Shown here: in pieces, positions 1-64,000 of the stretch | How the letters are laid out: each line of letters opens with the position of its first letter | Numbering within the stretch: the stretch's first letter is position 1 | From: Shigella phage ESh27 | DNA length: 64,000 bases | Strand: one strand, 5' to 3' | Sequence record: ON528737 | Program-made: the position numbers and the translations under genes | Notes under the pieces: model-generated | What the model was told of the DNA's origin: nothing | Seen by the model: the letters and a program-made list of their open reading frames with translations, nothing else | The model's database searches: none

Positions 1-67
1 CCTCGCAGATGTTAAGGCCGTTCAAAGGCGAAAAATAAATACTGGCCAAAATTAACAGGAGGCCTAT

Positions 68-370
68 ATGGCCTTAAGAGCGATAGCCATTGTGGCGATG
101 CTGGGGTTTTTTGCAGCAACGACTCCTATTGTTGGTACTGCATATGTTGACCCGTACTTTGATAACTTTATGGAATCAGGGATTAAAAACGTATATACTT
201 TGTTCGAAATTCAAAATGTTGAGAATTCTGAAAAATTTTATAAGTATATGGCAAAGCATTACAAAAATAGCCCCTGTGATGATGCATTTGAATGCCAGGA
301 ACAAGGCATAAAAACTGCCAGACAATTTGCCGAGTTCATGAAAATAAAATTAGAGCCTACATCTATCTAA
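68..370 (+). CDS. rI: lysis inhibition regulator RI (periplasmic antiholin)
   Basis: 100 aa, N-terminal signal anchor; matches remembered T4 RI (VDPxFDxFMESGI...YKNxPC...FEC); TATAAATA late promoter further downstream. Confidence 0.75.
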   Translation: MALRAIAIVAMLGFFAATTPIVGTAYVDPYFDNFMESGIKNVYTLFEIQNVENSEKFYKYMAKHYKNSPCDDAFECQEQGIKTARQFAEFMKIKLEPTSI

Positions 371-377
371 TTTACTA

Positions 378-405
378 GCCCCTTCCGAAAGGTTGGGGCT
401 TTTTG
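378..405 (+). terminator. rho-independent terminator
   Basis: hairpin agcccc-ttccgaaaggtt-ggggct followed by T-run; identical copy at 1001..1028. Confidence 0.6.
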
Positions 406-413
406 TATAAATA
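406..413 (+). promoter_or_regulatory. T4-type late promoter (TATAAATA)
   Basis: exact TATAAATA about 25 nt upstream of the ATG at 438. Confidence 0.5.
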
Positions 414-437
414 TCCTTGTAAACTAAGAGAGGATAT

Positions 438-995
438 ATGAAATTTTTAAAATATGTAAGTTGGGTTGTTCTTGTTCCTATAGATTGGATCGCAGCGATT
501 TTGGCAATTATTCTAGCACCATTTGTAGTTCCATTCCATAGTGAAAAAACCGGTAAACTACCTTATGGCTTTAACTGGATGATGACTTACGATAATCCTA
601 TCGATGGTGACCGTGGCCATGTTGAACGTTGGTCTAAAATACGTAAAATTCCTGTTATAGGTAAATATGCTCAACGCGTAGCTTGGCTATGGCGAAACAA
701 AGCATATAATTTTTCGTATCATGTTTTAGGGCGTGAAGCTTCATCAGAATGGCACTATAAAGGCAACACCGAAACTAAATCTGGTTCTCCTGACCCAGCA
801 CATCATGGATACCTTTTAGTTTGGAATGAGTCTGCATGGGGATTATTCGCTGCTATACCTTATCTTAAGGTCGGCGGTATTACATTTTATCTGCGCGTTT
901 ACTGTGGTTGGAAACTTAAGAGTCTTTTGAGTCGTCCTATTCCACGCGCAATGCTTTCATTCCATATCAACCCTTTACGATATTACAAAAACTAA
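438..995 (+). CDS. hypothetical membrane-anchored protein
   Basis: 185 aa ORF, hydrophobic N-terminus; flanked by terminators. Confidence 0.6.
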   Translation: MKFLKYVSWVVLVPIDWIAAILAIILAPFVVPFHSEKTGKLPYGFNWMMTYDNPIDGDRGHVERWSKIRKIPVIGKYAQRVAWLWRNKAYNFSYHVLGREASSEWHYKGNTETKSGSPDPAHHGYLLVWNESAWGLFAAIPYLKVGGITFYLRVYCGWKLKSLLSRPIPRAMLSFHINPLRYYKN

Positions 996-1000
996 TCAAA

Positions 1001-1028
1001 GCCCCTTCCGAAAGGTTGGGGCTTTTTT
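1001..1028 (+). terminator. rho-independent terminator
   Basis: same hairpin as 378..405 followed by TTTTTT. Confidence 0.6.
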
Positions 1029-1094
1029 GTATCTATCAGTTTACTTCTCCTCAGGTTGTGTTATAGTAGACCTTACTTACTAGAGGAGAACGTT

Positions 1095-1274
1095 ATGTCA
1101 CGTAAAGAAAAAATTTCTAAGTTAATGTTTTTGATTGAAGAGTACGCTAACGCTGTATCTGATTGGGAAAATGCCCATGGGTGTGAAGACGGTGATATCG
1201 ATATCAATAAGGCAATGAAAAAGATGGCCGACTCCCACACCGAATTGCAAATGTATGTTAACGAGATTATGTGA
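1095..1274 (+). CDS. hypothetical protein
   Basis: 59 aa from ATG after GAGGAGAA Shine-Dalgarno (internal start of track ORF 1056..1274). Confidence 0.5.
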   Translation: MSRKEKISKLMFLIEEYANAVSDWENAHGCEDGDIDINKAMKKMADSHTELQMYVNEIM

Positions 1275-1281
1275 GGATATT

Positions 1282-1491
1282 ATGCTTTACGATTATACTG
1301 GAAAATCTGAAGACGGCGTACTTGAACTTTTACCTGAAAGCGCTGAAGATGATGATATGACGACGGTGATGTTTTGTAAAAATGGCCCTGGGGATAAGGG
1401 ATGGATTTATCTTCGTCAAGAAAATGACCTAATTGTTTTGGACCCTAAACAAGTTGAAGAGCTTTATCAACATTTAAAACACAATCGGTAG
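1282..1491 (+). CDS. hypothetical protein
   Basis: 69 aa; ATG after GAGGA; start adjusted from track ORF 1255..1491. Confidence 0.5.
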   Translation: MLYDYTGKSEDGVLELLPESAEDDDMTTVMFCKNGPGDKGWIYLRQENDLIVLDPKQVEELYQHLKHNR

Positions 1492-1521
1492 TTTACATCT
1501 TGGTAGGACTATGTTATAGTA
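1491..1521 (+). promoter_or_regulatory. early-type promoter within stem-loop (PeSL-like)
   Basis: GTTTAC-N18-TATAGT; 9-bp inverted repeat gtaggacta/tagtcctac flanks the -10. Confidence 0.5.
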
Positions 1522-1548
1522 GTCCTACTAAAACAAACGGAGAACAAA

Positions 1549-1659
1549 ATGAAACTTTTGCTTATCGCTTATGTTGTAGTACAATACAATTATCCGATGT
1601 TTACGTATAACATGGTAAACGGTGTAATGAATCTTATTGAAGCGAGTATGGTAAAATGA
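1549..1659 (+). CDS. hypothetical small protein
   Basis: 36 aa, GGAG SD; below track cut-off, read by eye. Confidence 0.3.
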   Translation: MKLLLIAYVVVQYNYPMFTYNMVNGVMNLIEASMVK

Positions 1660-1835
1660 CCCGTGAACAAGCTAATAAATTGATGGAACTTATCCGTAAC
1701 TTGCGTGAAGCCGATACTGATTTGAATGATGTAGCTCATTGCGAAGTAAATGGTGGCGACGAGTTCTATGAAAAACAGGTTGATGCTTGTCTGAATGATT
1801 TGGTGAATTTTGTTGAAACTTTAATTGGTGAATAA
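1656..1835 (+). CDS. hypothetical protein
   Basis: 59 aa; ATGA overlap with upstream ORF; read by eye. Confidence 0.4.
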   Translation: MTREQANKLMELIRNLREADTDLNDVAHCEVNGGDEFYEKQVDACLNDLVNFVETLIGE

Positions 1836-1836
1836 T

Positions 1837-2367
1837 ATGAAAACTGTAATTGAAACAACTGAGCTGTTTGGCGATTTATGTATCGAAAAACGTGGTTATG
1901 CTTACGTTCTGACACAAGAAGATGATGCTGTTACTATTCTTCCTATGGAACTGGACAAGATTTTGAAACTCAATCCACCAGGCCATGCATCTGTAATTAA
2001 CATTGACGAAGACCTTCAAGTTCGTTTTTATCACGGACTTTATAGTGGGGTTAATATCGAAACTGAAGACGAATGTTTTTCTATTAATAATTGGAAAACA
2101 TTCGTCACTAAGGTGAAAGAATTCATGGAATCTGAACCAGTCAAAAAGGCCAAACTTCAATGGTCTAAATGCCGTAATGCTTTTATTACAAATCTGGTCA
2201 ACCCTGACTCTACAACGGTCCTGAGCGTTAATCCTTCTTATGAAGACGGCGATGTCGTAGTTATTCGCCAAATTGATGACCTTCGTCAACATATCGTTAC
2301 ATTAGACAAAGATGAAGCAGTTGCTCTTAAAGCTTATCTTGATTCTATTATCCCGACTTTGAAATAA
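1837..2367 (+). CDS. hypothetical protein
   Basis: 176 aa; ATG at 1837 inside track ORF 1825..2367. Confidence 0.6.
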   Translation: MKTVIETTELFGDLCIEKRGYAYVLTQEDDAVTILPMELDKILKLNPPGHASVINIDEDLQVRFYHGLYSGVNIETEDECFSINNWKTFVTKVKEFMESEPVKKAKLQWSKCRNAFITNLVNPDSTTVLSVNPSYEDGDVVVIRQIDDLRQHIVTLDKDEAVALKAYLDSIIPTLK

Positions 2368-2376
2368 GGAATTATT

Positions 2377-2850
2377 ATGATTATCAATGAAAACTCTTGG
2401 CATTTTAAAATTTATGCAGCGTTCAATAGTACATGGAATCGTCCGAAAACGTTGTGTGCTTATTTTTGGAAAACGTTAATCCCGGTATTGGCTGTTTCAA
2501 TTATTGGATTTGCGATTTTAGCAGCAGTCATAATCATTGGCCATGAAATTTTAACTAAATTCTTTGTTTTTAGCAGTCTATGGACATTAGTTCCAGCCTC
2601 AATTGGTGTAGGCATTTTAATTGTAGCAGTCATGGCTCTTATTTCTGTTGGGTTGATAATTGGTCCGTCTTGGTTGTTAGACAAATATAACGACAGAAAA
2701 TATTATAAAGAAATTGAGCTCATTGCACAAAACCAAGAACGAATTAAAAATGGACTTGAGCCTATTGAACGTAAGAAATCATTAATAGGTGAATACCTTA
2801 AATCTCGTAAAGAAAAAGTCTGTCCTACTCTTGAATATAAGGCTAAATGA
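2377..2850 (+). CDS. hypothetical membrane protein
   Basis: 157 aa with several hydrophobic helices. Confidence 0.6.
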   Translation: MIINENSWHFKIYAAFNSTWNRPKTLCAYFWKTLIPVLAVSIIGFAILAAVIIIGHEILTKFFVFSSLWTLVPASIGVGILIVAVMALISVGLIIGPSWLLDKYNDRKYYKEIELIAQNQERIKNGLEPIERKKSLIGEYLKSRKEKVCPTLEYKAK

Positions 2851-3836
2851 TGAAAACAATTATGAAAGGCTACTTTGGTAGCCACCTTTATGGAACGTCT
2901 ACTCCTGAATCTGACGTCGATTTTAAAGAAATTTATGTCCCTCATGCTCGTGATATCTTGACCGGTAACGTTAAAGAACATATGAGCAAGAACACGAATA
3001 ACACATCTTCTAAGAACACAAAAGACGACGTGGACCATGAGTTGTATAGTCTCAAATATTTCTTTAAACTAGCTGCAGATGGTGAAACTGTCGCATTAGA
3101 TATGCTTCACACTCCACCAAGTCTAGTAGTTAAATCTGATTTGCCTGATGTATGGAAGTATATTCAAGACAACAGGTCTCGTTTCTATACCACTAACATG
3201 AAATCTTATTTAGGGTATGTCCGTAAGCAAGCTTCTAAATATGGCGTCAAGGGTTCTCGTCTGGCTGTTCTCCGCCAAGCCCTTAAACGTTCTAATGAAT
3301 GGGGACAATACTTTGATAATGGTGCAGTAATTCGTTTATCACATATGAAGAATGTTCTGCCTGTAGGTGAATTTGCTTCATGGGTTGAAACTGAAAACGA
3401 GAAAACAGGTAAGCAAACATTCTATAGTCTGTTGGACCGTAAATTCCAAGACACGTTAACCAATAAAGAGTTCAATGCCATCCTGGTTAAACTTGAAGAG
3501 AACTACGGTGAACGTGCTCGTAAGGCAGAAGCCAATGAAGGTATTGATTGGAAAGCATTGAGTCACGCATGCCGTGGTGGACTTCAGCTCTTAGAAATTT
3601 ACAAAACCGGCGACCTGGTTTACCCGCTTCAGGATGCTCCATTTATTCTCGATGTTAAGCTTGGTAAACATACGTTTAAAACCGTACAGGAATTCCTAGA
3701 AGATATCGTCGACCAAGTTGAACATGCCGCAGAACAAGCCGCTAAGAATGGTATGCAGCAAAAAGTAGATATGAGTTTCTGGGATGACTTCCTTGAGCAA
3801 GTCTACTTAGAAAACCACAATTCATACTATAAATGA
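2847..3836 (+). CDS. putative nucleotidyltransferase (Pol-beta superfamily fold)
   Basis: 329 aa; N-terminal GS-x9-SDVD motif (GSHLYGTSTPESDVDF) typical of minimal nucleotidyltransferases. Confidence 0.6.
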   Translation: MMKTIMKGYFGSHLYGTSTPESDVDFKEIYVPHARDILTGNVKEHMSKNTNNTSSKNTKDDVDHELYSLKYFFKLAADGETVALDMLHTPPSLVVKSDLPDVWKYIQDNRSRFYTTNMKSYLGYVRKQASKYGVKGSRLAVLRQALKRSNEWGQYFDNGAVIRLSHMKNVLPVGEFASWVETENEKTGKQTFYSLLDRKFQDTLTNKEFNAILVKLEENYGERARKAEANEGIDWKALSHACRGGLQLLEIYKTGDLVYPLQDAPFILDVKLGKHTFKTVQEFLEDIVDQVEHAAEQAAKNGMQQKVDMSFWDDFLEQVYLENHNSYYK

Positions 3837-3839
3837 TAA

Positions 3840-3857
3840 GGGCCTTCGGGCCCTTTA
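3840..3857 (+). terminator. rho-independent terminator (UUCG loop)
   Basis: gggccttcgggccc followed by TTT. Confidence 0.55.
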
Positions 3858-3884
3858 GGGGGTCAAAATATTTTTAAAAAGTAG

Positions 3885-3913
3885 TGTACATGCTTTTAGG
3901 ATATGTTATTATA
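3885..3913 (+). promoter_or_regulatory. early-type promoter
   Basis: TGTACA-N16-TATTAT followed by conserved agacctatc. Confidence 0.45.
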
Positions 3914-3940
3914 GACCTATCAAAACAAGAGGAAAACAAA

Positions 3941-4159
3941 ATGAAAACCAAAATGTTAGAAATGATTCGTGAAGCTGGTGATAAAGGTCTTATGGTTAAC
4001 ACTCGTGATGCAGACCAACGTCAAGCATTCGGTGAACTGAAAGCTAAAGGTCTAGTTAAAGCATCCTTGGGAATCGGTAACGCATTACGAGTCACTTTGA
4101 CTCCTGCTGGTAAAGCAATGTTCTTTCAACCTCTTACCAAAAAATCTCGTCGCAAATAA
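3941..4159 (+). CDS. hypothetical protein
   Basis: 72 aa; ATG after AAGAGGAAAA SD. Confidence 0.55.
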   Translation: MKTKMLEMIREAGDKGLMVNTRDADQRQAFGELKAKGLVKASLGIGNALRVTLTPAGKAMFFQPLTKKSRRK

Positions 4160-4161
4160 TT

Positions 4162-4192
4162 GTTTACTTTTGCTTTAAACATGTTATTATAG
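4162..4192 (+). promoter_or_regulatory. early-type promoter
   Basis: GTTTAC-N17-TATTAT-agacctatc. Confidence 0.5.
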
Positions 4193-4229
4193 ACCTATCG
4201 AAACGAAATGAGTAAATTTGGAGAATAAA

Positions 4230-5210
4230 ATGTTCAACGTTCAAATCAAAAAAGGTATCTATCGTAATAACGAAATCTCTGGTTCTTATGTTGCCACAAA
4301 GACATGGTTCCCGGCAAAGCTTAATCCTGAATGTTCCCACTTAGGTGACGGTAAAATTTTCGTTATGATTGATGGTTCTGAACGTGGAGTATGGGTCTTC
4401 AAATCAGACATCGTAATGGAAGGAGTTGAGACATCACCAGTTGCAGTTATTGAAAGCGCTGAAGATATGAAAACTCGTATCAACAAACGCTTTAAAGTAA
4501 TGAACATGATGACGAATGGCATTATCGATGGCAAAATTCGTTCACTCATTATTTCAGGTGCAGCAGGTATTGGTAAGACGTATTCTCTGGATAAAGCACT
4601 TAATAATGCTAATGATAATGGTTTCATCAAATACAAAAGCATTAATGGCAAAATCTCTGGTATTGGCCTTTACGAACAACTTTGGCTCAACCGTGATGCA
4701 GACAGCGTTCTCTTAATCGATGACGTTGACGTATTCTCAGATATGGATATCTTGAACCTTCTTAAAGCAGCATTAGATACTGGCGATAAACGCAAAGTTT
4801 GCTGGAGCACTGCATCATCTTATCTTGATGATAAGGGTATCGATAAAGAATTTGAGTTTGAAGGTACTATCGTTTTCATTACAAACGTTGATATCGATAA
4901 AGAGTTAGAACGCGGTTCGAAACTTGCTCCACACCTTCAAGCTTTAGTATCTCGTTCAGTGTATTTGGACCTTGGAGTACACTCTAATGAAGAGATTATG
5001 GTCCGAGTTGAAGATGTAATATTATCTACTGACATGATGCAGAAACGTGGTCTGACTGATGCTGAAACGTATAAAGCATTGTCCTGGATGAAGGCTAACA
5101 TATCTCGTCTTCGCAATGTATCATTACGTACGGCTCTTTATGTAGCAGATTTTATTTCAACTGATAAAGACGGTTGGGAGGAAATCTCCGAAGTAACTTT
5201 ACTGAAATAA
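4230..5210 (+). CDS. P-loop ATPase (AAA-like)
   Basis: 326 aa; Walker A GAAGIGKT and Walker B VLLIDDVD. Confidence 0.65.
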   Translation: MFNVQIKKGIYRNNEISGSYVATKTWFPAKLNPECSHLGDGKIFVMIDGSERGVWVFKSDIVMEGVETSPVAVIESAEDMKTRINKRFKVMNMMTNGIIDGKIRSLIISGAAGIGKTYSLDKALNNANDNGFIKYKSINGKISGIGLYEQLWLNRDADSVLLIDDVDVFSDMDILNLLKAALDTGDKRKVCWSTASSYLDDKGIDKEFEFEGTIVFITNVDIDKELERGSKLAPHLQALVSRSVYLDLGVHSNEEIMVRVEDVILSTDMMQKRGLTDAETYKALSWMKANISRLRNVSLRTALYVADFISTDKDGWEEISEVTLLK

Positions 5211-5348
5211 ACTTACAGGAAGTCCTGAGGTAACAAAAGCCATAAAGATGAATAATCATATGGCTTACCTCAAAGAAGGACACCAGGAACCTACTGAGGG
5301 CATAGAAATATTTAAAAATAATGATGTACAAATCAAAGAGGATATGTT

Positions 5349-5636
5349 ATGGATTTTATGCAAAAAATTAAAGCCGCAGTCGAACTCTATGCTCATCGTA
5401 TGGTTAGTTCTACGATGCAATATAGCGAGGATGTTCGCCAGGACTCTTCCTTGAAAGGAAAAACTAAAGCCTTAATTACCTTAGATCGTTTGCAAAAGAA
5501 TGCCCTAGAGATGCTCCAGTACGACAAGGGTGTATATAAGAAAGAACAGGAAGAGAAACTTAAATCTGAAAAATTACAAAAAATCCCGAAGTCTGTTTGG
5601 TTCAGTGGAAAAAATACCGAAAAAAGTTTCTTTTAG
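5349..5636 (+). CDS. hypothetical protein
   Basis: 95 aa; AGAGGA SD; competes with overlapping ORF 5248..5454. Confidence 0.4.
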   Translation: MDFMQKIKAAVELYAHRMVSSTMQYSEDVRQDSSLKGKTKALITLDRLQKNALEMLQYDKGVYKKEQEEKLKSEKLQKIPKSVWFSGKNTEKSFF

Positions 5637-5638
5637 TT

Positions 5639-5668
5639 GTTTACAAGGTCTATGGTTATGTTATTATA
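5639..5668 (+). promoter_or_regulatory. early-type promoter within stem-loop
   Basis: GTTTAC-N17-TATTAT; ggtctat/atagacc inverted repeat. Confidence 0.5.
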
Positions 5669-5694
5669 GACCTATCAACTACTGGAGGTAAAAC

Positions 5695-6222
5695 ATGAAC
5701 GCTAAAGATATTTTCAACCTGGTAAATTATAACGACGGTAAATTTAAATCTGAAGCACAAAGCAAGTTCTTTAATGACGTTGCTTATGGTAACGAGATTA
5801 CCGTGGACGGAGGTCAGATTTTCAAATCTCGCTGGAATTGGATTGTTATCATCGATTCGATTGGAATTGTGGAAGTCTACAAAAACACTAACAAAAAACG
5901 TACATTATTCTGGTCTCGTGAAACTAACGAGCAGTACAAAAAGGATAAAGCATCTCGTTTATCCAAAGTAACCAAGGAAGATATCGAGTTTATCAAGAAA
6001 GATATCGAGATGTACGAAAATTTAATCGCTGAAGACCAGGCAGTACTCGATAAGTTTGATGAAATTAAAGCTTCTCGTGAAATCCCTGACTTCATGAAAG
6101 AAACAGTAAACGAACGATACGCTCTCACTTCAGAACGTATTGCAAACTATACAAAACAGAAATCAGAACGTATTAGTACTCTTCGGAAATTTGAAGAACG
6201 TTTAAAGACGGTTCACGCATAA
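5695..6222 (+). CDS. hypothetical protein
   Basis: 175 aa; GGAGG SD. Confidence 0.6.
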   Translation: MNAKDIFNLVNYNDGKFKSEAQSKFFNDVAYGNEITVDGGQIFKSRWNWIVIIDSIGIVEVYKNTNKKRTLFWSRETNEQYKKDKASRLSKVTKEDIEFIKKDIEMYENLIAEDQAVLDKFDEIKASREIPDFMKETVNERYALTSERIANYTKQKSERISTLRKFEERLKTVHA

Positions 6223-6223
6223 A

Positions 6224-6249
6224 CGCTTTACCCAAGGACGGGTTATAAT
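6224..6249 (+). promoter_or_regulatory. middle-type promoter candidate (Mot-box-like plus -10)
   Basis: cGCTTTAc about 12 nt upstream of TATAAT; resembles T4 MotA-dependent promoter geometry. Confidence 0.3.
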
Positions 6250-6284
6250 GGTTTTGAGTTCCAATTCAATCTGAGGAAATAGTT

Positions 6285-7280
6285 ATGAGCATTACATCTG
6301 ATGCGGTAAAACATGAAATTAACGGTTTATGTGCTTCACAGATTAAAGTGTGGTTTAAAGACCATAACGATCGCAGAGCACTTAATTATGAGCAAATTGC
6401 TATCCAAGTTCATCAATTACTGACTAGTAAATTTGATTTTCATATGCCGTCTGAAATCTATACTAATCTGCCGCGAGCACTTATTAAAGCGTGTAAAGGT
6501 TATGGAAAATCAATGGCTGATGGAATCTTCAGCGCGCTGAATAAACTTAACGTTCTGTCGATGATTAACTCTAACAACATCCTGCGTAATCTAGGACGTA
6601 CTGATTTGTTCGGTCGTGAACAGTGTAAAATGCCTTTGAAATGGATCGTTGCTCATCTTAACGAGAACCAAACACGTTTTATGGCTGTAACAGCACGTTT
6701 ACAAATGGGCCTAGATCGTCAGATGAACTTTAAAACTCATCCACGTTATTCAGGTTCAACAGACTTTTATAAATGCGAGCTTCAAAAGGTCGGTGGCAAA
6801 ACTGTCTTAGTAGTTCGTGTAACGTTTGAAGGACGACGTCAAGGATATTTTGACATAATCGGCTCTGGACTTAAACATTGCGGATTTATCGACGAAGTTG
6901 ATATCAAGCGAGACGGCATTGGATACCGTATTGGATATGTTTGTACTCTTAAAGAAGAGATTTCAGGACCAGCACCAGGACTAAAAGACGTTAGATATAA
7001 AGACGAGCTCGTCGAAGAAATAAAAGAAGTTGAATATGATATCAACCAAGAAGATGCTCTTAAAGACCTTATTGATGAACTGAACCAAGACGTTATTCCG
7101 GTTCAGAAATTTGAATCAAAACATGCTGAGCAAATCAAATACTTTGAAGCTTTGATTAACGAACTTAATGTAACTATTCAACAGACCGACGATGAAATCT
7201 CACGATTGGCCGGATTGAACGGCAAAAATAAAACAGAACGAGCTAATCTTATTCAAGTAGTAAAACTTCTTAAGGAATGA
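6285..7280 (+). CDS. hypothetical protein with C-terminal coiled coil
   Basis: 331 aa; heptad-rich charged C-terminus. Confidence 0.6.
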   Translation: MSITSDAVKHEINGLCASQIKVWFKDHNDRRALNYEQIAIQVHQLLTSKFDFHMPSEIYTNLPRALIKACKGYGKSMADGIFSALNKLNVLSMINSNNILRNLGRTDLFGREQCKMPLKWIVAHLNENQTRFMAVTARLQMGLDRQMNFKTHPRYSGSTDFYKCELQKVGGKTVLVVRVTFEGRRQGYFDIIGSGLKHCGFIDEVDIKRDGIGYRIGYVCTLKEEISGPAPGLKDVRYKDELVEEIKEVEYDINQEDALKDLIDELNQDVIPVQKFESKHAEQIKYFEALINELNVTIQQTDDEISRLAGLNGKNKTERANLIQVVKLLKE

Positions 7281-7309
7281 TGTACAACCAAGGATGGTTG
7301 GAGTATAAT
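7281..7309 (+). promoter_or_regulatory. early-type promoter within stem-loop
   Basis: TGTACA-N17-TATAAT; core caaccaaggatggttggagtataat repeated at 8305 and 49382. Confidence 0.5.
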
Positions 7310-7335
7310 AAATTTTTCAACATGAGGAATATAAA

Positions 7336-8295
7336 ATGGCTCCTATTACACGTAGAGAACTTATCAAAGAATTTACCTCGAACGCATATACCCCAGGACC
7401 TAATCCTATCCGTATGCCTGTAAAGACACCTGAAGAGATTGAGGAAATCTGTTCATATTATGGGATTAATTCTCGTAAGTTTACTCAATTTGAATGTGTT
7501 ACTAACACACCCGTTAAAGAGTTCATTAAAAATGGTGAGTTCAGCCGTTTACTGGCCAAACAGAAACTTCGTAATTTTTGTATTGGCGGTTATGGACAAT
7601 ATTTCGCTAAGCAGTTCCGGAATAACCTTAACAATCTGATGGCCATTGCTTCTCGTATTCGTCCTCAAGCAATTAACATGAAACATTTGAAATATACTTA
7701 CGATAAGTTGGAAATCATGGTTATCAGTGAGAACGAGTTCACTCTTACGTATAAACCTAAGAATGATAACGTTGCTCGTGTATTCCACCAAGCGTTGGAA
7801 GTTTTAGGTGATAATATCCACGAGATTAAAGCAATTTATTCTCGTGAGCTTAATATTATCGACGTTATCAAGAATAAGGGCCATATCGCTATCCAGGCTC
7901 GTGTATCTATTGGTAAAAAGGTTCCTGCGCCATGGTGGCACAAAGACTCTGAATACTATCAAAATCTTAAAAAGGAAAATGCATTGTTTGAAGGCAATAT
8001 TACAGCAACACCAGTCGGTAATGCAGAGGTTCTAGGCGCATATTCTCCGGCACAATCTGGTATGTTTAAAGGTTTGCCAAATGTGTGCAAACTGTCGGCA
8101 GTAAAACTAAATGTTTCTAATGACCTTCTTCCGGCTGAAGATTATCATTACAATCAAATCAAGGCTACTGTAGACCAACTGTCTGCTGAACTTGATAAGG
8201 CACAAGCTAAGCTTCGTGATGCTCAACAGGTGGTGACCAATCTCCAGTTGCAGTACTCTAAACTTTTTAACGCAATGAATGCATTAAAATCATAA
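7336..8295 (+). CDS. hypothetical protein with C-terminal coiled coil
   Basis: 319 aa. Confidence 0.6.
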   Translation: MAPITRRELIKEFTSNAYTPGPNPIRMPVKTPEEIEEICSYYGINSRKFTQFECVTNTPVKEFIKNGEFSRLLAKQKLRNFCIGGYGQYFAKQFRNNLNNLMAIASRIRPQAINMKHLKYTYDKLEIMVISENEFTLTYKPKNDNVARVFHQALEVLGDNIHEIKAIYSRELNIIDVIKNKGHIAIQARVSIGKKVPAPWWHKDSEYYQNLKKENALFEGNITATPVGNAEVLGAYSPAQSGMFKGLPNVCKLSAVKLNVSNDLLPAEDYHYNQIKATVDQLSAELDKAQAKLRDAQQVVTNLQLQYSKLFNAMNALKS

Positions 8296-8299
8296 ATCA

Positions 8300-8329
8300 G
8301 TTTACAACCAAGGATGGTTGGAGTATAAT
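8300..8329 (+). promoter_or_regulatory. early-type promoter within stem-loop
   Basis: GTTTAC-N18-TATAAT; same 25-mer core as 7285 and 49382. Confidence 0.5.
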
Positions 8330-8357
8330 GAATCTATCTTAACGAGAGGAAAATATT

Positions 8358-9302
8358 ATGACGCGTTCACATTACATTGAATACTTTGCCGGTCTTATCG
8401 CTAACGTTCGTGCCCAGCGCGCCGTTGGTGCACTAGGATTTGATGTTCCACACCGAGATGTAGTAAGTGGTATTCTTCGCGATTTTGGTACATACACAGG
8501 CCAAGAAAACCATATCTGTAAAGATACTCAGAATGCGTATTCTCATTCATTAGGGACACTGCTTCAATGGTTCAAACGTTCTCGTTTATTATCTTCTACT
8601 GTAGCTCGCGATAACATTAAAAACTTTATGAAGCCGAGCTTTATTAAATCTGTGACATCTAAAACCGATTTGGTTGAATTCACTATTGTTAATGATGTTA
8701 AAAAGGCTCATTTGGCCGATTGGTTATCTACCATTCCTGAAACTAAATTTGCCGATAAATTTGCTTGTGAATTCAACAACCAAGTGAATATGCTTTTTAA
8801 ACATTCTCGTAAATTATTCACAGGCGGTGATGGTCGTACAAATAAAGTTCATGTTAAAGATTGGGTTACTGCAGTATTCAAACCAACCGGTAATGGTAAC
8901 GCATCATTATCAATTGATATCCAGGTTCCTTATTACTACTCACGTAATCTCGGTACCATGAAAGCCGAAGAAATTAATAAGCACAACAAAACCGTTCGTT
9001 CATTGTCTTATAAACTCCTTGTGATGTTACAGACTATGGATGTTGTTGAAATGTTTGACGAAACCGAAGATAACGGTTCAATGTTATTCAGTTCTCGAAT
9101 TCGAATTAAACTGAAGAACCCTAATGTGTTTAAGCCTATTAAAGAACCTAAAGCAGAAAAGGTCGATATCATGGCTGAAGAACGTGAGTACCTCAAATCT
9201 CGTCTGAAAGAAGTCGAAGCCCAGATTGCAGAACAAACTAAATCGTTAAAAGCTCTGAATGCGAAAGCTGACGGTTTACGAAATGCCATTGAGGTGTTAT
9301 AA
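8358..9302 (+). CDS. hypothetical protein with C-terminal coiled coil
   Basis: 314 aa. Confidence 0.6.
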   Translation: MTRSHYIEYFAGLIANVRAQRAVGALGFDVPHRDVVSGILRDFGTYTGQENHICKDTQNAYSHSLGTLLQWFKRSRLLSSTVARDNIKNFMKPSFIKSVTSKTDLVEFTIVNDVKKAHLADWLSTIPETKFADKFACEFNNQVNMLFKHSRKLFTGGDGRTNKVHVKDWVTAVFKPTGNGNASLSIDIQVPYYYSRNLGTMKAEEINKHNKTVRSLSYKLLVMLQTMDVVEMFDETEDNGSMLFSSRIRIKLKNPNVFKPIKEPKAEKVDIMAEEREYLKSRLKEVEAQIAEQTKSLKALNAKADGLRNAIEVL

Positions 9303-9607
9303 TGAACTTACGTCTTTTAGAGGATATTGATATGAACACTAATCACAGCTTAGTTAAGTTTATTGATGATAGTTCAAAGATTGAATTTGTTCAGCGAGAT
9401 AAAATCCACGGTGAAGAAGAGTTCGTTCCTCCAGCATGGAACGAAATAATGAAAATGGTTGAACGACGTGAAAATGCTGCCAAATCGGCAGCAAAACATC
9501 CATGTCCGGAATGTGGAACTATCCAAGTCCAATTGGTTAACTGGACCACTGATAACTTGAAATTGAAATGCCGTAAATGCTTCCACAAATTTGAGAGAAC
9601 ATTATAA
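9302..9607 (+). CDS. hypothetical zinc-ribbon protein
   Basis: 101 aa; CPEC...CRKC motif. Confidence 0.55.
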   Translation: MNLRLLEDIDMNTNHSLVKFIDDSSKIEFVQRDKIHGEEEFVPPAWNEIMKMVERRENAAKSAAKHPCPECGTIQVQLVNWTTDNLKLKCRKCFHKFERTL

Positions 9608-10020
9608 TGAGATATAGCCTTCGTTGTTTTATCGCAGCTTTAGTTTTTGCTGTTATTCCATTCATTTGGAACAGCCAGAATACTTACATGGAAACTAAAG
9701 TAATTCCTGTGGAGGTAGTGGAATTAATCTCAGGCCAATCTACAGGAAAATATTCTAAATTAGAATTTATTGCAGTCTATAAAGACGAGCAAGGACGAGT
9801 TTTTGACAGGCATGTATCACCGTCATTTTATACGCTTCTGAATAAAGGTGATACGATAGCTATAGAAATTCGTGAGATGGATATTCAACAAAATAGTAAA
9901 GATAACCTGATTTGGTTCTTTGGTACAGTGTTGTTGGTTTCTATCTGTATCACAGGTTTTATTACATGTATTGTATTGGGTGTTAATTGCTTAATTGACG
10001 AAAGGAAAAATAATGTTTAA
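9607..10020 (+). CDS. hypothetical membrane protein
   Basis: 137 aa; N- and C-terminal hydrophobic helices. Confidence 0.55.
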   Translation: MRYSLRCFIAALVFAVIPFIWNSQNTYMETKVIPVEVVELISGQSTGKYSKLEFIAVYKDEQGRVFDRHVSPSFYTLLNKGDTIAIEIREMDIQQNSKDNLIWFFGTVLLVSICITGFITCIVLGVNCLIDERKNNV

Positions 10021-10276
10021 AGTGTACGGGTATGACTCTACTATTCATAAATGCATTTATTGTGATAACGCGAAACGATTGCTGACTGTTAAGAAACAGC
10101 CGTTCGAATTCATTAACGTGATGCCAGAAAAAGGTGTGTTCGATGATGAGAAAATTGCTGAGCTTCTGGTTAAGCTTGGACGTGAATCACAAGTTGGATT
10201 GACTATGCCTCAGGTGTTTGCTCCTGATGGAACTTCGATCGGTGGCTTTGACCAACTACGAGAATATTTTAAATGA
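10013..10276 (+). CDS. nrdC: phage thioredoxin/glutaredoxin NrdC
   Basis: 87 aa; matches remembered T4 NrdC (MFKVYGYDS.IHKC.YCDNAKRLL). Confidence 0.8.
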   Translation: MFKVYGYDSTIHKCIYCDNAKRLLTVKKQPFEFINVMPEKGVFDDEKIAELLVKLGRESQVGLTMPQVFAPDGTSIGGFDQLREYFK

Positions 10277-10629
10277 CATATTCATTAAATCTTAAAGATT
10301 TCCAAGATGTATACGAAGTTTGTGCCAATGAACTTGGTCCTGATGCTCCAACTATTATTGAAGTTTTAAATGTGCTCCCTTCATCATTAGCTTACGAAGC
10401 CAAATCATGGGGTTGGAACGACACTGTCGTTCGTGATGACCTTTACGTCCTGATGAACGATATGATGGTTAAAAAGGCAGAACCGGTTGCACCAATGGTT
10501 ACCATTACCGTTGAAGAATATAATCGCCTGCAAGCCATTGAAGAGCTTCTGTGGAACATTGAATGTGACCTTCCGTCAGGGCTAGAATCCTGGATTGATT
10601 ATGAAGAGCTCAATAAACTCCGGGGTTAA
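10273..10629 (+). CDS. hypothetical protein
   Basis: 118 aa acidic protein. Confidence 0.55.
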   Translation: MTYSLNLKDFQDVYEVCANELGPDAPTIIEVLNVLPSSLAYEAKSWGWNDTVVRDDLYVLMNDMMVKKAEPVAPMVTITVEEYNRLQAIEELLWNIECDLPSGLESWIDYEELNKLRG

Positions 10630-10757
10630 ACCATGGTATTCGGCTCGATGGGAGACTGTCGAGCCAGACGTCGAAACGGTTTACAACGGCGAAGAACCAT
10701 GTTATGATGAACCTTCAATAAATGAATTAATTGATATGGAAATGGGAAGAGATTATT

Positions 10758-10928
10758 ATGCAAGTTAAATTATTGTACCGTTTATTAAAAAACGGCAAAC
10801 ATGATTGGTATTTGCTTATTAAAACCGATCCGAATTTTTTCTCTGGACAACCATTTACAGTTCGTCCTACTAAACGTCAGCTTCGCAAAGCTAAACGTTC
10901 TCATCGTAACTTTTATAAAGTTTACTAA
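10758..10928 (+). CDS. hypothetical small basic protein
   Basis: 56 aa; C-terminal VRPTKRQLRKAKR tail shared with ORF 38732..38944. Confidence 0.4.
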   Translation: MQVKLLYRLLKNGKHDWYLLIKTDPNFFSGQPFTVRPTKRQLRKAKRSHRNFYKVY

Positions 10929-10930
10929 AT

Positions 10931-10938
10931 TATAAATA
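10931..10938 (+). promoter_or_regulatory. T4-type late promoter (TATAAATA)
   Basis: exact TATAAATA about 30 nt upstream of gene 49. Confidence 0.5.
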
Positions 10939-10967
10939 CCCTTATCTATTTAAGGTAAGGGTTTATC

Positions 10968-11441
10968 ATGTTATTATCAGGCGCAAAATATAAAGAAGAA
11001 AAACAAAAATTTTATGATGCACAGAACGGTAAGTGTCCTATTTGCCGCCGTGAATTAGACTCTGATGTTCAAGGTAACCATCTTGACCACGACCATGAAT
11101 TAAACGGGCCAAAAGCCGGTAGAGTTCGTGGATTACTCTGTAATCTGTGCAACGCAGCAGAAGGTCAAATGAAGCATAAGTTCAACCGTTCCGGTTTGAA
11201 AGGTCAAAACGTTGATTACTTAGAATGGCTTGAAGCTCTTCTTGCTTATTTGAAACAAGATTATTCTGATAATAATATCCATCCTAATTTTGTTCCGGAT
11301 AAAACTAAAGAGTTCTCAAGACTAGGTAAAGAGGAAATGATGACCGAGATGCTTCAAAGAGGATTTGAATATAATGAATCTGATACTAAAACACAATTAA
11401 TAGCTTCATTCAAAAAGCAGCTTAGAAAGAGTTTAAAATGA
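10968..11441 (+). CDS. 49: endonuclease VII (Holliday junction resolvase)
   Basis: 157 aa; matches remembered T4 gp49 (HLDHDHELNGPKAG.VRGLLCNLCNAAEG). Confidence 0.85.
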   Translation: MLLSGAKYKEEKQKFYDAQNGKCPICRRELDSDVQGNHLDHDHELNGPKAGRVRGLLCNLCNAAEGQMKHKFNRSGLKGQNVDYLEWLEALLAYLKQDYSDNNIHPNFVPDKTKEFSRLGKEEMMTEMLQRGFEYNESDTKTQLIASFKKQLRKSLK

Positions 11442-13255
11442 AAATTGAAAAAGAAATTGAAGGATTAATTTATAAAACTAATAAAGACCTTTTAAACGAG
11501 AATGCTAATAAAGATTCTCGTGTTTTTCCAACTCAACGGGACCTTATGGCTGGTATTGTGTCTAAGCACATTGCCAAAAATATGGTCCCGTCTTTTATTA
11601 TGAATGCGCATGAAAGTGGAATTATCCACATGCATGATATTGATTATTCTCCTGCTCTTCCATTTACTAATTGCTGTTTAGTCGATTTAAAGGGGATGCT
11701 TGAGAATGGTTTTAAATTAGGCAATGCTCAAATCGAAACGCCTAAATCAATTGGTGTTGCTACTGCAATTATGGCACAAATTACTGCACAAGTTGCTTCC
11801 CATCAATACGGCGGAACGACTTTTGCTAATGTAGATAAAGTACTTTCTCCTTATGTTAAACGCACCTATGCAAAACATATTGAGGACGCAGAAAAATGGC
11901 AAATCGCTGATGCGTTGAATTATGCTCAATCTAAAACAGAAAAAGACGTATACGATGCATTCCAAGCTTATGAATATGAAGTAAATACTCTCTTTAGTTC
12001 AAATGGACAAACGCCTTTTGTAACAATTACATTTGGTATGGGAACCGATTGGACTGAACGAATGATTCAGAAAGCAATTCTGAAAAATCGGATTAAAGGT
12101 CTTGGACGTGATGGGATAACTCCTATTTTCCCTAAACTTGTTATGTTCATTGAAGAAGGTGTTAATCTTTATAAAGATGATCCAAATTATGATATTAAAC
12201 AACTTGCGTTAGAATGTGCAAGCAAAAGAATGTATCCTGACATCATTTCGGTTAAGAATAATAAAGCTATTACTGGTTCTTCAGTTCCAGTTTCTCCAAT
12301 GGGTTGCCGTAGTTTCTTGAGTGTGTGGAAAGATTCGACCGGTAATGAAATTCTTGATGGACGTAATAATCTAGGTGTTGTAACGCTGAATCTTCCTCGC
12401 ATCGCGTTAGATTCTTATATTGGAACACAGTTCAATGAACAGAAATTTGTTGAGCTATTTAATGAACGAATGGATCTGTGCTTTGAAGCCTTGATGTGCA
12501 GAATTAGTTCTTTAAAGGGTGTTAAAGCAACTGTAGCTCCTATTCTTTACCAAGAAGGTGCATTCGGTGTTCGTCTTAAACCTGATGATGATATAATTGA
12601 GTTATTTAAAAACGGTAGAAGTTCAGTGTCTTTAGGATACATTGGTATTCATGAATTGAATATTCTTGTTAGTCGTGATATTGGACAAGAAATTTTAACT
12701 AAAATGAATGCTCATCTTAAACAGTGGACTGAAAGAACTGGATTTGCTTTTAGTTTATATTCGACTCCTGCTGAAAACCTTTGTTATCGCTTCTGTAAAC
12801 TTGATACAGAAAAATACGGAAGTGTAAAAGATGTTACCGATAAAGGCTGGTACACTAATAGTTTCCACGTTTCAGTAGAAGAAAATATTACTCCGTTTGA
12901 AAAGATTTCTCGTGAAGCGCCATATCATTTCATTGCGACAGGTGGTCACATTTCTTATGTTGAACTTCCTGATATGAAAAATAACCTAAAAGGTCTTGAG
13001 GCTGTCTGGGATTATGCTGCACAACATTTAGATTATTTTGGTGTTAATATGCCAGTGGATAAATGTTTTACATGCGGAAGTACTCATGAAATGACTCCTA
13101 CTGAAAACGGATTTGTTTGTTCAGTTTGCGGAGAAACTGATCCTAAAAAGATGAACACTATAAGAAGGACGTGCGGTTATTTGGGAAATCCGAACGAACG
13201 CGGATTTAATCTCGGTAAAAATAAAGAAATCATGCATAGGGTTAAACACCAATGA
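11438..13255 (+). CDS. nrdD: anaerobic ribonucleoside-triphosphate reductase
   Basis: 605 aa; C-terminal glycyl-radical motif RTCGYLG and Zn-ribbon; uninterrupted (no intron). Confidence 0.9.
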   Translation: MKIEKEIEGLIYKTNKDLLNENANKDSRVFPTQRDLMAGIVSKHIAKNMVPSFIMNAHESGIIHMHDIDYSPALPFTNCCLVDLKGMLENGFKLGNAQIETPKSIGVATAIMAQITAQVASHQYGGTTFANVDKVLSPYVKRTYAKHIEDAEKWQIADALNYAQSKTEKDVYDAFQAYEYEVNTLFSSNGQTPFVTITFGMGTDWTERMIQKAILKNRIKGLGRDGITPIFPKLVMFIEEGVNLYKDDPNYDIKQLALECASKRMYPDIISVKNNKAITGSSVPVSPMGCRSFLSVWKDSTGNEILDGRNNLGVVTLNLPRIALDSYIGTQFNEQKFVELFNERMDLCFEALMCRISSLKGVKATVAPILYQEGAFGVRLKPDDDIIELFKNGRSSVSLGYIGIHELNILVSRDIGQEILTKMNAHLKQWTERTGFAFSLYSTPAENLCYRFCKLDTEKYGSVKDVTDKGWYTNSFHVSVEENITPFEKISREAPYHFIATGGHISYVELPDMKNNLKGLEAVWDYAAQHLDYFGVNMPVDKCFTCGSTHEMTPTENGFVCSVCGETDPKKMNTIRRTCGYLGNPNERGFNLGKNKEIMHRVKHQ

Positions 13256-13722
13256 ATTATGATAGATTTTATCCTTGCGATTTTGTGAATGGCCCTGGTT
13301 GCAGGGTCGTTCTTTTCGTTACAGGTTGTTTGCATAAATGCGAAGGGTGTTATAATAAATCAACATGGAATGCTAGAAATGGTATTCCATTCACCGGTGA
13401 AACACTAGAACAATTAATTGAATGTTTGAATAATGATTATATAGAAGGATTAACTATAACCGGAGGTGACCCTCTCTATCCTGACAACCGAGATGTTATT
13501 CATTCTGTGGTTCAAACTATTAAAAATATTTATCCAAATAAAAGCATTTGGTTGTGGACAGGATATAAGTTTGAAGATATTAAACAACTAGAAATGCTTA
13601 AATATGTTGATGTTATTATTGATGGGAAGTATGAGAAAAATCTTCCGACCAAAAAGCTGTGGCGAGGATCAGATAATCAGCGACTTTGGTCAAATACCAA
13701 TGGGGTGTGGAAACATGATTAA
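13252..13722 (+). CDS. nrdG: anaerobic RNR activating enzyme (radical SAM)
   Basis: 156 aa; Cys cluster CDFVNGPGCR...GCLHKCEGC. Confidence 0.85.
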   Translation: MNYDRFYPCDFVNGPGCRVVLFVTGCLHKCEGCYNKSTWNARNGIPFTGETLEQLIECLNNDYIEGLTITGGDPLYPDNRDVIHSVVQTIKNIYPNKSIWLWTGYKFEDIKQLEMLKYVDVIIDGKYEKNLPTKKLWRGSDNQRLWSNTNGVWKHD

Positions 13723-13836
13723 ATTGAACTACATTATGGATACTATAAATGATATGATTTTTCATTTTGGTCCGGAATTTTATTCGCAATATAGTTTAGT
13801 GCTTATCAATGCTTGGTTAATTAATTAAGGGTAAAT

Positions 13837-14052
13837 ATGTATAAATTTCGTAAAGGTTTAGCTGATTTTCTTACAACTGTAACGTTCTTTTTGTTTATGG
13901 CAGTTGGAGCTATTTTTCTTATTCCTTTTACTGGTATATTTTTCGTGATTAGTTTAATTTCTCCGGAAAAGGGTTTATCCTCCAGCGAATTCAATGAACG
14001 TTTGGACAAAATTACTAATAAACTGAATTCTGTTCTTGATAAAAAGGCTTAA
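13837..14052 (+). CDS. hypothetical small membrane protein
   Basis: 71 aa, one or two TM helices. Confidence 0.45.
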   Translation: MYKFRKGLADFLTTVTFFLFMAVGAIFLIPFTGIFFVISLISPEKGLSSSEFNERLDKITNKLNSVLDKKA

Positions 14053-14054
14053 TT

Positions 14055-14372
14055 ATGATTAGTTTTGAGCAGTACGTGGTAGAGAGTTGGAATGGGTTTG
14101 ATATGTTCGGTAATGACTATTATTTTTACGAATGTGGTCTAAATCCTAGTTTTTGGGCTGGACGTGAACGAGATCTCGAAGAAATTAACGCTCGTGCCGA
14201 ATTGTTAGGTGAACTGCCTACGGTTTATTTTACCTTTGATGCATCTGGATTTGTTATCCAGGTTTATTTTCCTGAAGAAAACTCTGGCGAGGATTCTGTT
14301 AATCCTCCTTATTGGGCTTACCAAGGAATTATTTCTCGTGGAACAAAACTCGAACTTAAAGAACAAGATTGA
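14055..14372 (+). CDS. hypothetical protein
   Basis: 105 aa. Confidence 0.5.
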   Translation: MISFEQYVVESWNGFDMFGNDYYFYECGLNPSFWAGRERDLEEINARAELLGELPTVYFTFDASGFVIQVYFPEENSGEDSVNPPYWAYQGIISRGTKLELKEQD

Positions 14373-14661
14373 AATTTATGGCATCCCTGAAGAAGTTGGA
14401 CGTTGTCCAGGATGTTATACTGTTACAAAACTTTTAAAGGAGCTCAATGCTCCTTATACATTTTATAAAGTCCTCACTAATAATGGTAAGATTGAATATG
14501 ACCGACCTTTAATCGTATCTCTTGCTAAACGTGCAGGATTCACTTCACTTAATATTCGTTATCCTGTCATATTTTTAAATGATAAGAAACAAAAGAATAT
14601 TGCAGAGTTTAAAAAGTCCTTGATTTCATTAGGATACGACTCTGATATCATAGAAGATTGA
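14338..14661 (+). CDS. glutaredoxin-like redoxin (NrdH-like), start uncertain
   Basis: CPGC redox motif (IEIYGIPEEVGRCPGCY); no in-frame ATG nearby, GTG at 14338 with AAGGA upstream proposed. Confidence 0.5.
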   Translation: MEQNSNLKNKIEIYGIPEEVGRCPGCYTVTKLLKELNAPYTFYKVLTNNGKIEYDRPLIVSLAKRAGFTSLNIRYPVIFLNDKKQKNIAEFKKSLISLGYDSDIIED

Positions 14662-14685
14662 CCAGGTGCCGCCTGGTCTTCTTTA
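14660..14685 (+). terminator. rho-independent terminator
   Basis: gaccagg-tgccg-cctggtc followed by T-rich tract. Confidence 0.5.
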
Positions 14686-14769
14686 TCCTATTTCTAATAT
14701 AATCCATTAGAATCTTCACTTCACTATCTCCTTGTGCCCCTCTCAAATCGAAAATATTTTCATAAAACA

Positions 14770-14798
14770 GTTTACATCCTCGATAGATATGTTAAGAT
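14770..14798 (+). promoter_or_regulatory. early-type promoter
   Basis: GTTTAC-N17-TAAGAT. Confidence 0.4.
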
Positions 14799-14827
14799 TA
14801 ACACCATCTACCACAGAGGAAAACAAA

Positions 14828-15010
14828 ATGACAATTGAAGATAAAGAAATTAAGGTTGACCAGTACTATTCTGTCAATGGTAATGCAGTACGGATAACCA
14901 GAATTTCAAGCCTGGATGTTTGGTATCGTTCAATCAAATATCCAGAAATTGGTGAACTGCTTTGTGACCGTGGTATCTTCTGTTCAATCGCGAAGGAAAT
15001 TAAACTATGA
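14828..15010 (+). CDS. hypothetical protein
   Basis: 60 aa; ATG after AGAGGAAAA SD. Confidence 0.45.
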   Translation: MTIEDKEIKVDQYYSVNGNAVRITRISSLDVWYRSIKYPEIGELLCDRGIFCSIAKEIKL

Positions 15011-15255
15011 TTAGTTTAGATTCAAAGAAAGTTGTTCTAACCCTTAAAGTTAATGATGAGCGACCGGTATTCGTTACCATTTCAGATTTGCATGTTGAAA
15101 TTGCTAACGGCGTCCGTACTTATCAAACGTCTAAAACACATTGGGACTATATCCCAATGTTGACGCTTACTCAGCGTTTAGAATCAATCGGTCTTAAAGA
15201 CCTTTCAGTAAGTGAAGTGAATTTTATCAAACGCATTGTATCAATCAACCTCTGA
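15007..15255 (+). CDS. hypothetical protein
   Basis: 82 aa; ATGA overlap with upstream ORF. Confidence 0.5.
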   Translation: MISLDSKKVVLTLKVNDERPVFVTISDLHVEIANGVRTYQTSKTHWDYIPMLTLTQRLESIGLKDLSVSEVNFIKRIVSINL

Positions 15256-15262
15256 GGTACTT

Positions 15263-15556
15263 ATGGGTAAAACATATCGTCGTAAAGATTTGAAAGTTCG
15301 CGATTACGACTATTTTGGTAAGCGTAAAGCTCCTGATGGTGTTAGCCACAAAGACATGGTTGAAAACATCTTCCGCTCAGATAAATGGAAACGTATGAAA
15401 GGCGTTGATTCTGAAGTCAAGAACGAAATGAATCGACAACTCCGCAAAGAAGTTCGTAAGTTGAAAAAGGATGTTTACAGTAAAGAAGAGTATGATTATA
15501 ATACTTCTCATACTGAAGCCAAACGTAAAGCTAACGAATGTTATCGTTACAGTTGA
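15263..15556 (+). CDS. hypothetical basic protein
   Basis: 97 aa; GAGGT SD. Confidence 0.5.
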   Translation: MGKTYRRKDLKVRDYDYFGKRKAPDGVSHKDMVENIFRSDKWKRMKGVDSEVKNEMNRQLRKEVRKLKKDVYSKEEYDYNTSHTEAKRKANECYRYS

Positions 15557-15563
15557 GGAAATT

Positions 15564-15695
15564 ATGAATATCAAACGCTGGCTTTTTAAGCAAGGGTTCT
15601 ACACTTTAAATGCTACTCCAAAAGGCGATACAACTAAGTGGTCAGTAACTGACTGGATTAAATTTATTGATGAAAATGGCAATTGGGAAATTTAA
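15564..15695 (+). CDS. hypothetical small protein
   Basis: 43 aa; GAGGAAA SD. Confidence 0.35.
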   Translation: MNIKRWLFKQGFYTLNATPKGDTTKWSVTDWIKFIDENGNWEI

Positions 15696-15896
15696 ATGAA
15701 TCCTGAATCTATGTTATCTCAAAAACTTCGTGAAGAACGTGCCGAATTCTTTGCCAATATGAAACTCAACGGTGTTGAGGATGAAGACTTTTTACGCTGG
15801 TTCTGGATTTACAAATACAAAGAATGCCAACATGCTGTACTATTGACTTGTGCAGTTATGTACGAAGGCTGGAAAGGCGCTAAAAAGTTCGGTTAA
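15696..15896 (+). CDS. hypothetical protein
   Basis: 66 aa. Confidence 0.45.
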   Translation: MNPESMLSQKLREERAEFFANMKLNGVEDEDFLRWFWIYKYKECQHAVLLTCAVMYEGWKGAKKFG

Positions 15897-15899
15897 TAA

Positions 15900-15938
15900 T
15901 GTACAACGATAGGAAGACATGTTATTATCTTCCTATCG
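15900..15938 (+). promoter_or_regulatory. early-type promoter within stem-loop (PeSL-like)
   Basis: TGTACA-N17-TATTAT; 10-bp inverted repeat gataggaaga/tcttcctatc around the -10. Confidence 0.5.
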
Positions 15939-15959
15939 TCTTAAAATGAGGAAAATATC

Positions 15960-16199
15960 GTGGCCCAAGAATTAGATTTTATCAAATTCAAAAAACACCT
16001 CGACGTTAAAATTGGGGATTCAATTGTTAGGATTGAGTATGACATTTTAACAGATGCTATTACTGTTAGATGTGATGGAAATAGTTTCAGCTTCGATACA
16101 ACCGAAAACAAATACCCAATCTATAAAGGCATCTTTGATATGGGTGTTGATATTACTCCACGTGATACAAATTACTTACTTTTCATGCTTAAAAAATAG
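15960..16199 (+). CDS. hypothetical protein
   Basis: 79 aa; GTG start after AGGAAAA. Confidence 0.45.
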   Translation: MAQELDFIKFKKHLDVKIGDSIVRIEYDILTDAITVRCDGNSFSFDTTENKYPIYKGIFDMGVDITPRDTNYLLFMLKK

Positions 16200-16234
16200 T
16201 GTACAGACTCTTGAGAGCAGAGTATAATGCTCTC
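16200..16234 (+). promoter_or_regulatory. early-type promoter within stem-loop (PeSL-like)
   Basis: TGTACA-N17-TATAAT; gagagc/gctctc inverted repeat; near-identical copy at 60883..60917. Confidence 0.5.
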
Positions 16235-16265
16235 GTTGGATAATAAAATAACCGAGGAAAATAAT

Positions 16266-16598
16266 ATGTCTACTAAAATCAAAAACGTAGTTAATTCTTT
16301 CGCTTTCGATAAAGTTGTTGCTCTTCTGGAATCCGGCAATATTGTTACTCCTCAAGTTCTTGACGCGTGGGAATTCCGTCTTTATGAAATCATGCAAAAA
16401 CACGACCAGAAAATTGGACGTAATTCTATTCGTGAAATTCTAGTACAATATATTCTTTCTGAATTTGACGTTGCTGCATTTGGTGTTGAATCTAAAGCTT
16501 ATCAGAAACATGAAATCTCTGAAAAGACTATCCGTCGTATGAAAAATCAACGTAAGAAAAAATTCGTTGACCTGAAAATTGTTAAGGCGGTAAAATGA
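16266..16598 (+). CDS. hypothetical protein
   Basis: 110 aa; GAGGAAAA SD. Confidence 0.5.
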   Translation: MSTKIKNVVNSFAFDKVVALLESGNIVTPQVLDAWEFRLYEIMQKHDQKIGRNSIREILVQYILSEFDVAAFGVESKAYQKHEISEKTIRRMKNQRKKKFVDLKIVKAVK

Positions 16599-16822
16599 GC
16601 GTATTAACAGAAACTTTGATTAATGACCTGCGTCTAGCTGGTTACGAAGTTGGTACAAATAGTCTAGGTCTTCCTCAGATTGAAGGGCCTGGATTTATTC
16701 TAGAATACGAATTCAAACAATGGTGGTTATATGCTACGGTTGACGATGCGTTGAATATTGATTTCGTTGACCAATTTGATTCGTTGGATGCTGCCTTATT
16801 TGCAGCGAAGGAATTAGAATGA
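16595..16822 (+). CDS. hypothetical protein
   Basis: 75 aa; ATGA overlap. Confidence 0.5.
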   Translation: MSVLTETLINDLRLAGYEVGTNSLGLPQIEGPGFILEYEFKQWWLYATVDDALNIDFVDQFDSLDAALFAAKELE

Positions 16823-16977
16823 AACTATCTCGAATTGCTATAACCGAAGAAAAGTTTGGTGAATTTTAAGTCGTCAACTTTATGAAAGTTACGTATCTTT
16901 GATAGTATCTCGTGCTTTAAGATAGGTCTCTAAATATTATGATATAATAGACCTATGAATTGAGCCAAGAGGTACTT

Positions 16978-17535
16978 ATGACTGAACAAAAACCTAAAAA
17001 TAACTATGTGAATAATAAAGAGCTTCTCGCTGCTATAATCGAGTGGAAAAAGGAGCTCTTAAATAATAAAGACCCAAACAAAATTATTCGTCAGAATGAT
17101 ACCATAGGTTTAGCAATTATGCTTATCGCCGAAGGCCTGTCCAAACGTTTCAACTTTTCAGGATATACCCAGTCTTGGAAGCAGGAGATGATTGCAGATG
17201 GGATTGAAGCCTCTATTAAGGGACTTCATAATTTCGACGAAACTAAGTACAATAACCCACATGCATACATAACTCGAGCTTGTTTTAATGCTTTTGTCCA
17301 ACGTATCAAAAAAGAACGTAAGGAAGTTGCAAAGAAATATAGTTACTTCGTTCATAATGTCTACGACAGTCATGACGATGATATGGTAGCGTTGGTAGAT
17401 GAAACGTTTATTCAAGACATCTACGATAAAATGACGCATTATGAAGAATCCGCTTATAAAGCTCCTGGGGCTGAAAAGAAGGAAGTTGTTAGCGATTCGC
17501 CTAGTTTGGATTTTTTATATGAGGATGACAATTGA
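16978..17535 (+). CDS. 55: late-transcription sigma factor gp55
   Basis: 185 aa; matches remembered T4 gp55 (YVNNKELL...[24 protein letters not shown]). Confidence 0.85.
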
Positions 17536-17734
17536 CATCTCTAACTACTTAGAAGAACCTTTTGACGAAGCAATCCCTTATTTGGTAAAACTGTTGGGTC
17601 GTGAATTTAAAATTAATTTTGACATCGACCCTTTGAACCCACATGACGTGTCATTTTCGATAAATGGGACTCCAGTTGAGTACGAGTTCTGTATTGAAGA
17701 GGATGGACGTTTTTATTTTAATTTAATGAGATAA
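17519..17734 (+). CDS. hypothetical protein
   Basis: 71 aa; start uncertain (17519 or 17525). Confidence 0.4.
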
Positions 17735-17735
17735 T

Positions 17736-18059
17736 ATGACTACCGAGATTATTGAAAATAAAGAAGCAGAAGATGCAGTAGCTAAAATGCTACAAGAAAT
17801 ACAAAAGAAAAATGAAGCTGAAGCACGTAAAAAATCCGAAAAGATTCTTAAAAAGAATCGTTTCGAACTAAATCGACTTTATGCTCATGCTCAAGAAGCA
17901 GCAATTCAAAACAACTTCGAAGCTTACGAATATGCTATTAAGAAATCTCGGGATATTCTACGACAACCATATAATGACAAGTTAATTAAAATCCAGTGGG
18001 TTACTACTCGTCAGGCTATTGAGGACATTATTAATGGCGCTAGTTCAAACAAAGTTTAA
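17736..18059 (+). CDS. hypothetical protein (coiled-coil)
   Basis: 107 aa. Confidence 0.5.
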   Translation: MTTEIIENKEAEDAVAKMLQEIQKKNEAEARKKSEKILKKNRFELNRLYAHAQEAAIQNNFEAYEYAIKKSRDILRQPYNDKLIKIQWVTTRQAIEDIINGASSNKV

Positions 18060-18240
18060 ACGTCTGAATCTGAACGCAGGGTTCACCCTTAAATTGGGAG
18101 GTCCTCTTTGTGTTAAAATTTCCGAAAAGGAATATCACGACGGTTCTATTACAGAAATTTGTCCGCCTATTGTAAAGGCAGACCCAAAACAACTCGTGTG
18201 GGTTGATTCATTTCAAGTTAAGAAATGGTGGAAACGATGA
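18034..18240 (+). CDS. hypothetical protein
   Basis: 68 aa; GAGGA SD 8 nt upstream. Confidence 0.4.
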   Translation: MALVQTKFKRLNLNAGFTLKLGGPLCVKISEKEYHDGSITEICPPIVKADPKQLVWVDSFQVKKWWKR

Positions 18241-18376
18241 TAACTTGGACAGGTGGCTAATGAAAGACGAACACCCGGATTTTTAAGCTTATGAATGACA
18301 AATACGAAAAAGTTTAAGGGGTCATATGAATGACGAATTTGACGGATTTTGATAAGATTAAATCTGATAAAAATGA

Positions 18377-18502
18377 GATGATACTTCAATTTGAAGCCGC
18401 TCGTATTAAAGCAGAAAATGAAGGTACTATTACCCGTAAGAAAATCAAGTTCAGGTATAGTCACGAACCTCTATACGGTGTATTAATTGGAAAGGAAGCC
18501 TA
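18377..18502 (+). CDS. hypothetical small protein
   Basis: 41 aa read by eye; weak SD; terminator immediately after. Confidence 0.25.
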
Positions 18503-18518
18503 GTGCTTCCTTTTTTTT
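18491..18518 (+). terminator. rho-independent terminator
   Basis: ggaagc-ctagt-gcttcc followed by TTTTTTTTT. Confidence 0.6.
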
Positions 18519-18566
18519 TGCTTTATATTCTGGATGATAAAATGAACCAACTAATGAGGAAAACAT

Positions 18567-18710
18567 ATGATTATATTTTTAGGTGTGACTATATTGATAT
18601 TAGCCTTCTATCTATTCACTAGGGCGTGTTGGATAGGTTTCTTTAGTACCCCAGATGGATTAATTTCTGTGGTTTTATTTTGCATTGCGATAACGGCGTT
18701 AGACTTATGA
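18567..18710 (+). CDS. hypothetical small membrane protein
   Basis: 47 aa, hydrophobic; GAGGAAAA SD; ATGA overlap with gene 47 start. Confidence 0.35.
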   Translation: MIIFLGVTILILAFYLFTRACWIGFFSTPDGLISVVLFCIAITALDL

Positions 18711-19726
18711 AAATTTTACATTTAGGTGACTTCCATATCGGCGTTAAACAGGACGACCCATGGGTTCAAGATATTCAACGTGATGGTATTCGTCAAGCAA
18801 TTGAATACTCTAAGAAACACGGGATTAAAACTTGGATTCAGTACGGTGATTGGTTTGACGTCCGTAAAGCAATTACACATCGTACAATGGAATTCAATCG
18901 TGAAATCGTTGATATGATTTCTAAAGCAGGCATTCACGTTCATGTCACGATAGGAAACCATGACATGGCGTTTAAGAATACAATAACACCTAACACTGTT
19001 TCTGAATTGTTAACACAATTTGAAAACTTTACTATTTACGAACATCCAACTACTGTAGATTTTGACGGATGTCTGATTGATATCGTTCCGTGGATGTGTG
19101 AAGAAAATACAGGTGAAATCTTAGAGCATATCAAGACTTCTTCTGCTGCGTATTGTGTTGGACACTGGGAACTGAACGGCTTCTATTTCTATAAAGGAAT
19201 GAAGTCTCATGGGCTTGAACCTGATTTCTTAAAGACCTATAAACAAGTCTGGTCCGGCCACTTCCACACAATCTCTGAAGCTGCTAACGTCAAATATATT
19301 GGGACACCATGGACCCTTACTGCAGGTGACGAGAATGATCCTCGCGGATTCTGGGTATTTGACACTGATGTTGAACGTATGGAATTTATTCCTAATGAAA
19401 CAACATGGCATCGACGAATCACTTATCCGTTTAAAGGCAAAATTAATTATTCTGATTATACTAATCTAGCCGTACGTGTTATAGTATCAGAAATTGATTC
19501 AGAGTTGACTAAGTTTGAATCTGAACTTGAAAAAGTAGTTCACTCTCTTCGTATGGTTTCTAAAGTTGATAACAGTGTTGAATCTGATGACGACCAGGAA
19601 ATCGAGATTAAATCACTTCAAGATATCATTAAAGAATATATTGACGCGATTCCAGATATCTCAGACGAAGACAGAGAAGCGCTGGTCAAATATTCCAACG
19701 AACTTTATATTGAGGCAACACAATGA
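18707..19726 (+). CDS. 47: recombination nuclease subunit gp47 (Mre11/SbcD-like)
   Basis: 339 aa; metallophosphoesterase motifs (LGDFH, GNHD); matches remembered T4 gp47. Confidence 0.85.
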   Translation: MKILHLGDFHIGVKQDDPWVQDIQRDGIRQAIEYSKKHGIKTWIQYGDWFDVRKAITHRTMEFNREIVDMISKAGIHVHVTIGNHDMAFKNTITPNTVSELLTQFENFTIYEHPTTVDFDGCLIDIVPWMCEENTGEILEHIKTSSAAYCVGHWELNGFYFYKGMKSHGLEPDFLKTYKQVWSGHFHTISEAANVKYIGTPWTLTAGDENDPRGFWVFDTDVERMEFIPNETTWHRRITYPFKGKINYSDYTNLAVRVIVSEIDSELTKFESELEKVVHSLRMVSKVDNSVESDDDQEIEIKSLQDIIKEYIDAIPDISDEDREALVKYSNELYIEATQ

Positions 19727-19980
19727 CTTTAGATGAATTTAACAATGCTGGGCTCGGGCTTGAAGTTGAAATAGACGTTAAAGATGATGATGGATTCGAG
19801 AACACCATCAAGTATTGGATTGAGCCATTACGTGTTGAAGACAATGAAGTTAAAGCAGTTCATGTTTGTACCGACTGGGCTATTGAATTTAGCTTTAACA
19901 TAATGGACAATGATACTCCTGGCTCTATTCTTAAAATGGCTGAAGCGTGTATTGAGGATGCGTATAATGACGAAGACTGA
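19723..19980 (+). CDS. hypothetical protein
   Basis: 85 aa acidic. Confidence 0.5.
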   Translation: MTLDEFNNAGLGLEVEIDVKDDDGFENTIKYWIEPLRVEDNEVKAVHVCTDWAIEFSFNIMDNDTPGSILKMAEACIEDAYNDED

Positions 19981-20206
19981 TTATGAAATCCATCGTCATG
20001 AATTTAGTATTGGCGACGGTTATATTGGTATCGTTGAATGGACTGAGAATTACGAGGAATCAACTCCTCGTTTCTTTGGAACAATGTATGTTACATGTGA
20101 GTACGCACCAGGTGTTGTTATGTATGCAGAACTAGATGAATATTTTGCTGATAGGGATGACATGTTAAAATATGTAGAGGACTTCATTCGAAGAGAATAC
20201 ATATGA
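19967..20206 (+). CDS. hypothetical protein
   Basis: 79 aa; start adjusted to ATG after GAGGA. Confidence 0.45.
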   Translation: MTKTDYEIHRHEFSIGDGYIGIVEWTENYEESTPRFFGTMYVTCEYAPGVVMYAELDEYFADRDDMLKYVEDFIRREYI

Positions 20207-21891
20207 AATCATTTAAATTAAATCGTGTTCGTTATCAAAACATCATGTCGGTAGGTGGGAATCCTATCGATATCCAATTAGATAAAGTCCAAAAGACATT
20301 AATCACTGGTAAAAATGGCGGTGGTAAATCTACGATGTTAGAAGCCATTACTTTCGGACTTTTCGGTAAACCATTTCGTGATGTTAAGAAAGGACAAATC
20401 ATTAATAGCACGAACAAGAAAGAGCTCTTAGTTGAGCTTTGGATGGAATTCGATGATAAAAAATACTTCATTAAACGTGGCCAAAAGCCCAATATTTTCG
20501 AAATCTCCGTTAACGGTGTTCGTCTTGATGAATCTGCCAGCAGTCGCGACTTCCAAGAAGAATTTGAACGTAGCATCGGAATGTCATACGCGTCTTTTAA
20601 ACAGATCGTTGTGCTTGGGACGGCAGGGTATACCCCTTTCATGGCTCTTAGCACCCCTGCTCGTAGAAAACTTGTCGAAGACCTTTTAGAAGTCGGCACA
20701 CTTGCTGAAATGGATAAAATCAATAAGTCTCAAGTTCGCGAACTTAATTCCCAGGGACAAGTTCTCGATGCCAAGAAAGATGGTATTATCCAACAAATTA
20801 AGATTTATAACGAGAATATCGAACGCCAAAAGAAATTATCTGGCGATAATGTAGCACGTCTACAGAATATGTATGACGACCTAGCCAAAGAAGCTCGTTC
20901 ATTAAAAGCAGAAATTGAAGAAGCTAATGAGCGTCTACTTAATATCGTTCTTGACGAAGACCCTACTGAGGCATTCAACAAGATCGGACAAGAAGCATTC
21001 TTGATTAAATCTAAAATCGACTCATATAACAAAGTTATTAAGATGTATCATGATGGCGGCACGTGTCCTACTTGCGCATCACAATTGCACCAGGGTGACC
21101 CTATTGTCTCTAAGATTACCGATAAGCTTCATGAATGTAATCACTCATTCGAGCAACTTACCTGTCACAGAGATAATCTGAGTGTCCTAGTGGACGAATA
21201 TAGAGCTAACGTTAAGACTAAACAGGACCTTGCATCTGATATTCGTACAAAGAAACAAACAATGATTGCCACTATTGATAAAGCTAAGAAAGTTAAAGCT
21301 GCAATAGAGCAAGCCTCGGCTGAATTTATCGACCATGCCGATGAGATAGCTTTGCTTCAAAAAGAACTTGATAAAATCATTAAAACAAAATCGGATATCG
21401 TTCTTGAAAAATACCATCGTGGTATTATCACAGATATGTTAAAAGATTCTGGTATTAAAGGTGCTATCATTAAAAAATATGTGCCTCTGTTCAACAAGCA
21501 GATTAACCATTATCTTAAAATCATGGAAGCTGATTATGTGTTTTCTATTGACGAAGAATTCAATGAATCTATAAAATCACGCGGACGTGAAGATTTTAGT
21601 TATGCTTCATTTAGTCAAGGTGAAAAAGCACGTATCGATATCGCATTGTTGTTTACATGGCGAGATATTGCTGAAAAGGTTTCTGGTGTTAGAATCAATA
21701 CATTAATTATGGACGAAGTCATGGATTCCGCGACTGATTCTGAAGGTATTAAAGCTATTTCAACAATTCTTAACTCTCTAACCGATGCAAACGTGTTTAT
21801 AATTAGTCACAGAGACCATGACCCACAAGCTTATGGACAACATCTTCAGATGAGCAAAGTTGGACGATTTACTGTAATGACTGTTTCATAA
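20203..21891 (+). CDS. 46: recombination ATPase gp46 (Rad50/SbcC-like)
   Basis: 562 aa; Walker A GKNGGGKST, central coiled coil with CPTC zinc hook, C-terminal signature and Walker B. Confidence 0.85.
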   Translation: MKSFKLNRVRYQNIMSVGGNPIDIQLDKVQKTLITGKNGGGKSTMLEAITFGLFGKPFRDVKKGQIINSTNKKELLVELWMEFDDKKYFIKRGQKPNIFEISVNGVRLDESASSRDFQEEFERSIGMSYASFKQIVVLGTAGYTPFMALSTPARRKLVEDLLEVGTLAEMDKINKSQVRELNSQGQVLDAKKDGIIQQIKIYNENIERQKKLSGDNVARLQNMYDDLAKEARSLKAEIEEANERLLNIVLDEDPTEAFNKIGQEAFLIKSKIDSYNKVIKMYHDGGTCPTCASQLHQGDPIVSKITDKLHECNHSFEQLTCHRDNLSVLVDEYRANVKTKQDLASDIRTKKQTMIATIDKAKKVKAAIEQASAEFIDHADEIALLQKELDKIIKTKSDIVLEKYHRGIITDMLKDSGIKGAIIKKYVPLFNKQINHYLKIMEADYVFSIDEEFNESIKSRGREDFSYASFSQGEKARIDIALLFTWRDIAEKVSGVRINTLIMDEVMDSATDSEGIKAISTILNSLTDANVFIISHRDHDPQAYGQHLQMSKVGRFTVMTVS

Positions 21892-21945
21892 ACGCTTTAA
21901 CACGATGTGGTCATTATAACCACATCAAATTAAATGGAGAACAAC

Positions 21946-22134
21946 ATGGAGTATTCAACCGGACAACATCTTCTTGTTGTCCCTGAAATTAAAAAATATG
22001 TTTTGACCAATACGTTTTCAGGTGAAGAACATATTGTTACTGAACAAATGCTCAAATCTGCTTTTAAAGATGAGTATAATAAAATAATGTCTAATCGCAA
22101 TTCCGCATGGACAGTTACCGACTTCTACGAATAA
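21946..22134 (+). CDS. hypothetical protein (45.2-position)
   Basis: 62 aa; GGAG SD. Confidence 0.45.
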   Translation: MEYSTGQHLLVVPEIKKYVLTNTFSGEEHIVTEQMLKSAFKDEYNKIMSNRNSAWTVTDFYE

Positions 22135-22146
22135 GAGAGAAATAAT

Positions 22147-22563
22147 ATGTTTACTACTGCTAAAGGTTTTACCGCTGCTGATCTGAAAGTTACTTCTATC
22201 CGTACTGACGCTAACCCGCATAACCATAATCGTGTTCGTAAAGCATGGGTCCTGCATTGTGATGACGCAAGTGCTAAAAAGCTTCAATCTTTGCCACAAG
22301 AAACTCGTTTTATGATTTATGGTTTTATTGATAATGATGTATCTGATATGTGGATTCATCTGATGCGTAAGCACTATAAAGATTCTATTGAAGCCGGTGG
22401 AAAAATCGTTCTTGATAAAGATGGTTCTGAGCGCCTGGAAGATTTCTACTGTGTTGATGCCGACGAACAACTAATTGCAGCCGGCGAAATTGTTGCTTCT
22501 AAAATTCCAGAATATATTGAATCACTGCCTGAAGCTATTAAAAAGCAGATGGTTGCTGCATAA
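22147..22563 (+). CDS. hypothetical protein, possibly RpbA-like by position
   Basis: 138 aa, immediately upstream of gene 45 as rpbA is in T4; sequence not recognised. Confidence 0.45.
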   Translation: MFTTAKGFTAADLKVTSIRTDANPHNHNRVRKAWVLHCDDASAKKLQSLPQETRFMIYGFIDNDVSDMWIHLMRKHYKDSIEAGGKIVLDKDGSERLEDFYCVDADEQLIAAGEIVASKIPEYIESLPEAIKKQMVAA

Positions 22564-22603
22564 TAAATTTGTTAAACTTTGAATTGTCTTGAAAGGAAAT
22601 AAA

Positions 22604-23290
22604 ATGAAACTGTCTAAAGATACTATCGCTATTCTGAAAAACTTTGCCTCTATTAACTCCGGCATTCTGCTGAGTCAAGGTAAATTTATTATGACCCGTG
22701 CAGTTAATGGCACCACTTATGCTGAAGCAAATATCTCTGATGAAATTGATTTTGACGTAGCACTTTATGATTTGAATAGCTTCTTAAGCATTCTGAGTCT
22801 AGTGTCTGATGATGCTGAAATTTCAATGCACACCGATGGCAATATTAAAATTGCAGATACACGTTCCACAGTTTATTGGCCTGCTGCTGACAAGAGCACC
22901 ATTGTTTTTCCTAATAAGCCAATTCAATTCCCAGTGGCTTCTGTGATTACTGAAATTAAAGCTGAAGACCTTCAACAATTGCTTCGAGTTTCACGTGGTC
23001 TTCAGATTGATACAATTGCTATTACAAATAAAGATGGTAAAATTGTTATCAACGGTTATAATAAAGTTGAAGATTCTGGACTAACTCGTCCTAAGTATTC
23101 TTTGACTCTTACCGATTATGATGGCTCTAATAACTTCAACTTCGTAATCAATATGGCTAATATGAAAATTCAGCCGGGTAATTATAAAGTAATGTTGTGG
23201 GGAGCTGGTGATAAAGTTGCAGCTAAGTTTGAAAGCTCTCAAGTAAGTTATGTTATTGCAATGGAAGCCGATTCTACTCACGACTTCTAA
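22604..23290 (+). CDS. 45: sliding clamp gp45
   Basis: 228 aa; strong match to remembered T4 gp45 (MKLSKDT...LKNFA.INSGI...MTRAVNGTTYAEANISD). Confidence 0.9.
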   Translation: MKLSKDTIAILKNFASINSGILLSQGKFIMTRAVNGTTYAEANISDEIDFDVALYDLNSFLSILSLVSDDAEISMHTDGNIKIADTRSTVYWPAADKSTIVFPNKPIQFPVASVITEIKAEDLQQLLRVSRGLQIDTIAITNKDGKIVINGYNKVEDSGLTRPKYSLTLTDYDGSNNFNFVINMANMKIQPGNYKVMLWGAGDKVAAKFESSQVSYVIAMEADSTHDF

Positions 23291-23298
23291 GTCAAAGC

Positions 23299-23330
23299 TT
23301 TACGTTTAATGTAGTACGATTATGGAGGAG
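23299..23330 (+). promoter_or_regulatory. middle-type promoter candidate
   Basis: aGCTTTAc Mot-box-like element about 12 nt upstream of TAcgaT. Confidence 0.3.
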
Positions 23331-23365
23331 AAATCCTCCAGATTAATGATAATGAGGAAAATTAC

Positions 23366-24328
23366 ATGATTACTATCAATTCCAAAGAACACATTCTAGA
23401 ACAGAAATATCGTCCTTCTTCCATTGACGAATGTATTCTGCCTGCGTATGACCATGAAACATTCAAGTCTTTAGTATCTAAAGGAAAACTTCCTCATATT
23501 ATTTTGCACTCTCCTTCTCCTGGTACAGGTAAAACAACCGTAGCAAAAGCATTATGTAATGATATCAATGCCGAAATGATGTTCGTCAACGGTTCTGATT
23601 GTAAGATTGATTTTGTGCGTGGTCCGTTAACTGCATTCGCTCGTTCAGTCTCAATGGAAGGCAAGCCTAAAGTTATTGTTATTGATGAATTTGACCGTAG
23701 TGGCCTTGCTGAATCACAACGTCACCTTCGTACATTCATGGAAGAATTCTCTAGTAACTGCTCTATTATTATCACTGCTAACAATATTGACGGAATTATT
23801 GAACCATTACGTAGCCGTTGTCGAGTTATCGAATTCGGTCGTCCAACCGAAGAAGATAAAATCTCGATGATGAAGAAAATGATTCATCGTATGGTTGAAA
23901 TCTGTAAGAACGAAAATATCGAAATCGCTGATATGAAAGTTGTTGCAGCTCTGGTTAAAAAGAACTTCCCGGACTTTCGTCGCACAATCGGCCAATTAGA
24001 CCAGTACTCGTCTAAAGGTGTTCTTGATGCAGGTATTCTGTCTATTGTAACTAATGACCGTGGCACAGTCTCTGATGTTATCGAAGCAATGAAGAACAAA
24101 GATATCAAACAGCTTCGTGCATTAGCTCCAAAATATGCTGCAGATTATTCGTGGTTCATCGATAAATTAGTTTCAGAATGTTATGACCAAGTTGCACCTG
24201 GTAAAAGTATTATTTTGCTTTACGAAATTGCAGGCGAAAATAATAAGTTTCATGGACTAGCAAGTAATATTGAATTACATGTTATGTATATGCTTCTTCA
24301 ACTGACCTGTGAACTGACTTGGAAATAA
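23366..24328 (+). CDS. 44: clamp loader large subunit gp44 (AAA+)
   Basis: 320 aa; Walker [18 protein letters not shown] motif. Confidence 0.9.
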
Positions 24329-24329
24329 T

Positions 24330-24893
24330 ATGAACTTATTCGATGATGACGTCCAGCTTAACGAGCACCAAATTGCATGGAAGTCTAATGACGCTGATGC
24401 GATTCAAAAATGTGCTGATATGTTTAAAGAAAAACCTGAGAATGAATTCTTTAAAATCATTAATGCTATTAACGAAAAGAAATCTATGTCAATTGCTCAG
24501 GTCGACTACTCAAAATTTATGGTTGAGAACTCATTATCCCAGTTCCCAGAATGTATGCCAGCCGTTTACATGATGAACTTAGTCGGTTCTGAATTAAGTG
24601 ATGAAGCGCACTTCAACTATATGATGGCGGCAATTCCGCGTGGTCGTCGATTCTCTAAATGGGCTAAACTAGTCGAAGACACTTCAGAGTTACTAGTTAT
24701 CAAACTGTTGATGAAACATTACACAATCAACATGAATGATGCTACCGAGTATAAGCGGCTCCTTGAAAAAAATAACAAGCTGCCAATAGTCCTTAAAGAA
24801 CTGAAGGCCATGGTCACTGATGAGTTTCTCAAAGAAGTTACTAAAAACGTAAAAGAACAAAAACAATTTAAAAAATTAGCATTGGAATGGTAA
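24330..24893 (+). CDS. 62: clamp loader small subunit gp62
   Basis: 187 aa; position and size as T4 gp62. Confidence 0.8.
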
Positions 24894-24895
24894 AA

Positions 24896-25264
24896 ATGAT
24901 TGAAATTAAATTGAAGAACCCTGAAGATTTTCTGAAAGTCAAAGAGACTTTGACCCGTATGGGCATCGCTAATAACAAAGATAAAGTCCTTTACCAGTCT
25001 TGTCATATCCTCCAAAAGCAAGGTAAGTACTATATTGTCCACTTTAAAGAAATGTTGCGAATGGATGGACGCCAGGTTGATATTGACGGCGAAGACTATC
25101 AACGACGCGATTCTATTGCTCAGTTGCTTGAAGACTGGGGACTGATTGTTATTGAAGACTCTGCTCGTGAAGATCTATTTAGCCTGACTAATAACTTCCG
25201 AGTCATCTCTTTTAAACAGAAAGATGACTGGACTTTGAAAGCAAAATATACAATTGGTAATTAA
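24896..25264 (+). CDS. regA: translational repressor RegA
   Basis: 122 aa; matches remembered T4 RegA (LKVKETLTRMGIANNKDKVLYQSCHILQK). Confidence 0.85.
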   Translation: MIEIKLKNPEDFLKVKETLTRMGIANNKDKVLYQSCHILQKQGKYYIVHFKEMLRMDGRQVDIDGEDYQRRDSIAQLLEDWGLIVIEDSAREDLFSLTNNFRVISFKQKDDWTLKAKYTIGN

Positions 25265-25269
25265 AGCAA

Positions 25270-25289
25270 TGGGACTTCGGTCCCATTTG
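25270..25289 (+). terminator. rho-independent terminator (UUCG loop)
   Basis: tgggacttcggtccca followed by TTTGG. Confidence 0.55.
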
Positions 25290-25345
25290 GAGTATAATAA
25301 GTTCATCAACAAACAAAAGACAATAACTCGTCTAAAGGAAATTAA

Positions 25346-28057
25346 ATGAAAGAATTTTACTTAACGGTTGAACAGATCGGTGATTCAATTTTTGAACGTT
25401 ACATCGATTCTAATGGCCGTGAACGTACTCGTGAAGTAGAATATAAACCATCATTGTTTGCTCATTGTCCAGAAAGTCAGGCTACGAAATATTTCGATAT
25501 CTACGGTAAGCCGTGTACTCGTAAGTTGTTCGCTAATATGCGTGATGCCTCCCAATGGATTAAACGCATGGAAGATATCGGTCTTGAAGCACTTGGCATG
25601 GACGATTTCAAATTGGCGTATTTGTCTGACACTTATAATTATGAAATCAAATACGACCATACAAAAATTCGTGTGGCTAACTTCGACATCGAAGTAACAT
25701 CTCCGGATGGGTTCCCTGAGCCGTCACAAGCAAAACGTCCTATTGATGCTATCACTCATTATGACTCAATTGATGACAGGTTTTATGTATTTGACCTTTT
25801 GAATTCTCCATATGGTAATGTGGAAGAATGGTCTATCGAAATTGCAGCTAAGCTTCAAGAACAAGGTGGTGATGAAGTTCCATCCGAAATTATTGATAAA
25901 ATCATTTATATGCCGTTCGATAACGAAAAAGAATTGTTGATGGAATATCTCAACTTCTGGCAACAGAAAACTCCTGTCATTTTAACCGGATGGAACGTTG
26001 AGTCATTTGATATTCCATATGTGTATAACCGAATCAAGAATATTTTTGGCGAATCTACTGCGAAACGTTTATCACCACATCGTAAAACTCGTGTTAAAGT
26101 TATCGAAAACATGTATGGTTCTCGTGAAATCATTACATTGTTTGGTATCTCTGTTCTTGATTACATTGACCTTTACAAAAAATTCTCTTTTACCAATCAA
26201 CCGTCGTATTCTCTGGATTACATTTCAGAATTTGAATTGAACGTTGGTAAACTGAAATATGACGGCCCTATTTCTAAGCTTCGTGAAAGCAATCACCAAC
26301 GATATATTTCTTATAACATCATCGACGTGTATCGTGTATTGCAAATTGATGCTAAACGCCAGTTCATCAACTTGAGTTTGGACATGGGTTATTATGCTAA
26401 GATACAGATTCAATCTGTGTTCAGCCCAATTAAAACTTGGGACGCTATTATTTTTAATAGCCTTAAAGAGCAGAACAAGGTGATTCCACAAGGTCGTTCG
26501 CATCCAGTTCAACCTTACCCAGGCGCTTTTGTTAAGGAACCTATTCCAAATCGATACAAATATGTAATGAGTTTCGACCTTACATCTCTGTATCCAAGCA
26601 TCATTCGCCAAGTGAATATTAGCCCGGAAACAATAGCAGGAACGTTTAAAGTAGCTCCATTGCATGATTATATTAACGCAATCGCTGAACGTCCTTCAGA
26701 TGTGTACAGTTGCTCTCCTAATGGCATGATGTATTATAAAGACCGTGACGGTGTAGTTCCAACTGAAATCACTAAGGTCTTTAATCAACGTAAAGAACAT
26801 AAAGGTTACATGCTTGCAGCTCAACGTAATGGTGAAATAATTAAAGAGGCATTGCATAATCCTAATCTTTCTGTTGATGAACCATTAGATGTTGATTATC
26901 GTTTCGACTTCACTGACGAGATTAAAGAAAAGATTAAAAAGTTGTCTGCTAAATCTCTTAATGAAATGCTGTTTAGAGCTCAACGTACTGAAGTTGCAGG
27001 TATGACTGCACAAATTAACCGTAAATTGCTCATCAACTCGCTTTATGGTGCACTTGGCAACGTTTGGTTCCGTTATTATGATTTGCGTAATGCTACTGCA
27101 ATCACAACATTCGGGCAAATGGCTTTACAGTGGATTGAACGTAAAGTTAATGAATATCTGAATGAAGTTTGTGGTACAGAAGGTGAAGCTTTCGTTCTTT
27201 ATGGTGATACAGACTCTATTTACGTATCTGCTGATAAAATTATCGATAAGGTTGGTGAATCTAAATTCCGTGATACCAACCATTGGGTAGACTTCTTAGA
27301 TAAGTTCGCTCGTGAACGTATGGAACCTGCTATTGATAGAGGTTTCCGTGAAATGTGTGAATACATGAACAATAAACAACACTTAATGTTCATGGACCGA
27401 GAAGCTATCGCTGGTCCTCCGCTCGGTTCTAAAGGTATTGGCGGATTTTGGACTGGTAAGAAACGTTATGCATTAAACGTGTGGGATATGGAAGGTACTC
27501 GTTACGCTGAGCCTAAACTCAAAATCATGGGTCTCGAAACACAGAAATCTTCGACCCCAAAAGCAGTACAGAAAGCTCTTAAAGAATGTATTCGACGTAT
27601 GCTTCAGGAAGGTGAAGAATCATTACAAGAATATTTTAAAGAGTTTGAAAAAGAATTCCGTCAATTGAATTATATTAGCATCGCGTCGGTATCTTCTGCG
27701 AATAACATTGCTAAATATGACGTAGGTGGATTCCCGGGTCCCAAATGCCCGTTCCATATTCGTGGAATTCTGACGTATAACCGGGCTATCAAAGGTAATA
27801 TCGATGCACCACAAGTTGTAGAAGGTGAAAAAGTATATGTTCTGCCTTTACGTGAAGGAAACCCGTTCGGTGATAAATGTATCGCATGGCCTTCTGGTAC
27901 TGAAATCACAGATTTAATTAAAGACGACGTACTTCATTGGATGGACTACACGGTTCTCCTTGAGAAGACATTTATTAAACCACTTGAAGGATTCACATCA
28001 GCAGCGAAACTCGATTACGAGAAGAAAGCATCTCTATTCGATATGTTCGATTTTTGA
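25346..28057 (+). CDS. 43: DNA polymerase gp43 (family B, 3'-5' exonuclease plus polymerase)
   Basis: 903 aa; exo motif FDIEV, polymerase motifs DxxSLYPS, KxxxNSxYG, YGDTDS; N-terminus matches remembered RB69-type gp43. Confidence 0.95.
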   Translation: MKEFYLTVEQIGDSIFERYIDSNGRERTREVEYKPSLFAHCPESQATKYFDIYGKPCTRKLFANMRDASQWIKRMEDIGLEALGMDDFKLAYLSDTYNYEIKYDHTKIRVANFDIEVTSPDGFPEPSQAKRPIDAITHYDSIDDRFYVFDLLNSPYGNVEEWSIEIAAKLQEQGGDEVPSEIIDKIIYMPFDNEKELLMEYLNFWQQKTPVILTGWNVESFDIPYVYNRIKNIFGESTAKRLSPHRKTRVKVIENMYGSREIITLFGISVLDYIDLYKKFSFTNQPSYSLDYISEFELNVGKLKYDGPISKLRESNHQRYISYNIIDVYRVLQIDAKRQFINLSLDMGYYAKIQIQSVFSPIKTWDAIIFNSLKEQNKVIPQGRSHPVQPYPGAFVKEPIPNRYKYVMSFDLTSLYPSIIRQVNISPETIAGTFKVAPLHDYINAIAERPSDVYSCSPNGMMYYKDRDGVVPTEITKVFNQRKEHKGYMLAAQRNGEIIKEALHNPNLSVDEPLDVDYRFDFTDEIKEKIKKLSAKSLNEMLFRAQRTEVAGMTAQINRKLLINSLYGALGNVWFRYYDLRNATAITTFGQMALQWIERKVNEYLNEVCGTEGEAFVLYGDTDSIYVSADKIIDKVGESKFRDTNHWVDFLDKFARERMEPAIDRGFREMCEYMNNKQHLMFMDREAIAGPPLGSKGIGGFWTGKKRYALNVWDMEGTRYAEPKLKIMGLETQKSSTPKAVQKALKECIRRMLQEGEESLQEYFKEFEKEFRQLNYISIASVSSANNIAKYDVGGFPGPKCPFHIRGILTYNRAIKGNIDAPQVVEGEKVYVLPLREGNPFGDKCIAWPSGTEITDLIKDDVLHWMDYTVLLEKTFIKPLEGFTSAAKLDYEKKASLFDMFDF

Positions 28058-28097
28058 TATAATGCCATGGACGGTAAACTAATTAAATGAGAGAAAT

Positions 28098-28733
28098 ATG
28101 AAAACTACTCCTATTACTATCGCTATTGACGCAATCATAAAACAAGCTTCTTCTTTGGCCGCTATGGCCAAAGTAATTAGTCAAAACCCTGCTCGTTATA
28201 ATGTTATTCTAGAAACACTTCGACGCCCTGGACTGAGTAATTATGAAAGTCGTGTAATTATTACAGGTGTTGGTAAGAACGCTAATATCGCAACTAAAGC
28301 TTCTGAGACATTTGCTTCACTCGGTATCCCAAGTATGTACTTGAACACCGGGCATTATTCTCACGGTGATGCAGGATTTATTGCGCCTAATGATGTGTTG
28401 ATTCATATTAGTCGTTCTGGTAAGACTGAAGAAATGATAGGTGTTGCTAAACATCTTCGTATGATTCGTCCTCAGGTTAAACAGATTCTGTTACATTGTA
28501 ACCCTGACATTCCACAAGAATACGAAGCTCTTTTTGATTATACGTTCTGTACCGGTATCGCGGTAGAAGTTGACGAGAACTCTTTAGCTCCGACTATGTC
28601 CACTACATTGTTGTTAGCGCTTATCGATACGTTTGCTATCAACCTTTCGTCTGAACGTGGATTTACCTCTAATGACTTCCTTAAGTTCCACCCTGGCGGT
28701 GCACTAGGTGCCATGTTACGAGGCGAACAATGA
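28098..28733 (+). CDS. SIS-domain sugar-phosphate isomerase (KdsD-like arabinose-5-phosphate isomerase)
   Basis: 211 aa; GVGKNANIATKASETFASLGIPS...HGDAG...ISRSGKTEE matches the KdsD/GutQ SIS-domain pattern; no CBS domain. Confidence 0.7.
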   Translation: MKTTPITIAIDAIIKQASSLAAMAKVISQNPARYNVILETLRRPGLSNYESRVIITGVGKNANIATKASETFASLGIPSMYLNTGHYSHGDAGFIAPNDVLIHISRSGKTEEMIGVAKHLRMIRPQVKQILLHCNPDIPQEYEALFDYTFCTGIAVEVDENSLAPTMSTTLLLALIDTFAINLSSERGFTSNDFLKFHPGGALGAMLRGEQ

Positions 28734-28873
28734 AAGCAATAACAATAGGACTTTTACTATTGATGCTTGTCATGACTATCTACTGGAGCTTAACGGCTCC
28801 GGTAATGATTCCAACACTTGTAATTGGATGGATTATGATTGGTCTACAGGCAAAGTATGAATGCTTTAACTAG
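28730..28873 (+). CDS. hypothetical small membrane protein
   Basis: 47 aa, two hydrophobic segments; ATGA overlap with SIS gene stop; read by eye. Confidence 0.35.
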   Translation: MKAITIGLLLLMLVMTIYWSLTAPVMIPTLVIGWIMIGLQAKYECFN

Positions 28874-28914
28874 AATAGTGTACAATACACCTACTTACCA
28901 ATGAGGACTTCAAC

Positions 28915-30600
28915 ATGAAAAAAGCTGTTATTCTTGGTGCTGGATTGGCAACTCGTTTATATCCAATTACTCACCATATTCCAAAAGTTCTTGTGAACTA
29001 TAAACAAGACACTATTCTGAGCAATTTGTATACAATTTATTCTGACCTTGGCGCAGATGAAATTATTGTAGTAGTTCATTCAAAATTTGCTGAAACCGTT
29101 CGAGCTTATTGTGAGCAAGAAGGGTTCAATGTGACTATTCGTACAGTTGATGAAGCGTATGGTTCTGCTTATGCTCTTGCTAAATTACACAAAGATTTAG
29201 ACGGCCATAACGTAGTTGTTAACTGGTGCGATATTATTCCTGATTTTGGTTCATGGTCTTGGAATGTTAACGCAATCTATGTTAAGGGTGATGAATGTCG
29301 ATATAATTTCGATGGTGAAAATATCACTAACGTAGGTTCAACAGGCGGTAATGTTGTAGGAATTTATCAGTTCAAAGACTGGGAATTCTATATGGGTTCT
29401 ACTGATGAGGAAATTCATGAATACTGCAAAGGACGTGATTTCGTAGAATTCCTTTACAGCAGCGCATTCAATAAATCAGAGCTTATGAATCTAATTGATT
29501 TAGGTGATATGCCTAAACTTGAAAAAGCTCATGAAGTTCGTGAACTTAATCGTAGTTTTAATGCAGTTGAAATTGGTGAAGAAACTGTAACTAAATTCGC
29601 ATTAACTGAACAAGGTCGAGCTCTTCAAAAAGATGAGATTTCATGGTATTTGAAAGTGAAATCAGATTCAGTCCCTCAGTTAGTTTCTGTTAATGAAAAT
29701 AACTTTGAAATGGAACGCATTAAAGGTAAGCCAGCATTTGAATATATTAAATCCAAATCAAGTCTTGCTCGTCCACAAATTGTTGATGCAATTTTAGATG
29801 CACTGAAATTCAGCACAGACATTTATTTTGTAAGTCCTGAAACTGTTCGTCGTGATTTCACTAAAGAATTCTATACGAAAGTTATTGATCGTTGTGAAAG
29901 CATTCAACCATTGATTGATTCATTTGGTAAAATCACACATGTGAACTACACTAAGATTGGACGTCTGAAGCCAATGCTGAAACAAGCTTTAGAACATCTT
30001 ATTCGTTATCATAACCGTTCTCAGGGACAGTACTCTGTTATTCATGGTGACCCAAACTTCAGTAATACTATGATTACCGATAACGGCGAAGTCAAGTTTA
30101 TCGACCCTCGTGGATATTTTGGTGAAACCAAGATTTACGGGCCAAAATTGTATGATGAAGCTAAAGTGCTTTATGCTGTTTCAGGTTATGATGAATTCAA
30201 CGCTAATCCGACCTGGGGCCAGTTTATTATTGATGAAACAACTTGTAATGTGACTATTAACATCAATCCATTAGTTTACAAATATGGAAAGATGAGTTCG
30301 TTTAACGAGTATCATCATTTGGCAGTGGCAATTATCTGGATTGCATTAGGTGGTTATTTCAAGAATAATCCACTTAAAGCGGTAGCCGCATATTATAAAG
30401 GTATGGAACTTCTAACTAAGCAATTACGTAACATGGGCCGTGTACTTCAAGATGGCTCTATTAGTTATGACGTAGCAGAACCTGTAACGGCTACTCTGAT
30501 TACAAAAAATCCTGGTAAATGGGTACTAACTGATAAAGAAACTGGTGTTTCCTATCGTCCAATCGGTGGCGATATCACTCATCAATGGGAACGAATCTAA
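28915..30600 (+). CDS. bifunctional sugar-1-phosphate nucleotidyltransferase / sugar kinase (putative)
   Basis: 561 aa; N-terminal GxGxR nucleotidyltransferase motif (AVILGAGLATRLYP...PKVLV); C-terminal APH/choline-kinase-like HGDPNFSN...FIDPRG. Confidence 0.7.
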   Translation: MKKAVILGAGLATRLYPITHHIPKVLVNYKQDTILSNLYTIYSDLGADEIIVVVHSKFAETVRAYCEQEGFNVTIRTVDEAYGSAYALAKLHKDLDGHNVVVNWCDIIPDFGSWSWNVNAIYVKGDECRYNFDGENITNVGSTGGNVVGIYQFKDWEFYMGSTDEEIHEYCKGRDFVEFLYSSAFNKSELMNLIDLGDMPKLEKAHEVRELNRSFNAVEIGEETVTKFALTEQGRALQKDEISWYLKVKSDSVPQLVSVNENNFEMERIKGKPAFEYIKSKSSLARPQIVDAILDALKFSTDIYFVSPETVRRDFTKEFYTKVIDRCESIQPLIDSFGKITHVNYTKIGRLKPMLKQALEHLIRYHNRSQGQYSVIHGDPNFSNTMITDNGEVKFIDPRGYFGETKIYGPKLYDEAKVLYAVSGYDEFNANPTWGQFIIDETTCNVTININPLVYKYGKMSSFNEYHHLAVAIIWIALGGYFKNNPLKAVAAYYKGMELLTKQLRNMGRVLQDGSISYDVAEPVTATLITKNPGKWVLTDKETGVSYRPIGGDITHQWERI

Positions 30601-30986
30601 TGCACCGTGTAGAAAACATGCTTAATCTTTGTTTTGATGTCGATGATTGTATAACAGAGTGGAATAACAATCGTGATTATGTGAACTTCAAACCGGACGT
30701 CGAAATGGTGTCCGCCATTAATGCCCTGTATGATGCAGGGCACACCATAACGCTTTACACGGCTCGTGGTATGAAGTCTGTAGGACCTGGTCGTATAGCA
30801 ATTGACATTCTCCCGAGTCTGATTCAGAACTTGGAAAACATTGGTTTGAAGTACCATAATTTGCTAACACATAAACCAGTATATGATTGGATTATCGACG
30901 ACAAAGCTATGCGTCCTGACGAATTCAAAGCTCTTATGAATAAAGGCGAATTCGAAACATTTAAATCATATAAACCGAATCTATAA
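30600..30986 (+). CDS. HAD-like phosphatase (putative)
   Basis: 128 aa; N-terminal FDVDDCIT resembles HAD motif I (imperfect); TAATG overlap with upstream gene. Confidence 0.5.
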   Translation: MHRVENMLNLCFDVDDCITEWNNNRDYVNFKPDVEMVSAINALYDAGHTITLYTARGMKSVGPGRIAIDILPSLIQNLENIGLKYHNLLTHKPVYDWIIDDKAMRPDEFKALMNKGEFETFKSYKPNL

Positions 30987-31043
30987 TAATTTAAGTAAGA
31001 CCTGCAAAAACCATCGCATCAATTAACGTGAGATGCAAAAAAA

Positions 31044-32204
31044 ATGAATACTTTTAAAATCGGAACGAATTTTGATTTAGCTCTTCTTGATAAAATCGTA
31101 GAGCTCAATAAAACCTATCCTAATAGCTTGATAAACGAAGTATATGGCTCTACAAGAGAAATGGCTTTTGTAGCAGCCAGACCTGATTTTAGGCTTCCTG
31201 ACGTCGACAAAAAGATGTTAGAAGACTATGTTAAACGTTGTAACGAATTAGGTATTTGCTTTAACTATACACTCAACACGATAAATCCTGGTTCAAAAAG
31301 AGAACTAGTTGAGTGGAAGAAGAAAGCTATTCAGGATTATGTTCAGTATCTTTGGTCAATAGGCGTATGGCGTATTACTATCGCTAACCCTGTTGTTATG
31401 GAAATTGTTCGTGAAGTCAATAAAGATATTGAGATTGAAGTTTCAACAATTCTACATGTTGATGCCGTAACTCAAATCAAATACTTACACGACCAATATA
31501 ACATCAAAAAGGTCTGCTGTGGAATTCATAAGAACCGTTCAGTTTCTTTCCTGAAGCGTGCAGCAGAGTTTTGCAATAAGAACAATATAATATTTGAAGT
31601 TCTTGTAAATGAGTTCTGTTCTAATGCTGGTAAAGGGTATACAACACATTGTAGCTATCGTGACTCTTGCTATATTTTCCATAGTACTGATGTTACAGCT
31701 GATGATGCTAAATCCTTAAATGGATATCCAATGCAACACTGCATTAAAGCTCGTGATACAGACCCATTTAACTGGCTGAGAACTCGTTTTGTTCGTCCTC
31801 AAGATTTGAAACTTTATAATGATATTGGTATCACTCAATTCAAAGTTTCAGGACGTACAGGTAGCACAGACTACATTTTGAAAGTTCTTGAAGCATACGC
31901 TTCTGAAAAGTTTGAAGGTAATTTGTTAGAACTGTGGAAGCCTTTAGAGACTATTTTCACTCTTGAAAATGAGACTGAGTTTTCACATACAGTAAATATT
32001 GAAACCTCTTTGTTAGATGGCTTTTTAGAAAAAAGGTGGTTCAGACATCCGGATTTTGATTGTGCTAATGAAATCTGTGGGTCAACGTGTACATATTGTG
32101 AAAGATATTATAAACGTCAATTATCTAAAAATGGGTTAGCAGAAAACTCTATATCTATTATTGATATAACTAACTCTGATGACGCTTTGAGGTACCCGGA
32201 ATGA
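31044..32204 (+). CDS. hypothetical protein with Cys-rich C-terminus
   Basis: 386 aa; C-terminal CANEICGSTCTYCERY plus earlier NEFCSNAG...HCSYRDSCY; family not assigned. Confidence 0.6.
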   Translation: MNTFKIGTNFDLALLDKIVELNKTYPNSLINEVYGSTREMAFVAARPDFRLPDVDKKMLEDYVKRCNELGICFNYTLNTINPGSKRELVEWKKKAIQDYVQYLWSIGVWRITIANPVVMEIVREVNKDIEIEVSTILHVDAVTQIKYLHDQYNIKKVCCGIHKNRSVSFLKRAAEFCNKNNIIFEVLVNEFCSNAGKGYTTHCSYRDSCYIFHSTDVTADDAKSLNGYPMQHCIKARDTDPFNWLRTRFVRPQDLKLYNDIGITQFKVSGRTGSTDYILKVLEAYASEKFEGNLLELWKPLETIFTLENETEFSHTVNIETSLLDGFLEKRWFRHPDFDCANEICGSTCTYCERYYKRQLSKNGLAENSISIIDITNSDDALRYPE

Positions 32205-32440
32205 TTTCTAGAAAAACTTTTAACCACCAACTTAATGAAGAGATTTTGACTATAAAACTGAACACTAACGAACAAATTCTTAAAAAGGCCCTGATGGGCC
32301 TGTTTGAAACTAAAGCGGCTAAAGTGATTAAAGAACCTGTTCAACTAGAATATTATGCTGATGCATTTCTTCATAGTGTTCTTGGAAGTATCGATGCTGA
32401 AGCTTTACGTTATATCAACATTGTCAAGAAATTCAAATAA
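32201..32440 (+). CDS. hypothetical protein
   Basis: 79 aa; ATGA overlap. Confidence 0.45.
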   Translation: MISRKTFNHQLNEEILTIKLNTNEQILKKALMGLFETKAAKVIKEPVQLEYYADAFLHSVLGSIDAEALRYINIVKKFK

Positions 32441-32470
32441 GCTTTACGAATTGAGTATATAATAAATTGT
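32440..32470 (+). promoter_or_regulatory. middle-type promoter candidate
   Basis: aGCTTTAc followed by TATATAAT upstream of gene 42. Confidence 0.3.
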
Positions 32471-32482
32471 ATTGAGGTAAAC

Positions 32483-33199
32483 ATGGGAAAACATAACACA
32501 ATGAAATATATCAAAGCCGCAGATTTTCAAACCGCATTTAAAGCAGTCAATCGTGAAATTTTAGAAAACCCGGAATTCGTAACTGATTCTCGTATTGGAC
32601 GTTGTAATGAAATTGGGTCTATGACCGTAGTTGTTGACACTCCATCATCATTCAAAATGACCGACCCACGTATTAATCGCATCTCTTATGAATATGCCGA
32701 AGACTTCTGGAAGTTTATGATTTCTGGTGGTACCAACGCAGAAGAAGCGTTTAAGGCATATCCTAATGTCGCTAAATTTATTTCTAAACCAAAATCAGAT
32801 GTTTTGCCGGCGAACTTCAACACTTTCTATGGTCCTCGCATTGCGGCCCAATTACCAGCTCTTCTCAAAGAACTTAAAGAGAAGCCTAACTCTCGAAGAG
32901 TTGTGTTCCAAATTCTAGAAAGTTCTGATCAGGCTTTGCTTGATTCAGACGAAACACTTGAATATCCATGTACTGACTCAGTGACTTATTATATTCGTGA
33001 TGGTAAGCTTTATACACACTGTCATATGCGTTCTCAGAACTGTGCTGTTGTTATGCAGTTGGATTTTTATCTCCAAGGAAAATTACTTCATTATATCGCT
33101 AACGAATGTGGTGTAGAAGTTGGTGATTATACTCATACCATGGTAAGTGCCCATGTGTTTGAACGTGATTTTGATTATGTTAAAGGATTCCTTGACTAA
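32483..33199 (+). CDS. 42: dCMP hydroxymethylase gp42 (thymidylate-synthase fold)
   Basis: 238 aa; active-site region PCTDSVTYYIRDGKLYTHCHMRSQNCAVVMQLDF parallels T4 gp42 / thymidylate synthase. Confidence 0.8.
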   Translation: MGKHNTMKYIKAADFQTAFKAVNREILENPEFVTDSRIGRCNEIGSMTVVVDTPSSFKMTDPRINRISYEYAEDFWKFMISGGTNAEEAFKAYPNVAKFISKPKSDVLPANFNTFYGPRIAAQLPALLKELKEKPNSRRVVFQILESSDQALLDSDETLEYPCTDSVTYYIRDGKLYTHCHMRSQNCAVVMQLDFYLQGKLLHYIANECGVEVGDYTHTMVSAHVFERDFDYVKGFLD

Positions 33200-34098
33200 T
33201 GGCTATTTTCCGCGTACCAATCTTGAGTATGCGGTCTTATGAAACTGGACAGTATGCTATCCTTAAGGATGGCAACTTCCAACTTCATTTGCACCGTGCT
33301 AATCCAGGCGATGTGATTACATATCCACGTAATGCATCTGATATTAAAGAATGCGAACGTCTTTTCCCGGAATTTAAGTTTGTTCCATTATGGTATAAAG
33401 ATAACGCGTATAACACTCGTAAATATTTCTGGTCTGAAAACGAATTTGTTGTTGATTCATTAATTGCTTATTATGATTGTGATTTTCTAATCACAGATAT
33501 CACTGGATATGACGGCGCTTTTGATGTAGAATTCAATTTCAATATCACTGCAGACCCTAATAAACCACGTTTTTATATTGACGAATTCTTAAAAACCGAC
33601 ATGTTGTCGGTTAATCGTTCACTTCAAACTACTGTGTTGAATGAACGTCAAAAAGAAGTGCTGGTTAACGCAGGTGCAGACGATAATAAGATTATCGTAA
33701 CGCAGAAAGTTATACGTCCTTCCATCATGCAGCGTCTTGTAGGTGATTTGGCTCCTATTCATGTAGATGGTATTTTTCATCCATTTCGAATTAGTGATCC
33801 GTGTTATCATTTTGAACAAGTGGTTGAATGTGCAATTCAATTAGGTCAACCGCTTTATATAACCGATCCAAATAATAGCTTCGACAGAAATAAGTATCCT
33901 GAAGAAGCGCTGATTCGAATTTTTAAACCAACTAAAACTGAGTACTACCAAATTCTTAAAGGACGTCCGAAGATTCAATATTTCGAAAATCCTGAAGAAG
34001 TATTCCATCCAGGTCTTGGTGAGTTCATCTACTTTAATGCTTTAATTTCTTCGCCGTATAATATACCTAAATACGAAGATGTCGTAATCGAGGAATAA
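33199..34098 (+). CDS. hypothetical protein occupying the beta-glucosyltransferase position
   Basis: 299 aa between gene 42 and uvsX; no recognisable similarity to T4 beta-gt. Confidence 0.6.
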   Translation: MAIFRVPILSMRSYETGQYAILKDGNFQLHLHRANPGDVITYPRNASDIKECERLFPEFKFVPLWYKDNAYNTRKYFWSENEFVVDSLIAYYDCDFLITDITGYDGAFDVEFNFNITADPNKPRFYIDEFLKTDMLSVNRSLQTTVLNERQKEVLVNAGADDNKIIVTQKVIRPSIMQRLVGDLAPIHVDGIFHPFRISDPCYHFEQVVECAIQLGQPLYITDPNNSFDRNKYPEEALIRIFKPTKTEYYQILKGRPKIQYFENPEEVFHPGLGEFIYFNALISSPYNIPKYEDVVIEE

Positions 34099-34099
34099 A

Positions 34100-34648
34100 A
34101 TGGCTAAAATTATTTTAGTAGATGGCCCGGATAATGCCGGTAAAACAACTTTCATTAATGACATAATGGAAATTAGTGAAAGATATGTAAAGATTGATTT
34201 CCCTAAACGAACAGTTGATGGACGTTTCGATGTTAAGTCTCGAAATGAAGTTGGTTGTTTCGAAACGATGTTGAATTATTTAGACCCTACTAAGATTTAT
34301 CTGTTAGACCGTGGATATATTAGTAACTGGGTTTATGGACGTATTCGACAAGATGCGGACTCGGTTCTTGACGTTTATGAACAGGATTATGTTCGTCTTT
34401 GTCAAAACCATGATGTGTTCACAATTATTTTAACACGTAACGAAATGACTGAAAGTTTTGAAGACGACCTTATTACTTTGTCTTCATTCGGTTTTAATAC
34501 AGTCATTTCACATTTTGAAGAGTTTGCAATTCATAACAAAATCCAAACGTATCAATTACTTAATCATGATGGTGCTAACAAAGTTATAGGATTTAATGCA
34601 AGCGAACGTAATGATTTGATTACAGAAATTATCAAATGGGCTCGTTAA
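34100..34648 (+). CDS. P-loop NMP-kinase-like protein (thymidylate-kinase fold)
   Basis: 182 aa; Walker A GPDNAGKTT and DRGY motif like TMPK DR(Y/H). Confidence 0.55.
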   Translation: MAKIILVDGPDNAGKTTFINDIMEISERYVKIDFPKRTVDGRFDVKSRNEVGCFETMLNYLDPTKIYLLDRGYISNWVYGRIRQDADSVLDVYEQDYVRLCQNHDVFTIILTRNEMTESFEDDLITLSSFGFNTVISHFEEFAIHNKIQTYQLLNHDGANKVIGFNASERNDLITEIIKWAR

Positions 34649-34667
34649 GAGCCTGTTTAAAGTTTTA

Positions 34668-34694
34668 AATGCTGTATAACCCTTAGTATATAAT
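34668..34694 (+). promoter_or_regulatory. middle-type promoter candidate upstream of uvsX
   Basis: aaaTGCTgtA followed about 12 nt later by TATATAAT. Confidence 0.35.
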
Positions 34695-34747
34695 CATCTT
34701 ATCTTTTAAACGTGAGTAAAATATAATGATGCCTATGGAAAAATACA

Positions 34748-35920
34748 ATGTCTGATTTAAAATCTCGTCTGATTAAAGCTTCTACTTCTAAAATGACTGC
34801 AGACTTGACTAAGTCTAAGCTGTTTAATAATCGTGATGAAGTCCCTACTCGTATTCCGATGTTGAATATTGCACTAGGTGGTGCTCTGAATGCAGGATTG
34901 CAATCAGGCTTGACTATTTTTGCTGCACCTTCTAAACATTTTAAAACATTGTTTGGACTAACTATGGTTGCAGCGTATATGAAGAAATATAAAGATGCAA
35001 TCTGTTTGTTCTATGATTCGGAATTTGGTGCTTCGGAATCTTACTTCCGTTCGATGGGTGTTGATTTGGACCGCGTAGTTCATACACCAATTCAGTCTGT
35101 CGAACAACTTAAAGTCGATATGACTAATCAGCTTGATGCTATTGAACGCGGTGATAAAGTTATTATCTTTATCGATTCAATCGGTAATACTGCATCTAAG
35201 AAAGAAACCGAAGATGCATTGAACGAGAAAGTTGTAGGTGATATGTCTCGTGCTAAGGCACTTAAATCTCTGTTCCGCATTGTGACTCCTTATCTGACTA
35301 TTAAAGATATTCCGTGTGTTGCAATCAACCATACAGCAATGGAAATCGGCGGACTATATCCTAAAGAGATTATGGGTGGTGGTACAGGTATTCTTTACTC
35401 TGCTAACACTGTATTCTTTATCTCTAAACGTCAGGTTAAAGAAGGTACAGAATTGACCGGTTATGACTTCACGTTGAAAGCAGAAAAATCTCGTACGGTT
35501 AAAGAGAAATCTACTTTCCCGATCACGGTTAATTTTGATGGCGGTATTGACCCATTCAGCGGCTTGTTAGAAATGGCAACTGAAATTGGTTTTGTGGTTA
35601 AACCTAAAGCCGGTTGGTATGCTCGTGAATTCCTTGACGAAGAAACAGGTGAAATGATTCGTGAAGAGAAATCATGGCGTGCTAAAGCTACTGATTGCGT
35701 AGAATTCTGGGGACCGTTGTTTAAACACAAACCTTTCCGAGATGCAATTGAAACTAAATATAAACTAGGTGCTATCTCTTCTATTAAAGAAGTTGATGAC
35801 GCTGTTAACGATCTTATTAATTGCAAAGCAACAACTAAAGTTCCGGTTAAAACTTCTGATGCTCCATCTGCAGCAGATATAGAAAACGACCTTGACGAAA
35901 TGGAAGATTTCGATGAATAA
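34748..35920 (+). CDS. uvsX: recombinase UvsX (RecA/Rad51-like)
   Basis: 390 aa; strong match to remembered T4 UvsX (MSDLKSRLIKASTSK...). Confidence 0.9.
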   Translation: MSDLKSRLIKASTSKMTADLTKSKLFNNRDEVPTRIPMLNIALGGALNAGLQSGLTIFAAPSKHFKTLFGLTMVAAYMKKYKDAICLFYDSEFGASESYFRSMGVDLDRVVHTPIQSVEQLKVDMTNQLDAIERGDKVIIFIDSIGNTASKKETEDALNEKVVGDMSRAKALKSLFRIVTPYLTIKDIPCVAINHTAMEIGGLYPKEIMGGGTGILYSANTVFFISKRQVKEGTELTGYDFTLKAEKSRTVKEKSTFPITVNFDGGIDPFSGLLEMATEIGFVVKPKAGWYAREFLDEETGEMIREEKSWRAKATDCVEFWGPLFKHKPFRDAIETKYKLGAISSIKEVDDAVNDLINCKATTKVPVKTSDAPSAADIENDLDEMEDFDE

Positions 35921-36254
35921 TCTCGATGATTTGAATCTAGAAATCGTTGATGAATCCCCTTCTTCGGAAGGGGAAGACATTCGCAAAGAACGAGTGTTTA
36001 ATGAATCTCTTAAAATTATCCGTTCAGCAATGGAAAATGTCATTCAAGAGATTCTGATTACACTTGAAGACGGTTCTCATCATATAGTCTATATTACAAA
36101 ACTAGACTGGGTTGATGGTAAAATCGTAATGGACTTTGCAGTTCTTGACCAGGACAGAAAAGCAGAACTTGCGCCGCATGTTGAAAAATGTGTTACAATG
36201 CAGGTACAACAAGCTTTTAATGAACGAACCAAGAAAAAATTTAAATTCTTTTAA
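35913..36254 (+). CDS. gp40-like protein (by synteny)
   Basis: 113 aa between uvsX and gene 41; start chosen at ATG after GGAAG overlapping the uvsX stop. Confidence 0.5.
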   Translation: MNNLDDLNLEIVDESPSSEGEDIRKERVFNESLKIIRSAMENVIQEILITLEDGSHHIVYITKLDWVDGKIVMDFAVLDQDRKAELAPHVEKCVTMQVQQAFNERTKKKFKFF

Positions 36255-36263
36255 GGAGTTATC

Positions 36264-37706
36264 GTGGTAGAAATTATTTTGTCTCATCTCGTATATGACC
36301 AGGCTTATTTTTCTAAGGTCTGGCCTTATATGGATTCTGATTACTTTGAGCGTGGACCGGCAAAAAATGTCTTTAAAATTATAAAGAGCCACGTTAACGA
36401 ATATAATGCAATGCCATCCATCAATGCATTAAAGGTGGCTTTAGATAACAGTTCTTTAACTGAAGCCGAATATAAAGGAACTTCAGACCTAATTGAAAAA
36501 TTGGCTGATACTCCTGAAGACCACGAATGGTTGGTTAAAGAAACTGAGAAATATGTCCAGCAAAAAGCGATGTATAATGCCACGTCCAAAATCATTGAGA
36601 TTCAGACTAATGCCGAACTACCTCCAGAACAACGTAACAAGAAAATGCCTGACGTAGGAGCTATTCCTGATATTATGCGTCAAGCACTTTCAATTTCGTT
36701 TGATAGTTATGTTGGTCACGACTGGATGGAAGACTATGAAGCACGCTGGCTTTCTTATCTAAATAAAGCACGTAAGGTCCCGTTCAAATTAAACATTCTG
36801 AATAAAATCACCAAAGGTGGTGCAGAAACAGGTACACTGAACGTTTTAATGGCTGGTGTTAACGTTGGTAAATCTTTAGGCCTTTGTTCACTTGCCGCAG
36901 ATTATCTTCAAACAGGACATAATGTTCTTTATATTTCCATGGAAATGGCTGAAGAAGTTTGTGCTAAGCGTATAGATGCAAACATGCTTGACGTATCACT
37001 CGATGATATCGATGATGGTAACGTATCTTATGCTGAATATAAAGCCAAGATGGAAAAATGGCGTTCAAAATCCACATTAGGACGTTTAGTAGTCAAACAG
37101 TATCCTACTGGTGGAGCTAATGCTAATACATTCCGTGCATTGCTTAATGAATTGAAACTCAAGAAGAACTTTGTGCCGTCTGTAATTATAGTCGATTACT
37201 TAGGTATTTGTGGGTCTTGTCGTATCAGAGTTTACACCGAAAATAGTTACACATTAGTTAAAGCTATCGCAGAAGAACTTCGTGCATTAGCAGTAGAATC
37301 TGAAACAGTTCTATGGACTGCAGCTCAAGTAGGACGTGCAGCATGGGATGCTTCAGACATGAACATGAGTGATATCGCAGAATCAGCAGGTTTACCAGCA
37401 ACGGCAGATTTCATGTTGGCCGTAATTGAAACTGAAGAACTTGCACAAGCTGAACAACAACTTATCAAACAAATCAAATCACGATACGGTGATAAGAATA
37501 AGTGGAACAAGTTCTTGATGGGTGTACGTAAAGGCAATCAGAAATGGGTTGAGATTGAGCAAGAAGGCATGAACACACCTAACACAGTAAATGAAAACGC
37601 AGGTGCTCAGATGCGTCAGGCAGAGGTGAATCGTACGGAACGCGTAGGTAAAGCCAAAGCAACACGTGCTGACCTAGATAGCTTAGCCAATGAGTTAAAA
37701 TTTTAA
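36264..37706 (+). CDS. 41: replicative DNA helicase gp41 (DnaB-like)
   Basis: 480 aa; GTG start (MVEIILSHL...) as in T4; Walker A GVNVGKS. Confidence 0.9.
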   Translation: MVEIILSHLVYDQAYFSKVWPYMDSDYFERGPAKNVFKIIKSHVNEYNAMPSINALKVALDNSSLTEAEYKGTSDLIEKLADTPEDHEWLVKETEKYVQQKAMYNATSKIIEIQTNAELPPEQRNKKMPDVGAIPDIMRQALSISFDSYVGHDWMEDYEARWLSYLNKARKVPFKLNILNKITKGGAETGTLNVLMAGVNVGKSLGLCSLAADYLQTGHNVLYISMEMAEEVCAKRIDANMLDVSLDDIDDGNVSYAEYKAKMEKWRSKSTLGRLVVKQYPTGGANANTFRALLNELKLKKNFVPSVIIVDYLGICGSCRIRVYTENSYTLVKAIAEELRALAVESETVLWTAAQVGRAAWDASDMNMSDIAESAGLPATADFMLAVIETEELAQAEQQLIKQIKSRYGDKNKWNKFLMGVRKGNQKWVEIEQEGMNTPNTVNENAGAQMRQAEVNRTERVGKAKATRADLDSLANELKF

Positions 37707-37710
37707 TAAA

Positions 37711-37735
37711 AAGGAGACTTCGGTCTCCTTTCGGG
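37711..37735 (+). terminator. rho-independent terminator (UUCG loop)
   Basis: ggagacttcggtctcc followed by TTT. Confidence 0.55.
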
Positions 37736-37794
37736 GTTTACATCTTCCTCTAGTCATGATATGATGTACTTACACCAACCAAGAGGAAAACATT

Positions 37795-38169
37795 ATGAAT
37801 ATGTCTCAAGCAATTTTTACTGCAATCACCGAAAACACAACTGTTGAAGTAGTTTCTCCGCTGGCAACCTACGTTATTCTTGCTCCTAAAACTATTGTAT
37901 CTCGTATGGAAAACATGGGCAAACGTATCGTACAAATCGTTGGAGCCGGAAATCAAAAACTTGATTATCTGCGAACCATCAAAGCTTATGAACATTTCCA
38001 ACTAGAAAAAGGTTCTCCCATCCAGGTAGAACTCGTAAATGGTGATATCGTTCGAGCGATGTTCCATCATTTCTACGCATTGAATGACCCATCTAAAGCT
38101 GTTCGTTTAATTGCATACGACGCAAACCAAAACGAAATCAACGCAGATATATCTAAATTACGTTTTTAA
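37795..38169 (+). CDS. hypothetical protein
   Basis: 124 aa; AAGAGGAAAA SD. Confidence 0.55.
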   Translation: MNMSQAIFTAITENTTVEVVSPLATYVILAPKTIVSRMENMGKRIVQIVGAGNQKLDYLRTIKAYEHFQLEKGSPIQVELVNGDIVRAMFHHFYALNDPSKAVRLIAYDANQNEINADISKLRF

Positions 38170-38198
38170 GTTTACTTCTCCGGTAGTTGTGTTATTAT
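38170..38198 (+). promoter_or_regulatory. early-type promoter
   Basis: GTTTAC-N17-TATTAT-agacctatc. Confidence 0.5.
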
Positions 38199-38224
38199 AG
38201 ACCTATCAACTACTGGAGAACAAA

Positions 38225-38542
38225 ATGAAAACCATCGATTGTAAAGCAGAATTTAAGATTTTTTATCACGGTTCAAGTAGTTCAGCTAACATCGAAAACA
38301 TGCTTTGTCCTCCTGAAGAAACAGGAGTTCTGTCTGAAACTGGACGTAAGAAAAACTTGGATCGTGTATTCTTTACTGAAGATATCGGTTTAGCAAAGAT
38401 TTATGCAGGACGAGCAGCACGCTCTTATGGAGGTGAACCACGTCTCTATCGAGTAATTTCTCCGGTAGACGTAGTTCAAATGAATGATACTAAAGGTGCT
38501 ACAGTTTATCACGCTGAATGGGCATTTTGCGAGGAAATATGA
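38225..38542 (+). CDS. hypothetical protein with HGS...Y...E motif
   Basis: 105 aa; FYHGSSSS, SYGG and AEWAFCEE spaced like an H-Y-E ADP-ribosyltransferase triad; weak. Confidence 0.5.
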   Translation: MKTIDCKAEFKIFYHGSSSSANIENMLCPPEETGVLSETGRKKNLDRVFFTEDIGLAKIYAGRAARSYGGEPRLYRVISPVDVVQMNDTKGATVYHAEWAFCEEI

Positions 38543-38730
38543 GCAAATTAACTAAAATTACTTTTATTGGCTGGTTTAAAAGCGGTGAGATGTTCACTAA
38601 AGATATCATGTTATCAGGTGATCGTGAAGAAATCGAGTGGGTTACGGTACAACTTGCTGAAGTGAACAACGCATTAGTTAAAGCATTTGTTAATGACGAG
38701 AAAGTTTTTGAAGCAGACTTCAGAGGTTAA
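38539..38730 (+). CDS. dmd: Dmd antitoxin (inhibitor of RnlA/LsoA-type toxins)
   Basis: 63 aa; matches remembered T4 Dmd (GWFK...MFTK...AEVNxALVKAF). Confidence 0.75.
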   Translation: MSKLTKITFIGWFKSGEMFTKDIMLSGDREEIEWVTVQLAEVNNALVKAFVNDEKVFEADFRG

Positions 38731-38731
38731 T

Positions 38732-38944
38732 ATGTATTCAACTGTGTTTAAACCATCAACATACGAATTTGCATCAACTACACAATGGAAAGCTCTTATT
38801 CTGGAAGGATGGGAACTAATGATGGACTGTGAAGCATCTGAAAAGTTTCCACACGGCAAAGTGGACTTCGTTAAATTTGCTGTACGTCCGACTAAACGTC
38901 AGATTCGTCAAGAAAAACGCAAATTTCGCAAAAGTTTAAAATAG
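38732..38944 (+). CDS. hypothetical small basic protein
   Basis: 70 aa; C-terminal VRPTKRQIRQEKRK tail, paralogous to ORF 10758..10928. Confidence 0.45.
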   Translation: MYSTVFKPSTYEFASTTQWKALILEGWELMMDCEASEKFPHGKVDFVKFAVRPTKRQIRQEKRKFRKSLK

Positions 38945-38946
38945 CT

Positions 38947-38976
38947 GTTTACAAGCACCACATACTGTGTTACTAT
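38947..38976 (+). promoter_or_regulatory. early-type promoter
   Basis: GTTTAC-N18-TACTAT. Confidence 0.45.
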
Positions 38977-39004
38977 CTTTCTATCAACTACAGAGGAAAT
39001 TGAA

Positions 39005-39373
39005 ATGAAAAAATTAATCGCTTTAGCAATGGTATTTGGATTAACCGGATGTGGTGCTCATGGCTTTATCCCTAATAATGTCGGCCAATTGATTTATAAC
39101 CCGAATGTTAAACAGTACAACCAACCTAAAGTTGAAGTGGAAGACCCGGTTACTGTAGGTAATCGAATGATTCAAGCTGATGCCCATGCTCAACGTTATC
39201 GTGATTCTGATACTGTAGCATTGACAAAAGAACAACGCGTTAAAGAACATTGCTTACAGGCTACCGAAATCGCATTCATTCGCTATGTTGAAACAACTGG
39301 TAAAGAGCCTACCCAGAAACAAATCGCGAATAACTACGTCCAGTGTATTGAACGTTTAAACAAATTTAATTAA
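39005..39373 (+). CDS. hypothetical lipoprotein
   Basis: 122 aa; signal peptide with lipobox LTGC. Confidence 0.55.
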   Translation: MKKLIALAMVFGLTGCGAHGFIPNNVGQLIYNPNVKQYNQPKVEVEDPVTVGNRMIQADAHAQRYRDSDTVALTKEQRVKEHCLQATEIAFIRYVETTGKEPTQKQIANNYVQCIERLNKFN

Positions 39374-39376
39374 TTG

Positions 39377-39406
39377 GTTTACGCCAAAGTTAAAACAAGA
39401 TACTAT
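39377..39406 (+). promoter_or_regulatory. early-type promoter
   Basis: GTTTAC-N18-TACTAT. Confidence 0.4.
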
Positions 39407-39434
39407 AAACATAACAAATCAAGAGGAAATTAAC

Positions 39435-39683
39435 ATGGAATTATTCGTAGCTAGTTCAGTAGCAGTTTTAATCGCAGGTATTGGTTCAATCATCATTTAC
39501 ATGTTGCCTTGGGTAATCGCACTTATTCGTGGCACAAAAAGCACAACAGCAATCTTCTTTGTATCTTTGCTCTTTAACTGGACGATGGTTGGTTGGATTG
39601 GAACTTTAATTTGGTCTATCGTTGCCGAAAAGAAATCTGCTCAGCAGCCTCAACAAGTAATTATTATTCGCGAAAAAGAATAA
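39435..39683 (+). CDS. Imm-like superinfection immunity membrane protein
   Basis: 82 aa, two TM helices; PWVIALIRG...LLFNWTMVGWIGTLIW fits the Imm family pattern. Confidence 0.6.
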   Translation: MELFVASSVAVLIAGIGSIIIYMLPWVIALIRGTKSTTAIFFVSLLFNWTMVGWIGTLIWSIVAEKKSAQQPQQVIIIREKE

Positions 39684-39687
39684 ACTT

Positions 39688-39717
39688 GTTTACATTATAG
39701 ATGGACTATAGTATAGT
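39688..39717 (+). promoter_or_regulatory. early-type promoter within stem-loop
   Basis: GTTTAC-N18-TATAGT; ggacta/tagtcc inverted repeat. Confidence 0.5.
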
Positions 39718-39746
39718 AGTCCTATCAAATCAACTAAGGAGTTAAA

Positions 39747-40040
39747 ATGAAAAAGTTATCATTGGCAGCAATCTTACTTGCAGTATCGTGTGCACCGGCT
39801 CCAGTTACAGCAGGTTATGATAAAGACCTCTGTGAGTGGTCAATGACTGCAAATCAAGAAGATGTTGAACAACAAATCTTCTCTGATATCATGAACATCA
39901 CTAAACGAGACCGTCCTAATATGGTTAATAAAGTTGTTGAACAACTTAAGTCTGGCGGTATCATGCAGTACAACTATGTTTTGTATTGTGACCCTAATTT
40001 CGATAACAAAGATATCATAACCGAAATCACAGGTGAATAA
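39747..40040 (+). CDS. sp: Spackle (periplasmic superinfection exclusion protein)
   Basis: 97 aa with signal peptide; AGYDKDLCEWSMTA...QYNYVLYCD matches remembered T4 Sp. Confidence 0.7.
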   Translation: MKKLSLAAILLAVSCAPAPVTAGYDKDLCEWSMTANQEDVEQQIFSDIMNITKRDRPNMVNKVVEQLKSGGIMQYNYVLYCDPNFDNKDIITEITGE

Positions 40041-40041
40041 T

Positions 40042-40692
40042 ATGATTTATTATATGCACAAAAACGCGCCATTTAAATATGGTAAATTTCCTAATGCACA
40101 ATGTTATAATATAACGCCGAATGAAAATAATAACGGATACCATATTGGTGTAATTTTTGTAATTGTTAAAGATAACGAAATCGTTGCCTGGGCAGATTTT
40201 AAAGGTACAACGTATGACGTTAATCCGGTTCCGTTCACATATTATAATTTAATGGATTTGGCATACGACTATAATTGGTTTACTCATGATACTCTGGCAC
40301 ATGTTGAAGGCGTAGGATTTGACATCTCTTATTCTAGTTATTCATTATGTCCTATGAGCCGAGCTCACGGTAAAGATGTATCATATCTTTCAATTCGGAA
40401 ACGTGTAAACTTCAAACGTAGTACAGAGTATGTTGGTGGACTCTTTGTTAAAGATAATAAAATAACCCGTATTAGTTATCCTTTAAGTGTAGGTCAAAAA
40501 GATGTTGATGTTGATTTAGACTTAACTGAAAATAACATTAATCACATTGCTTCTGTATATTTTGATATCGATGAAAAAATTGTAGTGTGTGGATACGAAT
40601 TACCACCTGAAGAAAAGGCTGAAGCAATTGAAGTCGAATTAGAAATTTCTGTTGATGACCAAATATTTAATGCATTTATGAATCGAGGTTAA
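40042..40692 (+). CDS. hypothetical protein
   Basis: 216 aa; start at ATG 2 nt after sp stop. Confidence 0.55.
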   Translation: MIYYMHKNAPFKYGKFPNAQCYNITPNENNNGYHIGVIFVIVKDNEIVAWADFKGTTYDVNPVPFTYYNLMDLAYDYNWFTHDTLAHVEGVGFDISYSSYSLCPMSRAHGKDVSYLSIRKRVNFKRSTEYVGGLFVKDNKITRISYPLSVGQKDVDVDLDLTENNINHIASVYFDIDEKIVVCGYELPPEEKAEAIEVELEISVDDQIFNAFMNRG

Positions 40693-40693
40693 A

Positions 40694-40891
40694 ATGACTA
40701 CTGCAATTTGCACTGGTTCTAAAATTAGTGTTTTTACAAGTTTTGAAGATTATGAAGTTGTTTCAAAACACCAATGCCATATTAGCGTAAAAGCTAATGA
40801 TGGTGTAATTTGGAATATTCCACACTATGAAGACACTACATATGAAGTCACAGATGCGAACGGTGATAAAGCGATCTTTGTGATTGATTAA
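40694..40891 (+). CDS. hypothetical protein
   Basis: 65 aa. Confidence 0.45.
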   Translation: MTTAICTGSKISVFTSFEDYEVVSKHQCHISVKANDGVIWNIPHYEDTTYEVTDANGDKAIFVID

Positions 40892-40910
40892 ATATACTCA
40901 GGAGGTACCT

Positions 40911-41378
40911 ATGGGTATTATTAACACTGCAATAGATTCAGTTTATGCATATAAGTTTATTCGACTAATGCAAAAACCTTTTACAGAATGGAAAGCGTAC
41001 GAAGCCAAAATAATCGACGAACGTGGAAGTGTTCTTAAACGTCCTTCTACTCCCGAAGAGAAAGCGGCTTATACACCTTTTCATGCTTCAGTTCGTTCAA
41101 TGAAGCGAATGATGAGCACTGTTCCAGGACTTAATGGAATGGCCTCAATGATGTCTGCCTGGAGTGCTGTAGCATCCCGCTATAACATTACAGAAGAACA
41201 GCAGAAAGAAATATTTAAAGAACTCCCTTTATTTGAGGATATGGTGGCTGGTGATTCAGGTGGCAGTCCTCAAGCTATTGCATCAGGAACAACTACAGGT
41301 GCAGTCGTAAATAAAGGTCCAGAACAAATTCCTTCCAAGAAAAGAAAGCGAATTAAAGTAAATATCAATAAGTTGTGA
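40911..41378 (+). CDS. hypothetical protein
   Basis: 155 aa; AGGAGGT SD; basic C-terminus. Confidence 0.5.
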   Translation: MGIINTAIDSVYAYKFIRLMQKPFTEWKAYEAKIIDERGSVLKRPSTPEEKAAYTPFHASVRSMKRMMSTVPGLNGMASMMSAWSAVASRYNITEEQQKEIFKELPLFEDMVAGDSGGSPQAIASGTTTGAVVNKGPEQIPSKKRKRIKVNINKL

Positions 41379-41417
41379 TATGATGGCCTTATTAATTTAA
41401 GGCCTCTGGAGAATACT

Positions 41418-42440
41418 ATGGCTGAATGGATAGATAATGAATTTGCTTATCGTGCGTTTTCTCACCTCCCTCGTTTTAGACAAATCAATAATTCAAGCAC
41501 ATTTAAATTAACATTTCGTTGTCCAGTTTGTGGCGACTCTCAGACAGATGCAATGAAAGCTCGCGGATGGTATTATGGCGGTACTCCAGGTAATGTGCAT
41601 TGCTATAACTGCCAATATCATAATACGATTTCCGGATACTTAAAAGAGTATGATGAAGAGCTTTATCGCGAATATCTAATGGAAGTACGTAAAGAAAAAG
41701 CTAGAATGGAACCAAAGATTGAAAAGGTTCCTGAACATAAACCAGAACCGGAGAAAAAGACTATAAATTCTTTGCCGTCTTGTTCTCGTCTGGACAAGTT
41801 GCCTGAAGAGCATCCTATTGTGAAATATGTTAAGTCTCGTTGTATTCCTAAAGAATCGTGGAACAGATTATGGTTCACATTAGAATGGCCTAAATTGGTT
41901 AACAAGATTCAACCTGGTACGTATAAGAAAGAGATTCCTGAACCGCGTTTAGTGATACCTATTTTTAATAAAGACGGGAAGGCTGAGTCATTTCAAGGAC
42001 GTGCACTTCGCAAAGATGCTCCTCAAAAATATATCACTATTAAAGCTTTTGAATCTGCAACAAAAATTTATGGTGTTGAACGTGTTAAGGAAGGAGACGT
42101 CTGGGTAATGGAAGGCCCTATTGATAGTTTATTCATACCCAATGCAATCGCTATTACAGGCGGCTCAATAGATTTAGATGTGGTACCATTTAAAGAACGT
42201 CGGGTATGGGTAATGGATAATGAACCTAGGCATCCGGATACTATAGCTCGTATGAAGCGATTAGTAGATGCAGGCGAACGTGTTATGTTCTGGGATAGAG
42301 CTCCATGGAGATCAAAGGATGTGAATGATATGGTAATGAAAGAAAATGCAACACCACAAGAAATTTTAGAATATATGAAACAGAATATTTCAAGTGGGTT
42401 GCATGCTAAAATGAGATTATCTCGTTATTCGAAGATTTAA
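41418..42440 (+). CDS. 61: DNA primase gp61
   Basis: 340 aa; N-terminal zinc ribbon CPVCGDS...CYNC and TOPRIM region. Confidence 0.85.
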   Translation: MAEWIDNEFAYRAFSHLPRFRQINNSSTFKLTFRCPVCGDSQTDAMKARGWYYGGTPGNVHCYNCQYHNTISGYLKEYDEELYREYLMEVRKEKARMEPKIEKVPEHKPEPEKKTINSLPSCSRLDKLPEEHPIVKYVKSRCIPKESWNRLWFTLEWPKLVNKIQPGTYKKEIPEPRLVIPIFNKDGKAESFQGRALRKDAPQKYITIKAFESATKIYGVERVKEGDVWVMEGPIDSLFIPNAIAITGGSIDLDVVPFKERRVWVMDNEPRHPDTIARMKRLVDAGERVMFWDRAPWRSKDVNDMVMKENATPQEILEYMKQNISSGLHAKMRLSRYSKI

Positions 42441-42634
42441 ACAAGCCCTATAATAGCAAAGGCCAAATCAACTACAGTATCCAACGGAACAGAAGGAACT
42501 ATAACACCATTAGCAACTAACACCGGTGCAATCCCGAAGTTCCATGAAATAATGCCACCTACAACTATTGCAGCGATAGCAGTTTTCTTTTTATTGCCTT
42601 TAATAGCGTTGATTAACGATGGAAGTTTAAACAT
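42437..42634 (-). CDS. hypothetical small membrane protein (opposite strand)
   Basis: 65 aa, two hydrophobic helices; strong AAGGAGA SD 5 nt upstream on minus strand; convergent with gene 61. Confidence 0.45.
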   Translation of the reverse strand: MFKLPSLINAIKGNKKKTAIAAIVVGGIISWNFGIAPVLVANGVIVPSVPLDTVVDLAFAIIGLV

Positions 42635-42723
42635 AATATCTCCTTAGTTACCTTATTATTTATTACGCTTTATAAAATTAATGTTAGAATTAACTCTCTT
42701 ATACTGAATTGAAAGGAAAAATA

Positions 42724-43245
42724 ATGGCACACTTTAACGAATGTTCACAACTTATTTCTGGTGTTGATAAAGCAGAAGAAGCTTATTTTAATGCTCTGAT
42801 TCACGAAGATAAAGACCCACTGCAGGTAATGCTTGATATGCAGAAATCTTTACAGGTTCGTCTGGCGAATGACAAGCCTGAACATAACAAACATCCTGAT
42901 GAATTGGCCACTGCTGGCGATGTTGTTGATTGGCTGCGTAATCAGAAAGATTATATTGATGATGAATTCCGTGAACTGCTGACTTCACTTGGTGGTATGA
43001 GCAATGGTGAAAAAGCTGCCAGCAGTGTATGGAAGCCTTGGAAAGCACAACATGCTGAATTCCGTAATCGTCGTATTGATGAGTTGTCTCCTGAAGACCA
43101 GCTCGAAATTAAATTTGAGATGATTGATATCCTGCACTTTGTTCTGAACATGTTCCATGGCCTTGGACTGACTGCAGAAGAAATCTTTAAACTGTATTAC
43201 CTGAAAAACGCCGAGAACTTTGCTCGTCAGGACCGAGGTTATTAA
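42724..43245 (+). CDS. 56: dCTP pyrophosphatase gp56
   Basis: 173 aa; matches remembered T4 gp56 (MAHFNEC...DPLQVMLDMQ...EIFKLYYLKN.ENFARQD). Confidence 0.85.
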   Translation: MAHFNECSQLISGVDKAEEAYFNALIHEDKDPLQVMLDMQKSLQVRLANDKPEHNKHPDELATAGDVVDWLRNQKDYIDDEFRELLTSLGGMSNGEKAASSVWKPWKAQHAEFRNRRIDELSPEDQLEIKFEMIDILHFVLNMFHGLGLTAEEIFKLYYLKNAENFARQDRGY

Positions 43246-43526
43246 TGTCTCGTTTAAATAAACGTCAGCTTAAGAAAGCTCGTAAGAAGCATATTAATGC
43301 TATAATTGAAAACGCTAATGTTGAAATCTTTGTAGAACTCTTAGCCAATCAACTAAAAAATTTATCTAAACAAGAAATTGATATGAATACTGAAAATGCT
43401 AAAAATGTAATCGAAACTCATAATGTTTTTGCTCAAGCTACAGCCGAATACATTGCTAATCCTACTGCTGAAAATCTAGCTAAAATGACTGAAGCCAATA
43501 AAGCAGTCCAAGCTGCTAAATTGTAA
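43245..43526 (+). CDS. hypothetical protein
   Basis: 93 aa; basic N-terminus. Confidence 0.5.
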   Translation: MSRLNKRQLKKARKKHINAIIENANVEIFVELLANQLKNLSKQEIDMNTENAKNVIETHNVFAQATAEYIANPTAENLAKMTEANKAVQAAKL

Positions 43527-43528
43527 GT

Positions 43529-43536
43529 TATAAATA
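43529..43536 (+). promoter_or_regulatory. T4-type late promoter (TATAAATA)
   Basis: exact TATAAATA about 30 nt upstream of soc. Confidence 0.55.
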
Positions 43537-43567
43537 CACCTGTAATTAAACAACAAAGGAGTTTATT

Positions 43568-43804
43568 ATGGGTGGTTTCGTTAATATCAAAACCTTCACG
43601 CATCCAGCTGGTGAAGGTAAAGAAGTTAAAGGTATGGAAGTTTCTGTTCCGTTTGAGATTTATTCAAACGAACATCGGATTGCAGATTCTCATTACCAAA
43701 TCTTTCCATCAGAAAAGGCAGCTTATTCTGATGTCGTTTCTGATGCAGCAACTTGGAAAACTAAGAACGCCGCAATGTTTACCCCTACACCAGTAAGCGG
43801 TTAA
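43568..43804 (+). CDS. soc: small outer capsid protein Soc
   Basis: 78 aa; VNIKTF...HYQIFPSEKAAYS matches remembered T4 Soc. Confidence 0.8.
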   Translation: MGGFVNIKTFTHPAGEGKEVKGMEVSVPFEIYSNEHRIADSHYQIFPSEKAAYSDVVSDAATWKTKNAAMFTPTPVSG

Positions 43805-43812
43805 ATAATTTA

Positions 43813-43837
43813 AGGAATCCTTCGGGATTCCTTTTTT
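43813..43837 (+). terminator. rho-independent terminator (UUCG loop)
   Basis: ggaatccttcgggattcc followed by TTTTTT. Confidence 0.6.
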
Positions 43838-43847
43838 CGTTTCTAGA

Positions 43848-43877
43848 GTTTACAACCACTAAAAACTGTGTTAAGAT
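43848..43877 (+). promoter_or_regulatory. early-type promoter
   Basis: GTTTAC-N18-TAAGAT. Confidence 0.4.
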
Positions 43878-43905
43878 ATTCTTACCTACTCAAGAGGAGA
43901 ACAAT

Positions 43906-44133
43906 ATGTTAAATCGTTGGATTAAACCTAATAACACATTAGGTGCTTTGATTGCTCAAGAAGTTTCGTTGAAATACGGTCTTGGATATTACGATGATGT
44001 AGTCGTACACTCATTCATGATGGATGGTGAAGACGTCAAATTTAATGCCGAAATCCGTTGGGATGATGGTGGTGTTCGTTTTGTTCGAGGAACAATTAAT
44101 GCTTACGATACTGAAGAAGTTATTTGCTGTTAA
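43906..44133 (+). CDS. hypothetical protein
   Basis: 75 aa; AAGAGGAGAA SD. Confidence 0.45.
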   Translation: MLNRWIKPNNTLGALIAQEVSLKYGLGYYDDVVVHSFMMDGEDVKFNAEIRWDDGGVRFVRGTINAYDTEEVICC

Positions 44134-44146
44134 ACCAGGCGAAGGT

Positions 44147-44335
44147 ATGATGCCTATTCCTGATACACACGAAAAAAGTTGGGAATACATTGGTGACGGC
44201 ATGATGGAAGAAGTTATTCGTCCTAAGTCTGCTTCAAGCTCTTCAAGTTATAATCATTCATACGTATCGTCTTGGCCTGGTGATTCTGGGACAAGTTATT
44301 CTGATTGTGGTTCAAGCTCAGGGAGCTGTGAATGA
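44147..44335 (+). CDS. hypothetical protein (Ser-rich C-terminus)
   Basis: 62 aa; internal start of track ORF 44024..44335. Confidence 0.4.
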   Translation: MMPIPDTHEKSWEYIGDGMMEEVIRPKSASSSSSYNHSYVSSWPGDSGTSYSDCGSSSGSCE

Positions 44336-44511
44336 ACAGAATAGTAAAATGGTTTAAAAGCTTGAATGATGGAGTCGGACCGGAAGATTGGTTAGATGTT
44401 TTTGAAGAGAAAATGGTCAAAGAACTCCAGAAACATGAAGAAAAGCTCGTCGAAGATGAAGGCGAACGTATTGTAAAACTTTATATGGGTGAACCATTGA
44501 GGAAATTATAA
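44332..44511 (+). CDS. hypothetical protein
   Basis: 59 aa; ATGA overlap; read by eye. Confidence 0.35.
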   Translation: MNRIVKWFKSLNDGVGPEDWLDVFEEKMVKELQKHEEKLVEDEGERIVKLYMGEPLRKL

Positions 44512-44975
44512 TGGATGCTATGTTATTTAAAATGTATTTGCTTGAAGCCAAGTCATTTAAACATATACCAGTAGAAGATAAGACTCCACTAGAAATAGCT
44601 ATTCTCATTAACAAAAGTCTAAATAATCCGCAATATATCGTAGAAGAATTCTGTAAATTGCAGATTCCTAAAGGTTACAAAATTCGTGTAGAGCGAGTTG
44701 GAGCTATTACTCATTCTAAAAATTCTCCATTTAGTCTTGAAGAAGGCATAAAGGATTTAGGGTACGAATCTACAGAAAATGCTGTTTATGTGAATCCTGA
44801 AAAGCGTTTAGACCTGTTTGAAAAGCGAGACCATAAGTATTTTGCCAAAAAATACTTTATTACATCATTAGCAGATTTAACCCATTTGCAACGAGCTATT
44901 TGGAAATTTTTTAAGACAAAAGGTGTAGCACTAGAAACATTCTCTGAACCTGCTAGTTTTTATCTCGGTGAATAA
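44511..44975 (+). CDS. hypothetical protein
   Basis: 154 aa; TAATG overlap. Confidence 0.55.
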   Translation: MDAMLFKMYLLEAKSFKHIPVEDKTPLEIAILINKSLNNPQYIVEEFCKLQIPKGYKIRVERVGAITHSKNSPFSLEEGIKDLGYESTENAVYVNPEKRLDLFEKRDHKYFAKKYFITSLADLTHLQRAIWKFFKTKGVALETFSEPASFYLGE

Positions 44976-45156
44976 TATGGACCTTATGAGTATGTTTGAC
45001 GAGCCTGAAGTTGAGGCTCCTAAAGTGCATCGTAGTGAACTTGTTGATGAACTAGATAGTATTATACAACGTCATGGCTTTAGTTTACCATTAGAAGTCC
45101 TGAAAGACCTAGCCTCTTATTATGACGACCCGCCACCATGGAGTCCTTGGAAATGA
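44968..45156 (+). CDS. hypothetical acidic protein
   Basis: 62 aa. Confidence 0.45.
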   Translation: MNNMDLMSMFDEPEVEAPKVHRSELVDELDSIIQRHGFSLPLEVLKDLASYYDDPPPWSPWK

Positions 45157-45305
45157 AAGAGCAATTCTTAGTGGAAACCAAGAAAAAGGACTTTGAGATA
45201 TGGTATCGAATGGTGAAAGGGTTGGCATTGCTTCTTAAAGCATCACCATTCATGTTAGAACAACCTGGTCCTGATGGTCCTTTAGTCGGAAAGCTTAAAA
45301 AGTAG
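45153..45305 (+). CDS. hypothetical small protein
   Basis: 50 aa; ATGA overlap; read by eye. Confidence 0.3.
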   Translation: MKEQFLVETKKKDFEIWYRMVKGLALLLKASPFMLEQPGPDGPLVGKLKK

Positions 45306-45333
45306 TTTACAACCCCTCCTCTTATGTTATGAT
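45305..45333 (+). promoter_or_regulatory. early-type promoter
   Basis: GTTTAC-N17-TATGAT. Confidence 0.45.
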
Positions 45334-45360
45334 AGACTTATCTTTAAACGGAGGTCTATC

Positions 45361-45495
45361 ATGACATGTCAATCTGAACAAGAGTACATGGTCTCGGGTA
45401 TCTCTAAATTTGAGATTGTGGAAATTGAAGACTTAGAATATATCCCTTTATCTCGATTATACAAAATCATTCATTTGAAAATGTTGAATTTTTAG
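45361..45495 (+). CDS. hypothetical small protein
   Basis: 44 aa; GGAGGT SD; read by eye. Confidence 0.3.
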   Translation: MTCQSEQEYMVSGISKFEIVEIEDLEYIPLSRLYKIIHLKMLNF

Positions 45496-45524
45496 TGTAC
45501 AAACTCTTCCGATGATGATACTAT
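45496..45524 (+). promoter_or_regulatory. early-type promoter
   Basis: TGTACA-N17-TACTAT. Confidence 0.45.
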
Positions 45525-45552
45525 ACCTTTATCAACCATAGGAGAAACCTAA

Positions 45553-46161
45553 ATGTTTATGCCGTATAACGAGTGTGAAATTGAAGAAATGGTTCGTCGT
45601 GCTCAAAACCCCGAATATCAAGATGTATTGCAGTACGAAATTGATAGTCAATTCAGCGACATTGAACAAAGTATACTGTGGCAGTGTATGGAAAACAAGC
45701 CAGACTGTATTCAACAGGAGTTAAGTTCAATCGTTCGTAGAAATTGGTCGTCTTCTGTTCCTGAGACAATGTATCGTGGAATCTCTAAGAAAACTATGGC
45801 CACACTCGATGATAAAGGCATTGGTAGTATTATTAAATTTGACAGAGTAATGAGCTTCAGCCCAGTGTTTGGTGTAGCACGTAACTTCGCTTCGTATAAT
45901 TTTTATGGAACATTTAATATGTTCTGTATCAAAGATGCACCATTTGCTTTCAACTTCCGTGAACATATGCTTAATATGATTCTGGCTGCGCCATCTTGTG
46001 AGTTCAATGGAGCTTTCCCTGAAGCGACAAGACGGTCTAATGCTAGACTTATATCTGACGAATGTGAATTTATGCTCCCTATAGGGACTACACTGCGTGT
46101 AGATTCTATTATTCAAGATGGAAATTATACAATCTGGAATCTGATTATTGTCAGTTACTGA
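45553..46161 (+). CDS. ADP-ribosyltransferase, ModA/ModB-like (putative)
   Basis: 202 aa; R (MYRGIS), S-x-S (MSFSPV) and E-x-E (DECEF) spaced like R-S-E class ARTs; located between soc and dda as modA/modB in T4. Confidence 0.6.
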   Translation: MFMPYNECEIEEMVRRAQNPEYQDVLQYEIDSQFSDIEQSILWQCMENKPDCIQQELSSIVRRNWSSSVPETMYRGISKKTMATLDDKGIGSIIKFDRVMSFSPVFGVARNFASYNFYGTFNMFCIKDAPFAFNFREHMLNMILAAPSCEFNGAFPEATRRSNARLISDECEFMLPIGTTLRVDSIIQDGNYTIWNLIIVSY

Positions 46162-46313
46162 CTGGATTGGAATAACCGGATGGAACTCAGAACCATTATA
46201 ACACATAAAAAATTAAAGCATTTTACGAAAAAAGAGTGTACACTACCTGAGGGCATGATATTATAAGCTTATCAGCTAAATGACCTAACGTCCGTAAGAC
46301 AGAGGAAAATATT

Positions 46314-47060
46314 ATGTTATCAAATAATAAAATTAACAAAATCAATCGTCGTCTTGACCACACCAGAGCTTCTGCGAAGAGACGCTCTAAGGATTTTAAC
46401 TTAGACTTTAATTACCTTAAAAACATTCTTGATCAAAAGGTCTGCGCTTACTCAGGTGAATCTTTCAATAACTCTGTTGAAGGTGAGAAATTATCCTTAG
46501 AACGTTTTAATAACGATATCGGCTACATTAAAGGTAATGTTATCCCTGTTAAGAAAAAATATAATACGGCTCGTTCTGATTTAACATTAGAAGAACTTAT
46601 TGAGAAACGTGACGCTATTGCAAGACGTATCGCTAATCCTTCTGTCCGTAAAGTAGAGAAACTTAATCTTGATGAGAAGAAATGGGCCCAAATTAAAAAG
46701 GTTTATGGTACTATTTTAAAAATCCGAGCAAAACGTGAAAATCGTGTTAAGCATATGGCTAACATGATGAAAAATCAACCTTTATCTAACGAATCTAAAC
46801 TTAGAATTGTTGCTTTGAAGGCACGCATTAATGGCTCACATCAAGCGGAAGGCCATGAACTTACTAAACTCAACGTTCTTCTTAAAGGCTCTGACTGGAA
46901 AACTAAAACTAAATTAACTGACGCTGAATCGCTTTTCGATACATATGATAAAGTTATCCAAGGTTTGCAACGTTTTGAAAAGATTGGTTTCATTGGTAAA
47001 TTAAAATTGAAACGTGGCTTACCACTTAGCGCATCATTATTCCAACTGATTAAAGGTTAA
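46314..47060 (+). CDS. hypothetical protein (Srd position by synteny)
   Basis: 248 aa between Mod-like gene and dda; contains LERFNNDIGYIKGNV segment; identity not confirmed. Confidence 0.4.
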   Translation: MLSNNKINKINRRLDHTRASAKRRSKDFNLDFNYLKNILDQKVCAYSGESFNNSVEGEKLSLERFNNDIGYIKGNVIPVKKKYNTARSDLTLEELIEKRDAIARRIANPSVRKVEKLNLDEKKWAQIKKVYGTILKIRAKRENRVKHMANMMKNQPLSNESKLRIVALKARINGSHQAEGHELTKLNVLLKGSDWKTKTKLTDAESLFDTYDKVIQGLQRFEKIGFIGKLKLKRGLPLSASLFQLIKG

Positions 47061-47062
47061 TT

Positions 47063-47374
47063 ATGGTTTATGTATATGCAATAGTTTATCGAGATATGGA
47101 AGGATTTACTGTCCCGGTTCCTCTTGATGAATATCGTCCTGCAGTATTTTTTAGAAAGGATATTGCAGATAAAGTTTTCGATACTTTGAAAACACAGTAT
47201 AAAACAGATTTAAAAATGGGAGTTCTAAGAATGGTTGAAACTCCGCGTAAGTTCTGGTTTAATAAGCTTGAAATGAAACACGTTAAACTAGATGCGGAGA
47301 CGCAAAGATTGTATCAACGAATTCTAGATACCGGCCGTATTGTTAGTATTCCAATTGCAGGGACTTTACGATGA
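47063..47374 (+). CDS. hypothetical protein
   Basis: 103 aa; stop overlaps dda start. Confidence 0.5.
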   Translation: MVYVYAIVYRDMEGFTVPVPLDEYRPAVFFRKDIADKVFDTLKTQYKTDLKMGVLRMVETPRKFWFNKLEMKHVKLDAETQRLYQRILDTGRIVSIPIAGTLR

Positions 47375-48684
47375 CATTTGATGATTTGACTGAAGGCCAG
47401 AAAAACGCCTTCAACGTTGTTATGAAAGCTATTAAAGAAAAGAAACATCACGTAACTATTAATGGACCTGCAGGTACAGGTAAAACAACCCTTACTAGAT
47501 TCATCGTTGAAGCCCTTATTTCTTCTGGAGAATCAGGTATTATTTTAGCAGCACCAACACACGCTGCTAAAAAGGTTCTAAGCAAACTTGCTGGACAAGA
47601 AGCATCGACTATTCATAGCATTCTTAAAATCAACCCAACTACATACGAAGAAAACGTATTATTTGAACAGAAAAAGGTTCCCGACTTAGCCTTGTGTCGT
47701 GTACTGTTATTTGATGAAGCGTCAATGTGCGACCGTTCTCTGTTTAAAATAATGTTAGCTAGTATCCCTAAATGGTGTACAGTAATTGGAATTGGTGACC
47801 GATGTCAGATTCGTCCTGTAGACCCAGGCGAATCAACTGCGTATCTAAGTCCTTTCTTCACTCACAAAGACTTCGTGCAATGCAACCTTACAGAAGTTAA
47901 ACGTAGCAATGCACCAATTATTGATGTTGCGACCGATATTCGTAATGGCAAATGGATTTATGATAAAGTAGTTGACGGGCATGGTGTTCATGGATATACA
48001 GACCTTAAATCGTATATGATGAACTATTTTAATGTCGTTAAAACTCCTGAAGACCTTTTCGAAAATCGAATGATGGCATTCACAAATAAGTCGGTGGACA
48101 AGTTAAATTCAATTATTCGCCGAAAACTTCTTGAAACAGAAAAACCATTTATTAAAGATGAAGTCATTGTTCTACAAGAGCCATTTACTAAGACATATAA
48201 GCTAGATGGTAAAAATATGACCGAAATGCTTTTCAATAACGGGCAATTCGTTCGTATTCGAGATGCTGTAGAAACGTCTACATTCGTTAAAGCACGTGGT
48301 GTTTCTGGCGAATATATGATACGATACTGGAATCTTACAGTAGAAACATATGGGGATGATGAAGAATACGTCCGCGAAGATATAAAGGTTATTTCTTCCG
48401 AAGAAGAGCTTTATAAATTCAATTTGTTTTTGGCTAAGACTGCAGAAACATACAAATTCTGGAATAAAGGTGGTAAAGCTCCGTGGAGTGAATTCTGGGA
48501 TGCTAAACGTATGTTCACTAAGGTGAAGGCACTACCAGTATCAACCTTCCATAAGGCTCAGGGTATGTCTGTTGACACGGCCTTTGTTTATACACCGTGT
48601 ATCCATTATGCCGATTCAGAATTAGCTAAACAGTTATTGTATGTCGGCACAACTCGTGGCCGTTTTGACGTCCATTTTATTTGA
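47371..48684 (+). CDS. dda: Dda DNA helicase (SF1B)
   Basis: 437 aa; Walker A GPAGTGKTT; strong match to remembered T4 Dda. Confidence 0.9.
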   Translation: MTFDDLTEGQKNAFNVVMKAIKEKKHHVTINGPAGTGKTTLTRFIVEALISSGESGIILAAPTHAAKKVLSKLAGQEASTIHSILKINPTTYEENVLFEQKKVPDLALCRVLLFDEASMCDRSLFKIMLASIPKWCTVIGIGDRCQIRPVDPGESTAYLSPFFTHKDFVQCNLTEVKRSNAPIIDVATDIRNGKWIYDKVVDGHGVHGYTDLKSYMMNYFNVVKTPEDLFENRMMAFTNKSVDKLNSIIRRKLLETEKPFIKDEVIVLQEPFTKTYKLDGKNMTEMLFNNGQFVRIRDAVETSTFVKARGVSGEYMIRYWNLTVETYGDDEEYVREDIKVISSEEELYKFNLFLAKTAETYKFWNKGGKAPWSEFWDAKRMFTKVKALPVSTFHKAQGMSVDTAFVYTPCIHYADSELAKQLLYVGTTRGRFDVHFI

Positions 48685-48693
48685 GAGAAAATT

Positions 48694-49371
48694 ATGAGCA
48701 CTGATGTTATTATAGATTTTGAAACATTCGGCAATACATCAAAAGCTGCTGTTATTGACCTTGCGGTTATTGCATATAATTCCGACCCTGAAGTTGTTGA
48801 AACATTTGAAGAACTTGTTCAACGAGGTAAGCGAATTAAATTTAATTTAGCTTCTCAGAAAGGGAAGCGAGTTTTCGCTAAATCCACTATGAAATGGTGG
48901 AAAGAACAATCAGCAGAAGCACGTAAAAACCTGGCTCCGTCTGAAGACGATGTCACTACGCTTGAAGGCATTAAAATCTTTTTAGATTATTGTCGAGCTA
49001 ATAAAGTTGACCAATGGAAATCACAGATGTGGTGCCGTGGTATGAGCTTTGACTTCCCGATATTGGTCGATTTGATTCGTGATCTCTATCGTGATGAAGG
49101 TGTTCTTGAACCAGATATTGATACTGATAAATTAGAACCGGTTAAATTCTGGGCTCAACGCGATATTCGTACGGCAATCGAAGCTTACTCGTTGACACGA
49201 GGATTAAGTATGTGTCCATTACCGATGGGTACGCTAAAAGGATTCGTTGCCCATGATAGTATTCATGATTGTGCTAAAGATATTTTGATGTTAAAATATG
49301 CTCAGCGTTATGCGCTTGGTCTTGAAGATGTCCCTGAGAATCCTGACCCGTTAAGTGTAAAACAGCGATAA
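48694..49371 (+). CDS. dexA: exonuclease A (DEDD 3'-5' exonuclease)
   Basis: 225 aa; N-terminal IIDFETFG exo motif; position after dda as in T4. Confidence 0.8.
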   Translation: MSTDVIIDFETFGNTSKAAVIDLAVIAYNSDPEVVETFEELVQRGKRIKFNLASQKGKRVFAKSTMKWWKEQSAEARKNLAPSEDDVTTLEGIKIFLDYCRANKVDQWKSQMWCRGMSFDFPILVDLIRDLYRDEGVLEPDIDTDKLEPVKFWAQRDIRTAIEAYSLTRGLSMCPLPMGTLKGFVAHDSIHDCAKDILMLKYAQRYALGLEDVPENPDPLSVKQR

Positions 49372-49376
49372 AATCA

Positions 49377-49406
49377 GTTTACAACCAAGGATGGTTGGAG
49401 TATAAT
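49377..49406 (+). promoter_or_regulatory. early-type promoter within stem-loop
   Basis: GTTTAC-N18-TATAAT; same 25-mer core as 7285 and 8305. Confidence 0.5.
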
Positions 49407-49437
49407 CTTTCTATCTTAACCAAACAGGAAAAACATT

Positions 49438-49932
49438 ATGAATATCAATACTACGGCTACTTACATCCTGAAAGACGAAAAACAAATTAACTGGTATGGT
49501 GCTTCAGTGCGAGCTTACGAAAAGTTTTGTGAAATTTTAGGCACCACTCAAGGTAATAGTTTCACTATTGTTAACTTCATCAAACAAGCTGAAGGCCCTT
49601 GGTTATTCTTAGAAATTAAAAATTCATATGGTACAATTTCCACTACCGCCCTTCCAAGCACAGACTTTGAACTGTTGATTGAAGAAGTAGAACCCGTTAA
49701 AGACATCTGTATTGATATGGATATCGCTTGTATGTACGGTACTCTGATTAAGCCTATTGAGCCTACTGATTTGCTGTGTAAATATGTTTCAATTCGACGC
49801 CCGTTCGCAGGTCCAGTAAATGGATGGGTAACTGACCAGTGGATTGAAGACGGTGTTGAACTTCTGAACGTTGTTCATGCAGGTGATTTTAGTGTAGTTC
49901 CACGTAGTGCTGTGGTTAATATCCTTAATTAA
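49438..49932 (+). CDS. hypothetical protein (paralog family, copy 1)
   Basis: 164 aa; C-terminal GWVTDQWIEDGVELLNVVHAGDFSVV shared with the next two genes. Confidence 0.55.
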   Translation: MNINTTATYILKDEKQINWYGASVRAYEKFCEILGTTQGNSFTIVNFIKQAEGPWLFLEIKNSYGTISTTALPSTDFELLIEEVEPVKDICIDMDIACMYGTLIKPIEPTDLLCKYVSIRRPFAGPVNGWVTDQWIEDGVELLNVVHAGDFSVVPRSAVVNILN

Positions 49933-49935
49933 TGT

Positions 49936-49964
49936 TGTACATCCAAGGATGGATGGAGTATAAT
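49936..49964 (+). promoter_or_regulatory. early-type promoter within stem-loop
   Basis: TGTACA-N17-TATAAT; variant of the caaccaagg...tataat core. Confidence 0.5.
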
Positions 49965-49994
49965 GAATTCAATTTAAACAAAGAGAGAGAAATT

Positions 49995-50480
49995 ATGAAT
50001 CTTGGTATTATTGGTGAAATCGTTCGCGTATCTAACAAATCTCGTTCTAAAGCCGCAGGAAAATTGGTCGAAGTTGTAAGTATTCAACTTAAAGAAGGCG
50101 TTAAAGATGAAGATTCTGAGGTAAAAGTTCGTATTATTCCTAGTTTTGGGACACAGGAAACCAAATTTGCTTATGTTCGTGCAAAGTTCTTGGAAACGCC
50201 TGTGAGTAGTGCTTTTGCTTCAAGAGAAAAAGTTGAATCCACAGAGCATAATGCACAGTTCAAATGGGCCTTGTGTAAAGGTGTTGAATTCCAGACCGAT
50301 AAAGAATTTGACTTCATCGATGAATATGGTTATCCAAGCAAAACTGATACTATGTGTGGCTTCATTAGTGACCAATGGGTTGAAGATGGTGAAAAGTTAT
50401 ACAATATCGTATTCTTAGGTGACTTCCGAGTTGTTAAAGAATCTGAAATCACTCGCTATGTGTCTCCTCGTAAAGCTTAA
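49995..50480 (+). CDS. hypothetical protein (paralog family, copy 2)
   Basis: 161 aa; N-terminal SRSKAAGKLVEVVS and C-terminal GFISDQWVEDGEKLYNIVFLGDFRVV. Confidence 0.55.
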   Translation: MNLGIIGEIVRVSNKSRSKAAGKLVEVVSIQLKEGVKDEDSEVKVRIIPSFGTQETKFAYVRAKFLETPVSSAFASREKVESTEHNAQFKWALCKGVEFQTDKEFDFIDEYGYPSKTDTMCGFISDQWVEDGEKLYNIVFLGDFRVVKESEITRYVSPRKA

Positions 50481-50489
50481 GGAATTATT

Positions 50490-50909
50490 ATGAATATTGC
50501 AAATCTCTCTATTGGTGATTATGTACACGTATCAGATGCTTCTCGCTCTAAAGTTGCCGGGAAGTTGGTTGAAGTTCTTTCTGTAAGTTGTGGACTCTTT
50601 AGTCCACATCAAGTTAAAGTTCGTGATGCTGATGGCAACATTGGCTACGTCTCAAGCCAATTCATTGAACCAGAAGAAAAAGCGTTCAAATGGGGACTAT
50701 GCAGATCAGTTTCTGTTGAAAAAGACCACGAATTCACTATTGCTGCGGCAACCGATGGAACGCCATGGAAAACTAAGCAAATCGCCGGATTTATTAGCGA
50801 CCGTTGGGTAGAAGATGGTGTTAAGCTTTATAACATCGTTTTCGCTGGTCAGTTCATGGTAGTTCCTGAATTCCAAATTAAAAAATATAGCCCGGCTGCT
50901 TTCGCATAA
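50490..50909 (+). CDS. hypothetical protein (paralog family, copy 3)
   Basis: 139 aa; SRSKVAGKLVEVLS and GFISDRWVEDGVKLYNIVFAGQFMVV. Confidence 0.55.
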   Translation: MNIANLSIGDYVHVSDASRSKVAGKLVEVLSVSCGLFSPHQVKVRDADGNIGYVSSQFIEPEEKAFKWGLCRSVSVEKDHEFTIAAATDGTPWKTKQIAGFISDRWVEDGVKLYNIVFAGQFMVVPEFQIKKYSPAAFA

Positions 50910-50913
50910 AGTT

Positions 50914-50962
50914 GTTTACTTCTCCTCTGGTTTTGATATTATAACCATATCAACCAGAGGAG
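50914..50962 (+). promoter_or_regulatory. early-type promoter within stem-loop (PeSL-like)
   Basis: GTTTAC-N17-TATTAT inside an 11-bp inverted repeat ctcctctggtt/aaccagaggag; distal arm supplies the SD. Confidence 0.5.
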
Positions 50963-50968
50963 AATAAT

Positions 50969-51217
50969 ATGTTAGTTTACCGCGTAGAACGTAGTTTTTG
51001 TACTCAACGTGAATCATTACCAGGAATTGCTATTGAAGACGGTAAAGCCGTCAGAATTTGGGAAACCTCTTGGAATAAAGAACCTCGTTCGCCATACGGT
51101 TGGTCGGGCACCGACAACTCTGAAGAAACATGGGAGTTCCTTGATAAACATGGAATACTCTCAGGTAATTTCTACCATCACGGCGACAACTATAATGTCC
51201 CTAATCGTCGAAGATAA
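50969..51217 (+). CDS. hypothetical protein
   Basis: 82 aa; GAGGAG SD. Confidence 0.5.
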   Translation: MLVYRVERSFCTQRESLPGIAIEDGKAVRIWETSWNKEPRSPYGWSGTDNSEETWEFLDKHGILSGNFYHHGDNYNVPNRRR

Positions 51218-51482
51218 ACTCCTTGAACAAAATATCTTAAGATACTATAGAATTGAGCACACATTTGAATTGAGTGAAGATTGGGCTCAAGGGTTCTATT
51301 TTGGATTTGAAAGTGTTGACGCGGTTTATGCATGGTTTGATGACCAGGTAGATGTTGAACTCTTGAAAGCTAAAGGATACTACATCGCGGTCTATGAAGC
51401 ACCTGATTTCATCCTCGGAAGTTGTCAATTAGTGTTCAGACGTTCATTGGCAGAACAAGTTGATTTTATTTTGCTAAAATGA
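51195..51482 (+). CDS. hypothetical protein (overlaps upstream gene, no SD)
   Basis: 95 aa from first in-frame ATG; 23-nt overlap with 50969..51217. Confidence 0.35.
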   Translation: MSLIVEDKLLEQNILRYYRIEHTFELSEDWAQGFYFGFESVDAVYAWFDDQVDVELLKAKGYYIAVYEAPDFILGSCQLVFRRSLAEQVDFILLK

Positions 51483-51511
51483 TGTACAACAACTATGGTC
51501 TATGATACTAT
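51483..51511 (+). promoter_or_regulatory. early-type promoter within stem-loop
   Basis: TGTACA-N17-TACTAT; ggtctat/atagacc inverted repeat. Confidence 0.5.
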
Positions 51512-51539
51512 AGACCTATCAAAACAAGAGGAGAATATT

Positions 51540-51767
51540 ATGAAACGTCAAATCATTAAAAACGTAACTACTGATTCAAACATCGATGAGTTTGAAGATG
51601 TTCTGTTTAATCCTGATTTAGTTGTTGTACAGAAAAACTGGACTGAATTTTTATGCTACACTGAAGTGGTTTACGTTTACGAAAAACTCGGTGATGAAAT
51701 GCCTATCTATGGTATCTTCCGTGAAATCACTGAAAATGGTACAACTTATTGGAAGGAAACTTACTAA
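51540..51767 (+). CDS. hypothetical protein
   Basis: 75 aa; AAGAGGAGAA SD. Confidence 0.45.
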
Positions 51768-52177
51768 TGGCTAATAAATTCCGCGTTAACTCATGGTACC
51801 AATTTAAAGATAAACGTGCCCAAGAAGAGTTTATTAAAAACCACACTGATAATGGGATTTATGCACGACGTCTTGGCATGGAACCATTTAAAGTATTAGA
51901 TGTTGACCATCTTGGACGACCTACTAAAATTGTGACATCTACTGGCATGGTTGGATACGCAACTGGTGGTGATATTCTTGATGAAAACTTTATCTGGCTC
52001 TCTACTAGTGAAGCAGAGTTTTTTGATGAAGTTGGAAATCCATATCAAGCGTCTGAAGAGCAAGACTCTGGAGAACTTGATGAATTGTCCGAATTTCCGG
52101 TGATGACGATTACTATCGAAAATAACGACCAGGCATGGTCTTTGTATCAAATGTTGAAAACACATTTTAAGGAATAA
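51767..52177 (+). CDS. hypothetical protein
   Basis: 136 aa; TAATG overlap. Confidence 0.5.
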
Positions 52178-52179
52178 TA

Positions 52180-52359
52180 ATGCCGTTATACGACTATAAA
52201 TGTCAATCTGAAGATTGTGGTCATGAATATGAAAAAATTAAAAGGATTTCTGAACGAGAAAACGATGTTTGCCCTGAATGTCATCGTCTGTCTACTCGTC
52301 GGGTTTCTGCTCCTAAACATGTGAACGGTGGTTTTTACGACTTACTTAAGAAGGGATAA
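52180..52359 (+). CDS. zinc-ribbon protein (FmdB-like)
   Basis: 59 aa; MPLYDYKCQSEDCGHEYE...CPECH; read by eye. Confidence 0.4.
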   Translation: MPLYDYKCQSEDCGHEYEKIKRISERENDVCPECHRLSTRRVSAPKHVNGGFYDLLKKG

Positions 52360-52361
52360 TT

Positions 52362-52787
52362 ATGGCTTTTAAAGGTTTTGAAATTGGCAAGAAATACCGT
52401 ATTATCAAAGGTCAAGAAGATAATTTCTTGAGAATTCTTAATACGACTGGTAAACGTCTTAATACTAATCTGCATACTACTTTATTGTCCAAAGATTTTA
52501 TTGTGGAAGAGATGATTGGTTACGGCGTTTCGGTTATTGCTGTAGAAGCCGTAGGCGATTATGGCCGAACTATTCATAGTATGCAAGGTGATATTCTGCT
52601 TTATGGTGCAGAATTTAAATTCTTTGAAGAAGTTTCGGAACCAGATACAGCTGTCGATTTCAAAAAAGGCTCTATAGAATTTGTTGATGGTTCGGTGATC
52701 GTATCAGGCGATGTGGTCATTACAGTTAAAAGTGAACAAGGGCGTTTGGCTGCAATTGATGCACTTCAGAAAATTAAATTTAAATAA
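52362..52787 (+). CDS. hypothetical protein
   Basis: 141 aa. Confidence 0.5.
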   Translation: MAFKGFEIGKKYRIIKGQEDNFLRILNTTGKRLNTNLHTTLLSKDFIVEEMIGYGVSVIAVEAVGDYGRTIHSMQGDILLYGAEFKFFEEVSEPDTAVDFKKGSIEFVDGSVIVSGDVVITVKSEQGRLAAIDALQKIKFK

Positions 52788-52805
52788 GGGCTTCGGCCCT
52801 TTTTG
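52788..52805 (+). terminator. rho-independent terminator (UUCG loop)
   Basis: gggcttcggccc followed by TTTTT. Confidence 0.6.
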
Positions 52806-52850
52806 CTTTAGATTTCGGATGATAGAATACCTTCATAACGAGGAGACAAC

Positions 52851-54668
52851 ATGATTAAAAATGAAATTAAGGTACTGTCAGATGTAGAACATATTAAGAA
52901 ACGTAGTGGTATGTATATTGGTTCTTCTGCTAAAGAAGCACATGAACGTTTTTTGTTTGGTAAATATCAACAAGTTGAATATGTTCCTGGTCTGGTTAAA
53001 TTAATCGATGAGATTATTGACAACTCGGTTGATGAAGCTATTCGTACATCATTTAAGTTTGCAAATAAAATTGATGTGCAAATTAAAAATAATCAAGTTT
53101 CGGTGGAAGATAACGGACGTGGTATTCCTCAAGGTTTAGTTACCGACCAAACGGGTGAACAAATTCCTGGGCCTGTTGCAGCCTGGACTATTCCAAAAGC
53201 CGGTGGTAACTTTGGTGATGACTCTGAACGTAAGACTGGTGGTATGAACGGCGTCGGGAGTAGTTTAACTAATATCTTCTCTACGTTGTTTACAGGCATA
53301 ACGTCAGATGGCGAAAATGAAATCACTGTTAACTGTTCAAACGGGATGGAAAACAAATCATGGTCTTCTAAGAAATCTAAAGGTAAAGGCACTAAAGTAA
53401 TCTTCACTCCTGATTTCACTTCATTTGAAGAGCATAATTTATCTCAAATTTATTTAGATATTACTTTAGACCGACTTCAAACATTGGCAGTCGTTTATCC
53501 TGATATCAAGTTCACATTTAACGGTAAAAAGGTTGATGGTAATTTTAAACGATTTGCTAAACAATTTGGCGAAGATAATATCATTCAAGAAAATGATAAA
53601 GTCTCTATAGCATTCACAACATCACCAGATGGCTTCCGTCATTTAACTTATGTGAATAACATCCATACTAAAAATGGTGGACATCATGTTGAATGTGTAA
53701 TGGACGATATCTGCGAACATCTTTTGCCAGGTATTAAAAAGAAATATAAGGGTATTGAAGTCACTAAAGCTCGTGTTAAAGAATGCCTCACAATGTTGAT
53801 GTTTATTAGAGACATGAGTAACATGCGTTTTGATTCTCAGACTAAAGAACGTTTAACGTCAACATATGGTGATATTCGTAATCATATCCAATTAGATGCT
53901 AAGAAAATTGCTCAGGCACTTCTTAAAAACGAAGCCTTGATTATGCCTATTGTTGAAGCAGCATTAGCTCGTAAATTGGCAGCAGAAAAGGCTGCAGAAA
54001 CTAAAGCAGCTAAAAAGGCCACTAAAGCTAAGGTTCATAAGCATATTAAAGCTAACCAATGCGGTAAAGATGCAGATACGACATTGTTTTTAACAGAAGG
54101 TGATTCGGCAATTGGATATCTCATTGATGTTCGTGACCGTGAACTACATGGCGGATTCCCATTACGTGGTAAGGTGATGAATAGCTGGGGTATGTCATAT
54201 GCTGATATGATGAAGAACAAAGAGCTCTTTGATATCTGTGCTATCACAGGTCTTATTCTTGGTGAAAAAGCAGAGAATACGAACTATCGTAATATTGCAA
54301 TTATGACCGATGCCGATCATGACGGTCTTGGAAGTATCTATCCGGCTTTGCTTGCTTTCTTTAGTAATTGGCCTGAATTGTTTGAACAAGGACGTATTCG
54401 CTTTGTTAAAACGCCTGTAATTATTGCACAAATTGGCAAAACACAAAAATGGTTTTATACTGTAGCTGAGTATGAAGAAGCTAAAGATACACTGCCTAAG
54501 CATAGTATTCGATACATCAAGGGATTAGGCTCCCTTGAAAAGTCAGAATATCGTGAAATGATTCAGAACCCTGTGTACGACGTAGTTAAACTTCCTGAAA
54601 ATTGGAAAGAACTCTTTGAAATGTTGATGGGTGATGATTCAGAACTTCGTAAAGAATGGATGTCCTAA
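52851..54668 (+). CDS. 39: DNA topoisomerase II large subunit gp39 (GyrB-like ATPase plus TOPRIM; 39 and 60 fused)
   Basis: 605 aa; GHKL ATPase motifs (IDNSVDEA, GRGIP, GGMNGVGSS) and TOPRIM (LTEGDSA, DADHDG) in one ORF. Confidence 0.9.
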   Translation: MIKNEIKVLSDVEHIKKRSGMYIGSSAKEAHERFLFGKYQQVEYVPGLVKLIDEIIDNSVDEAIRTSFKFANKIDVQIKNNQVSVEDNGRGIPQGLVTDQTGEQIPGPVAAWTIPKAGGNFGDDSERKTGGMNGVGSSLTNIFSTLFTGITSDGENEITVNCSNGMENKSWSSKKSKGKGTKVIFTPDFTSFEEHNLSQIYLDITLDRLQTLAVVYPDIKFTFNGKKVDGNFKRFAKQFGEDNIIQENDKVSIAFTTSPDGFRHLTYVNNIHTKNGGHHVECVMDDICEHLLPGIKKKYKGIEVTKARVKECLTMLMFIRDMSNMRFDSQTKERLTSTYGDIRNHIQLDAKKIAQALLKNEALIMPIVEAALARKLAAEKAAETKAAKKATKAKVHKHIKANQCGKDADTTLFLTEGDSAIGYLIDVRDRELHGGFPLRGKVMNSWGMSYADMMKNKELFDICAITGLILGEKAENTNYRNIAIMTDADHDGLGSIYPALLAFFSNWPELFEQGRIRFVKTPVIIAQIGKTQKWFYTVAEYEEAKDTLPKHSIRYIKGLGSLEKSEYREMIQNPVYDVVKLPENWKELFEMLMGDDSELRKEWMS

Positions 54669-54690
54669 GCTCCTTCGGGAGCTTCATTTT
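54669..54690 (+). terminator. rho-independent terminator (UUCG loop)
   Basis: gctccttcgggagc followed by T-rich tract. Confidence 0.55.
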
Positions 54691-54710
54691 AATTTTAATA
54701 AGGCTTAATT

Positions 54711-55811
54711 ATGAAAGTTATGTTTATCCCATCTCGCGCAGTCCCGTTTAACCCAGAACGTGTACAAGGTGGTCTTGAAGCAGTACATTTAAATGTGTTG
54801 AAATATCTTGTGTCCATCGGTGCTGATATTGATTATATCGGCTTTGATAATGACACGTTTGGTGACTGGAAAGTTACACACCATCCTGTTGGTCATCTGA
54901 CTAAATTCAGTCTAGGTATGAGTTATACTATGGCTCGTAAGATTGTTGAACTAGCCGGCATTAATGAGTACGATTTCGTTGTTACAATGGAACCGACCAA
55001 ACTAACCGTTCAGGCAATTAAAGACGCAGGTCTCTCTAAAGTTCATAAGAATTTTATGGCAACACCATTTGAACCGGTATCTCGTGGCATTGTTCAAATT
55101 TGGGACCAGACTATTCAAATTCATAAGAATGGTGGTAAGAGTTATGCTCCTACTAAAGCCTTCCGTGAATTTGAACGCAAATATTGTTATATGACTTCAG
55201 GACTGACTGACAAAATTGATTATGATTATTGGCGAGCAAATCCGTTGTTTGAAGCCGAAGATTATCCGGTTATTTGTTTGACTGAAAAACCGGAAGTTCT
55301 CCCAGCAACTGATTTGATTATTAGTGCTCAACGTTATGACACTAAGATGCGTCGTACTGATGTTGCTCTTGAAGCGATTAAAGCATTAGGCGAAAATGGT
55401 ATTGGTTATTGTCCAAGCAAATGGGCACCACCAGCTAAGTATCCTGTTATTATTGATGCTCCACACAGTGAAATCATGGAACGTCTTAAAACAGCTAAAG
55501 CACTTATTAATACGTGTCCTGACACGGGTACGGTAGAGAATAGTTCTATTGAAGCCATCTCTAAAGGTGTCCCTGTAATTCAGTTAGTTTTTAAGGATTA
55601 TCCGCATGCGACATTCGAATATGACCCAGATACTGTGCGTGTAGAAATTGATTCCTCTACTCCTAAGAAAGAAGTAGTTGCGCTTTACACAAAAGCTGTA
55701 TTAGAATTCACTGACACGTACGAAGCTCGAGTTAAACGTGCTGAAGCAGTATGGAAGAAGTATAACCGAGATGCAGTTGTTGCAATGTGGGATAAAATCT
55801 TCACAGCGTAA
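54711..55811 (+). CDS. GT-B fold glycosyltransferase (candidate DNA glycosyl/arabinosyl-transferase)
   Basis: 366 aa; N-terminal MKVMFIPSRAVPFNPERVQGGLEAVHLNVLKYL and C-terminal ENSSIEAISKGVPVI resemble GT4-type GT-B motifs; sits between gene 39 and rIIA. Confidence 0.65.
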   Translation: MKVMFIPSRAVPFNPERVQGGLEAVHLNVLKYLVSIGADIDYIGFDNDTFGDWKVTHHPVGHLTKFSLGMSYTMARKIVELAGINEYDFVVTMEPTKLTVQAIKDAGLSKVHKNFMATPFEPVSRGIVQIWDQTIQIHKNGGKSYAPTKAFREFERKYCYMTSGLTDKIDYDYWRANPLFEAEDYPVICLTEKPEVLPATDLIISAQRYDTKMRRTDVALEAIKALGENGIGYCPSKWAPPAKYPVIIDAPHSEIMERLKTAKALINTCPDTGTVENSSIEAISKGVPVIQLVFKDYPHATFEYDPDTVRVEIDSSTPKKEVVALYTKAVLEFTDTYEARVKRAEAVWKKYNRDAVVAMWDKIFTA

Positions 55812-55827
55812 ATCCTGAATCGCCTGA

Positions 55828-55878
55828 GGCACTATTACACATAAGATGATAGATTATATGGTCTTTAGTAATAGTGCC
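55828..55878 (+). repeat. inverted repeat (11-bp arms, 29-nt loop)
   Basis: ggcactattac ... gtaatagtgcc, perfect; loop contains gatagattatatgg; lies between the glycosyltransferase and the next ORF. Confidence 0.6.
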
Positions 55879-55903
55879 CTAGGAATCTACTGAAGAGAAT
55901 ATT

Positions 55904-56104
55904 ATGAGAACATATAACGTGGACTTGGAACTTTTTGATAAAGCAGTGCTCCGGGAATTCCGGCTTATCCAAAGATTTTTTGATATCGAGTCAGCAGAGT
56001 TCTTTAAAGAACGCTTTAAAGAAATTCGATATAAAATACAAACCGATACAGCTACTAAAGAAGAACTTCTTGAAGTAGCAGAAATTTTTAAACGTAACTT
56101 GTGA
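55904..56104 (+). CDS. hypothetical protein (rIIA.1 position)
   Basis: 66 aa immediately upstream of rIIA. Confidence 0.45.
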   Translation: MRTYNVDLELFDKAVLREFRLIQRFFDIESAEFFKERFKEIRYKIQTDTATKEELLEVAEIFKRNL

Positions 56105-56116
56105 TGAGAGAAAAAT

Positions 56117-58330
56117 ATGATTATTGAAACGGCTAAAGAAACGATTATTGGTTCAGGCGGTAAGAGCACAGCATTCACTATTCAAGGCAATAGCAAAGTT
56201 TATAAGATTTTGTCTAATGACCTTTATACAAACAAAGAATTGGCTTGTGTACGTGAATTAATTACAAACTGTATCGATGGACAAATTCTTAATGGTTGCA
56301 CTGATAAGTTTATTGTTCAGGCTCCAGGTCGTTTAGACCCACGCTTTGTAGTTCGAGACTTTGGTCCTGGTATGAGCGATTTCACTATTCGAGGTAATGA
56401 CGAAGAGCCAGGAATCTATAACTCATATTTTGCTTCAACTAAAACATCGAGCAACGATTTCATTGGTGGATTCGGGCTCGGCTCTAAAGCTCCGCTAGCA
56501 TATACCGATACGTTTAACCTTACGTCTTATCACAACGGTGAAGTTCGTGGTTACGTAATCTACCAAGATGACACAGGTCCACAAATTAAGCCGACCTTTG
56601 TAGATAAAATGGGTCCTGATGACCGTACGGGTGTAGAAGTAGTTGTACCGGTTAACCCGGAAGATTTTGAAAAATTCGCATCCGAAATTGCATATGTTAT
56701 GCGTCCTCTAGGTGATATTGCAGAAGTTCGTGGTGTTAAAGATATTAAATACTTCCCAGAATTTGATGATGTATATTTGGCCAAGGAAGCTCCATGGGGT
56801 GAACGTGGTAACATCATGGCTGTTTACGGTGGTATTGTATATCCAATCGGAAGTGTTATTAAAGAACAAACATGGATGATGACGCGATGCACTACAGCTT
56901 ATATTAAATTCCCTATGGGTGAACTAGATGTAGCCCCGTCTCGTGAAGCATTGTCATTTGATAAACGTACAGTAGCAAATATCCATAAACGTGTTGCAGA
57001 AATCGATGCTAAATTGTTCGCTGAAGATTCTAAGAAATGGATTGATTGTAAATACCCACGTCATGTGTTCCGTGAAATTGATTCTCTTGGTTATACCGCT
57101 CGTAAATACATGGAAAAGGCCGGGTCTAATATTGAATCACTGAAATACTCTAAAGAACAACTAACTTATTCTGAGTTGTACAAACGTTTTAAAATGGGAC
57201 CTGAGTGGTGTAATCTTGGTGTCGTATACGATATCGTTGAATCCCCTCGTCTTCGTCGTATTCGTGAAAGTGGTAGCTCATCATCAACCATTTCAATTAA
57301 CAGCCTGATTGGCATTAACATTAAAAACGTTGAAATTGTTATTGACGACGTTAAGGGACGCGTTCCATTAATGCGAGCTCTTAATTCAATTGAAATGTCT
57401 AAAGACGAGGTTAAATTATCCGGTAAAGTTCCACGCGGTTTTGGTAAAAGCGTACTATTCGTTGACCCTACAGACGAAGATGCAATGAAACTTCTGGAAC
57501 GCCTTAAAGTTATCTTTGATGGCGATAGCATTAACATGTACAAGACTTCAGAGCTTTTACAAATCGTTAAGCCATGGATTGAAGTCAGGAAACGGACTAA
57601 TGAGCCTCGTCCTAAATCCCCAAGTGCTCATCGATTCTTTAAGAATGAAAACGATGTTTGGGTATCAGAAGACCTCTTTATTCCGGCAAGTGAAGCAGAT
57701 GAAATCCAAGGTTATGCTATAGTTCGTAATCGTTCTAATGCTGAATGTCTTGACGCAGATAAAGGTTGGTTGAACTATGACTCCAATTTCTTGACCCGTA
57801 TTGCTGATTTGTCAGGTATTAAAGAGTTCACTGTAGTTCGTCCACAGATTGCTAAGAAAGTTCGTAAACTTGGTGAAGTAGAATGTTTGTTTGAAAAATC
57901 AATTAATGACTATATTATGCTAATCGATAAAGTAGATTATGATGAGTATGTATCACCAAGTCGTAGAGCACAGCCTTATTTGAATCATATTACTCGTAAC
58001 GAAGAGCTTAATTTCCTTAGTAAGTATTTTAGCTCTAAGAACAAAGAAATCAGTAAAGACTTTGCAAAACTCTCAACAGTAAATAATCGTTGGGGATGGA
58101 ATCGATTCGCAGGTGCTACTAATACAGACCTGAACAGGAAGTTAGAATTGTGTGCTAAAATTTTCGATAAGCTTAAAGATAATGCTTACGATAATGATGA
58201 TAAAATGGTTATTGAATTCGAAACCAATTATCATATTGTGTCAGAATACATGGGACGACGTGGTACTCTTTCTAAAGAACAAGTCGCTCAAATCGTTAAA
58301 TTCATGAAGGCCGTGGAAGCGGCCAAATAA
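56117..58330 (+). CDS. rIIA: rIIA protein
   Basis: 737 aa; N-terminus MIIETAKETIIGSGGKS...LYTNKELACVRELITNCID matches remembered T4 rIIA. Confidence 0.9.
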   Translation: MIIETAKETIIGSGGKSTAFTIQGNSKVYKILSNDLYTNKELACVRELITNCIDGQILNGCTDKFIVQAPGRLDPRFVVRDFGPGMSDFTIRGNDEEPGIYNSYFASTKTSSNDFIGGFGLGSKAPLAYTDTFNLTSYHNGEVRGYVIYQDDTGPQIKPTFVDKMGPDDRTGVEVVVPVNPEDFEKFASEIAYVMRPLGDIAEVRGVKDIKYFPEFDDVYLAKEAPWGERGNIMAVYGGIVYPIGSVIKEQTWMMTRCTTAYIKFPMGELDVAPSREALSFDKRTVANIHKRVAEIDAKLFAEDSKKWIDCKYPRHVFREIDSLGYTARKYMEKAGSNIESLKYSKEQLTYSELYKRFKMGPEWCNLGVVYDIVESPRLRRIRESGSSSSTISINSLIGINIKNVEIVIDDVKGRVPLMRALNSIEMSKDEVKLSGKVPRGFGKSVLFVDPTDEDAMKLLERLKVIFDGDSINMYKTSELLQIVKPWIEVRKRTNEPRPKSPSAHRFFKNENDVWVSEDLFIPASEADEIQGYAIVRNRSNAECLDADKGWLNYDSNFLTRIADLSGIKEFTVVRPQIAKKVRKLGEVECLFEKSINDYIMLIDKVDYDEYVSPSRRAQPYLNHITRNEELNFLSKYFSSKNKEISKDFAKLSTVNNRWGWNRFAGATNTDLNRKLELCAKIFDKLKDNAYDNDDKMVIEFETNYHIVSEYMGRRGTLSKEQVAQIVKFMKAVEAAK

Positions 58331-58339
58331 GGAAACATT

Positions 58340-59275
58340 ATGTACAATATCAAATGCTTGTCCCAAGAAGAACAGTTAGAAGCTTACGGCCTGGTTGAAT
58401 CAGGCAAATGGACTCGTAAAGAAATTGCCGATTACTTCGACATTTCAACAGATACTCTTCGTAAGATTGTTAAGAATTTTAAAGCTGAAGAGAAAGCAGC
58501 TGAATTTGAAGACGAAGAACAGATCCCAGAAAATGATGAACCTATTATCGGCGGACATCGTCCAGAAATCGTATGGAACGCGTCATCTAAATTTATTTCA
58601 ATCATTGAAGGACGCGTAGCATACAATGCGACCCCATCAAGTCATGCAAATTTTGAAGAAATTAAAACTAATCTGGTCGCAGGAAACCTTAGTAAAGCTG
58701 TTGAACTTATTAACGTCAAGAAAGCTATTACTAAGTTTGTTGACGGTAATGTTACTATTGAAGGTGGTAGTTTATTTTATCAAGGTATAGAAATTCGTTC
58801 AGGTCTGGTTAATCGTATTATTGATTCCATGGAAAAAGGCGAAGACTTTAAATTCTATCTGCCGTTCCTTGAAAACCTGTTAGAAAACCCGAGCGAAAAA
58901 GCTGTACAACGTTTATTCGACTTCTTGGTTGCAAATGATATTGAAATCACTGAAGATGGGCATTTCTACGCGTGGAAAGTAGTTCGTAAAGATTATTTAG
59001 ATTGCTATAGCGGTACATTTGATAACTCCCCAGGTAAAGTTGTTTCAATGCCTCGTACTCGTGTTAACGATGATGATACACAAACCTGCTCCCGTGGTCT
59101 ACATGTTTGCGCTAAATCATATATTCGTTACTTTGGTTCTAGCTCAGATAAAGTTGTTAAGGTTAAAGTTCATCCGCGCGATGTTGTATCTATCCCGGTT
59201 GACTACGGTGATGCTAAGATGCGTACTTGTCGTTATGAAGTAATTTCAGACGTTACTGAATTATTTGCAGAATAA
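58340..59275 (+). CDS. rIIB: rIIB protein
   Basis: 311 aa; MYNIKCLSQ...PRTRVNDDDTQTCSRGLHVC...KVKVHPRDVVSIP matches remembered T4 rIIB. Confidence 0.9.
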   Translation: MYNIKCLSQEEQLEAYGLVESGKWTRKEIADYFDISTDTLRKIVKNFKAEEKAAEFEDEEQIPENDEPIIGGHRPEIVWNASSKFISIIEGRVAYNATPSSHANFEEIKTNLVAGNLSKAVELINVKKAITKFVDGNVTIEGGSLFYQGIEIRSGLVNRIIDSMEKGEDFKFYLPFLENLLENPSEKAVQRLFDFLVANDIEITEDGHFYAWKVVRKDYLDCYSGTFDNSPGKVVSMPRTRVNDDDTQTCSRGLHVCAKSYIRYFGSSSDKVVKVKVHPRDVVSIPVDYGDAKMRTCRYEVISDVTELFAE

Positions 59276-59280
59276 TAATT

Positions 59281-59303
59281 GGGGACTTCGGTCCCCTTTT
59301 TCT
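59281..59303 (+). terminator. rho-independent terminator (UUCG loop)
   Basis: ggggacttcggtcccc followed by TTTTT. Confidence 0.6.
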
Positions 59304-59315
59304 TTAGGGGTAATT

Positions 59316-59603
59316 ATGATTCATCCATTTGACGTATCAGAATCCAAAATTGCTAATCTTCGTGGTCATCATAAGTGTAAATCAGTTTATTGTGCTAAAT
59401 TGGTAAAACATCCTGGTGATGCACACTATGGCTGGTTAGAATGCGACGAAGTTGTTATTGAAATCCCACCGGTAGATGCTAACTATCTTGAAGAAGGAGA
59501 CCGCATTTATTTTGGCGAACTACACATCAGAGGTATCTATGGTAAAGACGAACTTGGGACTGTTGAGACTGAAGAATCTTCCGACATTTATCCTGTCGAA
59601 TGA
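59316..59603 (+). CDS. hypothetical protein
   Basis: 95 aa; start moved to ATG downstream of the terminator hairpin. Confidence 0.45.
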   Translation: MIHPFDVSESKIANLRGHHKCKSVYCAKLVKHPGDAHYGWLECDEVVIEIPPVDANYLEEGDRIYFGELHIRGIYGKDELGTVETEESSDIYPVE

Positions 59604-59619
59604 GTTTTTGACTAGTGAA

Positions 59620-60096
59620 ATGAAAGTGAAGATTGCTGACACTGCTCGGTATTCATTGAGCCAAAATCCAGACCAAAACAAAGAAGATGTAGTTCGACGT
59701 TGTAAGGTTGCAGTCTTTGCAGAGTATGTAGTAGCAAATTGGCTAGACGGATATGTTAATAAAGGTAATGAAGACGTAGAAGACCCGTACACATATGCAT
59801 GGGACGTGTTAGCCCATCCTAAATATTGTGGAATTCGTGTAGAAGTCAAGACACATCAGATGGATTCTAAATGGATTTCTGTTACCACAGGATACAGTGG
59901 TGATTATCCGGGTGGCAACGGAATCAACATAGGGCCATTCCTGAATCATCGAGTTGCAGACTGTATTATTATATTGAATGTCAAAGAAACCTCACCTGAC
60001 GTCTTCTCTTATTCTATAAAGTTCGTGGGAGACCATGAAGACCTAAAGAAAATCGTTCGTAAGAGCAACTACAACGGGTGGTATCTTCAACTTTAA
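59620..60096 (+). CDS. hypothetical protein, possible nuclease (denB position)
   Basis: 158 aa; D...EVK segment (DVLAHPKYCGIRVEVK) could be a PD-(D/E)xK-like site; function not established. Confidence 0.45.
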   Translation: MKVKIADTARYSLSQNPDQNKEDVVRRCKVAVFAEYVVANWLDGYVNKGNEDVEDPYTYAWDVLAHPKYCGIRVEVKTHQMDSKWISVTTGYSGDYPGGNGINIGPFLNHRVADCIIILNVKETSPDVFSYSIKFVGDHEDLKKIVRKSNYNGWYLQL

Positions 60097-60108
60097 TTTC
60101 ATAAAAGT

Positions 60109-60139
60109 GTTTACAACTAAGTAGGACTATGATACAGTA
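60109..60139 (+). promoter_or_regulatory. early-type promoter within stem-loop
   Basis: GTTTAC-N18-TACAGT; taggacta/tagtccta inverted repeat. Confidence 0.45.
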
Positions 60140-60164
60140 GTCCTATCTAAAAGAGGATAACATC

Positions 60165-60428
60165 ATGAAATTTAAATTTTTCTACGCAAAACATAAAGTG
60201 ACAGGTGAGTTTGTTTCAATGTACAACACCGCAGACGACGAAGGGATGATTTATACCCATTTAGGCCTATCTCGTTGGGACTCGGACGTGCCTTATATGT
60301 CATCTGAAGCCGAAATAACTCGTCTGGTTAATGGACATATGAACGACCATTTTGGTGTTATTCTTTCTAAAGACCTTAAAGAGGTTATCAACAAAGGATA
60401 TATGGAACTCGCGGAAGTTGAGATATGA
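60165..60428 (+). CDS. hypothetical protein
   Basis: 87 aa; AAGAGGA SD. Confidence 0.5.
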   Translation: MKFKFFYAKHKVTGEFVSMYNTADDEGMIYTHLGLSRWDSDVPYMSSEAEITRLVNGHMNDHFGVILSKDLKEVINKGYMELAEVEI

Positions 60429-60620
60429 GCTCTAAAATGTGGATCGGAATATGGTTGCTTAGTATCCCTATGATTTGTATAATATTTTCAATTGCATTGA
60501 GGTACTTATGAAAAATGCACTTCTTATTGTACTAAAAACAATTTGTGATACGGTTTTTTACATTGCATGTTCTTTCACTGGAACATGGTTGGCTTTAACA
60601 TATTTTAATGTAATTTAATT

Positions 60621-60650
60621 GTTTACATCACGGTACGATTATGGTATAGT
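60621..60650 (+). promoter_or_regulatory. early-type promoter
   Basis: GTTTAC-N18-TATAGT. Confidence 0.45.
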
Positions 60651-60678
60651 AGTCTTATCAAAACACGAGGAATACAAA

Positions 60679-60879
60679 ATGGCTAAGCTTTTTAAAGATG
60701 TTGAAATTGGTGAAAAATTTGTCCTGAATAATGGTCAGCAGCTTATTCGTGTAGCTTCTATCGCCGGACAAACTCATAACTGTATCGCCCCAACGTGTTG
60801 GACTCGATTCTTTATTGAAGATGACACTGAATGTTTAACTGTTGAAGAGCTTTTTGAACGTTCTGATATGACCGAATAA
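60679..60879 (+). CDS. hypothetical protein
   Basis: 66 aa; ACGAGGAA SD. Confidence 0.45.
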   Translation: MAKLFKDVEIGEKFVLNNGQQLIRVASIAGQTHNCIAPTCWTRFFIEDDTECLTVEELFERSDMTE

Positions 60880-60882
60880 AAT

Positions 60883-60917
60883 TGTACAAACTCTTGAGAG
60901 CAGAGTATAATGCTCTC
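60883..60917 (+). promoter_or_regulatory. early-type promoter within stem-loop (PeSL-like)
   Basis: TGTACA-N17-TATAAT; near-identical to 16200..16234. Confidence 0.5.
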
Positions 60918-60955
60918 ATGGATTACAAAAACATTAATCAATTGAGGAAATTAGC

Positions 60956-61402
60956 ATGACCAAATATTTAACTCGTAAAGACCTTCTGGCCGTTGGCGGT
61001 GAAGTTGTTGCAGTAGTTCGTAATGGTGAATACGGTTCCGAAGTTTCTAAAGAGTTTCGTTCTCGTGAAGGTTTTTACTTCTTTGTTAAAGGTTCATCTG
61101 ACTGGCGACAAGTAGCAGCACGATTCTTTGTAGGACGCCAACGTTCTAAACAAGGGTTAGATGCAATTCTTTCTCACATTCGTCAAGGCCGTTCGCAACT
61201 GGCTCGTACCATGGGCACTAATAATATTGAATATGATGTAATCTTTGTTTCAGCCAAGAACATGAAACCTCTGACTACCGGTTATGGTAAAGGTCAATTG
61301 GCTCTGGCATTCACTCGCAATCATTCATCAGAATATCAAACACTCACTGAAATGAACCGTCTTCTGGCTGATAATTTCAAATTCATTCTGCAGAGTTACT
61401 AA
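60956..61402 (+). CDS. ndd: nucleoid disruption protein Ndd-like
   Basis: 148 aa; [30 protein letters not shown] and SHIRQ.RSQLART match my recollection of T4 Ndd. Confidence 0.55.
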
Positions 61403-61409
61403 TTTATAT

Positions 61410-61443
61410 AGGCCTATTAAGTTAGGCCTTTAATTTATTTTTT
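61410..61443 (+). terminator. rho-independent terminator
   Basis: aggcct-attaagtt-aggcct followed by T-rich tract. Confidence 0.5.
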
Positions 61444-61455
61444 GAGGTAATTAAA

Positions 61456-61602
61456 ATGGTAGCATGGATTATTGCATTGCTGTGTTGGTCGTTTTTATTC
61501 GTTAACACTTTAGTTACGGGCGAAACAACAGTATTTCAACAGGCCGTATCACAAGGTACCTTAGCAGTCTTAGCTCTTATTAACGTGTTAAAAGGCGAGT
61601 AA
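61456..61602 (+). CDS. hypothetical small membrane protein
   Basis: 48 aa hydrophobic; GAGGT SD; read by eye. Confidence 0.35.
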   Translation: MVAWIIALLCWSFLFVNTLVTGETTVFQQAVSQGTLAVLALINVLKGE

Positions 61603-61742
61603 TGATTAAGAAAATCTTAACAGGAGCCTTCGGGCTCTTGTTGTTGCTTACGGTTCTGTACTACGGTGTGATGTTTGGACTAATCCAAGTAGTGCTTTTC
61701 ATTTCAGATGTTATAATGGTTATTCGTTCATTAATATGGTGA
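61602..61742 (+). CDS. hypothetical small membrane protein
   Basis: 46 aa hydrophobic; TAATG overlap; read by eye. Confidence 0.35.
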   Translation: MIKKILTGAFGLLLLLTVLYYGVMFGLIQVVLFISDVIMVIRSLIW

Positions 61743-61746
61743 AAAT

Positions 61747-63072
61747 ATGCAATTGAATTCTCGTAATCTAAAAAGTATTATTGATAACGAAGCCTTAGCA
61801 TATGCGATGTACACCGTTGAAAACCGTGCAATCCCAAACATGATTGATGGATTCAAGCCGGTTCAACGTTTTGTGATTCATCGTGCGTTAGATTTGGCTC
61901 GTGGTAATAAAGAAAAATTTCATAAACTTGCGTCAATTGCGGGTGGTGTTGCAGATTTAGGTTATCACCATGGTGAATCTTCTGCACAAGATGCAGGTGC
62001 ATTAATGGCTAACACATGGAACAACAACTATCCACTGTTAGATGGTCAAGGCAACTTTGGTTCTAGAACAGTCCAAAAAGCTGCAGCATCTCGTTATATT
62101 TTTGCTCGTGTAAGTAAAAATTTCTATAATGTCTATAAAGATACTGAATATGCTCCAGCTCATGAAGATAAAGAACACGTTCCACCAAAATTCTATCTTC
62201 CTATTATTCCGACAGTTCTTTTGAATGGTGTCTCTGGTATTGCAACCGGTTACGCAACAAATATTCTGCCTCATAGTTTTAAATCAGTCAAAAAGGCCGT
62301 ATTACAAGCTCTTCAAGGTAAAAATGTCACTAAGCCAAAAGTTGAATTCCCGGAATTCCGTGGTGAAGTGCATGAAGTTGATGGGCGATATGAGATTCAT
62401 GGAACATATAAGTTCACATCTCGCACTCAAATGCAGATAACTGAAATCCCATATAAATTCGATCGTGAAACGTATGTGAGTAAGGTTCTTGACCCGTTGG
62501 AAGACAAAGGTCTAATCTCGTGGGAAGACGATTGTGGTGAACACGGCTTTGGGTTTAAGGTGAAGTTCCGTAAAGAGTACTCGCTTCCTGATGATGAAGA
62601 GCTACGTCATGAAAAAATCATGAAAGATTTTAGTCTCATCGAACGTCGTTCACAAAACATCACAGTGATTAATGAAAAGGGTAAATTAGCGGTCTATGAT
62701 AACGTAGTGGACTTAATCAAAGATTTTGTTGAAGTCCGTAAGACTTACGTTCAGAAACGTATTGACAACAAAATCCTTGAATCTGAAAAAGCATTTAAAC
62801 TTGCTTTTGCTAAGGCACACTTCATCAAAAAAGTTATCAGTGGTGAAATTGTGATTCAGGGCAAGACTCGTAAAGCTTTGACTGAAGAGCTAGCACAAAT
62901 CGAAATGTATAAAGAACATGTTGATAAACTGGTAGGTCTTAACATCTTCCATATCACTTCCGACGAAGCACGTAAACTAGCAGAAGAAGCTAAAGCTAAG
63001 AAAGAAGAAAACGAGTATTGGAAGTCTACTGATGTTGTGACAGAGTACACTAAAGACTTGGAGGCACTTTGA
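61747..63072 (+). CDS. 52: DNA topoisomerase II medium subunit gp52 (GyrA-like)
   Basis: 441 aa; breakage-reunion domain (FIHRALD...ASRYIF...RV); position after ndd region as in T4. Confidence 0.9.
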   Translation: MQLNSRNLKSIIDNEALAYAMYTVENRAIPNMIDGFKPVQRFVIHRALDLARGNKEKFHKLASIAGGVADLGYHHGESSAQDAGALMANTWNNNYPLLDGQGNFGSRTVQKAAASRYIFARVSKNFYNVYKDTEYAPAHEDKEHVPPKFYLPIIPTVLLNGVSGIATGYATNILPHSFKSVKKAVLQALQGKNVTKPKVEFPEFRGEVHEVDGRYEIHGTYKFTSRTQMQITEIPYKFDRETYVSKVLDPLEDKGLISWEDDCGEHGFGFKVKFRKEYSLPDDEELRHEKIMKDFSLIERRSQNITVINEKGKLAVYDNVVDLIKDFVEVRKTYVQKRIDNKILESEKAFKLAFAKAHFIKKVISGEIVIQGKTRKALTEELAQIEMYKEHVDKLVGLNIFHITSDEARKLAEEAKAKKEENEYWKSTDVVTEYTKDLEAL

Positions 63073-63148
63073 GTGCCCTAGCCTTAGGATTTCTCGGTGC
63101 AATAGCTGCACTAGTGATTTGGCTGTATTGGTTGGACAATCACGATTA

Positions 63149-63179
63149 GGGAGCTTCGGCTCCCTTTGTGCATTTTTTT
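63149..63179 (+). terminator. rho-independent terminator (UUCG loop)
   Basis: gggagcttcggctccc followed by T-run. Confidence 0.6.
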
Positions 63180-63189
63180 CTCACAAAAC

Positions 63190-63219
63190 AGTTTACATGT
63201 GCTTCAAACGTGATATTAT
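63190..63219 (+). promoter_or_regulatory. early-type promoter
   Basis: GTTTAC-N18-TATTAT-agacctatc. Confidence 0.5.
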
Positions 63220-63258
63220 AGACCTATCAAAACAAAACAACCAAATTGGAGAAATAAA

Positions 63259-63891
63259 ATGTCTAAAGTTACTTACATCATCAAAGCTTCTGAAAACGCT
63301 CTGAATGAAAAAACTGCGGCAATAATGGTTTATATCATTAAGAACAACTTCACCACTGCTGCCAATGTCCGTGAAGCTCTGGAAGCAGAATACAATGCAT
63401 CAGTTGTTAACTCTAACATTGGTGTATTGATTAAGAAAGGTTTAGTCGAAAAATCCGGTGATGGACTTGTGGCAACCGGCGAAGCAATGGATATTATCCA
63501 AAAAGCTGCAGACCTATTTGCTCAAGAAAATGCTCCAGAACTTCTTCAGAAACGTAACACTAGAAAAGCACGTGGAGTTACTCCTGAAATGCATGAATTA
63601 GCAAACTTTGTTTTTGAAAATATTAAAGATAAAGTTGAAGTTAAAGAAATTGGTGAAAACCGTAGTAACTTGGAAGTTCGATTTGCAAAACGAGTTCTAG
63701 GTATTCGCCAAATTGAAATTCGACGAGATGGCGCTCTTAGAATCTTTGCATACAACATGTCAGAAGCTGAATCAAAGCTGTTTACTTCTCTTGAAAATGA
63801 TGTTAAGATTAAGATCGGTGGTAAATATACTTACATTGACTTCCCTAATGTGTCCAAAGAAATCATTACCCTTGTAACTAACGTACTGTGA
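63259..63891 (+). CDS. motA: middle-transcription activator MotA
   Basis: 210 aa; MSKVTYIIKAS...VVNSNIGVLIKKGLVEKSGDGL...AQENAPELL matches remembered T4 MotA. Confidence 0.7.
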   Translation: MSKVTYIIKASENALNEKTAAIMVYIIKNNFTTAANVREALEAEYNASVVNSNIGVLIKKGLVEKSGDGLVATGEAMDIIQKAADLFAQENAPELLQKRNTRKARGVTPEMHELANFVFENIKDKVEVKEIGENRSNLEVRFAKRVLGIRQIEIRRDGALRIFAYNMSEAESKLFTSLENDVKIKIGGKYTYIDFPNVSKEIITLVTNVL

Positions 63892-63900
63892 GGAATACAT

Positions 63901-64000
63901 AATGAATAAGCTGAATATTATTAACGAACTTCGTAAATGTGCAGAACCTACTCAGGAAGGATGGGATATTTGGTACCATGGAGCTTATCTTGGAACTATC
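63901..64000 (+). CDS. hypothetical protein (5' fragment, continues past window end)
   Basis: ATG at 63901 after GAGGAATA SD; open to the end of the window. Confidence 0.4.

Follow-up and report, generated by a model that had tools for sequence, protein, structure and literature searches.

The 64,000-nucleotide stretch of Shigella phage ESh27 DNA analysed here (the window) contains some 28 early-promoter cassettes of the promoter early stem-loop (PeSL) type, a known kind of element rather than a new one. Taken as a whole, the data are very probably best explained by cassettes that combine early promoters with intercistronic hairpins and occasionally act as crossover points.

Early promoters of an RB69-like phage

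The whole window, at ~96% identity to the RB69 group, represents the early-gene region of a T4-type, RB69-like phage (Mosigvirus). Its recurring motif is, by consensus and orthology, the known set of ~28 sigma-70-dependent early promoters of such a phage. Using a position-weight scan and a repeat search, we found 28 solid T4-type sites (GT[T/G]TAC-N17/18-TATNAT), all on the + strand, and two weak ones, at 9274 and 15473 (Table 1). The two-block matrix gave 27 + sites and a single marginal - site at scores above 12, with shuffle maxima of 9.3 on average and 15.5 at worst; site 60882 was added through the repeat search. When the matrix comprised the -35 and -10 blocks only, 32, 29 and 27 + sites were detected at thresholds of 14, 16 and 18, and no - sites at any of these. 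A generic TTGACA/TATAAT scan showed no enrichment (71 found versus 68 expected), and so the promoter signal is confined to sites with the T4-type consensus. Every solid site is followed on its 3' side by a Shine-Dalgarno (SD) sequence and a start codon, and the RB69 early promoters that Nolan et al. (2006) predicted for the orthologous region pair one-to-one with the sites found here (29/29).

The first-pass annotation had proposed about 20 early-type promoters before small ORFs of unknown function. The promoter motifs are real but the count was too low, the one at 1039 having been missed by a start coordinate of 1491, and the description of the ORFs is only partly correct, as many of the motifs precede early genes that are already known (motA, modA, modB, srd, imm, sp, ndd, cef and motB). 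The conserved sequence it described after several -10 elements was recovered: AGACCTATC has seven exact matches on the + strand, six of them directly 3' of a -10, and 23 matches on both strands with up to one mismatch, compared to 10.2 expected (0/100 shuffles reach 23). The predicted RB69 promoters are likewise C-rich at -3 to -1 (agaCCtAtc; Nolan et al. 2006, PMC1524935, Additional file 3).

Table 1. Early-promoter cassettes and related features of the window (z, fold energy relative to shuffled controls; none, no embedded stem).
Coordinates	Strand	Feature	Downstream gene	Stem or hairpin	z	RB69 promoter
377..400	+	terminator-type hairpin, left direct-repeat copy		agccccttccgaaaggttggggct + T-run		
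1000..1023	+	terminator-type hairpin, right copy, 16 nt upstream of promoter 1039		agccccttccgaaaggttggggct + T-run		
1039..1097	+	cassette, GTTTAC-17-TATAGT	mobD.2a homologue	helix 1045-1052/1083-1090 over SD; inner helix 1053-1057/1069-1073		Pe:58138
1491..1551	+	cassette, GTTTAC-18-TATAGT		13-bp stem 1500-1512/1519-1531, -10 in loop	-5.6	Pe:57689
3884..3943	+	cassette, GTGTAC-17-TATTAT-AGACCTATC		none	-0.5	Pe:55296
4162..4232	+	cassette, GTTTAC-17-TATTAT-AGACCTATC	nrdC.10	none		Pe:55018
5639..5697	+	cassette	nrdC.8	stem 5646-5656/5663-5673 (spacer with -10/discriminator)	-1.8	Pe:53683
7280..7338	+	cassette, ATGTAC-18-TATAAT, spacer D5				Pe:52042
8300..8360	+	cassette, GTTTAC-18-TATAAT, spacer D5				Pe:51019
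9274..9303	+	weak candidate promoter, GTTTAC-18-TATAAT, at nrdC.3/nrdC.2 junction				absent from list
10679..10760	+	cassette, GTTTAC-18-TATGAT	DUF7279 small ORF	none		Pe:48639
14770..14830	+	cassette, GTTTAC-17-TAAGAT		interrupted helix, spacer to SD region	-4.2	Pe:43945
15473..15502	+	weak candidate promoter, GTTTAC-18-TATAAT, inside ORF start				Pe:43242
15899..15962	+	cassette, ATGTAC-18-TATTAT		12-bp stem 15906-15917/15928-15939, -10 in loop	-4.9	Pe:42816
16199..16268	+	cassette, GTGTAC-18-TATAAT		stem 16213-16219/16228-16234	-2.9	Pe:42515
16913..16957	+	degenerate cassette, Mot-box-like TGCTTTA, TATAAT		gataggtct/agacctatg inverted repeat around -10		
37736..37797	+	cassette		helix 37745-37751/37782-37788 over SD; tetraloop hairpin 37712-37729 just upstream		Pe:20971
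38170..38227	+	cassette		14-bp helix 38176-38189/38207-38220, spacer with SD region	-6.5	Pe:20537
38947..39007	+	cassette	imm.1	none		Pe:19761
39377..39437	+	cassette	imm	none		Pe:19331
39688..39749	+	cassette	sp	stem 39703-39709/39716-39722		Pe:19020
43848..43908	+	cassette	mrh.2	canonical terminator hairpin 43812-43833 upstream		Pe:14950
45305..45363	+	cassette	truncated modB	helix 45328-45338/45353-45363, -10/discriminator with SD-AUG spacer	-2.8	Pe:13466
45495..45555	+	cassette	modA			Pe:12829
46236..46316	+	cassette	srd			Pe:12088
49377..49440	+	cassette, spacer D5	motB.1			Pe:8947
49935..49997	+	cassette, TTGTAC-18-TATAAT, spacer D5	motB			Pe:8387
50914..50971	+	cassette	frameshifted motB.2	12-bp helix 50920-50931/50953-50964, spacer with SD; inner helix 50934-50939/50947-50952	-7.0	Pe:7443
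51482..51542	+	cassette, ATGTAC-18-TACTAT-AGACCTATC	cef	stem 51497-51504/51509-51516	-2.0	Pe:6863
60109..60167	+	cassette		stem 60121-60130/60137-60146	-2.2	Pe:165795
60621..60681	+	cassette	ndd.1	weak stem		Pe:165283
60882..60958	+	cassette, TTGTAC-18-TATAAT	ndd	stem 60895-60902/60911-60918		Pe:165022
63191..63261	+	cassette	motA	none; upstream hairpin 63149-63164		Pe:162713

Cassette architecture and stem-loops

Each promoter comes with an A-rich leader of 20-25 nt, an SD and a start codon, in a cassette of ~60-95 bp that takes up all of the space between two early genes; in 17 of 27 cassettes only 0-6 nt separate the upstream stop codon from the -35. Among the dispersed repeats of the region the cassettes are the main family, and in an unbiased search for repeats families D1-D9, D11, D16 and D19 all correspond to them. 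Four share the D5 spacer (aaccaaggatggttggag), cassette 8300 matching the copy at 49371 with 94% identity over 50 nt, and cassette 60882 is an 82% copy of cassette 16199, stem included (D16). A hairpin lies just upstream of the promoter in five cassettes (1039, 3884, 37736, 43848 and 63191).

The three inverted repeats quoted in the first-pass annotation (1503..1528, 15908..15938 and 50922..50962) are indeed present. Folded as RNA, they reach -18.3, -18.2 and -23.7 kcal/mol (z of -5.6, -4.9 and -7.0), and 0/200 dinucleotide shuffles were as stable. Overall, 41% of the cassettes (11/27) have a z below -2, compared to 8.8% of 373 random windows (Mann-Whitney p = 2e-4), and helices spanning at least 9 positions are present in 37.5% of the cassettes versus 7.6% of the control windows; a meaningful stem is lacking in ~12 of the 28. 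Spacers form more stable duplexes with the downstream region of their own cassette than with that of others (-9.56 versus -6.81 kcal/mol; 0/20,000 permutations), and among 209 independent IMG/VR cassettes a spacer/discriminator complement of at least 6 nt was found in 18%, versus 3-4% of mismatched pairs.

The stem register is not fixed across cassettes. In orthologues, the 16199 stem shows a compensatory C:G to A:T change (Shf125875/RB69), the 1491, 38170 and 15899 stems preserve pairing via G·U changes, and at position 5639 the stem type is swapped, the spacer of L034/L094 pairing with the SD instead. Uncompensated disruptions were found in the 1039 stem of Shf125875 and in the 60621 stem of the window itself, with a C x T mismatch in place of the G-C pair of RB69.

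Strand of pairing and alternative explanations

Internal helix mismatches were strongly asymmetric in the cassettes, with 50 G·T versus 6 A·C, compared to 21 versus 25 in controls; clustered into 44 helix families, they number 22 versus 4 (p = 5e-4). This excess of G·T points to sense-strand pairing, for which read-through RNA is the simplest candidate. The stem-loops, carried by roughly half of the cassettes, have their 5' arm in the -35/-10 spacer and their 3' arm in the discriminator or SD region. As the promoter's own transcript is predicted to start ~7 nt after the -10, the stem would be confined to RNA reading through from upstream, and could never form in that transcript. We infer an intercistronic RNA hairpin that works on read-through transcripts, presumably placed inside the promoter because non-coding space exists nowhere else. 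It would be a 3'-end or attenuation structure of the upstream message, and in 5-6 cassettes would additionally mask the downstream ribosome-binding site. G·T tolerance is also compatible with sense-strand single-stranded DNA.

It is highly improbable that the repeats are instead DNA-level elements, operators for dimeric proteins or cruciforms by which the promoter is regulated or cut. They are centred on the -10, and the shut-off mechanism of T4 early promoters is unknown (PMC2988021, PMC3014915), but their arms differ between cassettes and co-vary rather than stay conserved, their register is variable, and mismatches that are G·T and not A·C are not favoured by a double-stranded or two-strand cruciform element. 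We also consider it unlikely that the stems are functionless, whether as by-products of cassette duplication and recombination or as chance products of AT-rich sequence: the ~five-fold enrichment over control windows, the preference of spacers for their own downstream regions, the compensatory and wobble-preserving changes and the strand asymmetry all argue against it, even though stems are absent from 12/28 cassettes, are broken in some orthologues and, in looser helices, carry 'other' mismatches as often as G·T.

On the classical view of PeSLs, the embedded stem-loops would be terminators or attenuators that halt transcription from upstream and leave each gene under the control of its own cassette. 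An RB49 PeSL stem lowered lacZ expression as strongly as rrnB T1 (PMC2839356), and the stems here directly follow the upstream stop codon, are kept on the sense strand and are missing from 3884, 43848 and 63191, which have a canonical terminator hairpin upstream, as though one structure stood in for the other. None of the embedded + strand stems, however, passes a terminator scan or has a T-run, and so none looks like a classical terminator; they are followed by A-rich leaders (e.g., atcaaaac), and most are AT-rich and 7-13 bp long. Genuine GC-rich tetraloop hairpins with T-runs do occur elsewhere in the window, and so the phage does rely on that canonical form for termination. Classical termination at the embedded stems is therefore unlikely on sequence grounds, the 'terminator' half of the PeSL definition lacks such support here, and the classical reading as a whole seems rather doubtful to us.

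A further possibility, less likely than not, is that the downstream gene is translated only from its own early promoter, in an early-promoter version of the arrangement of T4 e, soc, 49 and I-TevI. In those genes the hairpin encloses a promoter whose short transcript is missing the 5' arm, and the long read-through transcript masks the SD (reviewed in PMC3014915). Six cassettes (50914, 38170, 1039, 37736, 14770 and 45305) are built similarly, with the 3' arm over the SD or SD-AUG spacer and the 5' arm upstream of the start position expected for the promoter; the probability that SD..AUG is unpaired is predicted to be higher by 0.19-0.46 in the promoter's own transcript, and the 5639 orthologues share this design. 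Yet these are only 5-6 of 28 cassettes, and most stems pair spacer with discriminator and do not cover the SD in either transcript. Across all cassettes, SD unmasking in the own versus the read-through transcript was not greater than in a mock-start control (mean 0.165 versus 0.113, p = 0.09). Moreover, the T4 promoters are late (gp55) and the hairpins block early expression of late genes (PMC3014915), whereas the internal promoters here are early.

Comparison with known PeSLs and gene-content plasticity

PeSLs are defined by a strong sigma-70-type early promoter, an AT-rich upstream region, an SD and start codon at the 3' end and a stem-loop mostly between -35 and -10 or over the -10, and are concentrated in hyperplastic regions (PMC2839356, PMC4122927). 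The resemblance proposed in the first-pass annotation is upheld by the fit to these descriptions: promoter, SD/start and crossovers at two loci agree, but the stem is present in only about half of the cassettes and has no T-run. Compared to the RB49/phi1 PeSLs (Arbiol et al. 2010, PMC2839356), our cassettes share promoter type, stem position, SD/start, hyperplastic clustering and inter-copy recombination that removes or adds an ORF, but differ in their -35 (GT(T/G)TAC versus TTGACA) and in their stems, which are AT-rich, cassette-specific and without a T-run rather than polyG/polyC. The PST/T4 and nt-1/KVP40 PeSLs (Comeau et al. 2014, PMC4122927) have a consensus, TTTACW-N17-TAYWAT, that matches our sites, and indels adjoin them as they do here. 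The PST layout, with its hairpin just upstream of the promoter, is that of the five cassettes named above, whereas most stems here lie inside the promoter, as in RB49. The Mosigvirus group lies outside the scope of that analysis, and the text of Nolan et al. (2006, PMC1524935) mentions neither recombination nor, by word search, stem-loop, hairpin or inverted repeat.

The 20-90 nt of similar sequence that cassettes have in common occasionally provides portable homology, at which recombination inserts or deletes the gene lying between two of them. In TH12 and L026 a chimeric 3884/4162 cassette is found and the intervening ORF is gone; the segment between the two is absent from ~100 of 152 Mosigvirus records, in four combinatorial layouts. 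Similarly, LNA2 and 7 of 14 sampled relatives carry two copies of the 63191 cassette with an extra ~80-aa ORF between them. The three-cassette cluster 60109/60621/60882 shows no variation among 152 relatives. Of 12 indel loci against relatives, four are at cassettes and eight are not; four breakpoints in 12 are no excess if breakpoints simply fall at gene junctions. The proposal that cassettes mediate gene shuffling holds for crossovers within cassette sequence at these two loci, both polymorphic across ~150 relatives, most indels lying elsewhere, and cassettes mark plastic regions at the 10-kb scale and only weakly at a fine scale. A 204-bp indel has its right-hand end at the upstream edge of the 38947 cassette, and a 593-bp insert specific to the window is flanked by the direct-repeat hairpins at 377..400 and 1000..1023.

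Early promoters of the window

Megablast assigned the window to the genus Mosigvirus, the RB69 group among the T4-like phages; its identity with Shigella phage Shf125875 and with the Escherichia phages CCU7 and PTK is ~96%. Relative to the standard map it is reverse-complemented, and all its genes lie on the + strand, in the order rI/tk.1 side, nrdC.x, 49, nrdD/G, 55, 47, 46, 45, 44, 62, regA, 43, uvsX, 41, 61, soc, modA/B, srd, dda, motB, 39, rIIA/B, ndd, 52 and motA.

The first-pass annotation had proposed about 20 early-type promoters here; their type was upheld, and the number rose to 28 once a position weight matrix (PWM) scan was combined with a repeat search. A simple GTTTAC/TATAAT scan gave 30 matches on the + strand and 10 on the - strand, and a PWM built from the clear sites, with a cut-off of score >12, gave 27 + sites and one marginal - site, with shuffle maxima averaging 9.3. 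Limiting the matrix to the -35 and -10 blocks left 27-32 sites on the + strand and none on the other. An unbiased direct-repeat search, in which the cassettes (early promoter, leader, Shine-Dalgarno sequence (SD) and start codon, named here by their first position) formed the dominant repeat families, added 60882, an 82% copy of the 16199 cassette. The final 28 promoters, all on the + strand and far above shuffled sequence, thus provide the promoter of a promoter-early stem-loop (PeSL) cassette. A scan of the window with the generic TTGACA-N16-18-TATAAT consensus gave no enrichment (71 matches vs 68 expected, and 71 vs 66); the enrichment is thus peculiar to the T4-type promoter matrix.

The sites have the make-up of T4-type early promoters: a GTTTAC -35, a 17-18 nt spacer and a TG-extended, TATAAT-like -10 in the right orientation, with an AT-rich upstream block (consensus a.tc.cataaAgta). 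The -35 hexamer is GTTTAC at 19 sites, GTGTAC at four, ATGTAC at three and TTGTAC at two. Directly 3' of the -10, AGACCTATC is exact in six cassettes and differs by one change in three more; exact copies of this 9-mer are well in excess of chance in the window, in line with the conserved agacctatc reported at the outset after several -10s. As in PeSLs, every cassette (28/28) ends at its 3' side in an SD and a start codon, the predicted leader being 20-25 nt in 23 of them, and one repeat family spans the -10 to the ATG. Early genes downstream include motA, modA, modB, srd, imm, ndd and cef.

This kind of element is already known, and the promoter set of this phage group had already been predicted, RB69 being credited with 58 early promoters by Nolan et al. 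(2006, PMC1524935). When we transferred the RB69 coordinates to the window through a BLAST alignment, all 29 predictions within the orthologous region fell on window sites; the weak candidate at 9274 was the sole site without a counterpart. The RB69 predictions lie 10-17 nt upstream of the window's -35 start in all but two cases, an offset that is expected because the RB69 catalogue uses a 51-nt model (PMC1524935). RB69 also prefers C at -3 to -1 (Nolan et al. 2006, PMC1524935), in agreement with the agaCCtAtc of the window cassettes, which puts the predicted start at the A ~7 nt after the -10. For annotation, the outcome is a ready-made promoter map of this genome.

Embedded stems and their layouts

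The three inverted repeats quoted in the first-pass annotation were located exactly (1503-1528, 15908-15938 and 50922-50962). Tested against shuffled sequence, stem-loop stability stood up for these stems and for the cassettes as a class, and failed in about half of the individual cassettes. Fold z was -5.6 for 1491, -4.9 for 15899, -7.0 for 50914 and -6.5 for 38170, between -1.8 and -2.9 for 5639, 51482, 60109 and 16199, and near 0 for both 3884 and 63191; it averaged ~-1.5 over 27 cassettes, 41% of which fell below -2, vs 8.8% of 373 random windows of the same sequence (Mann-Whitney p = 2e-4). Embedded stems of the PeSL kind were present in ~16 of the 28 cassettes, of which 12 have arms of at least 7 bp, and in the other ~12 nothing was convincing as an embedded stem. 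Five cassettes have a hairpin just upstream, two of these together with an embedded stem, leaving roughly 9/28 with neither.

Spacers paired with their own downstream region at -9.56 kcal/mol, vs -6.81 kcal/mol with those of other cassettes, a difference matched by none of 20,000 permutations. In an independent sample (a pattern scan of IMG/VR, 120 loci yielding 209 unique cassettes), 18% carried an exact spacer/discriminator complement of at least 6 nt, vs 3-4% of mismatched pairs. A fixed-register covariation map of 230 cassettes showed no dominant diagonal (best mean excess 0.024), so a single consensus structure or covariance model is inappropriate; the stems are not in one register and take three layouts.

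Layouts of the embedded stems, with cassettes given by their first position
Layout	Pairing elements	Cassettes	Remark
1	spacer with -10/discriminator	1491, 5639, 15899, 16199, 39688, 51482, 60109, 60882	-10 in the loop
2	spacer with SD region	1039, 14770, 37736, 38170, 50914, 45305	45305 is a variant
3	5-bp hairpin inside the spacer	7280, 8300, 49377, 49935	four-member sub-family

Among IMG/VR cassettes with AGTCCT, 10/15 carry GGACT in the spacer. A universal stem with AGACCTATC as an arm was rejected, since GGTCT occurs in the spacer of only 1/25 IMG/VR cassettes with AGACCT.

A near-identical spacer, aaccaaggatggttggag, is common to four cassettes (7274-7323, 8294-8343, 49371-49420 and 49929-49978); between the copies at 8294 and 49371, which lie 41 kb apart, identity is 94% over 50 nt, a likeness that suggests cassette copying or gene conversion. 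At 21885-21951, upstream of gene 45.2, lies cGCTTTA-N12-CATTAT, a site predicted in RB69 to be a middle promoter (Pm:36813); its -10 sits between the 5-bp arms of an inverted repeat (gtggt/accac), so a cassette-like design also occurs at a MotA-type promoter.

Hairpin geometry and strand of pairing

In 17/27 cassettes the stop codon of the upstream ORF lies 0-6 nt before the -35, so that promoter and leader are the only non-coding space between the genes. The 5' arm of the hairpin is always upstream of the predicted start, and the hairpin is therefore possible only in read-through RNA from upstream.

Termination of that RNA would be the classical role, and canonical GC-rich tetraloop hairpins with T-runs do occur in the window, five of them just upstream of promoters (1039, 3884, 37736, 43848 and 63191). 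T-runs were found only at such separate upstream hairpins (377, 1000, 43812 and similar positions). A scan of the embedded stems on the + strand found none terminator-like: all are followed by A-rich leaders without a T-run, and the intrinsic-terminator signature of a PeSL (GC-rich stem plus T-run) is absent from them. Predicted folding showed masking of the SD clearly for 50914, 38170 and a few others, and in 5-6 cassettes the predicted geometry has the SD or AUG paired when the transcript is the long one, the 5' arm preceding the internal promoter's start. As a general rule masking found no support, the gain in SD accessibility in the own transcript over all cassettes (0.165) not exceeding that at mock starts of 46 other genes (0.113; p = 0.09). 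Within the annotated nrdG start (13287-13356), a separate terminator-like hairpin (13287-13312) precedes GTTTGC-17-TATAAT (13328); the site may be an internal regulatory one or may bear on where nrdG truly starts.

Most changes between orthologous stems keep pairing. A C:G pair of the 16199 stem is A:T in Shf125875 and RB69, changes in the 1491, 38170 and 15899 stems go through G·U, two IMG/VR relatives have an SD-pairing spacer in place of a discriminator-pairing one at the 5639 position, and one relative has GGACT/AGTCC vs GGTCT/AGACC in the window at 51482. There are two counter-examples: Shf125875 has an uncompensated T to G change at 1039, and the 60621 stem of the window contains a C x T mismatch.

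A priori, a transition in a Watson-Crick pair is as likely to give G·T as A·C, and A·C on one strand is G·T on the opposite one. In 312 cassettes of the window, its relatives and IMG/VR we looked for the best helix that was free of gaps, spanned at least 9 positions and had no more than one internal mismatch; such helices occurred in 37.5% of the cassettes vs 7.6% of 2,060 control windows. Internal mismatches were G·T in 50 and A·C in 6 cases, vs 21 and 25 in controls; with the helices grouped into 44 families, the counts were 22 vs 4 (p = 5e-4; p = 0.001 by Fisher test vs the controls). From this excess it follows that the sense strand must pair, a bias that speaks against an operator bound by a protein and against a two-strand cruciform. 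On these sequence comparisons, the simplest reading is that the pairing molecule would be RNA; sense-strand ssDNA would fit as well. Folding the reverse-complement strand of the window alone did not separate the strands (Wilcoxon p = 0.46), so the mismatch-type test is needed to tell them apart.

We consider it possible, though rather unlikely, that the promoter-embedded hairpins are RNA devices that distinguish transcripts by origin, the cassettes insulating their gene from read-through. Under such a scheme a transcript started at the cassette itself would never contain the hairpin, which would form only in RNA entering from upstream; insulation would come in some cassettes from masking the ribosome-binding site and in others from ending or stabilising the upstream message, and would be part of cassette portability. 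This origin-sensing scheme is compatible with the G·T vs A·C asymmetry of the sense strand and with the split geometry of the hairpins; if true, it would parallel, at early promoters, the hairpin switch of T4 late genes. Hairpins of the SD-masking subset are similar to those of T4 e, soc, 49 and I-TevI (PMC3014915), which have a late (gp55) internal promoter, whereas the promoters here are of the sigma-70 early type.

The first-pass comparison with PeSLs proved apt: promoter, stem, SD/start, location in plastic regions and recombination all match those of Arbiol et al. 2010 (PMC2839356) and Comeau et al. 2014 (PMC4122927), the terminator signature being the exception. Five window cassettes share the PST/T4 layout of Comeau et al. 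(PMC4122927), with the hairpin just upstream of the promoter. A search of the PeSL literature after 2014 found nothing on Mosigvirus. The PeSL idea, first drawn from three other pairs of T4-like phages, extends to the RB69 group and is sharpened: the stems are kept on the sense strand, a sign of RNA pairing, and do not resemble classical terminators. Our additions are modest: the sense-strand asymmetry, the lack of terminator signatures, a subset of possible transcript-origin switches and polymorphism at two cassette loci.

Cassettes and gene-content plasticity

Comparing the window with Shf125875, RB69, TH12, LNA2 and nine IMG/VR fragments, we found 12 indel or replacement loci, none of them in 18.7-38.7 kb. 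Cassettes are missing from 16.3-37.7 kb and 51.6-60.1 kb, which hold core replication genes. The proposal that cassettes mark the plastic regions held in part: 10/12 loci fall in cassette-bearing zones (~52% of the window; binomial p ~0.03), as for the hyperplastic regions of PeSLs, whereas only 4/12 have a boundary in or abutting a cassette and 8/12 lie away from them.

Gene content differed from that of relatives by presence or absence of an ORF at the 3884/4162 and 63191 cassettes, and at both loci the cassettes recombined, as PeSLs do. TH12 and the IMG/VR fragment L026 lack 3927-4180 and have a chimeric cassette there, with the crossover within a shared tgtTATTATagacctatc; the 3884-4162 ORF is kept in ~51 records and missing in ~100, in four combinatorial layouts. 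In LNA2 two copies of the 63191 cassette enclose an additional ORF of ~80 aa, and 7/14 sampled records have an insertion at this locus, upstream of motA. These two loci give population-level examples, among ~150 sequenced relatives, of an ORF that comes and goes by crossover inside a cassette. In a third case, a window-specific insertion (408-1000) is bounded by a direct repeat of a terminator hairpin, the copy at 1000-1023 sitting 16 nt upstream of promoter 1039.

A strong causal role is argued against by the 8/12 loci off cassettes, by the 60109/60621/60882 cluster, which showed no recombination and was collinear in 152/152 full-length matches, and by the 4/12 loci at cassettes, which would be no excess if junctions between genes are simply where breakpoints fall. 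The cassettes permit gene shuffling and do not by themselves drive it; many are stable.

The 408-1000 insertion (593 bp) is absent from the four relatives compared and from L026; it carries a 185-aa DUF7338/phrog_2143 protein (ORF 438-995), and its flanking repeat is 24-32 bp long (terminator hairpins 377-400 and 1000-1023). At 45361-45495, modB is cut to a 44-aa in-frame remnant (MTCQSE|QEYMVSG...), ~439 bp of RB69, Shf125875, TH12 and LNA2 being missing. Downstream of the strongest SD-pairing cassette (50914), motB.2 (50969-51482) has an 11-bp deletion vs RB69 and is frameshifted into two overlapping ORFs vs one of 174 aa; it may be a pseudogene or reflect a sequencing error. Two small DUF7279 paralogues (10758-10928 and 38732-38944) share a C-terminal RPTKRQ(L/I)R..K motif, to which a motif at 43241-43285 is related, and all three copies lie at indel or replacement breakpoints vs relatives. 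At 16900/16901 the window lacks 185 bp of all four relatives; 12 nt downstream is a degenerate cassette (16913-16957) with a Mot-box-like TGCTTTA and an inverted repeat, gataggtct/agacctatg, around TATAAT. Alone among the variable loci, 18241-18705 lies far from the cassette-bearing zones; it is common to the window and TH12, is replaced in RB69, Shf125875 and LNA2, and contains two small ORFs and a strong terminator (18489-18515).

Follow-up and report, generated by a model that had tools for sequence, protein, structure and literature searches.

Three nrdC-region genes of Shigella phage ESh27 as candidate anti-defense genes with promoter-hairpin cassettes

The window analyzed here, a 64,000-nucleotide stretch of DNA from Shigella phage ESh27 (sequence record ON528737), carries three consecutive genes that sequence comparison identifies as the Mosigvirus (RB69-like) counterparts of T4 nrdC.6 (ORF1), nrdC.5 (ORF2), and nrdC.3 (ORF3). 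All three are conserved accessory genes of the early class in an RB69-like T-even phage, and they look like distant paralogs built on one domain-plus-coiled-coil plan. Because T4 NrdC.5 overcomes the Dsr1 sirtuin (SIR2) defense (Srikant et al., 2022; PMC9391042), the array most likely comprises shufflable genes for oligomeric anti-defense proteins. We see a slight balance of probability in favor of the explanation as a whole, namely, that these homologues of T4 nrdC.6, nrdC.5, and nrdC.3 share a common ancestor, encode oligomeric anti-defense proteins, and are shuffled as cassettes.

Identity and conservation of the gene block

The initial annotation had described three consecutive ORFs of about 320 aa, which are present exactly where it placed them, all on the plus strand (Table 1). 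Each is preceded by a GAGGA Shine-Dalgarno sequence 7 to 8 nt ahead of its ATG. At a query coverage of at least 80%, 131 phage records contain the 3.7-kb block, 118 with an identity of 95 to 99%, and the ORF1-ORF3 block is near uniform (~96 to 97% identity) across more than 100 Mosigvirus (RB69-like) genomes. dN/dS ratios against relatives ranged from 0.02 to 0.27 for the three ORFs (ORF1, 0.02 to 0.15; ORF2, 0.19 to 0.27; ORF3, 0.09 to 0.19). Given this conservation in 131 records and these ratios, we conclude that ORF1, ORF2, and ORF3 are genuine genes under purifying selection.

Table 1. Genes, protein regions, and promoter-hairpin cassettes of the ORF1-ORF3 block
Feature	Position	Strand	Extent	Details
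ORF1	6285..7280	+	331 aa	NrdC.6 family; phrog_2257, precomputed Pfam PF26899
ORF2	7336..8295	+	319 aa	NrdC.5 family; Pfam DUF7235 (PF23882)
ORF3	8358..9302	+	314 aa	NrdC.3 family; phrog_1435, precomputed Pfam PF26897
ORF1 N-domain				motif 1, aa 83-104; motif 2, aa 119-140; beta-rich, ~aa 150-221; low-confidence linker, ~aa 222-256
ORF2 N-domain				motif 1, aa 63-82; motif 2, aa 90-109; variable linker, ~aa 217-262
ORF3 N-domain				motif 1, aa 72-91; motif 2, aa 131-153
ORF1 helical tail	7122..7277	+	aa 280-331	ends LIQVVKLLKE
ORF2 coiled-coil tail	8134..8292	+	aa 267-319	ends LFNAMNALKS
ORF3 coiled-coil tail	9171..9299	+	aa 272-314	ends LRNAIEVL
ORF1 cassette, degraded	6227..6249	+		TTTACC 6227-6232, 11-nt spacer, TATAAT 6244-6249; hairpin ACCC-AAGGAC-GGGT 6230-6243
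ORF2 cassette	7281..7309	+		TGTACA-17-TATAAT; hairpin CAACCA-AGGA-TGGTTG 7285-7300; GGAG abuts -10
ORF3 cassette	8301..8329	+		TTTACA-17-TATAAT; hairpin 8305-8320

An assignment by gene order (ORF1/2/3 as nrdC.5/.4/.3) was overturned by BLASTP in favor of nrdC.6/.5/.3. ORF1 shows significant full-length similarity to the nrdC.6 products of T4 (29 to 33% identity; 29% by BLASTP, E = 1.7e-18) and RB69 (98% identical to ORF1 and annotated as nrdC.6 there); E reaches 7e-32 for RB3 nrdC.6, and phrog_2257 is matched at 1.6e-127. The DUF7235 model (PF23882) is matched by ORF2 over profile positions 1 to 307 of 307 (1.1e-117; 393.3 bits, the gathering score being 30) and by T4 NrdC.5 at 5.3e-126. ORF2 is 26% identical to T4 NrdC.5 (BLASTP, E = 8.6e-11), its RB69 homologue carries the name NrdC.5, and it occupies the slot between the nrdC.6-like and nrdC.4/.3-like genes when gene order is compared with that of T4, RB3, JEP6, and phage 55. 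ORF3 resembles T4 NrdC.3 over its full length (56% identity; BLASTP, E = 1.2e-121), matches phrog_1435 at 1.6e-100, and weakly matches T4 NrdC.4 (BLASTP, E = 4e-5), a fourth paralog with no copy in the window. The three ORFs would be nonessential early genes; the hyperplastic region that holds them is bounded by nrdC.8 and nrdC.2 and lies upstream of nrdC.

Homologue searches with the three ORFs returned close relatives only (at least 56% identity), giving shallow multiple sequence alignments. A profile search of 1.84 billion protein representatives with the NrdC.6 family yielded six cluster representatives, all NrdC.6-type or fragments, and no bridge to other families. Two family-alignment scans of IMG/VR gave 2 and 5 loci and no new diversity.

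Relationships among the three proteins

The initial annotation proposed that the three proteins form one family with a common architecture. Pairwise BLASTP among them detected no similarity (E of 0.23 or worse), and Pfam and PHROG place them in three separate families. Profile comparison, in contrast, joined NrdC.3 with NrdC.4 and the other families more weakly. NrdC.3 and NrdC.4 are clearly homologous as judged by hhalign (97.7 to 97.8% probability, E = 1e-12 to 1.5e-12) and by BLASTP between members (1e-8). The NrdC.5 family probably joins them: its matches to the NrdC.3/4 profiles (E = 1.8e-5, 3.1e-5, and 6.2e-4; 28 to 78% probability) were collinear over 98 to 140 columns and scored 41.9, compared with 13.7 ± 2.3 in column-shuffled profiles (z = 12, against a lenient null that exaggerates significance). 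The link of NrdC.6 (ORF1) to NrdC.3/.4/.5 is suggestive and drawn only tentatively. Against the merged NrdC.3/4/5 profile, NrdC.6 reached E = 3e-4 and a score of 35.2, compared with 11.9 ± 2.2 in column shuffles; across comparisons, HH-suite probability was only 0.6 to 39% (E = 3e-4 to 0.1), and z ranged from 3.9 to 10.4 under the same lenient null, with the direct NrdC.6-NrdC.5 pair lying 3.9 standard deviations above column-shuffled profiles. Two helix motifs aligned in identical order in every family pairing. Leave-one-family-out recovery by HMMER among 158 ORF segments was weak (E = 0.0085 for ORF3, 0.43 for ORF2, and 0.38 for ORF1).

AF2 models built from the shallow alignments (mean pLDDT, 47.7 for ORF1 and 42.1 for ORF2) are usable for secondary-structure order and for the ORF2 tail helix alone. 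The secondary-structure strings of ORF1 and ORF2 agreed in 59% of aligned columns, compared with 42 ± 6% for circular shifts. Foldseek searches of BFVD with these models recovered essentially their own family only (TM below 0.4), and sequence searches with three family profiles found no relative in the PDB (nothing below E = 0.08). Weak Foldseek matches were also noted to proteins of 300 to 346 aa in Serratia phage CBH8 and Acinetobacter phage Acj61, from an unreliable query model. The proposed common architecture is thus borne out in secondary-structure order and the two common motifs, but not in pairwise sequence, and the proposed family is clear for NrdC.3 and NrdC.4, probable for that of ORF2, and suggestive for ORF1. 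We infer common ancestry of all four families. NrdC.3, NrdC.4, NrdC.5, and NrdC.6 would most likely derive from one ancestral gene, with a common design of an alpha+beta N-terminal domain of ~210 to 260 aa bearing the two helix motifs, a variable linker, and a C-terminal heptad helix.

The C-terminal tails, which had been described as charged, heptad rich, and about 60 aa long, are 43 to 53 aa long. Uninterrupted heptad helices are found in ORF2, with 14 consecutive hydrophobic a/d positions from Y272 to L317, and in ORF3, with a/d positions from L279 to L314. By a home-made heptad score (not COILS or MARCOIL), both exceed the 95th percentile of shuffled maxima (ORF2, 0.95 versus 0.63; ORF3, 0.84 versus 0.68), and they rank 1 and 2 among 100 plus-strand ORF segments for their C termini. 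The ORF1 tail, in contrast, is broken: its a/d positions (I284, F287, I291, L294, I298, T301, I305, and L308) are interrupted at G310-G313 and resume at L322, V326, and L329 with the register kept across the Gly-containing break, and its best window (residues 281 to 308) scores 0.60, under the shuffle threshold of 0.64 and not significant alone. AF2 predicts one helix at residues 266 to 318 of ORF2, the sole part of that model at pLDDT 60 to 79, and helices at 281 to 309 and 316 to 330 of ORF1 joined by a turn. Enrichment in charge is clear in the ORF3 tail (39%, versus 23% in the rest of the protein) but not in that of ORF2 (21% versus 23%). Between ORF1 and its ESCO47 counterpart, the tail is far more conserved (dN = 0.027) than the remainder (dN = 0.256). 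All four families share a terminal motif, L-x-x-[AV]-[ILMV]-x-x-L-K; the tail is lost from T4 nrdC.6. The coiled-coil tails fit oligomers, and the proteins may well oligomerize.

Two other readings of these proteins were weighed. The three, or ORF1 at least, could belong to unrelated ORFan families, each with a C-terminal amphipathic helix, in which case the common architecture would have arisen by convergence or by chance, and helix composition would account for the weak profile matches. We consider this unlikely, if still credible: it is in keeping with the BLASTP values, the separate PHROG and Pfam families, the weak HMMER recovery, an hhalign probability of 0.6 to 1.4% for NrdC.6, and the nonsignificant heptad score of ORF1, but it sits poorly with the firm NrdC.3-NrdC.4 homology (E = 1.5e-12) and the collinear matches tying NrdC.5 to NrdC.3/4 (E of ~1e-5 to 6e-4). 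It is also at odds with the finding that all pairings pick out one and the same pair of motifs, equivalently placed, with scores 6 to 12 standard deviations above column shuffles (3.9 for NrdC.6-NrdC.5), and with the common terminal L-x-x-A-[ILM]-x-x-L-K motif, tandem position, and shared or related flanking cassettes. We give almost no credence to the reading implied by many GenBank labels, that these are thioredoxin-like or ribonucleotide-reductase accessory proteins. Homologues bear the product name "thioredoxin" in dozens of records; however, Pfam and NCBIfam searches returned no thioredoxin or glutaredoxin match, the three translations contain no CxxC motif, and the true NrdC is an 87-aa protein encoded at about 10013-10273. 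The label traces to the historical names nrdC.N, which in the T4 record mean merely "ORF next to nrdC." The "thioredoxin" labels on these genes are name-propagation errors, best ignored in the many GenBank records that carry them.

Promoter-hairpin cassettes and gene exchange

Each gene had also been credited with its own promoter cassette, and this applies to ORF2 and ORF3. Their cassettes match the sigma-70 consensus at 10 of 12 and 11 of 12 positions, respectively, both with a 17-nt spacer, and differ at a single position within a shared 29-nt core (0.00 expected by chance). The ORF3-cassette core recurs unchanged at 49378-49406, and a variant with compensatory changes lies at 49936-49964; five cassette copies occur on the plus strand, against 0.04 expected. 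At the ORF1 copy, with its 11-nt spacer, the promoter scan made no call, whereas the hairpin scan did detect the hairpin, and ORF1 may therefore be transcribed by read-through from a promoter at 5640-5667. The fold energy of this copy (-4.9 kcal/mol, compared with -6.9 kcal/mol for the ORF2 cassette) is no better than that of shuffles, and the same short form also occurs in ESCO47 and CLB_P2. The earlier designation as early proteins likewise finds support at ORF2 and ORF3, given their strong promoters of the T4 early type; PMC9391042 presents T4 nrdC.5 as a nonessential early gene.

In a hand-anchored alignment (n = 10), the hairpin covaries, with 88% of cells paired, compensatory changes in four of six pairs, and a score of 0.593 versus 0.138 ± 0.058. 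No Rfam match was found for the cassette region, and a terminator scan found no terminators at the cassette sites. Because the stem-loops lack a U-tract and have weak fold energies (-4.9 to -9.4 kcal/mol), terminator activity appears doubtful. On a more speculative reading, the hairpin with its unvarying AGGA and the GGAG-UAUAAU over the -10 element could also have an RNA-level role, e.g., insulation or a RegB processing signal on read-through transcripts.

Gene content differs between phages, the window being without nrdC.4 and ESCO47 without nrdC.5. At the resulting nrdC.6-nrdC.3 junction, ESCO47 carries a chimeric cassette whose left half is that found between ORF1 and ORF2 and whose right half is of the type found between ORF2 and ORF3. 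By comparison, this junction points to gene gain or loss through recombination between flanking cassettes, which fits the mechanism already published for the promoter-early stem-loops (PeSL) of T4-type phages (Arbiol et al., 2010, PMC2839356; Comeau et al., 2014, PMC4122927). Cassettes would combine transcription units with short homologies, at which recombination would add, remove, or swap single genes and so produce different gene sets in different phages. The suggested diversification by cassette duplication is plausible; what the comparison of phages shows is gene gain or loss at the ESCO47 chimeric junction. Cassette-mediated gain and loss would help account for host-range differences among therapeutic T4-like phages.

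Function and comparison with known systems

When T4 nrdC.5 is expressed, a T4 deletion mutant regains the ability to plate on cells with ECOR17 dsr1 (Srikant et al., 2022, eLife, PMC9391042), and neighboring nrdC-region genes have anti-defense roles, e.g., Gp49.2, which inhibits OLD (PMC13096335). That 2022 eLife paper was the only one found on the anti-Dsr1 mechanism or DUF7235 in the literature searched, and searches of NCBIfam and PADLOC turned up nothing meaningful for the three ORFs, with no hit to a defense-related or anti-defense profile. By analogy, Dsr1 is the presumed target of ORF2; because ORF2 is just 26% identical to T4 NrdC.5, its target may differ. An anti-defense role for ORF1 and ORF3 is likewise presumed. 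In this scheme, a sigma-70 early promoter of its own would drive production of each paralog in the first minutes of infection, and the paralog's diverged N-domain would bind and neutralize a different host immune protein, with the coiled coil giving avidity or matching an oligomeric target. The published target for the NrdC.5 family is the SIR2-domain NADase Dsr1.

The initial annotation had suggested oligomeric effectors or host-takeover factors. The tails fit the former, but the action of T4 NrdC.5 against Dsr1 points to anti-defense. Takeover factors would act on core machinery (transcription, nucleoid, proteolysis, or metabolism) and not on immunity, a role that strong early promoters at ORF2 and ORF3 would suit; many T4 early ORFs of this kind are host directed. 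Such a role is nevertheless improbable: the single tested member, T4 NrdC.5, acts against a defense protein and is not needed on a strain without that protein (PMC9391042), closely related phages differ in whether they carry these genes, as is typical of host-range or anti-defense genes and not of core takeover, and the NrdC.3/.4/.5/.6 families are restricted to enterobacterial Tevenvirinae.

Extending the anti-defense reading, we tentatively raise the possibility that NrdC.3/.4/.5/.6 constitute one diversifying family of coiled-coil-oligomerized immune antagonists, with N-domains tuned to different host sensors and exchanged as promoter-hairpin-gene cassettes. Candidate sensors are Dsr1 and relatives sharing its capsid-sensing domain; the Dsr1 sensor is reported to recognize the major capsid protein, not the tail tube (bioRxiv 10.64898/2026.01.04.697583). 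The anti-Dsr1 activity of T4 NrdC.5 (PMC9391042) and the PeSL cassettes are already published. In T-even phages, ~100 small early genes have no known function, and a growing share of these prove to be counter-defense genes. If the four families are paralogous and share an oligomerization module, anti-Dsr1 activity would offer a hypothesis that can be tested in the three other families, all widespread, and a route toward the mechanism of Dsr1 inhibition.

ORF2 resembles T4 NrdC.5 in its end-to-end DUF7235 match (393 bits), equivalent nrdC slot, length class, and C-terminal coiled coil ending KL-x-N-A-[LM]-N-A-L, and differs in its low identity (26%), its linker, and its lack of 20 to 30 residues of insertions. 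T4 NrdC.3, NrdC.4, and NrdC.6 are hypothetical proteins (PHROGs 1435 and 2257; PF26897 and PF26899); the window genes are syntenic with those for T4 NrdC.3 and NrdC.6 and share their tails. Unlike in T4, the nrdC.7-like membrane gene is sited elsewhere in the window (9607-10020), and unlike in T4 and RB3, where nrdC.6 and nrdC.5 are separated by 8 nt with no cassette, each of the three genes here has its own cassette. DSAD1, which is reported to bind the defense protein DSR2 and inhibits it (PMC10981675, PMC11087589), is a functional analogy only, as a phage protein blocking a SIR2-family NADase defense: no sequence relationship was found, and its target is DSR2, not Dsr1. The cassettes resemble PeSLs in joining an early promoter of sigma-70-like type to a stem-loop that lies between its -35 and -10 elements, with a Shine-Dalgarno sequence and ATG at the 3′ end; in flanking accessory ORFs of a hyperplastic region, where recombination between copies would account for an indel; and in including a degraded, mis-spaced copy (the ORF1 cassette) of the sort described in the PeSL papers. 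They differ from the published PeSLs in that the hairpin here is short (4 to 7 bp) and reaches only -5 to -8 kcal/mol, has an AGGA tetraloop that never varies and stems that covary, and is without the G-run/C-run stems of RB49.

Identity and setting of the array

Three ORFs had been called in this region by the initial annotation, and all three are present as described. Each is preceded by a GAGGA ribosome-binding site located 7 to 8 nt upstream, and dN/dS values of 0.02 to 0.27 relative to four relatives indicate that ORF1 to ORF3 are functional protein-coding genes. BLASTP against T4 products matched ORF1 to nrdC.6 (29% identity, E = 1.7e-18), ORF2 to nrdC.5 (26% identity, E = 8.6e-11), and ORF3 to nrdC.3 (56% identity, E = 1e-121). 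These matches overturned an assignment based on synteny alone and agree with the annotation of RB69. ORF2 covers the full Pfam DUF7235 model (393 bits), which is also matched by T4 NrdC.5 and a Dhakavirus homolog; ORF1 and ORF3 belong to PHROGs 2257 and 1435, respectively, both of unknown function. A fourth gene of like size, nrdC.4, lies between nrdC.5 and nrdC.3 in T4, RB3, and JEP6, and no counterpart was detected in the window. Homologs of nrdC.2 to nrdC.11 carry the product name "thioredoxin" in dozens of GenBank phage records. Neither a match to a thioredoxin profile nor a CxxC motif was found in any of the three proteins, so this label is an error propagated from the nrdC.N gene names.

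Features of the nrdC array and associated cassettes
Feature	Coordinates	Strand	Description
ORF1 (NrdC.6 family)	6285..7280	+	331 aa
ORF2 (NrdC.5 family)	7336..8295	+	319 aa
ORF3 (NrdC.3 family)	8358..9302	+	314 aa
Cassette hairpin	6230-6243	+	invariant AGGA tetraloop
Cassette hairpin	7285-7300	+	invariant AGGA tetraloop
Cassette hairpin	8305-8320	+	invariant AGGA tetraloop
Cassette hairpin	49382-49397	+	invariant AGGA tetraloop
Cassette hairpin	49940-49955	+	invariant AGGA tetraloop
Motif 1	ORF1 aa 83-104, ORF2 aa 63-82, ORF3 aa 72-91		[FL]-K-x-x-[GR]-x-[LF]-S-x-x-x-[AN]-x-x-x-[LI]-x-[ND]-[FY]
Motif 2	ORF1 aa 119-140, ORF2 aa 90-109, ORF3 aa 131-153		F-x-x-x-[FL]-x-x-N-x-x-x-[LFM]-x-x-x-[AS]-[RK]-[LI]

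GC content is about 37% and even along the window, and almost all genes lie on the plus strand. Positions 6000-9700 match 514 phage records, 118 of which are 95 to 99% identical; the best matches are Escherichia and Shigella phages of the genus Mosigvirus (RB69-like). The array is flanked upstream by homologs of T4 nrdC.10, nrdC.9, and nrdC.8 and downstream by homologs of nrdC.2, nrdC.7, nrdC, gene 49 (endonuclease VII), and nrdD, which puts it in the hyperplastic nrdC region, a well-known part of T-even phage genomes. The NrdC.10 homolog immediately upstream of the array (4218-5210, 77% identity to T4) is a putative, uncharacterized ATPase; its P-loop matches to AAA_22, AAA_16, and STAND-type NTPase profiles are weak (E = 2e-4 to 5e-2), as are those to clamp-loader PHROGs. 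A predicted membrane protein resembling NrdC.7 (41 to 43% identity to T4) is encoded at 9607-10020, 3′ of the nrdC.2-like gene, whereas in T4 nrdC.7 lies between nrdC.8 and nrdC.6; the gene is therefore displaced within the hyperplastic region. No match to T4 pin, 49.2, 49.3, nrdC.1, or nrdC.4 was detected in the window by tblastn (E ≤ 1e-3; region 9995-10968), so the anti-defense gene content of this region differs from that of T4.

Relatedness of the proteins and their C-terminal tails

The three proteins had been proposed to form one family sharing a domain-plus-coiled-coil architecture. Pairwise BLASTP detected no similarity among ORF1, ORF2, and ORF3, and the family idea is borne out in part by profile comparisons. 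NrdC.4 and NrdC.3 profiles matched with 97.7% probability (E = 1.5e-12), establishing the relationship of ORF3 to NrdC.4. The NrdC.5 profile matched those of NrdC.4 or NrdC.3+4 over 98 to 140 collinear columns (28 to 78% probability, E = 1.8e-5 to 6.2e-4), and ORF2 probably belongs with these two families. NrdC.6 was more remote (E = 3e-4 against a merged NrdC.3/4/5 profile, 0.003 to 0.037 against NrdC.3+4, and 0.03 to 0.1 against NrdC.5); for ORF1, membership with NrdC.3, NrdC.4, and NrdC.5 is suggestive. When the columns of the target profile were shuffled 100 times, observed scores exceeded the shuffled mean by 12, 10.4, 6.5, and 3.9 standard deviations and were never reached by a shuffle, although this null is lenient because shuffling destroys local helical patterns. 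The consistency of two helix motifs across pairings appears more persuasive: both occur at equivalent positions in the aligned segment of every family pairing. After them come beta strands, then a helix, a linker that varies, and finally the tail.

In favor of relatedness, secondary-structure strings from the low-confidence AF2 models of ORF1 and ORF2 agreed in 59% of aligned columns, compared to 42 ± 6% for circular shifts. Other results point the opposite way. Leave-one-family-out mixed HMMER profiles recovered the omitted ORF weakly (E = 0.0085, 0.43, and 0.38 for ORF3, ORF2, and ORF1, respectively), and AF2 models, limited by shallow alignment depth, were of too low confidence to show a common fold. 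No bridge sequences between families were found among 1.84 billion proteins, in which the NrdC.6 family has six representatives, and all of these families are restricted to enterobacterial Tevenvirinae. In Foldseek searches, the ORF1 model, which is too poor to trust, gave hits at E = 1e-3 to 2.5e-3 (probability 0.95 to 0.97) to uncharacterized proteins of 304 to 346 aa from Serratia phage CBH8 and Acinetobacter phage Acj61; these could be distant family members in other T4-like genera.

Charged, heptad-rich tails of about 60 residues had also been attributed to all three proteins. We scored hydrophobic a/d occupancy in 28-residue windows, with 200 shuffled sequences per protein as the null. 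The tails of ORF2 (aa 267-319; 0.95 versus 0.63 for the 95th percentile of shuffled maxima) and ORF3 (aa 272-314; 0.84 versus 0.68) ranked first and second for C-terminal heptad signal among 100 plus-strand ORF segments, the next scoring 0.58. The best ORF1 window, also C-terminal (281-308), scored 0.60, below its shuffle threshold of 0.64, and its heptad register stays in frame to L329 beyond a break at G310-G313. AF2 drew ORF2 266-318 as one helix, where alone the model reached pLDDT values of 60 to 79, and the ORF1 tail, at low confidence, as a helix-turn-helix. Heptads are upheld for ORF2 and ORF3, and the ORF1 signal is not significant by itself; the tails are shorter than claimed (43 to 53 aa), and charge is notable in ORF3 alone (39% charged residues versus 23% elsewhere in the protein). 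All four families (NrdC.3 to NrdC.6) end in L-x-x-[AV]-[ILMV]-x-x-L-K.

Gene gain and loss and a putative anti-defense role

Closely related phages differ in which of these genes they carry: nrdC.4 is missing from the window, ESCO47 retains nrdC.6- and nrdC.3-like genes without an nrdC.5, and the T4 reference nrdC.6 lacks its tail. The ESCO47 nrdC.6/nrdC.3 junction (5961-6039) is a chimera of the window cassettes (compared with 7263-7338 and 8278-8360), its left side identical to the ORF1/ORF2 cassette, its right side of the ORF2/ORF3 type, and its stem mismatched (ACC...GGA). A junction of this kind is expected if flanking cassettes recombined, and it supports cassette-mediated gain and loss of entire genes; duplication, the proposed source of diversity, is inferred from remote paralogy alone. 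T4 nrdC.6 ends at a premature stop (275 aa), and coding sequence for the conserved tail, ...SSKAKSEREKLIKIVDLLKS, persists downstream in a different frame (NC_000866, 11994-12084, minus strand). RB3 and JEP6 have intact genes of 295 aa, and the T4 form would reflect either a frameshift or pseudogenization in T4, or a sequencing error.

The only experimental evidence on function found in the literature searched concerns T4: an evolved clone that had undergone a large deletion lost plating on ECOR17 and regained it upon deletion of host dsr1 (Srikant et al. 2022, PMC9391042). In the same study, expression of nrdC.5, described there as early and nonessential, rescued the T4 deletion mutant on cells bearing ECOR17 dsr1. 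That literature holds no published mechanism of anti-Dsr1 action. The sensor domain of Dsr1 is reported to recognize the phage major capsid protein (2026 preprint, bioRxiv 10.64898/2026.01.04.697583), and gene 49.2 of the same region, published for T6, inhibits the OLD defense (PMC13096335). Given that the array genes are nonessential and variably present, these published data make anti-defense the best-supported role. We infer a mechanism in which the proteins would be synthesized early, their diverged N-terminal domains would bind host immune proteins, and the tails would drive oligomerization. Because ORF2 is 26% identical to the tested T4 NrdC.5, the target is uncertain even for this protein. 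Searches of defense and anti-defense profiles (NCBIfam, PADLOC), solved structures (PDB), and RNA families (Rfam) returned no match.

Promoter-hairpin cassettes

Upstream of ORF2 and ORF3, TGTACA/TTTACA-17 nt-TATAAT is embedded in a 29-nt core. The two copies show a single mismatch, and the core is found again at 49378 and 49936, with none expected by chance. A related, shortened copy upstream of ORF1 (TTTACC-11 nt-TATAAT) was not called by the promoter scan, and its 11-nt spacer means that it cannot serve as a canonical -35/-10 pair. The claim that each ORF has its own promoter cassette therefore holds for ORF2 and ORF3 and is doubtful for ORF1. The layout is (G)TTTAC(A), stem, AGGA loop, stem′, (GGA)G-TATAAT, ~20 nt, GAGGA, ATG, with five copies in the window, all on the plus strand, versus 0.04 expected. 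The cassette seen upstream of ORF2 and ORF3 also precedes ORFs 49438-49932 and 49932-50480, which with 50490-50909 form three adjoining small ORFs (164, 182, and 139 aa) 3′ of a dda-like helicase and a dexA-like gene. A common C-terminal motif, GFISDxWVEDG..LYNIVF.G.F.VV, indicates that these three are another local paralog set.

Across ten distinct cassette copies from the window, T4, RB3, ESCO47, and CLB_P2, the AGGA loop and closing C-A/U-G are invariant, and the stem covaries (ACC/GGT, TCC/GGA, CCAC/GTGG, GCC/GGC, TACC/GGTA); at 49940, CATCCA/TGGATG replaces CAACCA/TGGTTG. Stems are paired in 88% of cells, with compensatory changes in four of six pairs and a covariation score of 0.593 (0.138 ± 0.058 for shuffles, ≤0.137 for slid partners). 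With energies of only -4.9 to -9.4 kcal/mol and no U-tract, the hairpins are not intrinsic terminators; being located between the -35 and -10 boxes, they would exist as RNA on read-through transcripts only. GGAGTATAAT(A/G), at 7301-7311 and 8321-8331, overlaps the -10 box. Its sequence is similar to GGAGRAYARAA, the RegB/S1 cleavage consensus (PMC1702504), and read-through early mRNA could be processed there.

Overall, the initial annotation was mostly right in what it observed. ORF1 to ORF3 are known T-even accessory genes, one of whose families has a published anti-defense role. New here are the case for NrdC.3, NrdC.4, NrdC.5, and NrdC.6 as a single superfamily whose members share a coiled-coil tail, the covariation of the AGGA-loop hairpins, and the recombinant ESCO47 junction. 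The cassettes fall into a class already described, their anatomy matching that of the promoter-early stem-loop (PeSL) elements reported in Arbiol et al. 2010 (PMC2839356) and Comeau et al. 2014 (PMC4122927), in which stem-loops lie between or overlap the promoter boxes, occur mostly in hyperplastic regions, and include copies near 43-51 kb of PST/T4 that are degraded and mis-spaced.

Follow-up and report, generated by a model that had tools for sequence, protein, structure and literature searches.

Near-identical repeats in Shigella phage ESh27 are very probably sigma-70-type early promoter cassettes whose neighbouring copies recombine

Introduction

The genome of Shigella phage ESh27 contains short, near-identical sequences that recur in the same orientation at distant sites. 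The original prediction, made from the sequence alone, took these sequences for promoter repeats and proposed that they could support homologous recombination, with deletion or duplication of the intervening 1 to 44 kb, or module exchange. What kind of element are these repeats? Do they serve as sites of rearrangement, and over which distances? These questions were addressed in a stretch of 64,000 nt from the ESh27 record (ON528737), referred to here as the window. The window is 95-98% identical to phages of the RB69 group (genus Mosigvirus, Straboviridae). Its orientation is antiparallel to that of the RB69 coordinates, and its + strand is therefore the early-gene strand. Six repeat copies are discussed and are named A (7281), B (8301), C (49378), D (49936), E (16200), and F (60883), where the number in parentheses is the first position of the -35 hexamer. 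Their gene contexts were taken from the annotations of RB69, p000v, and HX01.

The repeats are very probably two small families of sigma-70-dependent early promoters of an RB69-like phage, organized as promoter-early stem-loop (PeSL) cassettes (Arbiol et al., 2010, PMC2839356) whose neighbouring copies recombine. The evidence for the promoters, for the rearrangements and for the inverted repeats embedded in the promoters is presented below, together with the other readings that the data allow.

Positions and Extent of the Repeats

The 25-nt core of the first family, CAACCAAGGATGGTTGGAGTATAAT, was found as an exact match on the + strand at 7285-7309 (copy A), 8305-8329 (copy B), and 49382-49406 (copy C), the positions originally given for it. 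Dinucleotide-preserving shuffles of the sequence yielded an expectation of 0.00 such matches. A close variant with two mismatches, CATCCAAGGATGGATGGAGTATAAT, lies at 49940-49964 (copy D), 2 nt from the site first proposed (49938). The second family consists of the 34-mer GTACA(G/A)ACTCTTGAGAGCAGAGTATAATGCTCTC, present at 16201-16234 (copy E), as predicted, and at 60884-60917 (copy F), where 60886 had been given; shuffles again lead to an expectation of 0. A search of the full window and an ungapped alignment upheld the identity of the repeats, and the earlier coordinates were right to within 2 nt.

When the copies were compared without gaps and anchored on TATAAT, the similarity between copy B (8294-8343) and copy C (49371-49420) was seen to extend over 36 exact nt, 3 mismatches, and 11 exact nt, which is longer than previously noted. 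Copy A has a 27-nt block in common with both. The same comparison showed that homology ends abruptly at the edges of the intergenic regions and excludes the flanking coding sequences. The two mismatches of copy D are symmetric. They change CAACCA/TGGTTG into CATCCA/TGGATG and preserve the inverted repeat that these motifs form.

The core family of copies A-D is restricted to Mosigvirus. Within this genus the core is nearly invariant in about 150 genomes and is better conserved than the flanking genes. Two metagenome contigs that represent complete genomes (170,927 and 167,569 bp) each contain exactly three exact cores and one D-type variant, which indicates that such genomes carry no extra copies elsewhere. 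A search of the whole window against Rfam returned no matching RNA family. A separate repeat annotation in the ATK48 record ('direct repeat ... binding site of StbAB') is placed within nrdC.6 and is unrelated to the promoter repeats.

Promoter Identity of the Repeats

Each copy is composed of TTTACA or TGTACA, a spacer of 17 nt and TATAAT, and all six match the sigma-70 consensus at 10-11 of 12 positions. The stop codon of the upstream gene lies directly 5' of each copy. As read from the sequence, an AT-rich stretch follows this stop codon and precedes the promoter. A Shine-Dalgarno (SD) sequence and an ATG are located 26-44 nt downstream of each copy, and the 5'UTR that includes the SD measures about 25-45 nt. 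The -35 element of T4-type early promoters is represented by GTTTAC in copies B and C and by the (T/G)GTAC variant TGTACA in copies A, D, E, and F; TATAAT is common to all.

The four copies of the first family are located in two gene clusters, all on the + strand. Copy A (7281..7309; -35 TGTACA at 7281-7286, -10 TATAAT at 7304-7309) sits between nrdC.6 and nrdC.5, directly 3' of the nrdC.6 stop codon (7278-7280). Copy B (8294..8343; -35 TTTACA at 8301-8306, -10 at 8324-8329) sits between nrdC.5 and nrdC.3 and is predicted to drive nrdC.3 (ATG at 8358). Directly 3' of the dexA stop codon is copy C (49371..49420; -35 at 49378-49383, -10 at 49401-49406), which is predicted to drive a MotB-like gene (49438-49932). 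Copy D, the variant (49936..49964; -35 TGTACA, -10 at 49959-49964), follows between this gene and motB (ATG at 49995), its predicted target. In the second family, also on the + strand, copy E (16200..16234; -35 TGTACA at 16200-16205, -10 at 16223-16228) is predicted to drive an ORF of 110 aa (16266-16598) in the gene 55.x region. Copy F (60883..60918; -35 TGTACA at 60883-60888, -10 at 60906-60911) is predicted to drive ndd (60956-61402). Two more early promoters of this class form a pair on the + strand at 3885..4196; its -35 elements lie 278 bp apart, at 3885 and 4163, and its members have ATGTTATTATAGACCTATC in common. In total, a pattern scan recovered 28 intergenic sites of this type on the + strand, each followed by SD and ATG. 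On the - strand, the pattern occurs at scattered positions within genes.

The early-promoter identity of copies A-D is already in the literature in the form of predictions for RB69. Supplementary file S3 of Nolan et al. (2006, PMC1524935) lists the predicted RB69 early promoters Pe:52042, Pe:51019, Pe:8947, and Pe:8387. The first two are at positions orthologous to copies A and B, respectively. Pe:8947 and Pe:8387, the orthologs of C and D, are 560 bp apart and adjoin dexA, as C and D do. In addition, two GenBank records have a 'promoter' annotated here. The proposal that the repeats are promoters is supported by their sigma-70-like arrangement (-35, 17 nt, -10), by the SD and ATG downstream, and by the RB69 orthologs on the published list of predictions. 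Activity and early timing are probable, given the consensus match and these predictions: host RNA polymerase would fire the promoters immediately after infection.

Rearrangements at Neighbouring Copies

The gene located between copies A and B is nrdC.5 (319 aa; 7336..8295, + strand). When a 2.3-kb query across A and B was used, p000v and AV109 matched it in two pieces and had 1,281 bp in place of 2,301. The difference of 1,020 bp is exactly the spacing from A to B. The junction in both phages reads ...AAGGAATGA TGTACAACCAAGGATGGTTGGAGTATAAT GAATCTATCTTAAC..., that is, the left flank of A, a single 27-bp core, and the right flank of B, and nrdC.6 is followed directly by nrdC.3. Of approximately 153 Mosigvirus records, 20 contain an end-to-end match to a 107-nt query spanning this junction; they represent about 18 isolates, which lack nrdC.5 and carry one promoter copy. 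The same one-copy allele was also found in a metagenome contig (L029). Because nrdC.5 has a T4 ortholog, the A/B one-copy allele is a deletion. Tandem gene duplication was rejected as the source of the A/B pair: nrdC.6, nrdC.5, and nrdC.3 are not similar to each other, and homology is confined to the intergenic cassette.

A corresponding allele is found at the C/D locus. In ST2, S143_2, and AV116, a single promoter follows dexA, with the left flank and stem of C joined to the right flank of D. These phages lack the first MotB-like gene (164 aa; 49438..49932, + strand) and with it the 558-bp cassette between C and D. This one-copy allele is present in about 19 records and in a metagenome contig (L026). 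The A/B and C/D alleles assort independently, and the sets of isolates that carry them overlap but differ. For instance, p000v has only the A/B one-copy allele and phi25-307 apparently only that of C/D. The MotB-like gene is a weak paralog of the gene that follows it (49995-50480; BLASTP E = 3e-9), and the C/D pair could have arisen when a motB gene and its promoter were duplicated in tandem long ago.

Rearranged junctions were also observed at other promoters. Both p000v and HX01 have one chimeric promoter in place of the 3885/4163 pair, and the intervening segment is missing. FL31 lacks 300 bp between a promoter at 15900 and copy E, with the junction at the common -35 hexamer. A partial deletion in EP32a ends at the -35 element of copy E.

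How general is this association? Indels and replacements of at least 30 bp were surveyed by aligning the window with BLAST to the homologous ~65 kb in p000v and in HX01 and chaining the aligned blocks. The survey yielded 19 distinct events, and in about 10 of them a junction falls within ~75 nt of an early promoter in the catalogue. Such proximity is weak evidence by itself, because an early promoter is present at about 27% of the gene boundaries in the window. Strong evidence is provided only by repeat-bounded chimeric junctions, in which the alignment ends overlap inside a direct repeat. Four events have their junctions in repeated regulatory cassettes. Two of these are A/B and the 3885/4163 promoters, with alignment ends that overlap by 53 and 36 nt, respectively. 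The third involves a cassette at 63192, consisting of 86 nt of promoter and 5'UTR, and HX01 has an extra gene between two copies of it. The fourth is bounded by a duplicated intrinsic terminator of 33 nt (~377-408 and ~1000-1032), which encloses a segment of ~590 bp. The remaining 9 of the 19 events have no promoter nearby and include two homing-endonuclease insertions in the relatives.

These data bear on a reading in which the repeats are leftovers of tandem duplication, or of purifying selection on promoter strength, and the deletions are unrelated illegitimate events. The weak paralogy of the genes 3' of C and D, which makes tandem duplication at that locus conceivable, is consistent with it. 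So are the density of promoters at gene boundaries, from which some coincidence is expected, and deletions that end outside the repeats, such as those of EP32a and event h. This reading is nevertheless very unlikely. There is no paralogy among the genes on either side of A and B, and the 17-nt spacer, although free of sigma-70 recognition constraint, has the same sequence in copies that lie 41 kb from each other. Furthermore, the missing segment corresponds to the repeat spacing to the base at both loci, the chimera is seamless inside the identical core, and the pattern repeats at 3885/4163 and 63192.

Recombination between neighbouring cassettes is therefore the preferred reading of these junctions. 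Sequences of 27-50 bp that are identical and in the same orientation could undergo crossover, since the phage recombines and replicates its DNA with very active machinery. A crossover between neighbours would remove or insert a gene and leave one chimeric, intact promoter, so that the downstream gene would stay expressed. The outcome of such crossovers is seen in the natural alleles described above. The pathway would presumably be homologous recombination, copy-choice, or a mini-circle intermediate.

Sequence Relationships between Distant Copies

The proposal of recombination at the repeats holds for nearby pairs, in view of the natural alleles at A/B (1,020 bp) and C/D (558 bp) and their chimeric junctions. 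It is not supported for deletion or duplication over 41-45 kb. The intervals from B to C and from E to F include gp55, gp46/47, gp45, gp44/62, regA, DNA polymerase, gp42, uvsX, gp41, gp61, and dda. From what is established for T4, the loss of these genes would be lethal, and a duplication of 41-45 kb would exceed the headful. Since the interval holds core replication genes, a viable deletion or duplication between distant copies is very unlikely. No rearrangement between distant copies was found in any relative examined.

Distant copies may instead trade short tracts of sequence. The 3-nt block that follows the -10 element of copy B is GAA in the window and in p000v, and CTT in RB69, HX01, and AV109; copy C likewise has CTT. 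Similarly, the G/A position of copy E is the same as that of copy F in p000v, FL31, and EP32a. These patterns suggest exchange of short tracts, although gene conversion and ancestral polymorphism are indistinguishable in these data.

Inverted Repeats within the Promoters

All six copies contain an inverted repeat. In copies A-C the spacer holds CAACCA-AGGA-TGGTTG, a stem of 6 bp (in copy A, CAACCA at 7285-7290 and TGGTTG at 7295-7300 around the loop AGGA, + strand), and in copy D it holds CATCCA-AGGA-TGGATG. The stems of copies E and F are 7-8 bp long, with GAGAGCA/TGCTCTC placed around the -10 element. In copy E the arms are at 16213-16219 and 16228-16234 (+ strand), and in copy F the inverted repeat TGAGAGCA/TGCTCTCA likewise spans the -10 element.

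An excess of inverted repeats is a property of the whole class of 28 promoters. The mean of the longest perfect stem is 6.64 nt in these promoters, compared to 5.33 +/- 0.18 nt when alignment columns were permuted among them. The same permutation increased the mean minimum free energy from -11.4 to -8.1 +/- 0.5 kcal/mol. Complementarity between the spacer and the region after the -10 element is higher for cognate than for non-cognate combinations (5.93 vs. 4.78 +/- 0.21, p <= 1e-4), and was 6.04 vs. 4.91 after near-identical copies had been collapsed. Stem positions also change more slowly than other positions in the orthologous promoters of p000v and HX01 (7/496, or 1.4%, vs. 65/1744, or 3.7%; Fisher p = 0.009). 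No compensatory pairs were found in these orthologs; the seven stem changes comprise three wobble and four disruptive changes. The loop-closing pair of the core hairpin is broken in two genomes. A covariation scan of IMG/VR in which stem positions were left free yielded no relatives; its 12 matches were unrelated sequences hit by chance, in which 0-3 of the 6 positions were paired. The metagenome scan yielded 10 loci from a few Mosigvirus contigs, which are useful for copy number and one-copy alleles and too few for covariation statistics.

The hairpin of copies A-D is weak. It comprises only 6 bp, its fold z-scores range from -0.1 to -1.9, and the minimum-energy fold of C and D adopts another structure over the spacer hairpin. 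Folding is slightly more favourable in copies E and F, with z-scores of about -2.0 to -2.25. There is no U-run after the stems of A-D or E/F. A reading of the A-D hairpin as an intrinsic terminator is not supported, since a U-tract is lacking and a terminator scan of 6000-10000, the region of copies A and B, did not call either of them. The stem-loop would form only in read-through RNA from upstream or in single-stranded DNA. By analogy with experiments in RB49 and phi1, it may act as an attenuator or insulator, a role to which copies A-D lend themselves weakly.

Could the symmetry have another purpose? The spacer inverted repeats could be operators for a dimeric regulator, such as an early-shutoff factor or MotB, with the identity of the copies kept for the sake of protein binding. 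MotB is a candidate insofar as copies C and D are predicted to drive motB-type genes. The near-invariance of the core relative to its flanking genes would suit a binding site, and the mechanism by which early promoters are shut off has been called unknown (Hinton, 2010, PMC2988021). However, promoters of the same class have unrelated inverted repeats (GGTCTAT/ATAGACC, TAGGACTA/TAGTCCTA, GAGAGCA/TGCTCTC, and ACGATAGGAAG/CTTCCTATCGT), so the trait that they share is symmetry and not sequence. In copy D both half-sites are altered symmetrically, which is a better fit to base pairing than to protein contacts, and no candidate protein was identified. Operators are thus a highly improbable explanation.

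Another possibility is that the left arm embedded in the promoter serves as an anti-Shine-Dalgarno sequence. Read-through RNA would then mask the SD, and only transcripts from the gene's own promoter would be translated. Pairing between the spacer and the SD region was indeed found at 38171 and 50915 (12-13 bp), 1040, and 37737. According to the predictions, the SD is unpaired with a probability of 0.61 in the own transcript and of 0.33 in read-through RNA. Non-cognate chimeras, however, occlude the SD equally (0.31 +/- 0.03, p = 0.77), and shuffled upstream sequence is nearly as good (0.38 +/- 0.04), the difference being not significant. These two controls argue against a cognate-specific effect. 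In copies A-D and E/F, moreover, the stem lies off the SD. An anti-SD function is extremely improbable as an account of the repeats.

The inverted repeats have also been considered as active recombination hot spots, in which hairpins extruded from single-stranded or unwound DNA at very strong promoters would be cut or processed by endonuclease VII and gp46/47, structure-specific nucleases of the phage. Cassette shuffling would then be quasi-site-specific. The double change in copy D and the GAA/CTT block of copy B would represent traces of hairpin-centred template switching or gene conversion. Such an active role is very unlikely. Early promoter cassettes that recombine through their direct-repeat identity remain the preferred reading.

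Comparison with Known Systems

The feature is of a known kind, namely T4-type early promoters organized as PeSL cassettes, and the present data document it in the RB69 group. The promoter repeats reveal no new kind of element. They provide a clean natural example, from a group of phages (RB69/Mosigvirus) in wide use, of how accessory early genes are gained and lost without disturbing the expression of their neighbours. This is useful for the annotation and engineering of therapeutic Mosigvirus phages. It predicts that the phage can do without nrdC.5 and the extra motB-like gene, that both genes are unstable, and that promoter cassettes are natural landing pads for insertions.

PeSLs were described in RB49 and phi1 as a succession of stop codon, AT-rich region, sigma-70-type promoter, stem-loop, and SD with ATG (Arbiol et al., 2010, PMC2839356). 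In that study, PeSL promoter activity reached ~13,000 Miller units and one stem-loop had terminator-like activity. Indel junctions between RB49 and phi1 were located at PeSLs, and excised mini-circles were detected by inverse PCR. PeSLs were later described also in T4/PST, where the promoter consensus is TTTACW-N17-TAYWAT, and in KVP40/nt-1, and in these pairs too they lie at indel junctions (Comeau et al., 2014, PMC4122927). The cassettes in the window have the same intergenic order, with the stem-loop between -35 and -10 or over the -10 element, and occur as many copies in the same orientation in variable early regions. Close relatives lose, gain, or replace the ORF between cassettes and are left with one chimeric cassette. 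An early promoter, an inverted repeat within it, an intergenic position, and crossover inside the cassette were all found here. Two differences are apparent. PeSLs have been described in RB49/phi1, T4/PST, and KVP40/nt-1, and RB69 is not mentioned by Arbiol et al. (2010, PMC2839356). The RB49 stems consist of a G-tract and a C-tract and terminate transcription, whereas those described here are AT-richer and variable, only 6 bp long in copies A-D, and not terminator-like.

The early promoters of T4 likewise have a GTTTAC-type -35 element at -36 to -31, 17-nt spacing, a TAnnnT -10 element at -12 to -7, and an A-rich upstream region (Hinton, 2010, PMC2988021). They resemble the present copies also in their location 5' of the orthologs of early genes, here nrdC.x, motB, and ndd. 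Promoters of this type have been treated purely as transcription signals (Nolan et al., 2006, PMC1524935; Hinton, 2010, PMC2988021). In the publication of the RB69 predictions (Nolan et al., 2006, PMC1524935), no mention is made of inverted repeats or hairpins, of subfamilies with near-identical members, or of any involvement in indels. As relayed by Arbiol et al. (2010, PMC2839356), homology of less than 50 bp suffices for T4-type recombination (Singer et al., 1982; Mosig et al., 1998). In the T4 deletions at short homologies, to the extent that they are described there, small non-essential ORFs are lost from variable regions, as in the present case. According to the same account, those deletions are from laboratory mutants and concern other loci, whereas the alleles in Mosigvirus are natural and are bounded by regulatory cassettes.

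Repeated Regulatory Sequences and Gene Content

Two early promoters of the window lie 278 bp apart (3885-3913 and 4163-4191) and have the sequence ATGTTATTATAGACCTATC in common. A small ORF is enclosed by the pair. In the related phages p000v and HX01, a single chimeric promoter is found at this locus and the enclosed ORF is absent. Repetition also extends beyond the promoter itself. A 92-nt cassette comprising a promoter, the 5'UTR and the first codons is present at 4150-4241 and again at 63179-63270; these copies are 75% identical and are separated by 59 kb. At the second cassette site in HX01 (65195-65666, merged records L034 and L035), two cassette copies enclose an additional 236-bp segment that constitutes a small gene.

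Terminators are repeated as well. The canonical intrinsic terminator GCCCCTTCCGAAAGGTTGGGGCTTTTT occurs in two copies at the left end of the window (377-408 and 1000-1032). The second copy is located immediately 5' of the early promoter at 1040. Both p000v and HX01 are without the approximately 590 bp separating the two copies, and the junction falls within the terminator repeat. Thus, terminators, like promoters, serve as recombination linkers.

Other differences in gene content involve single genes. The pin gene (approximately 420 bp), which encodes an inhibitor of the host Lon protease, is present in p000v, HX01 and RB69 at the point matching approximately 10920-10932 of the window, where it appears to be absent. 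Near the topoisomerase gene, two insertions in the relatives map to approximately 52836 and approximately 54660 of the window: an HNH endonuclease gene of 674 bp in HX01 and a homing endonuclease gene of 794 bp in p000v. Both genes are absent from the window. These endonuclease gene indels have no connection with promoters.

Inverted Repeats and Variation of the Focal Promoters

Perfect inverted repeats of at least 7 bp were found in 11 of the 28 early promoters, including those at 15900, 38171, 50915, 1492, 60110 and 5640, and the longest reach 12-13 bp. In these 11, the left arm lies within the spacer and the right arm is in the 5'UTR or just 3' of the -10 element. Arm sequences vary from promoter to promoter yet pair within each one (cognate-specific, p <= 1e-4). 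A specific role for these repeats in pairing with the downstream Shine-Dalgarno sequence was tested and was unsupported.

The four focal promoter copies (A-D) also vary among genomes. The rare stem variants come from L020 427 (metagenome contig OQVL01012178.1), L019 1805 and L022 3608. The variant CAGCCA/TGGTTG contains a G.T wobble that preserves pairing in RNA only, and the loop-closing pair is disrupted in two genomes (TGG to CGG). In copy B, the 3-nt block 3' of the -10 element (8330-8332) is GAA, as in copy D, or CTT, as in copy C, depending on the genome (compared with L001, L003 and L034). This alternation may be an old polymorphism, or it could have arisen by gene conversion involving promoter copies that lie 41 kb from each other. 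Copy D of p000v (L033 17706) has TATAGC instead of TATAAT as its -10 element, which suggests that this promoter may be decaying there.

The tetranucleotide GGAG is found at the 3' edge of each focal hairpin (7299-7302, 8319-8322, 49396-49399 and 49954-49957). The T4 endoribonuclease RegB targets this motif. As pure speculation, read-through RNA might therefore be cut at these sites.
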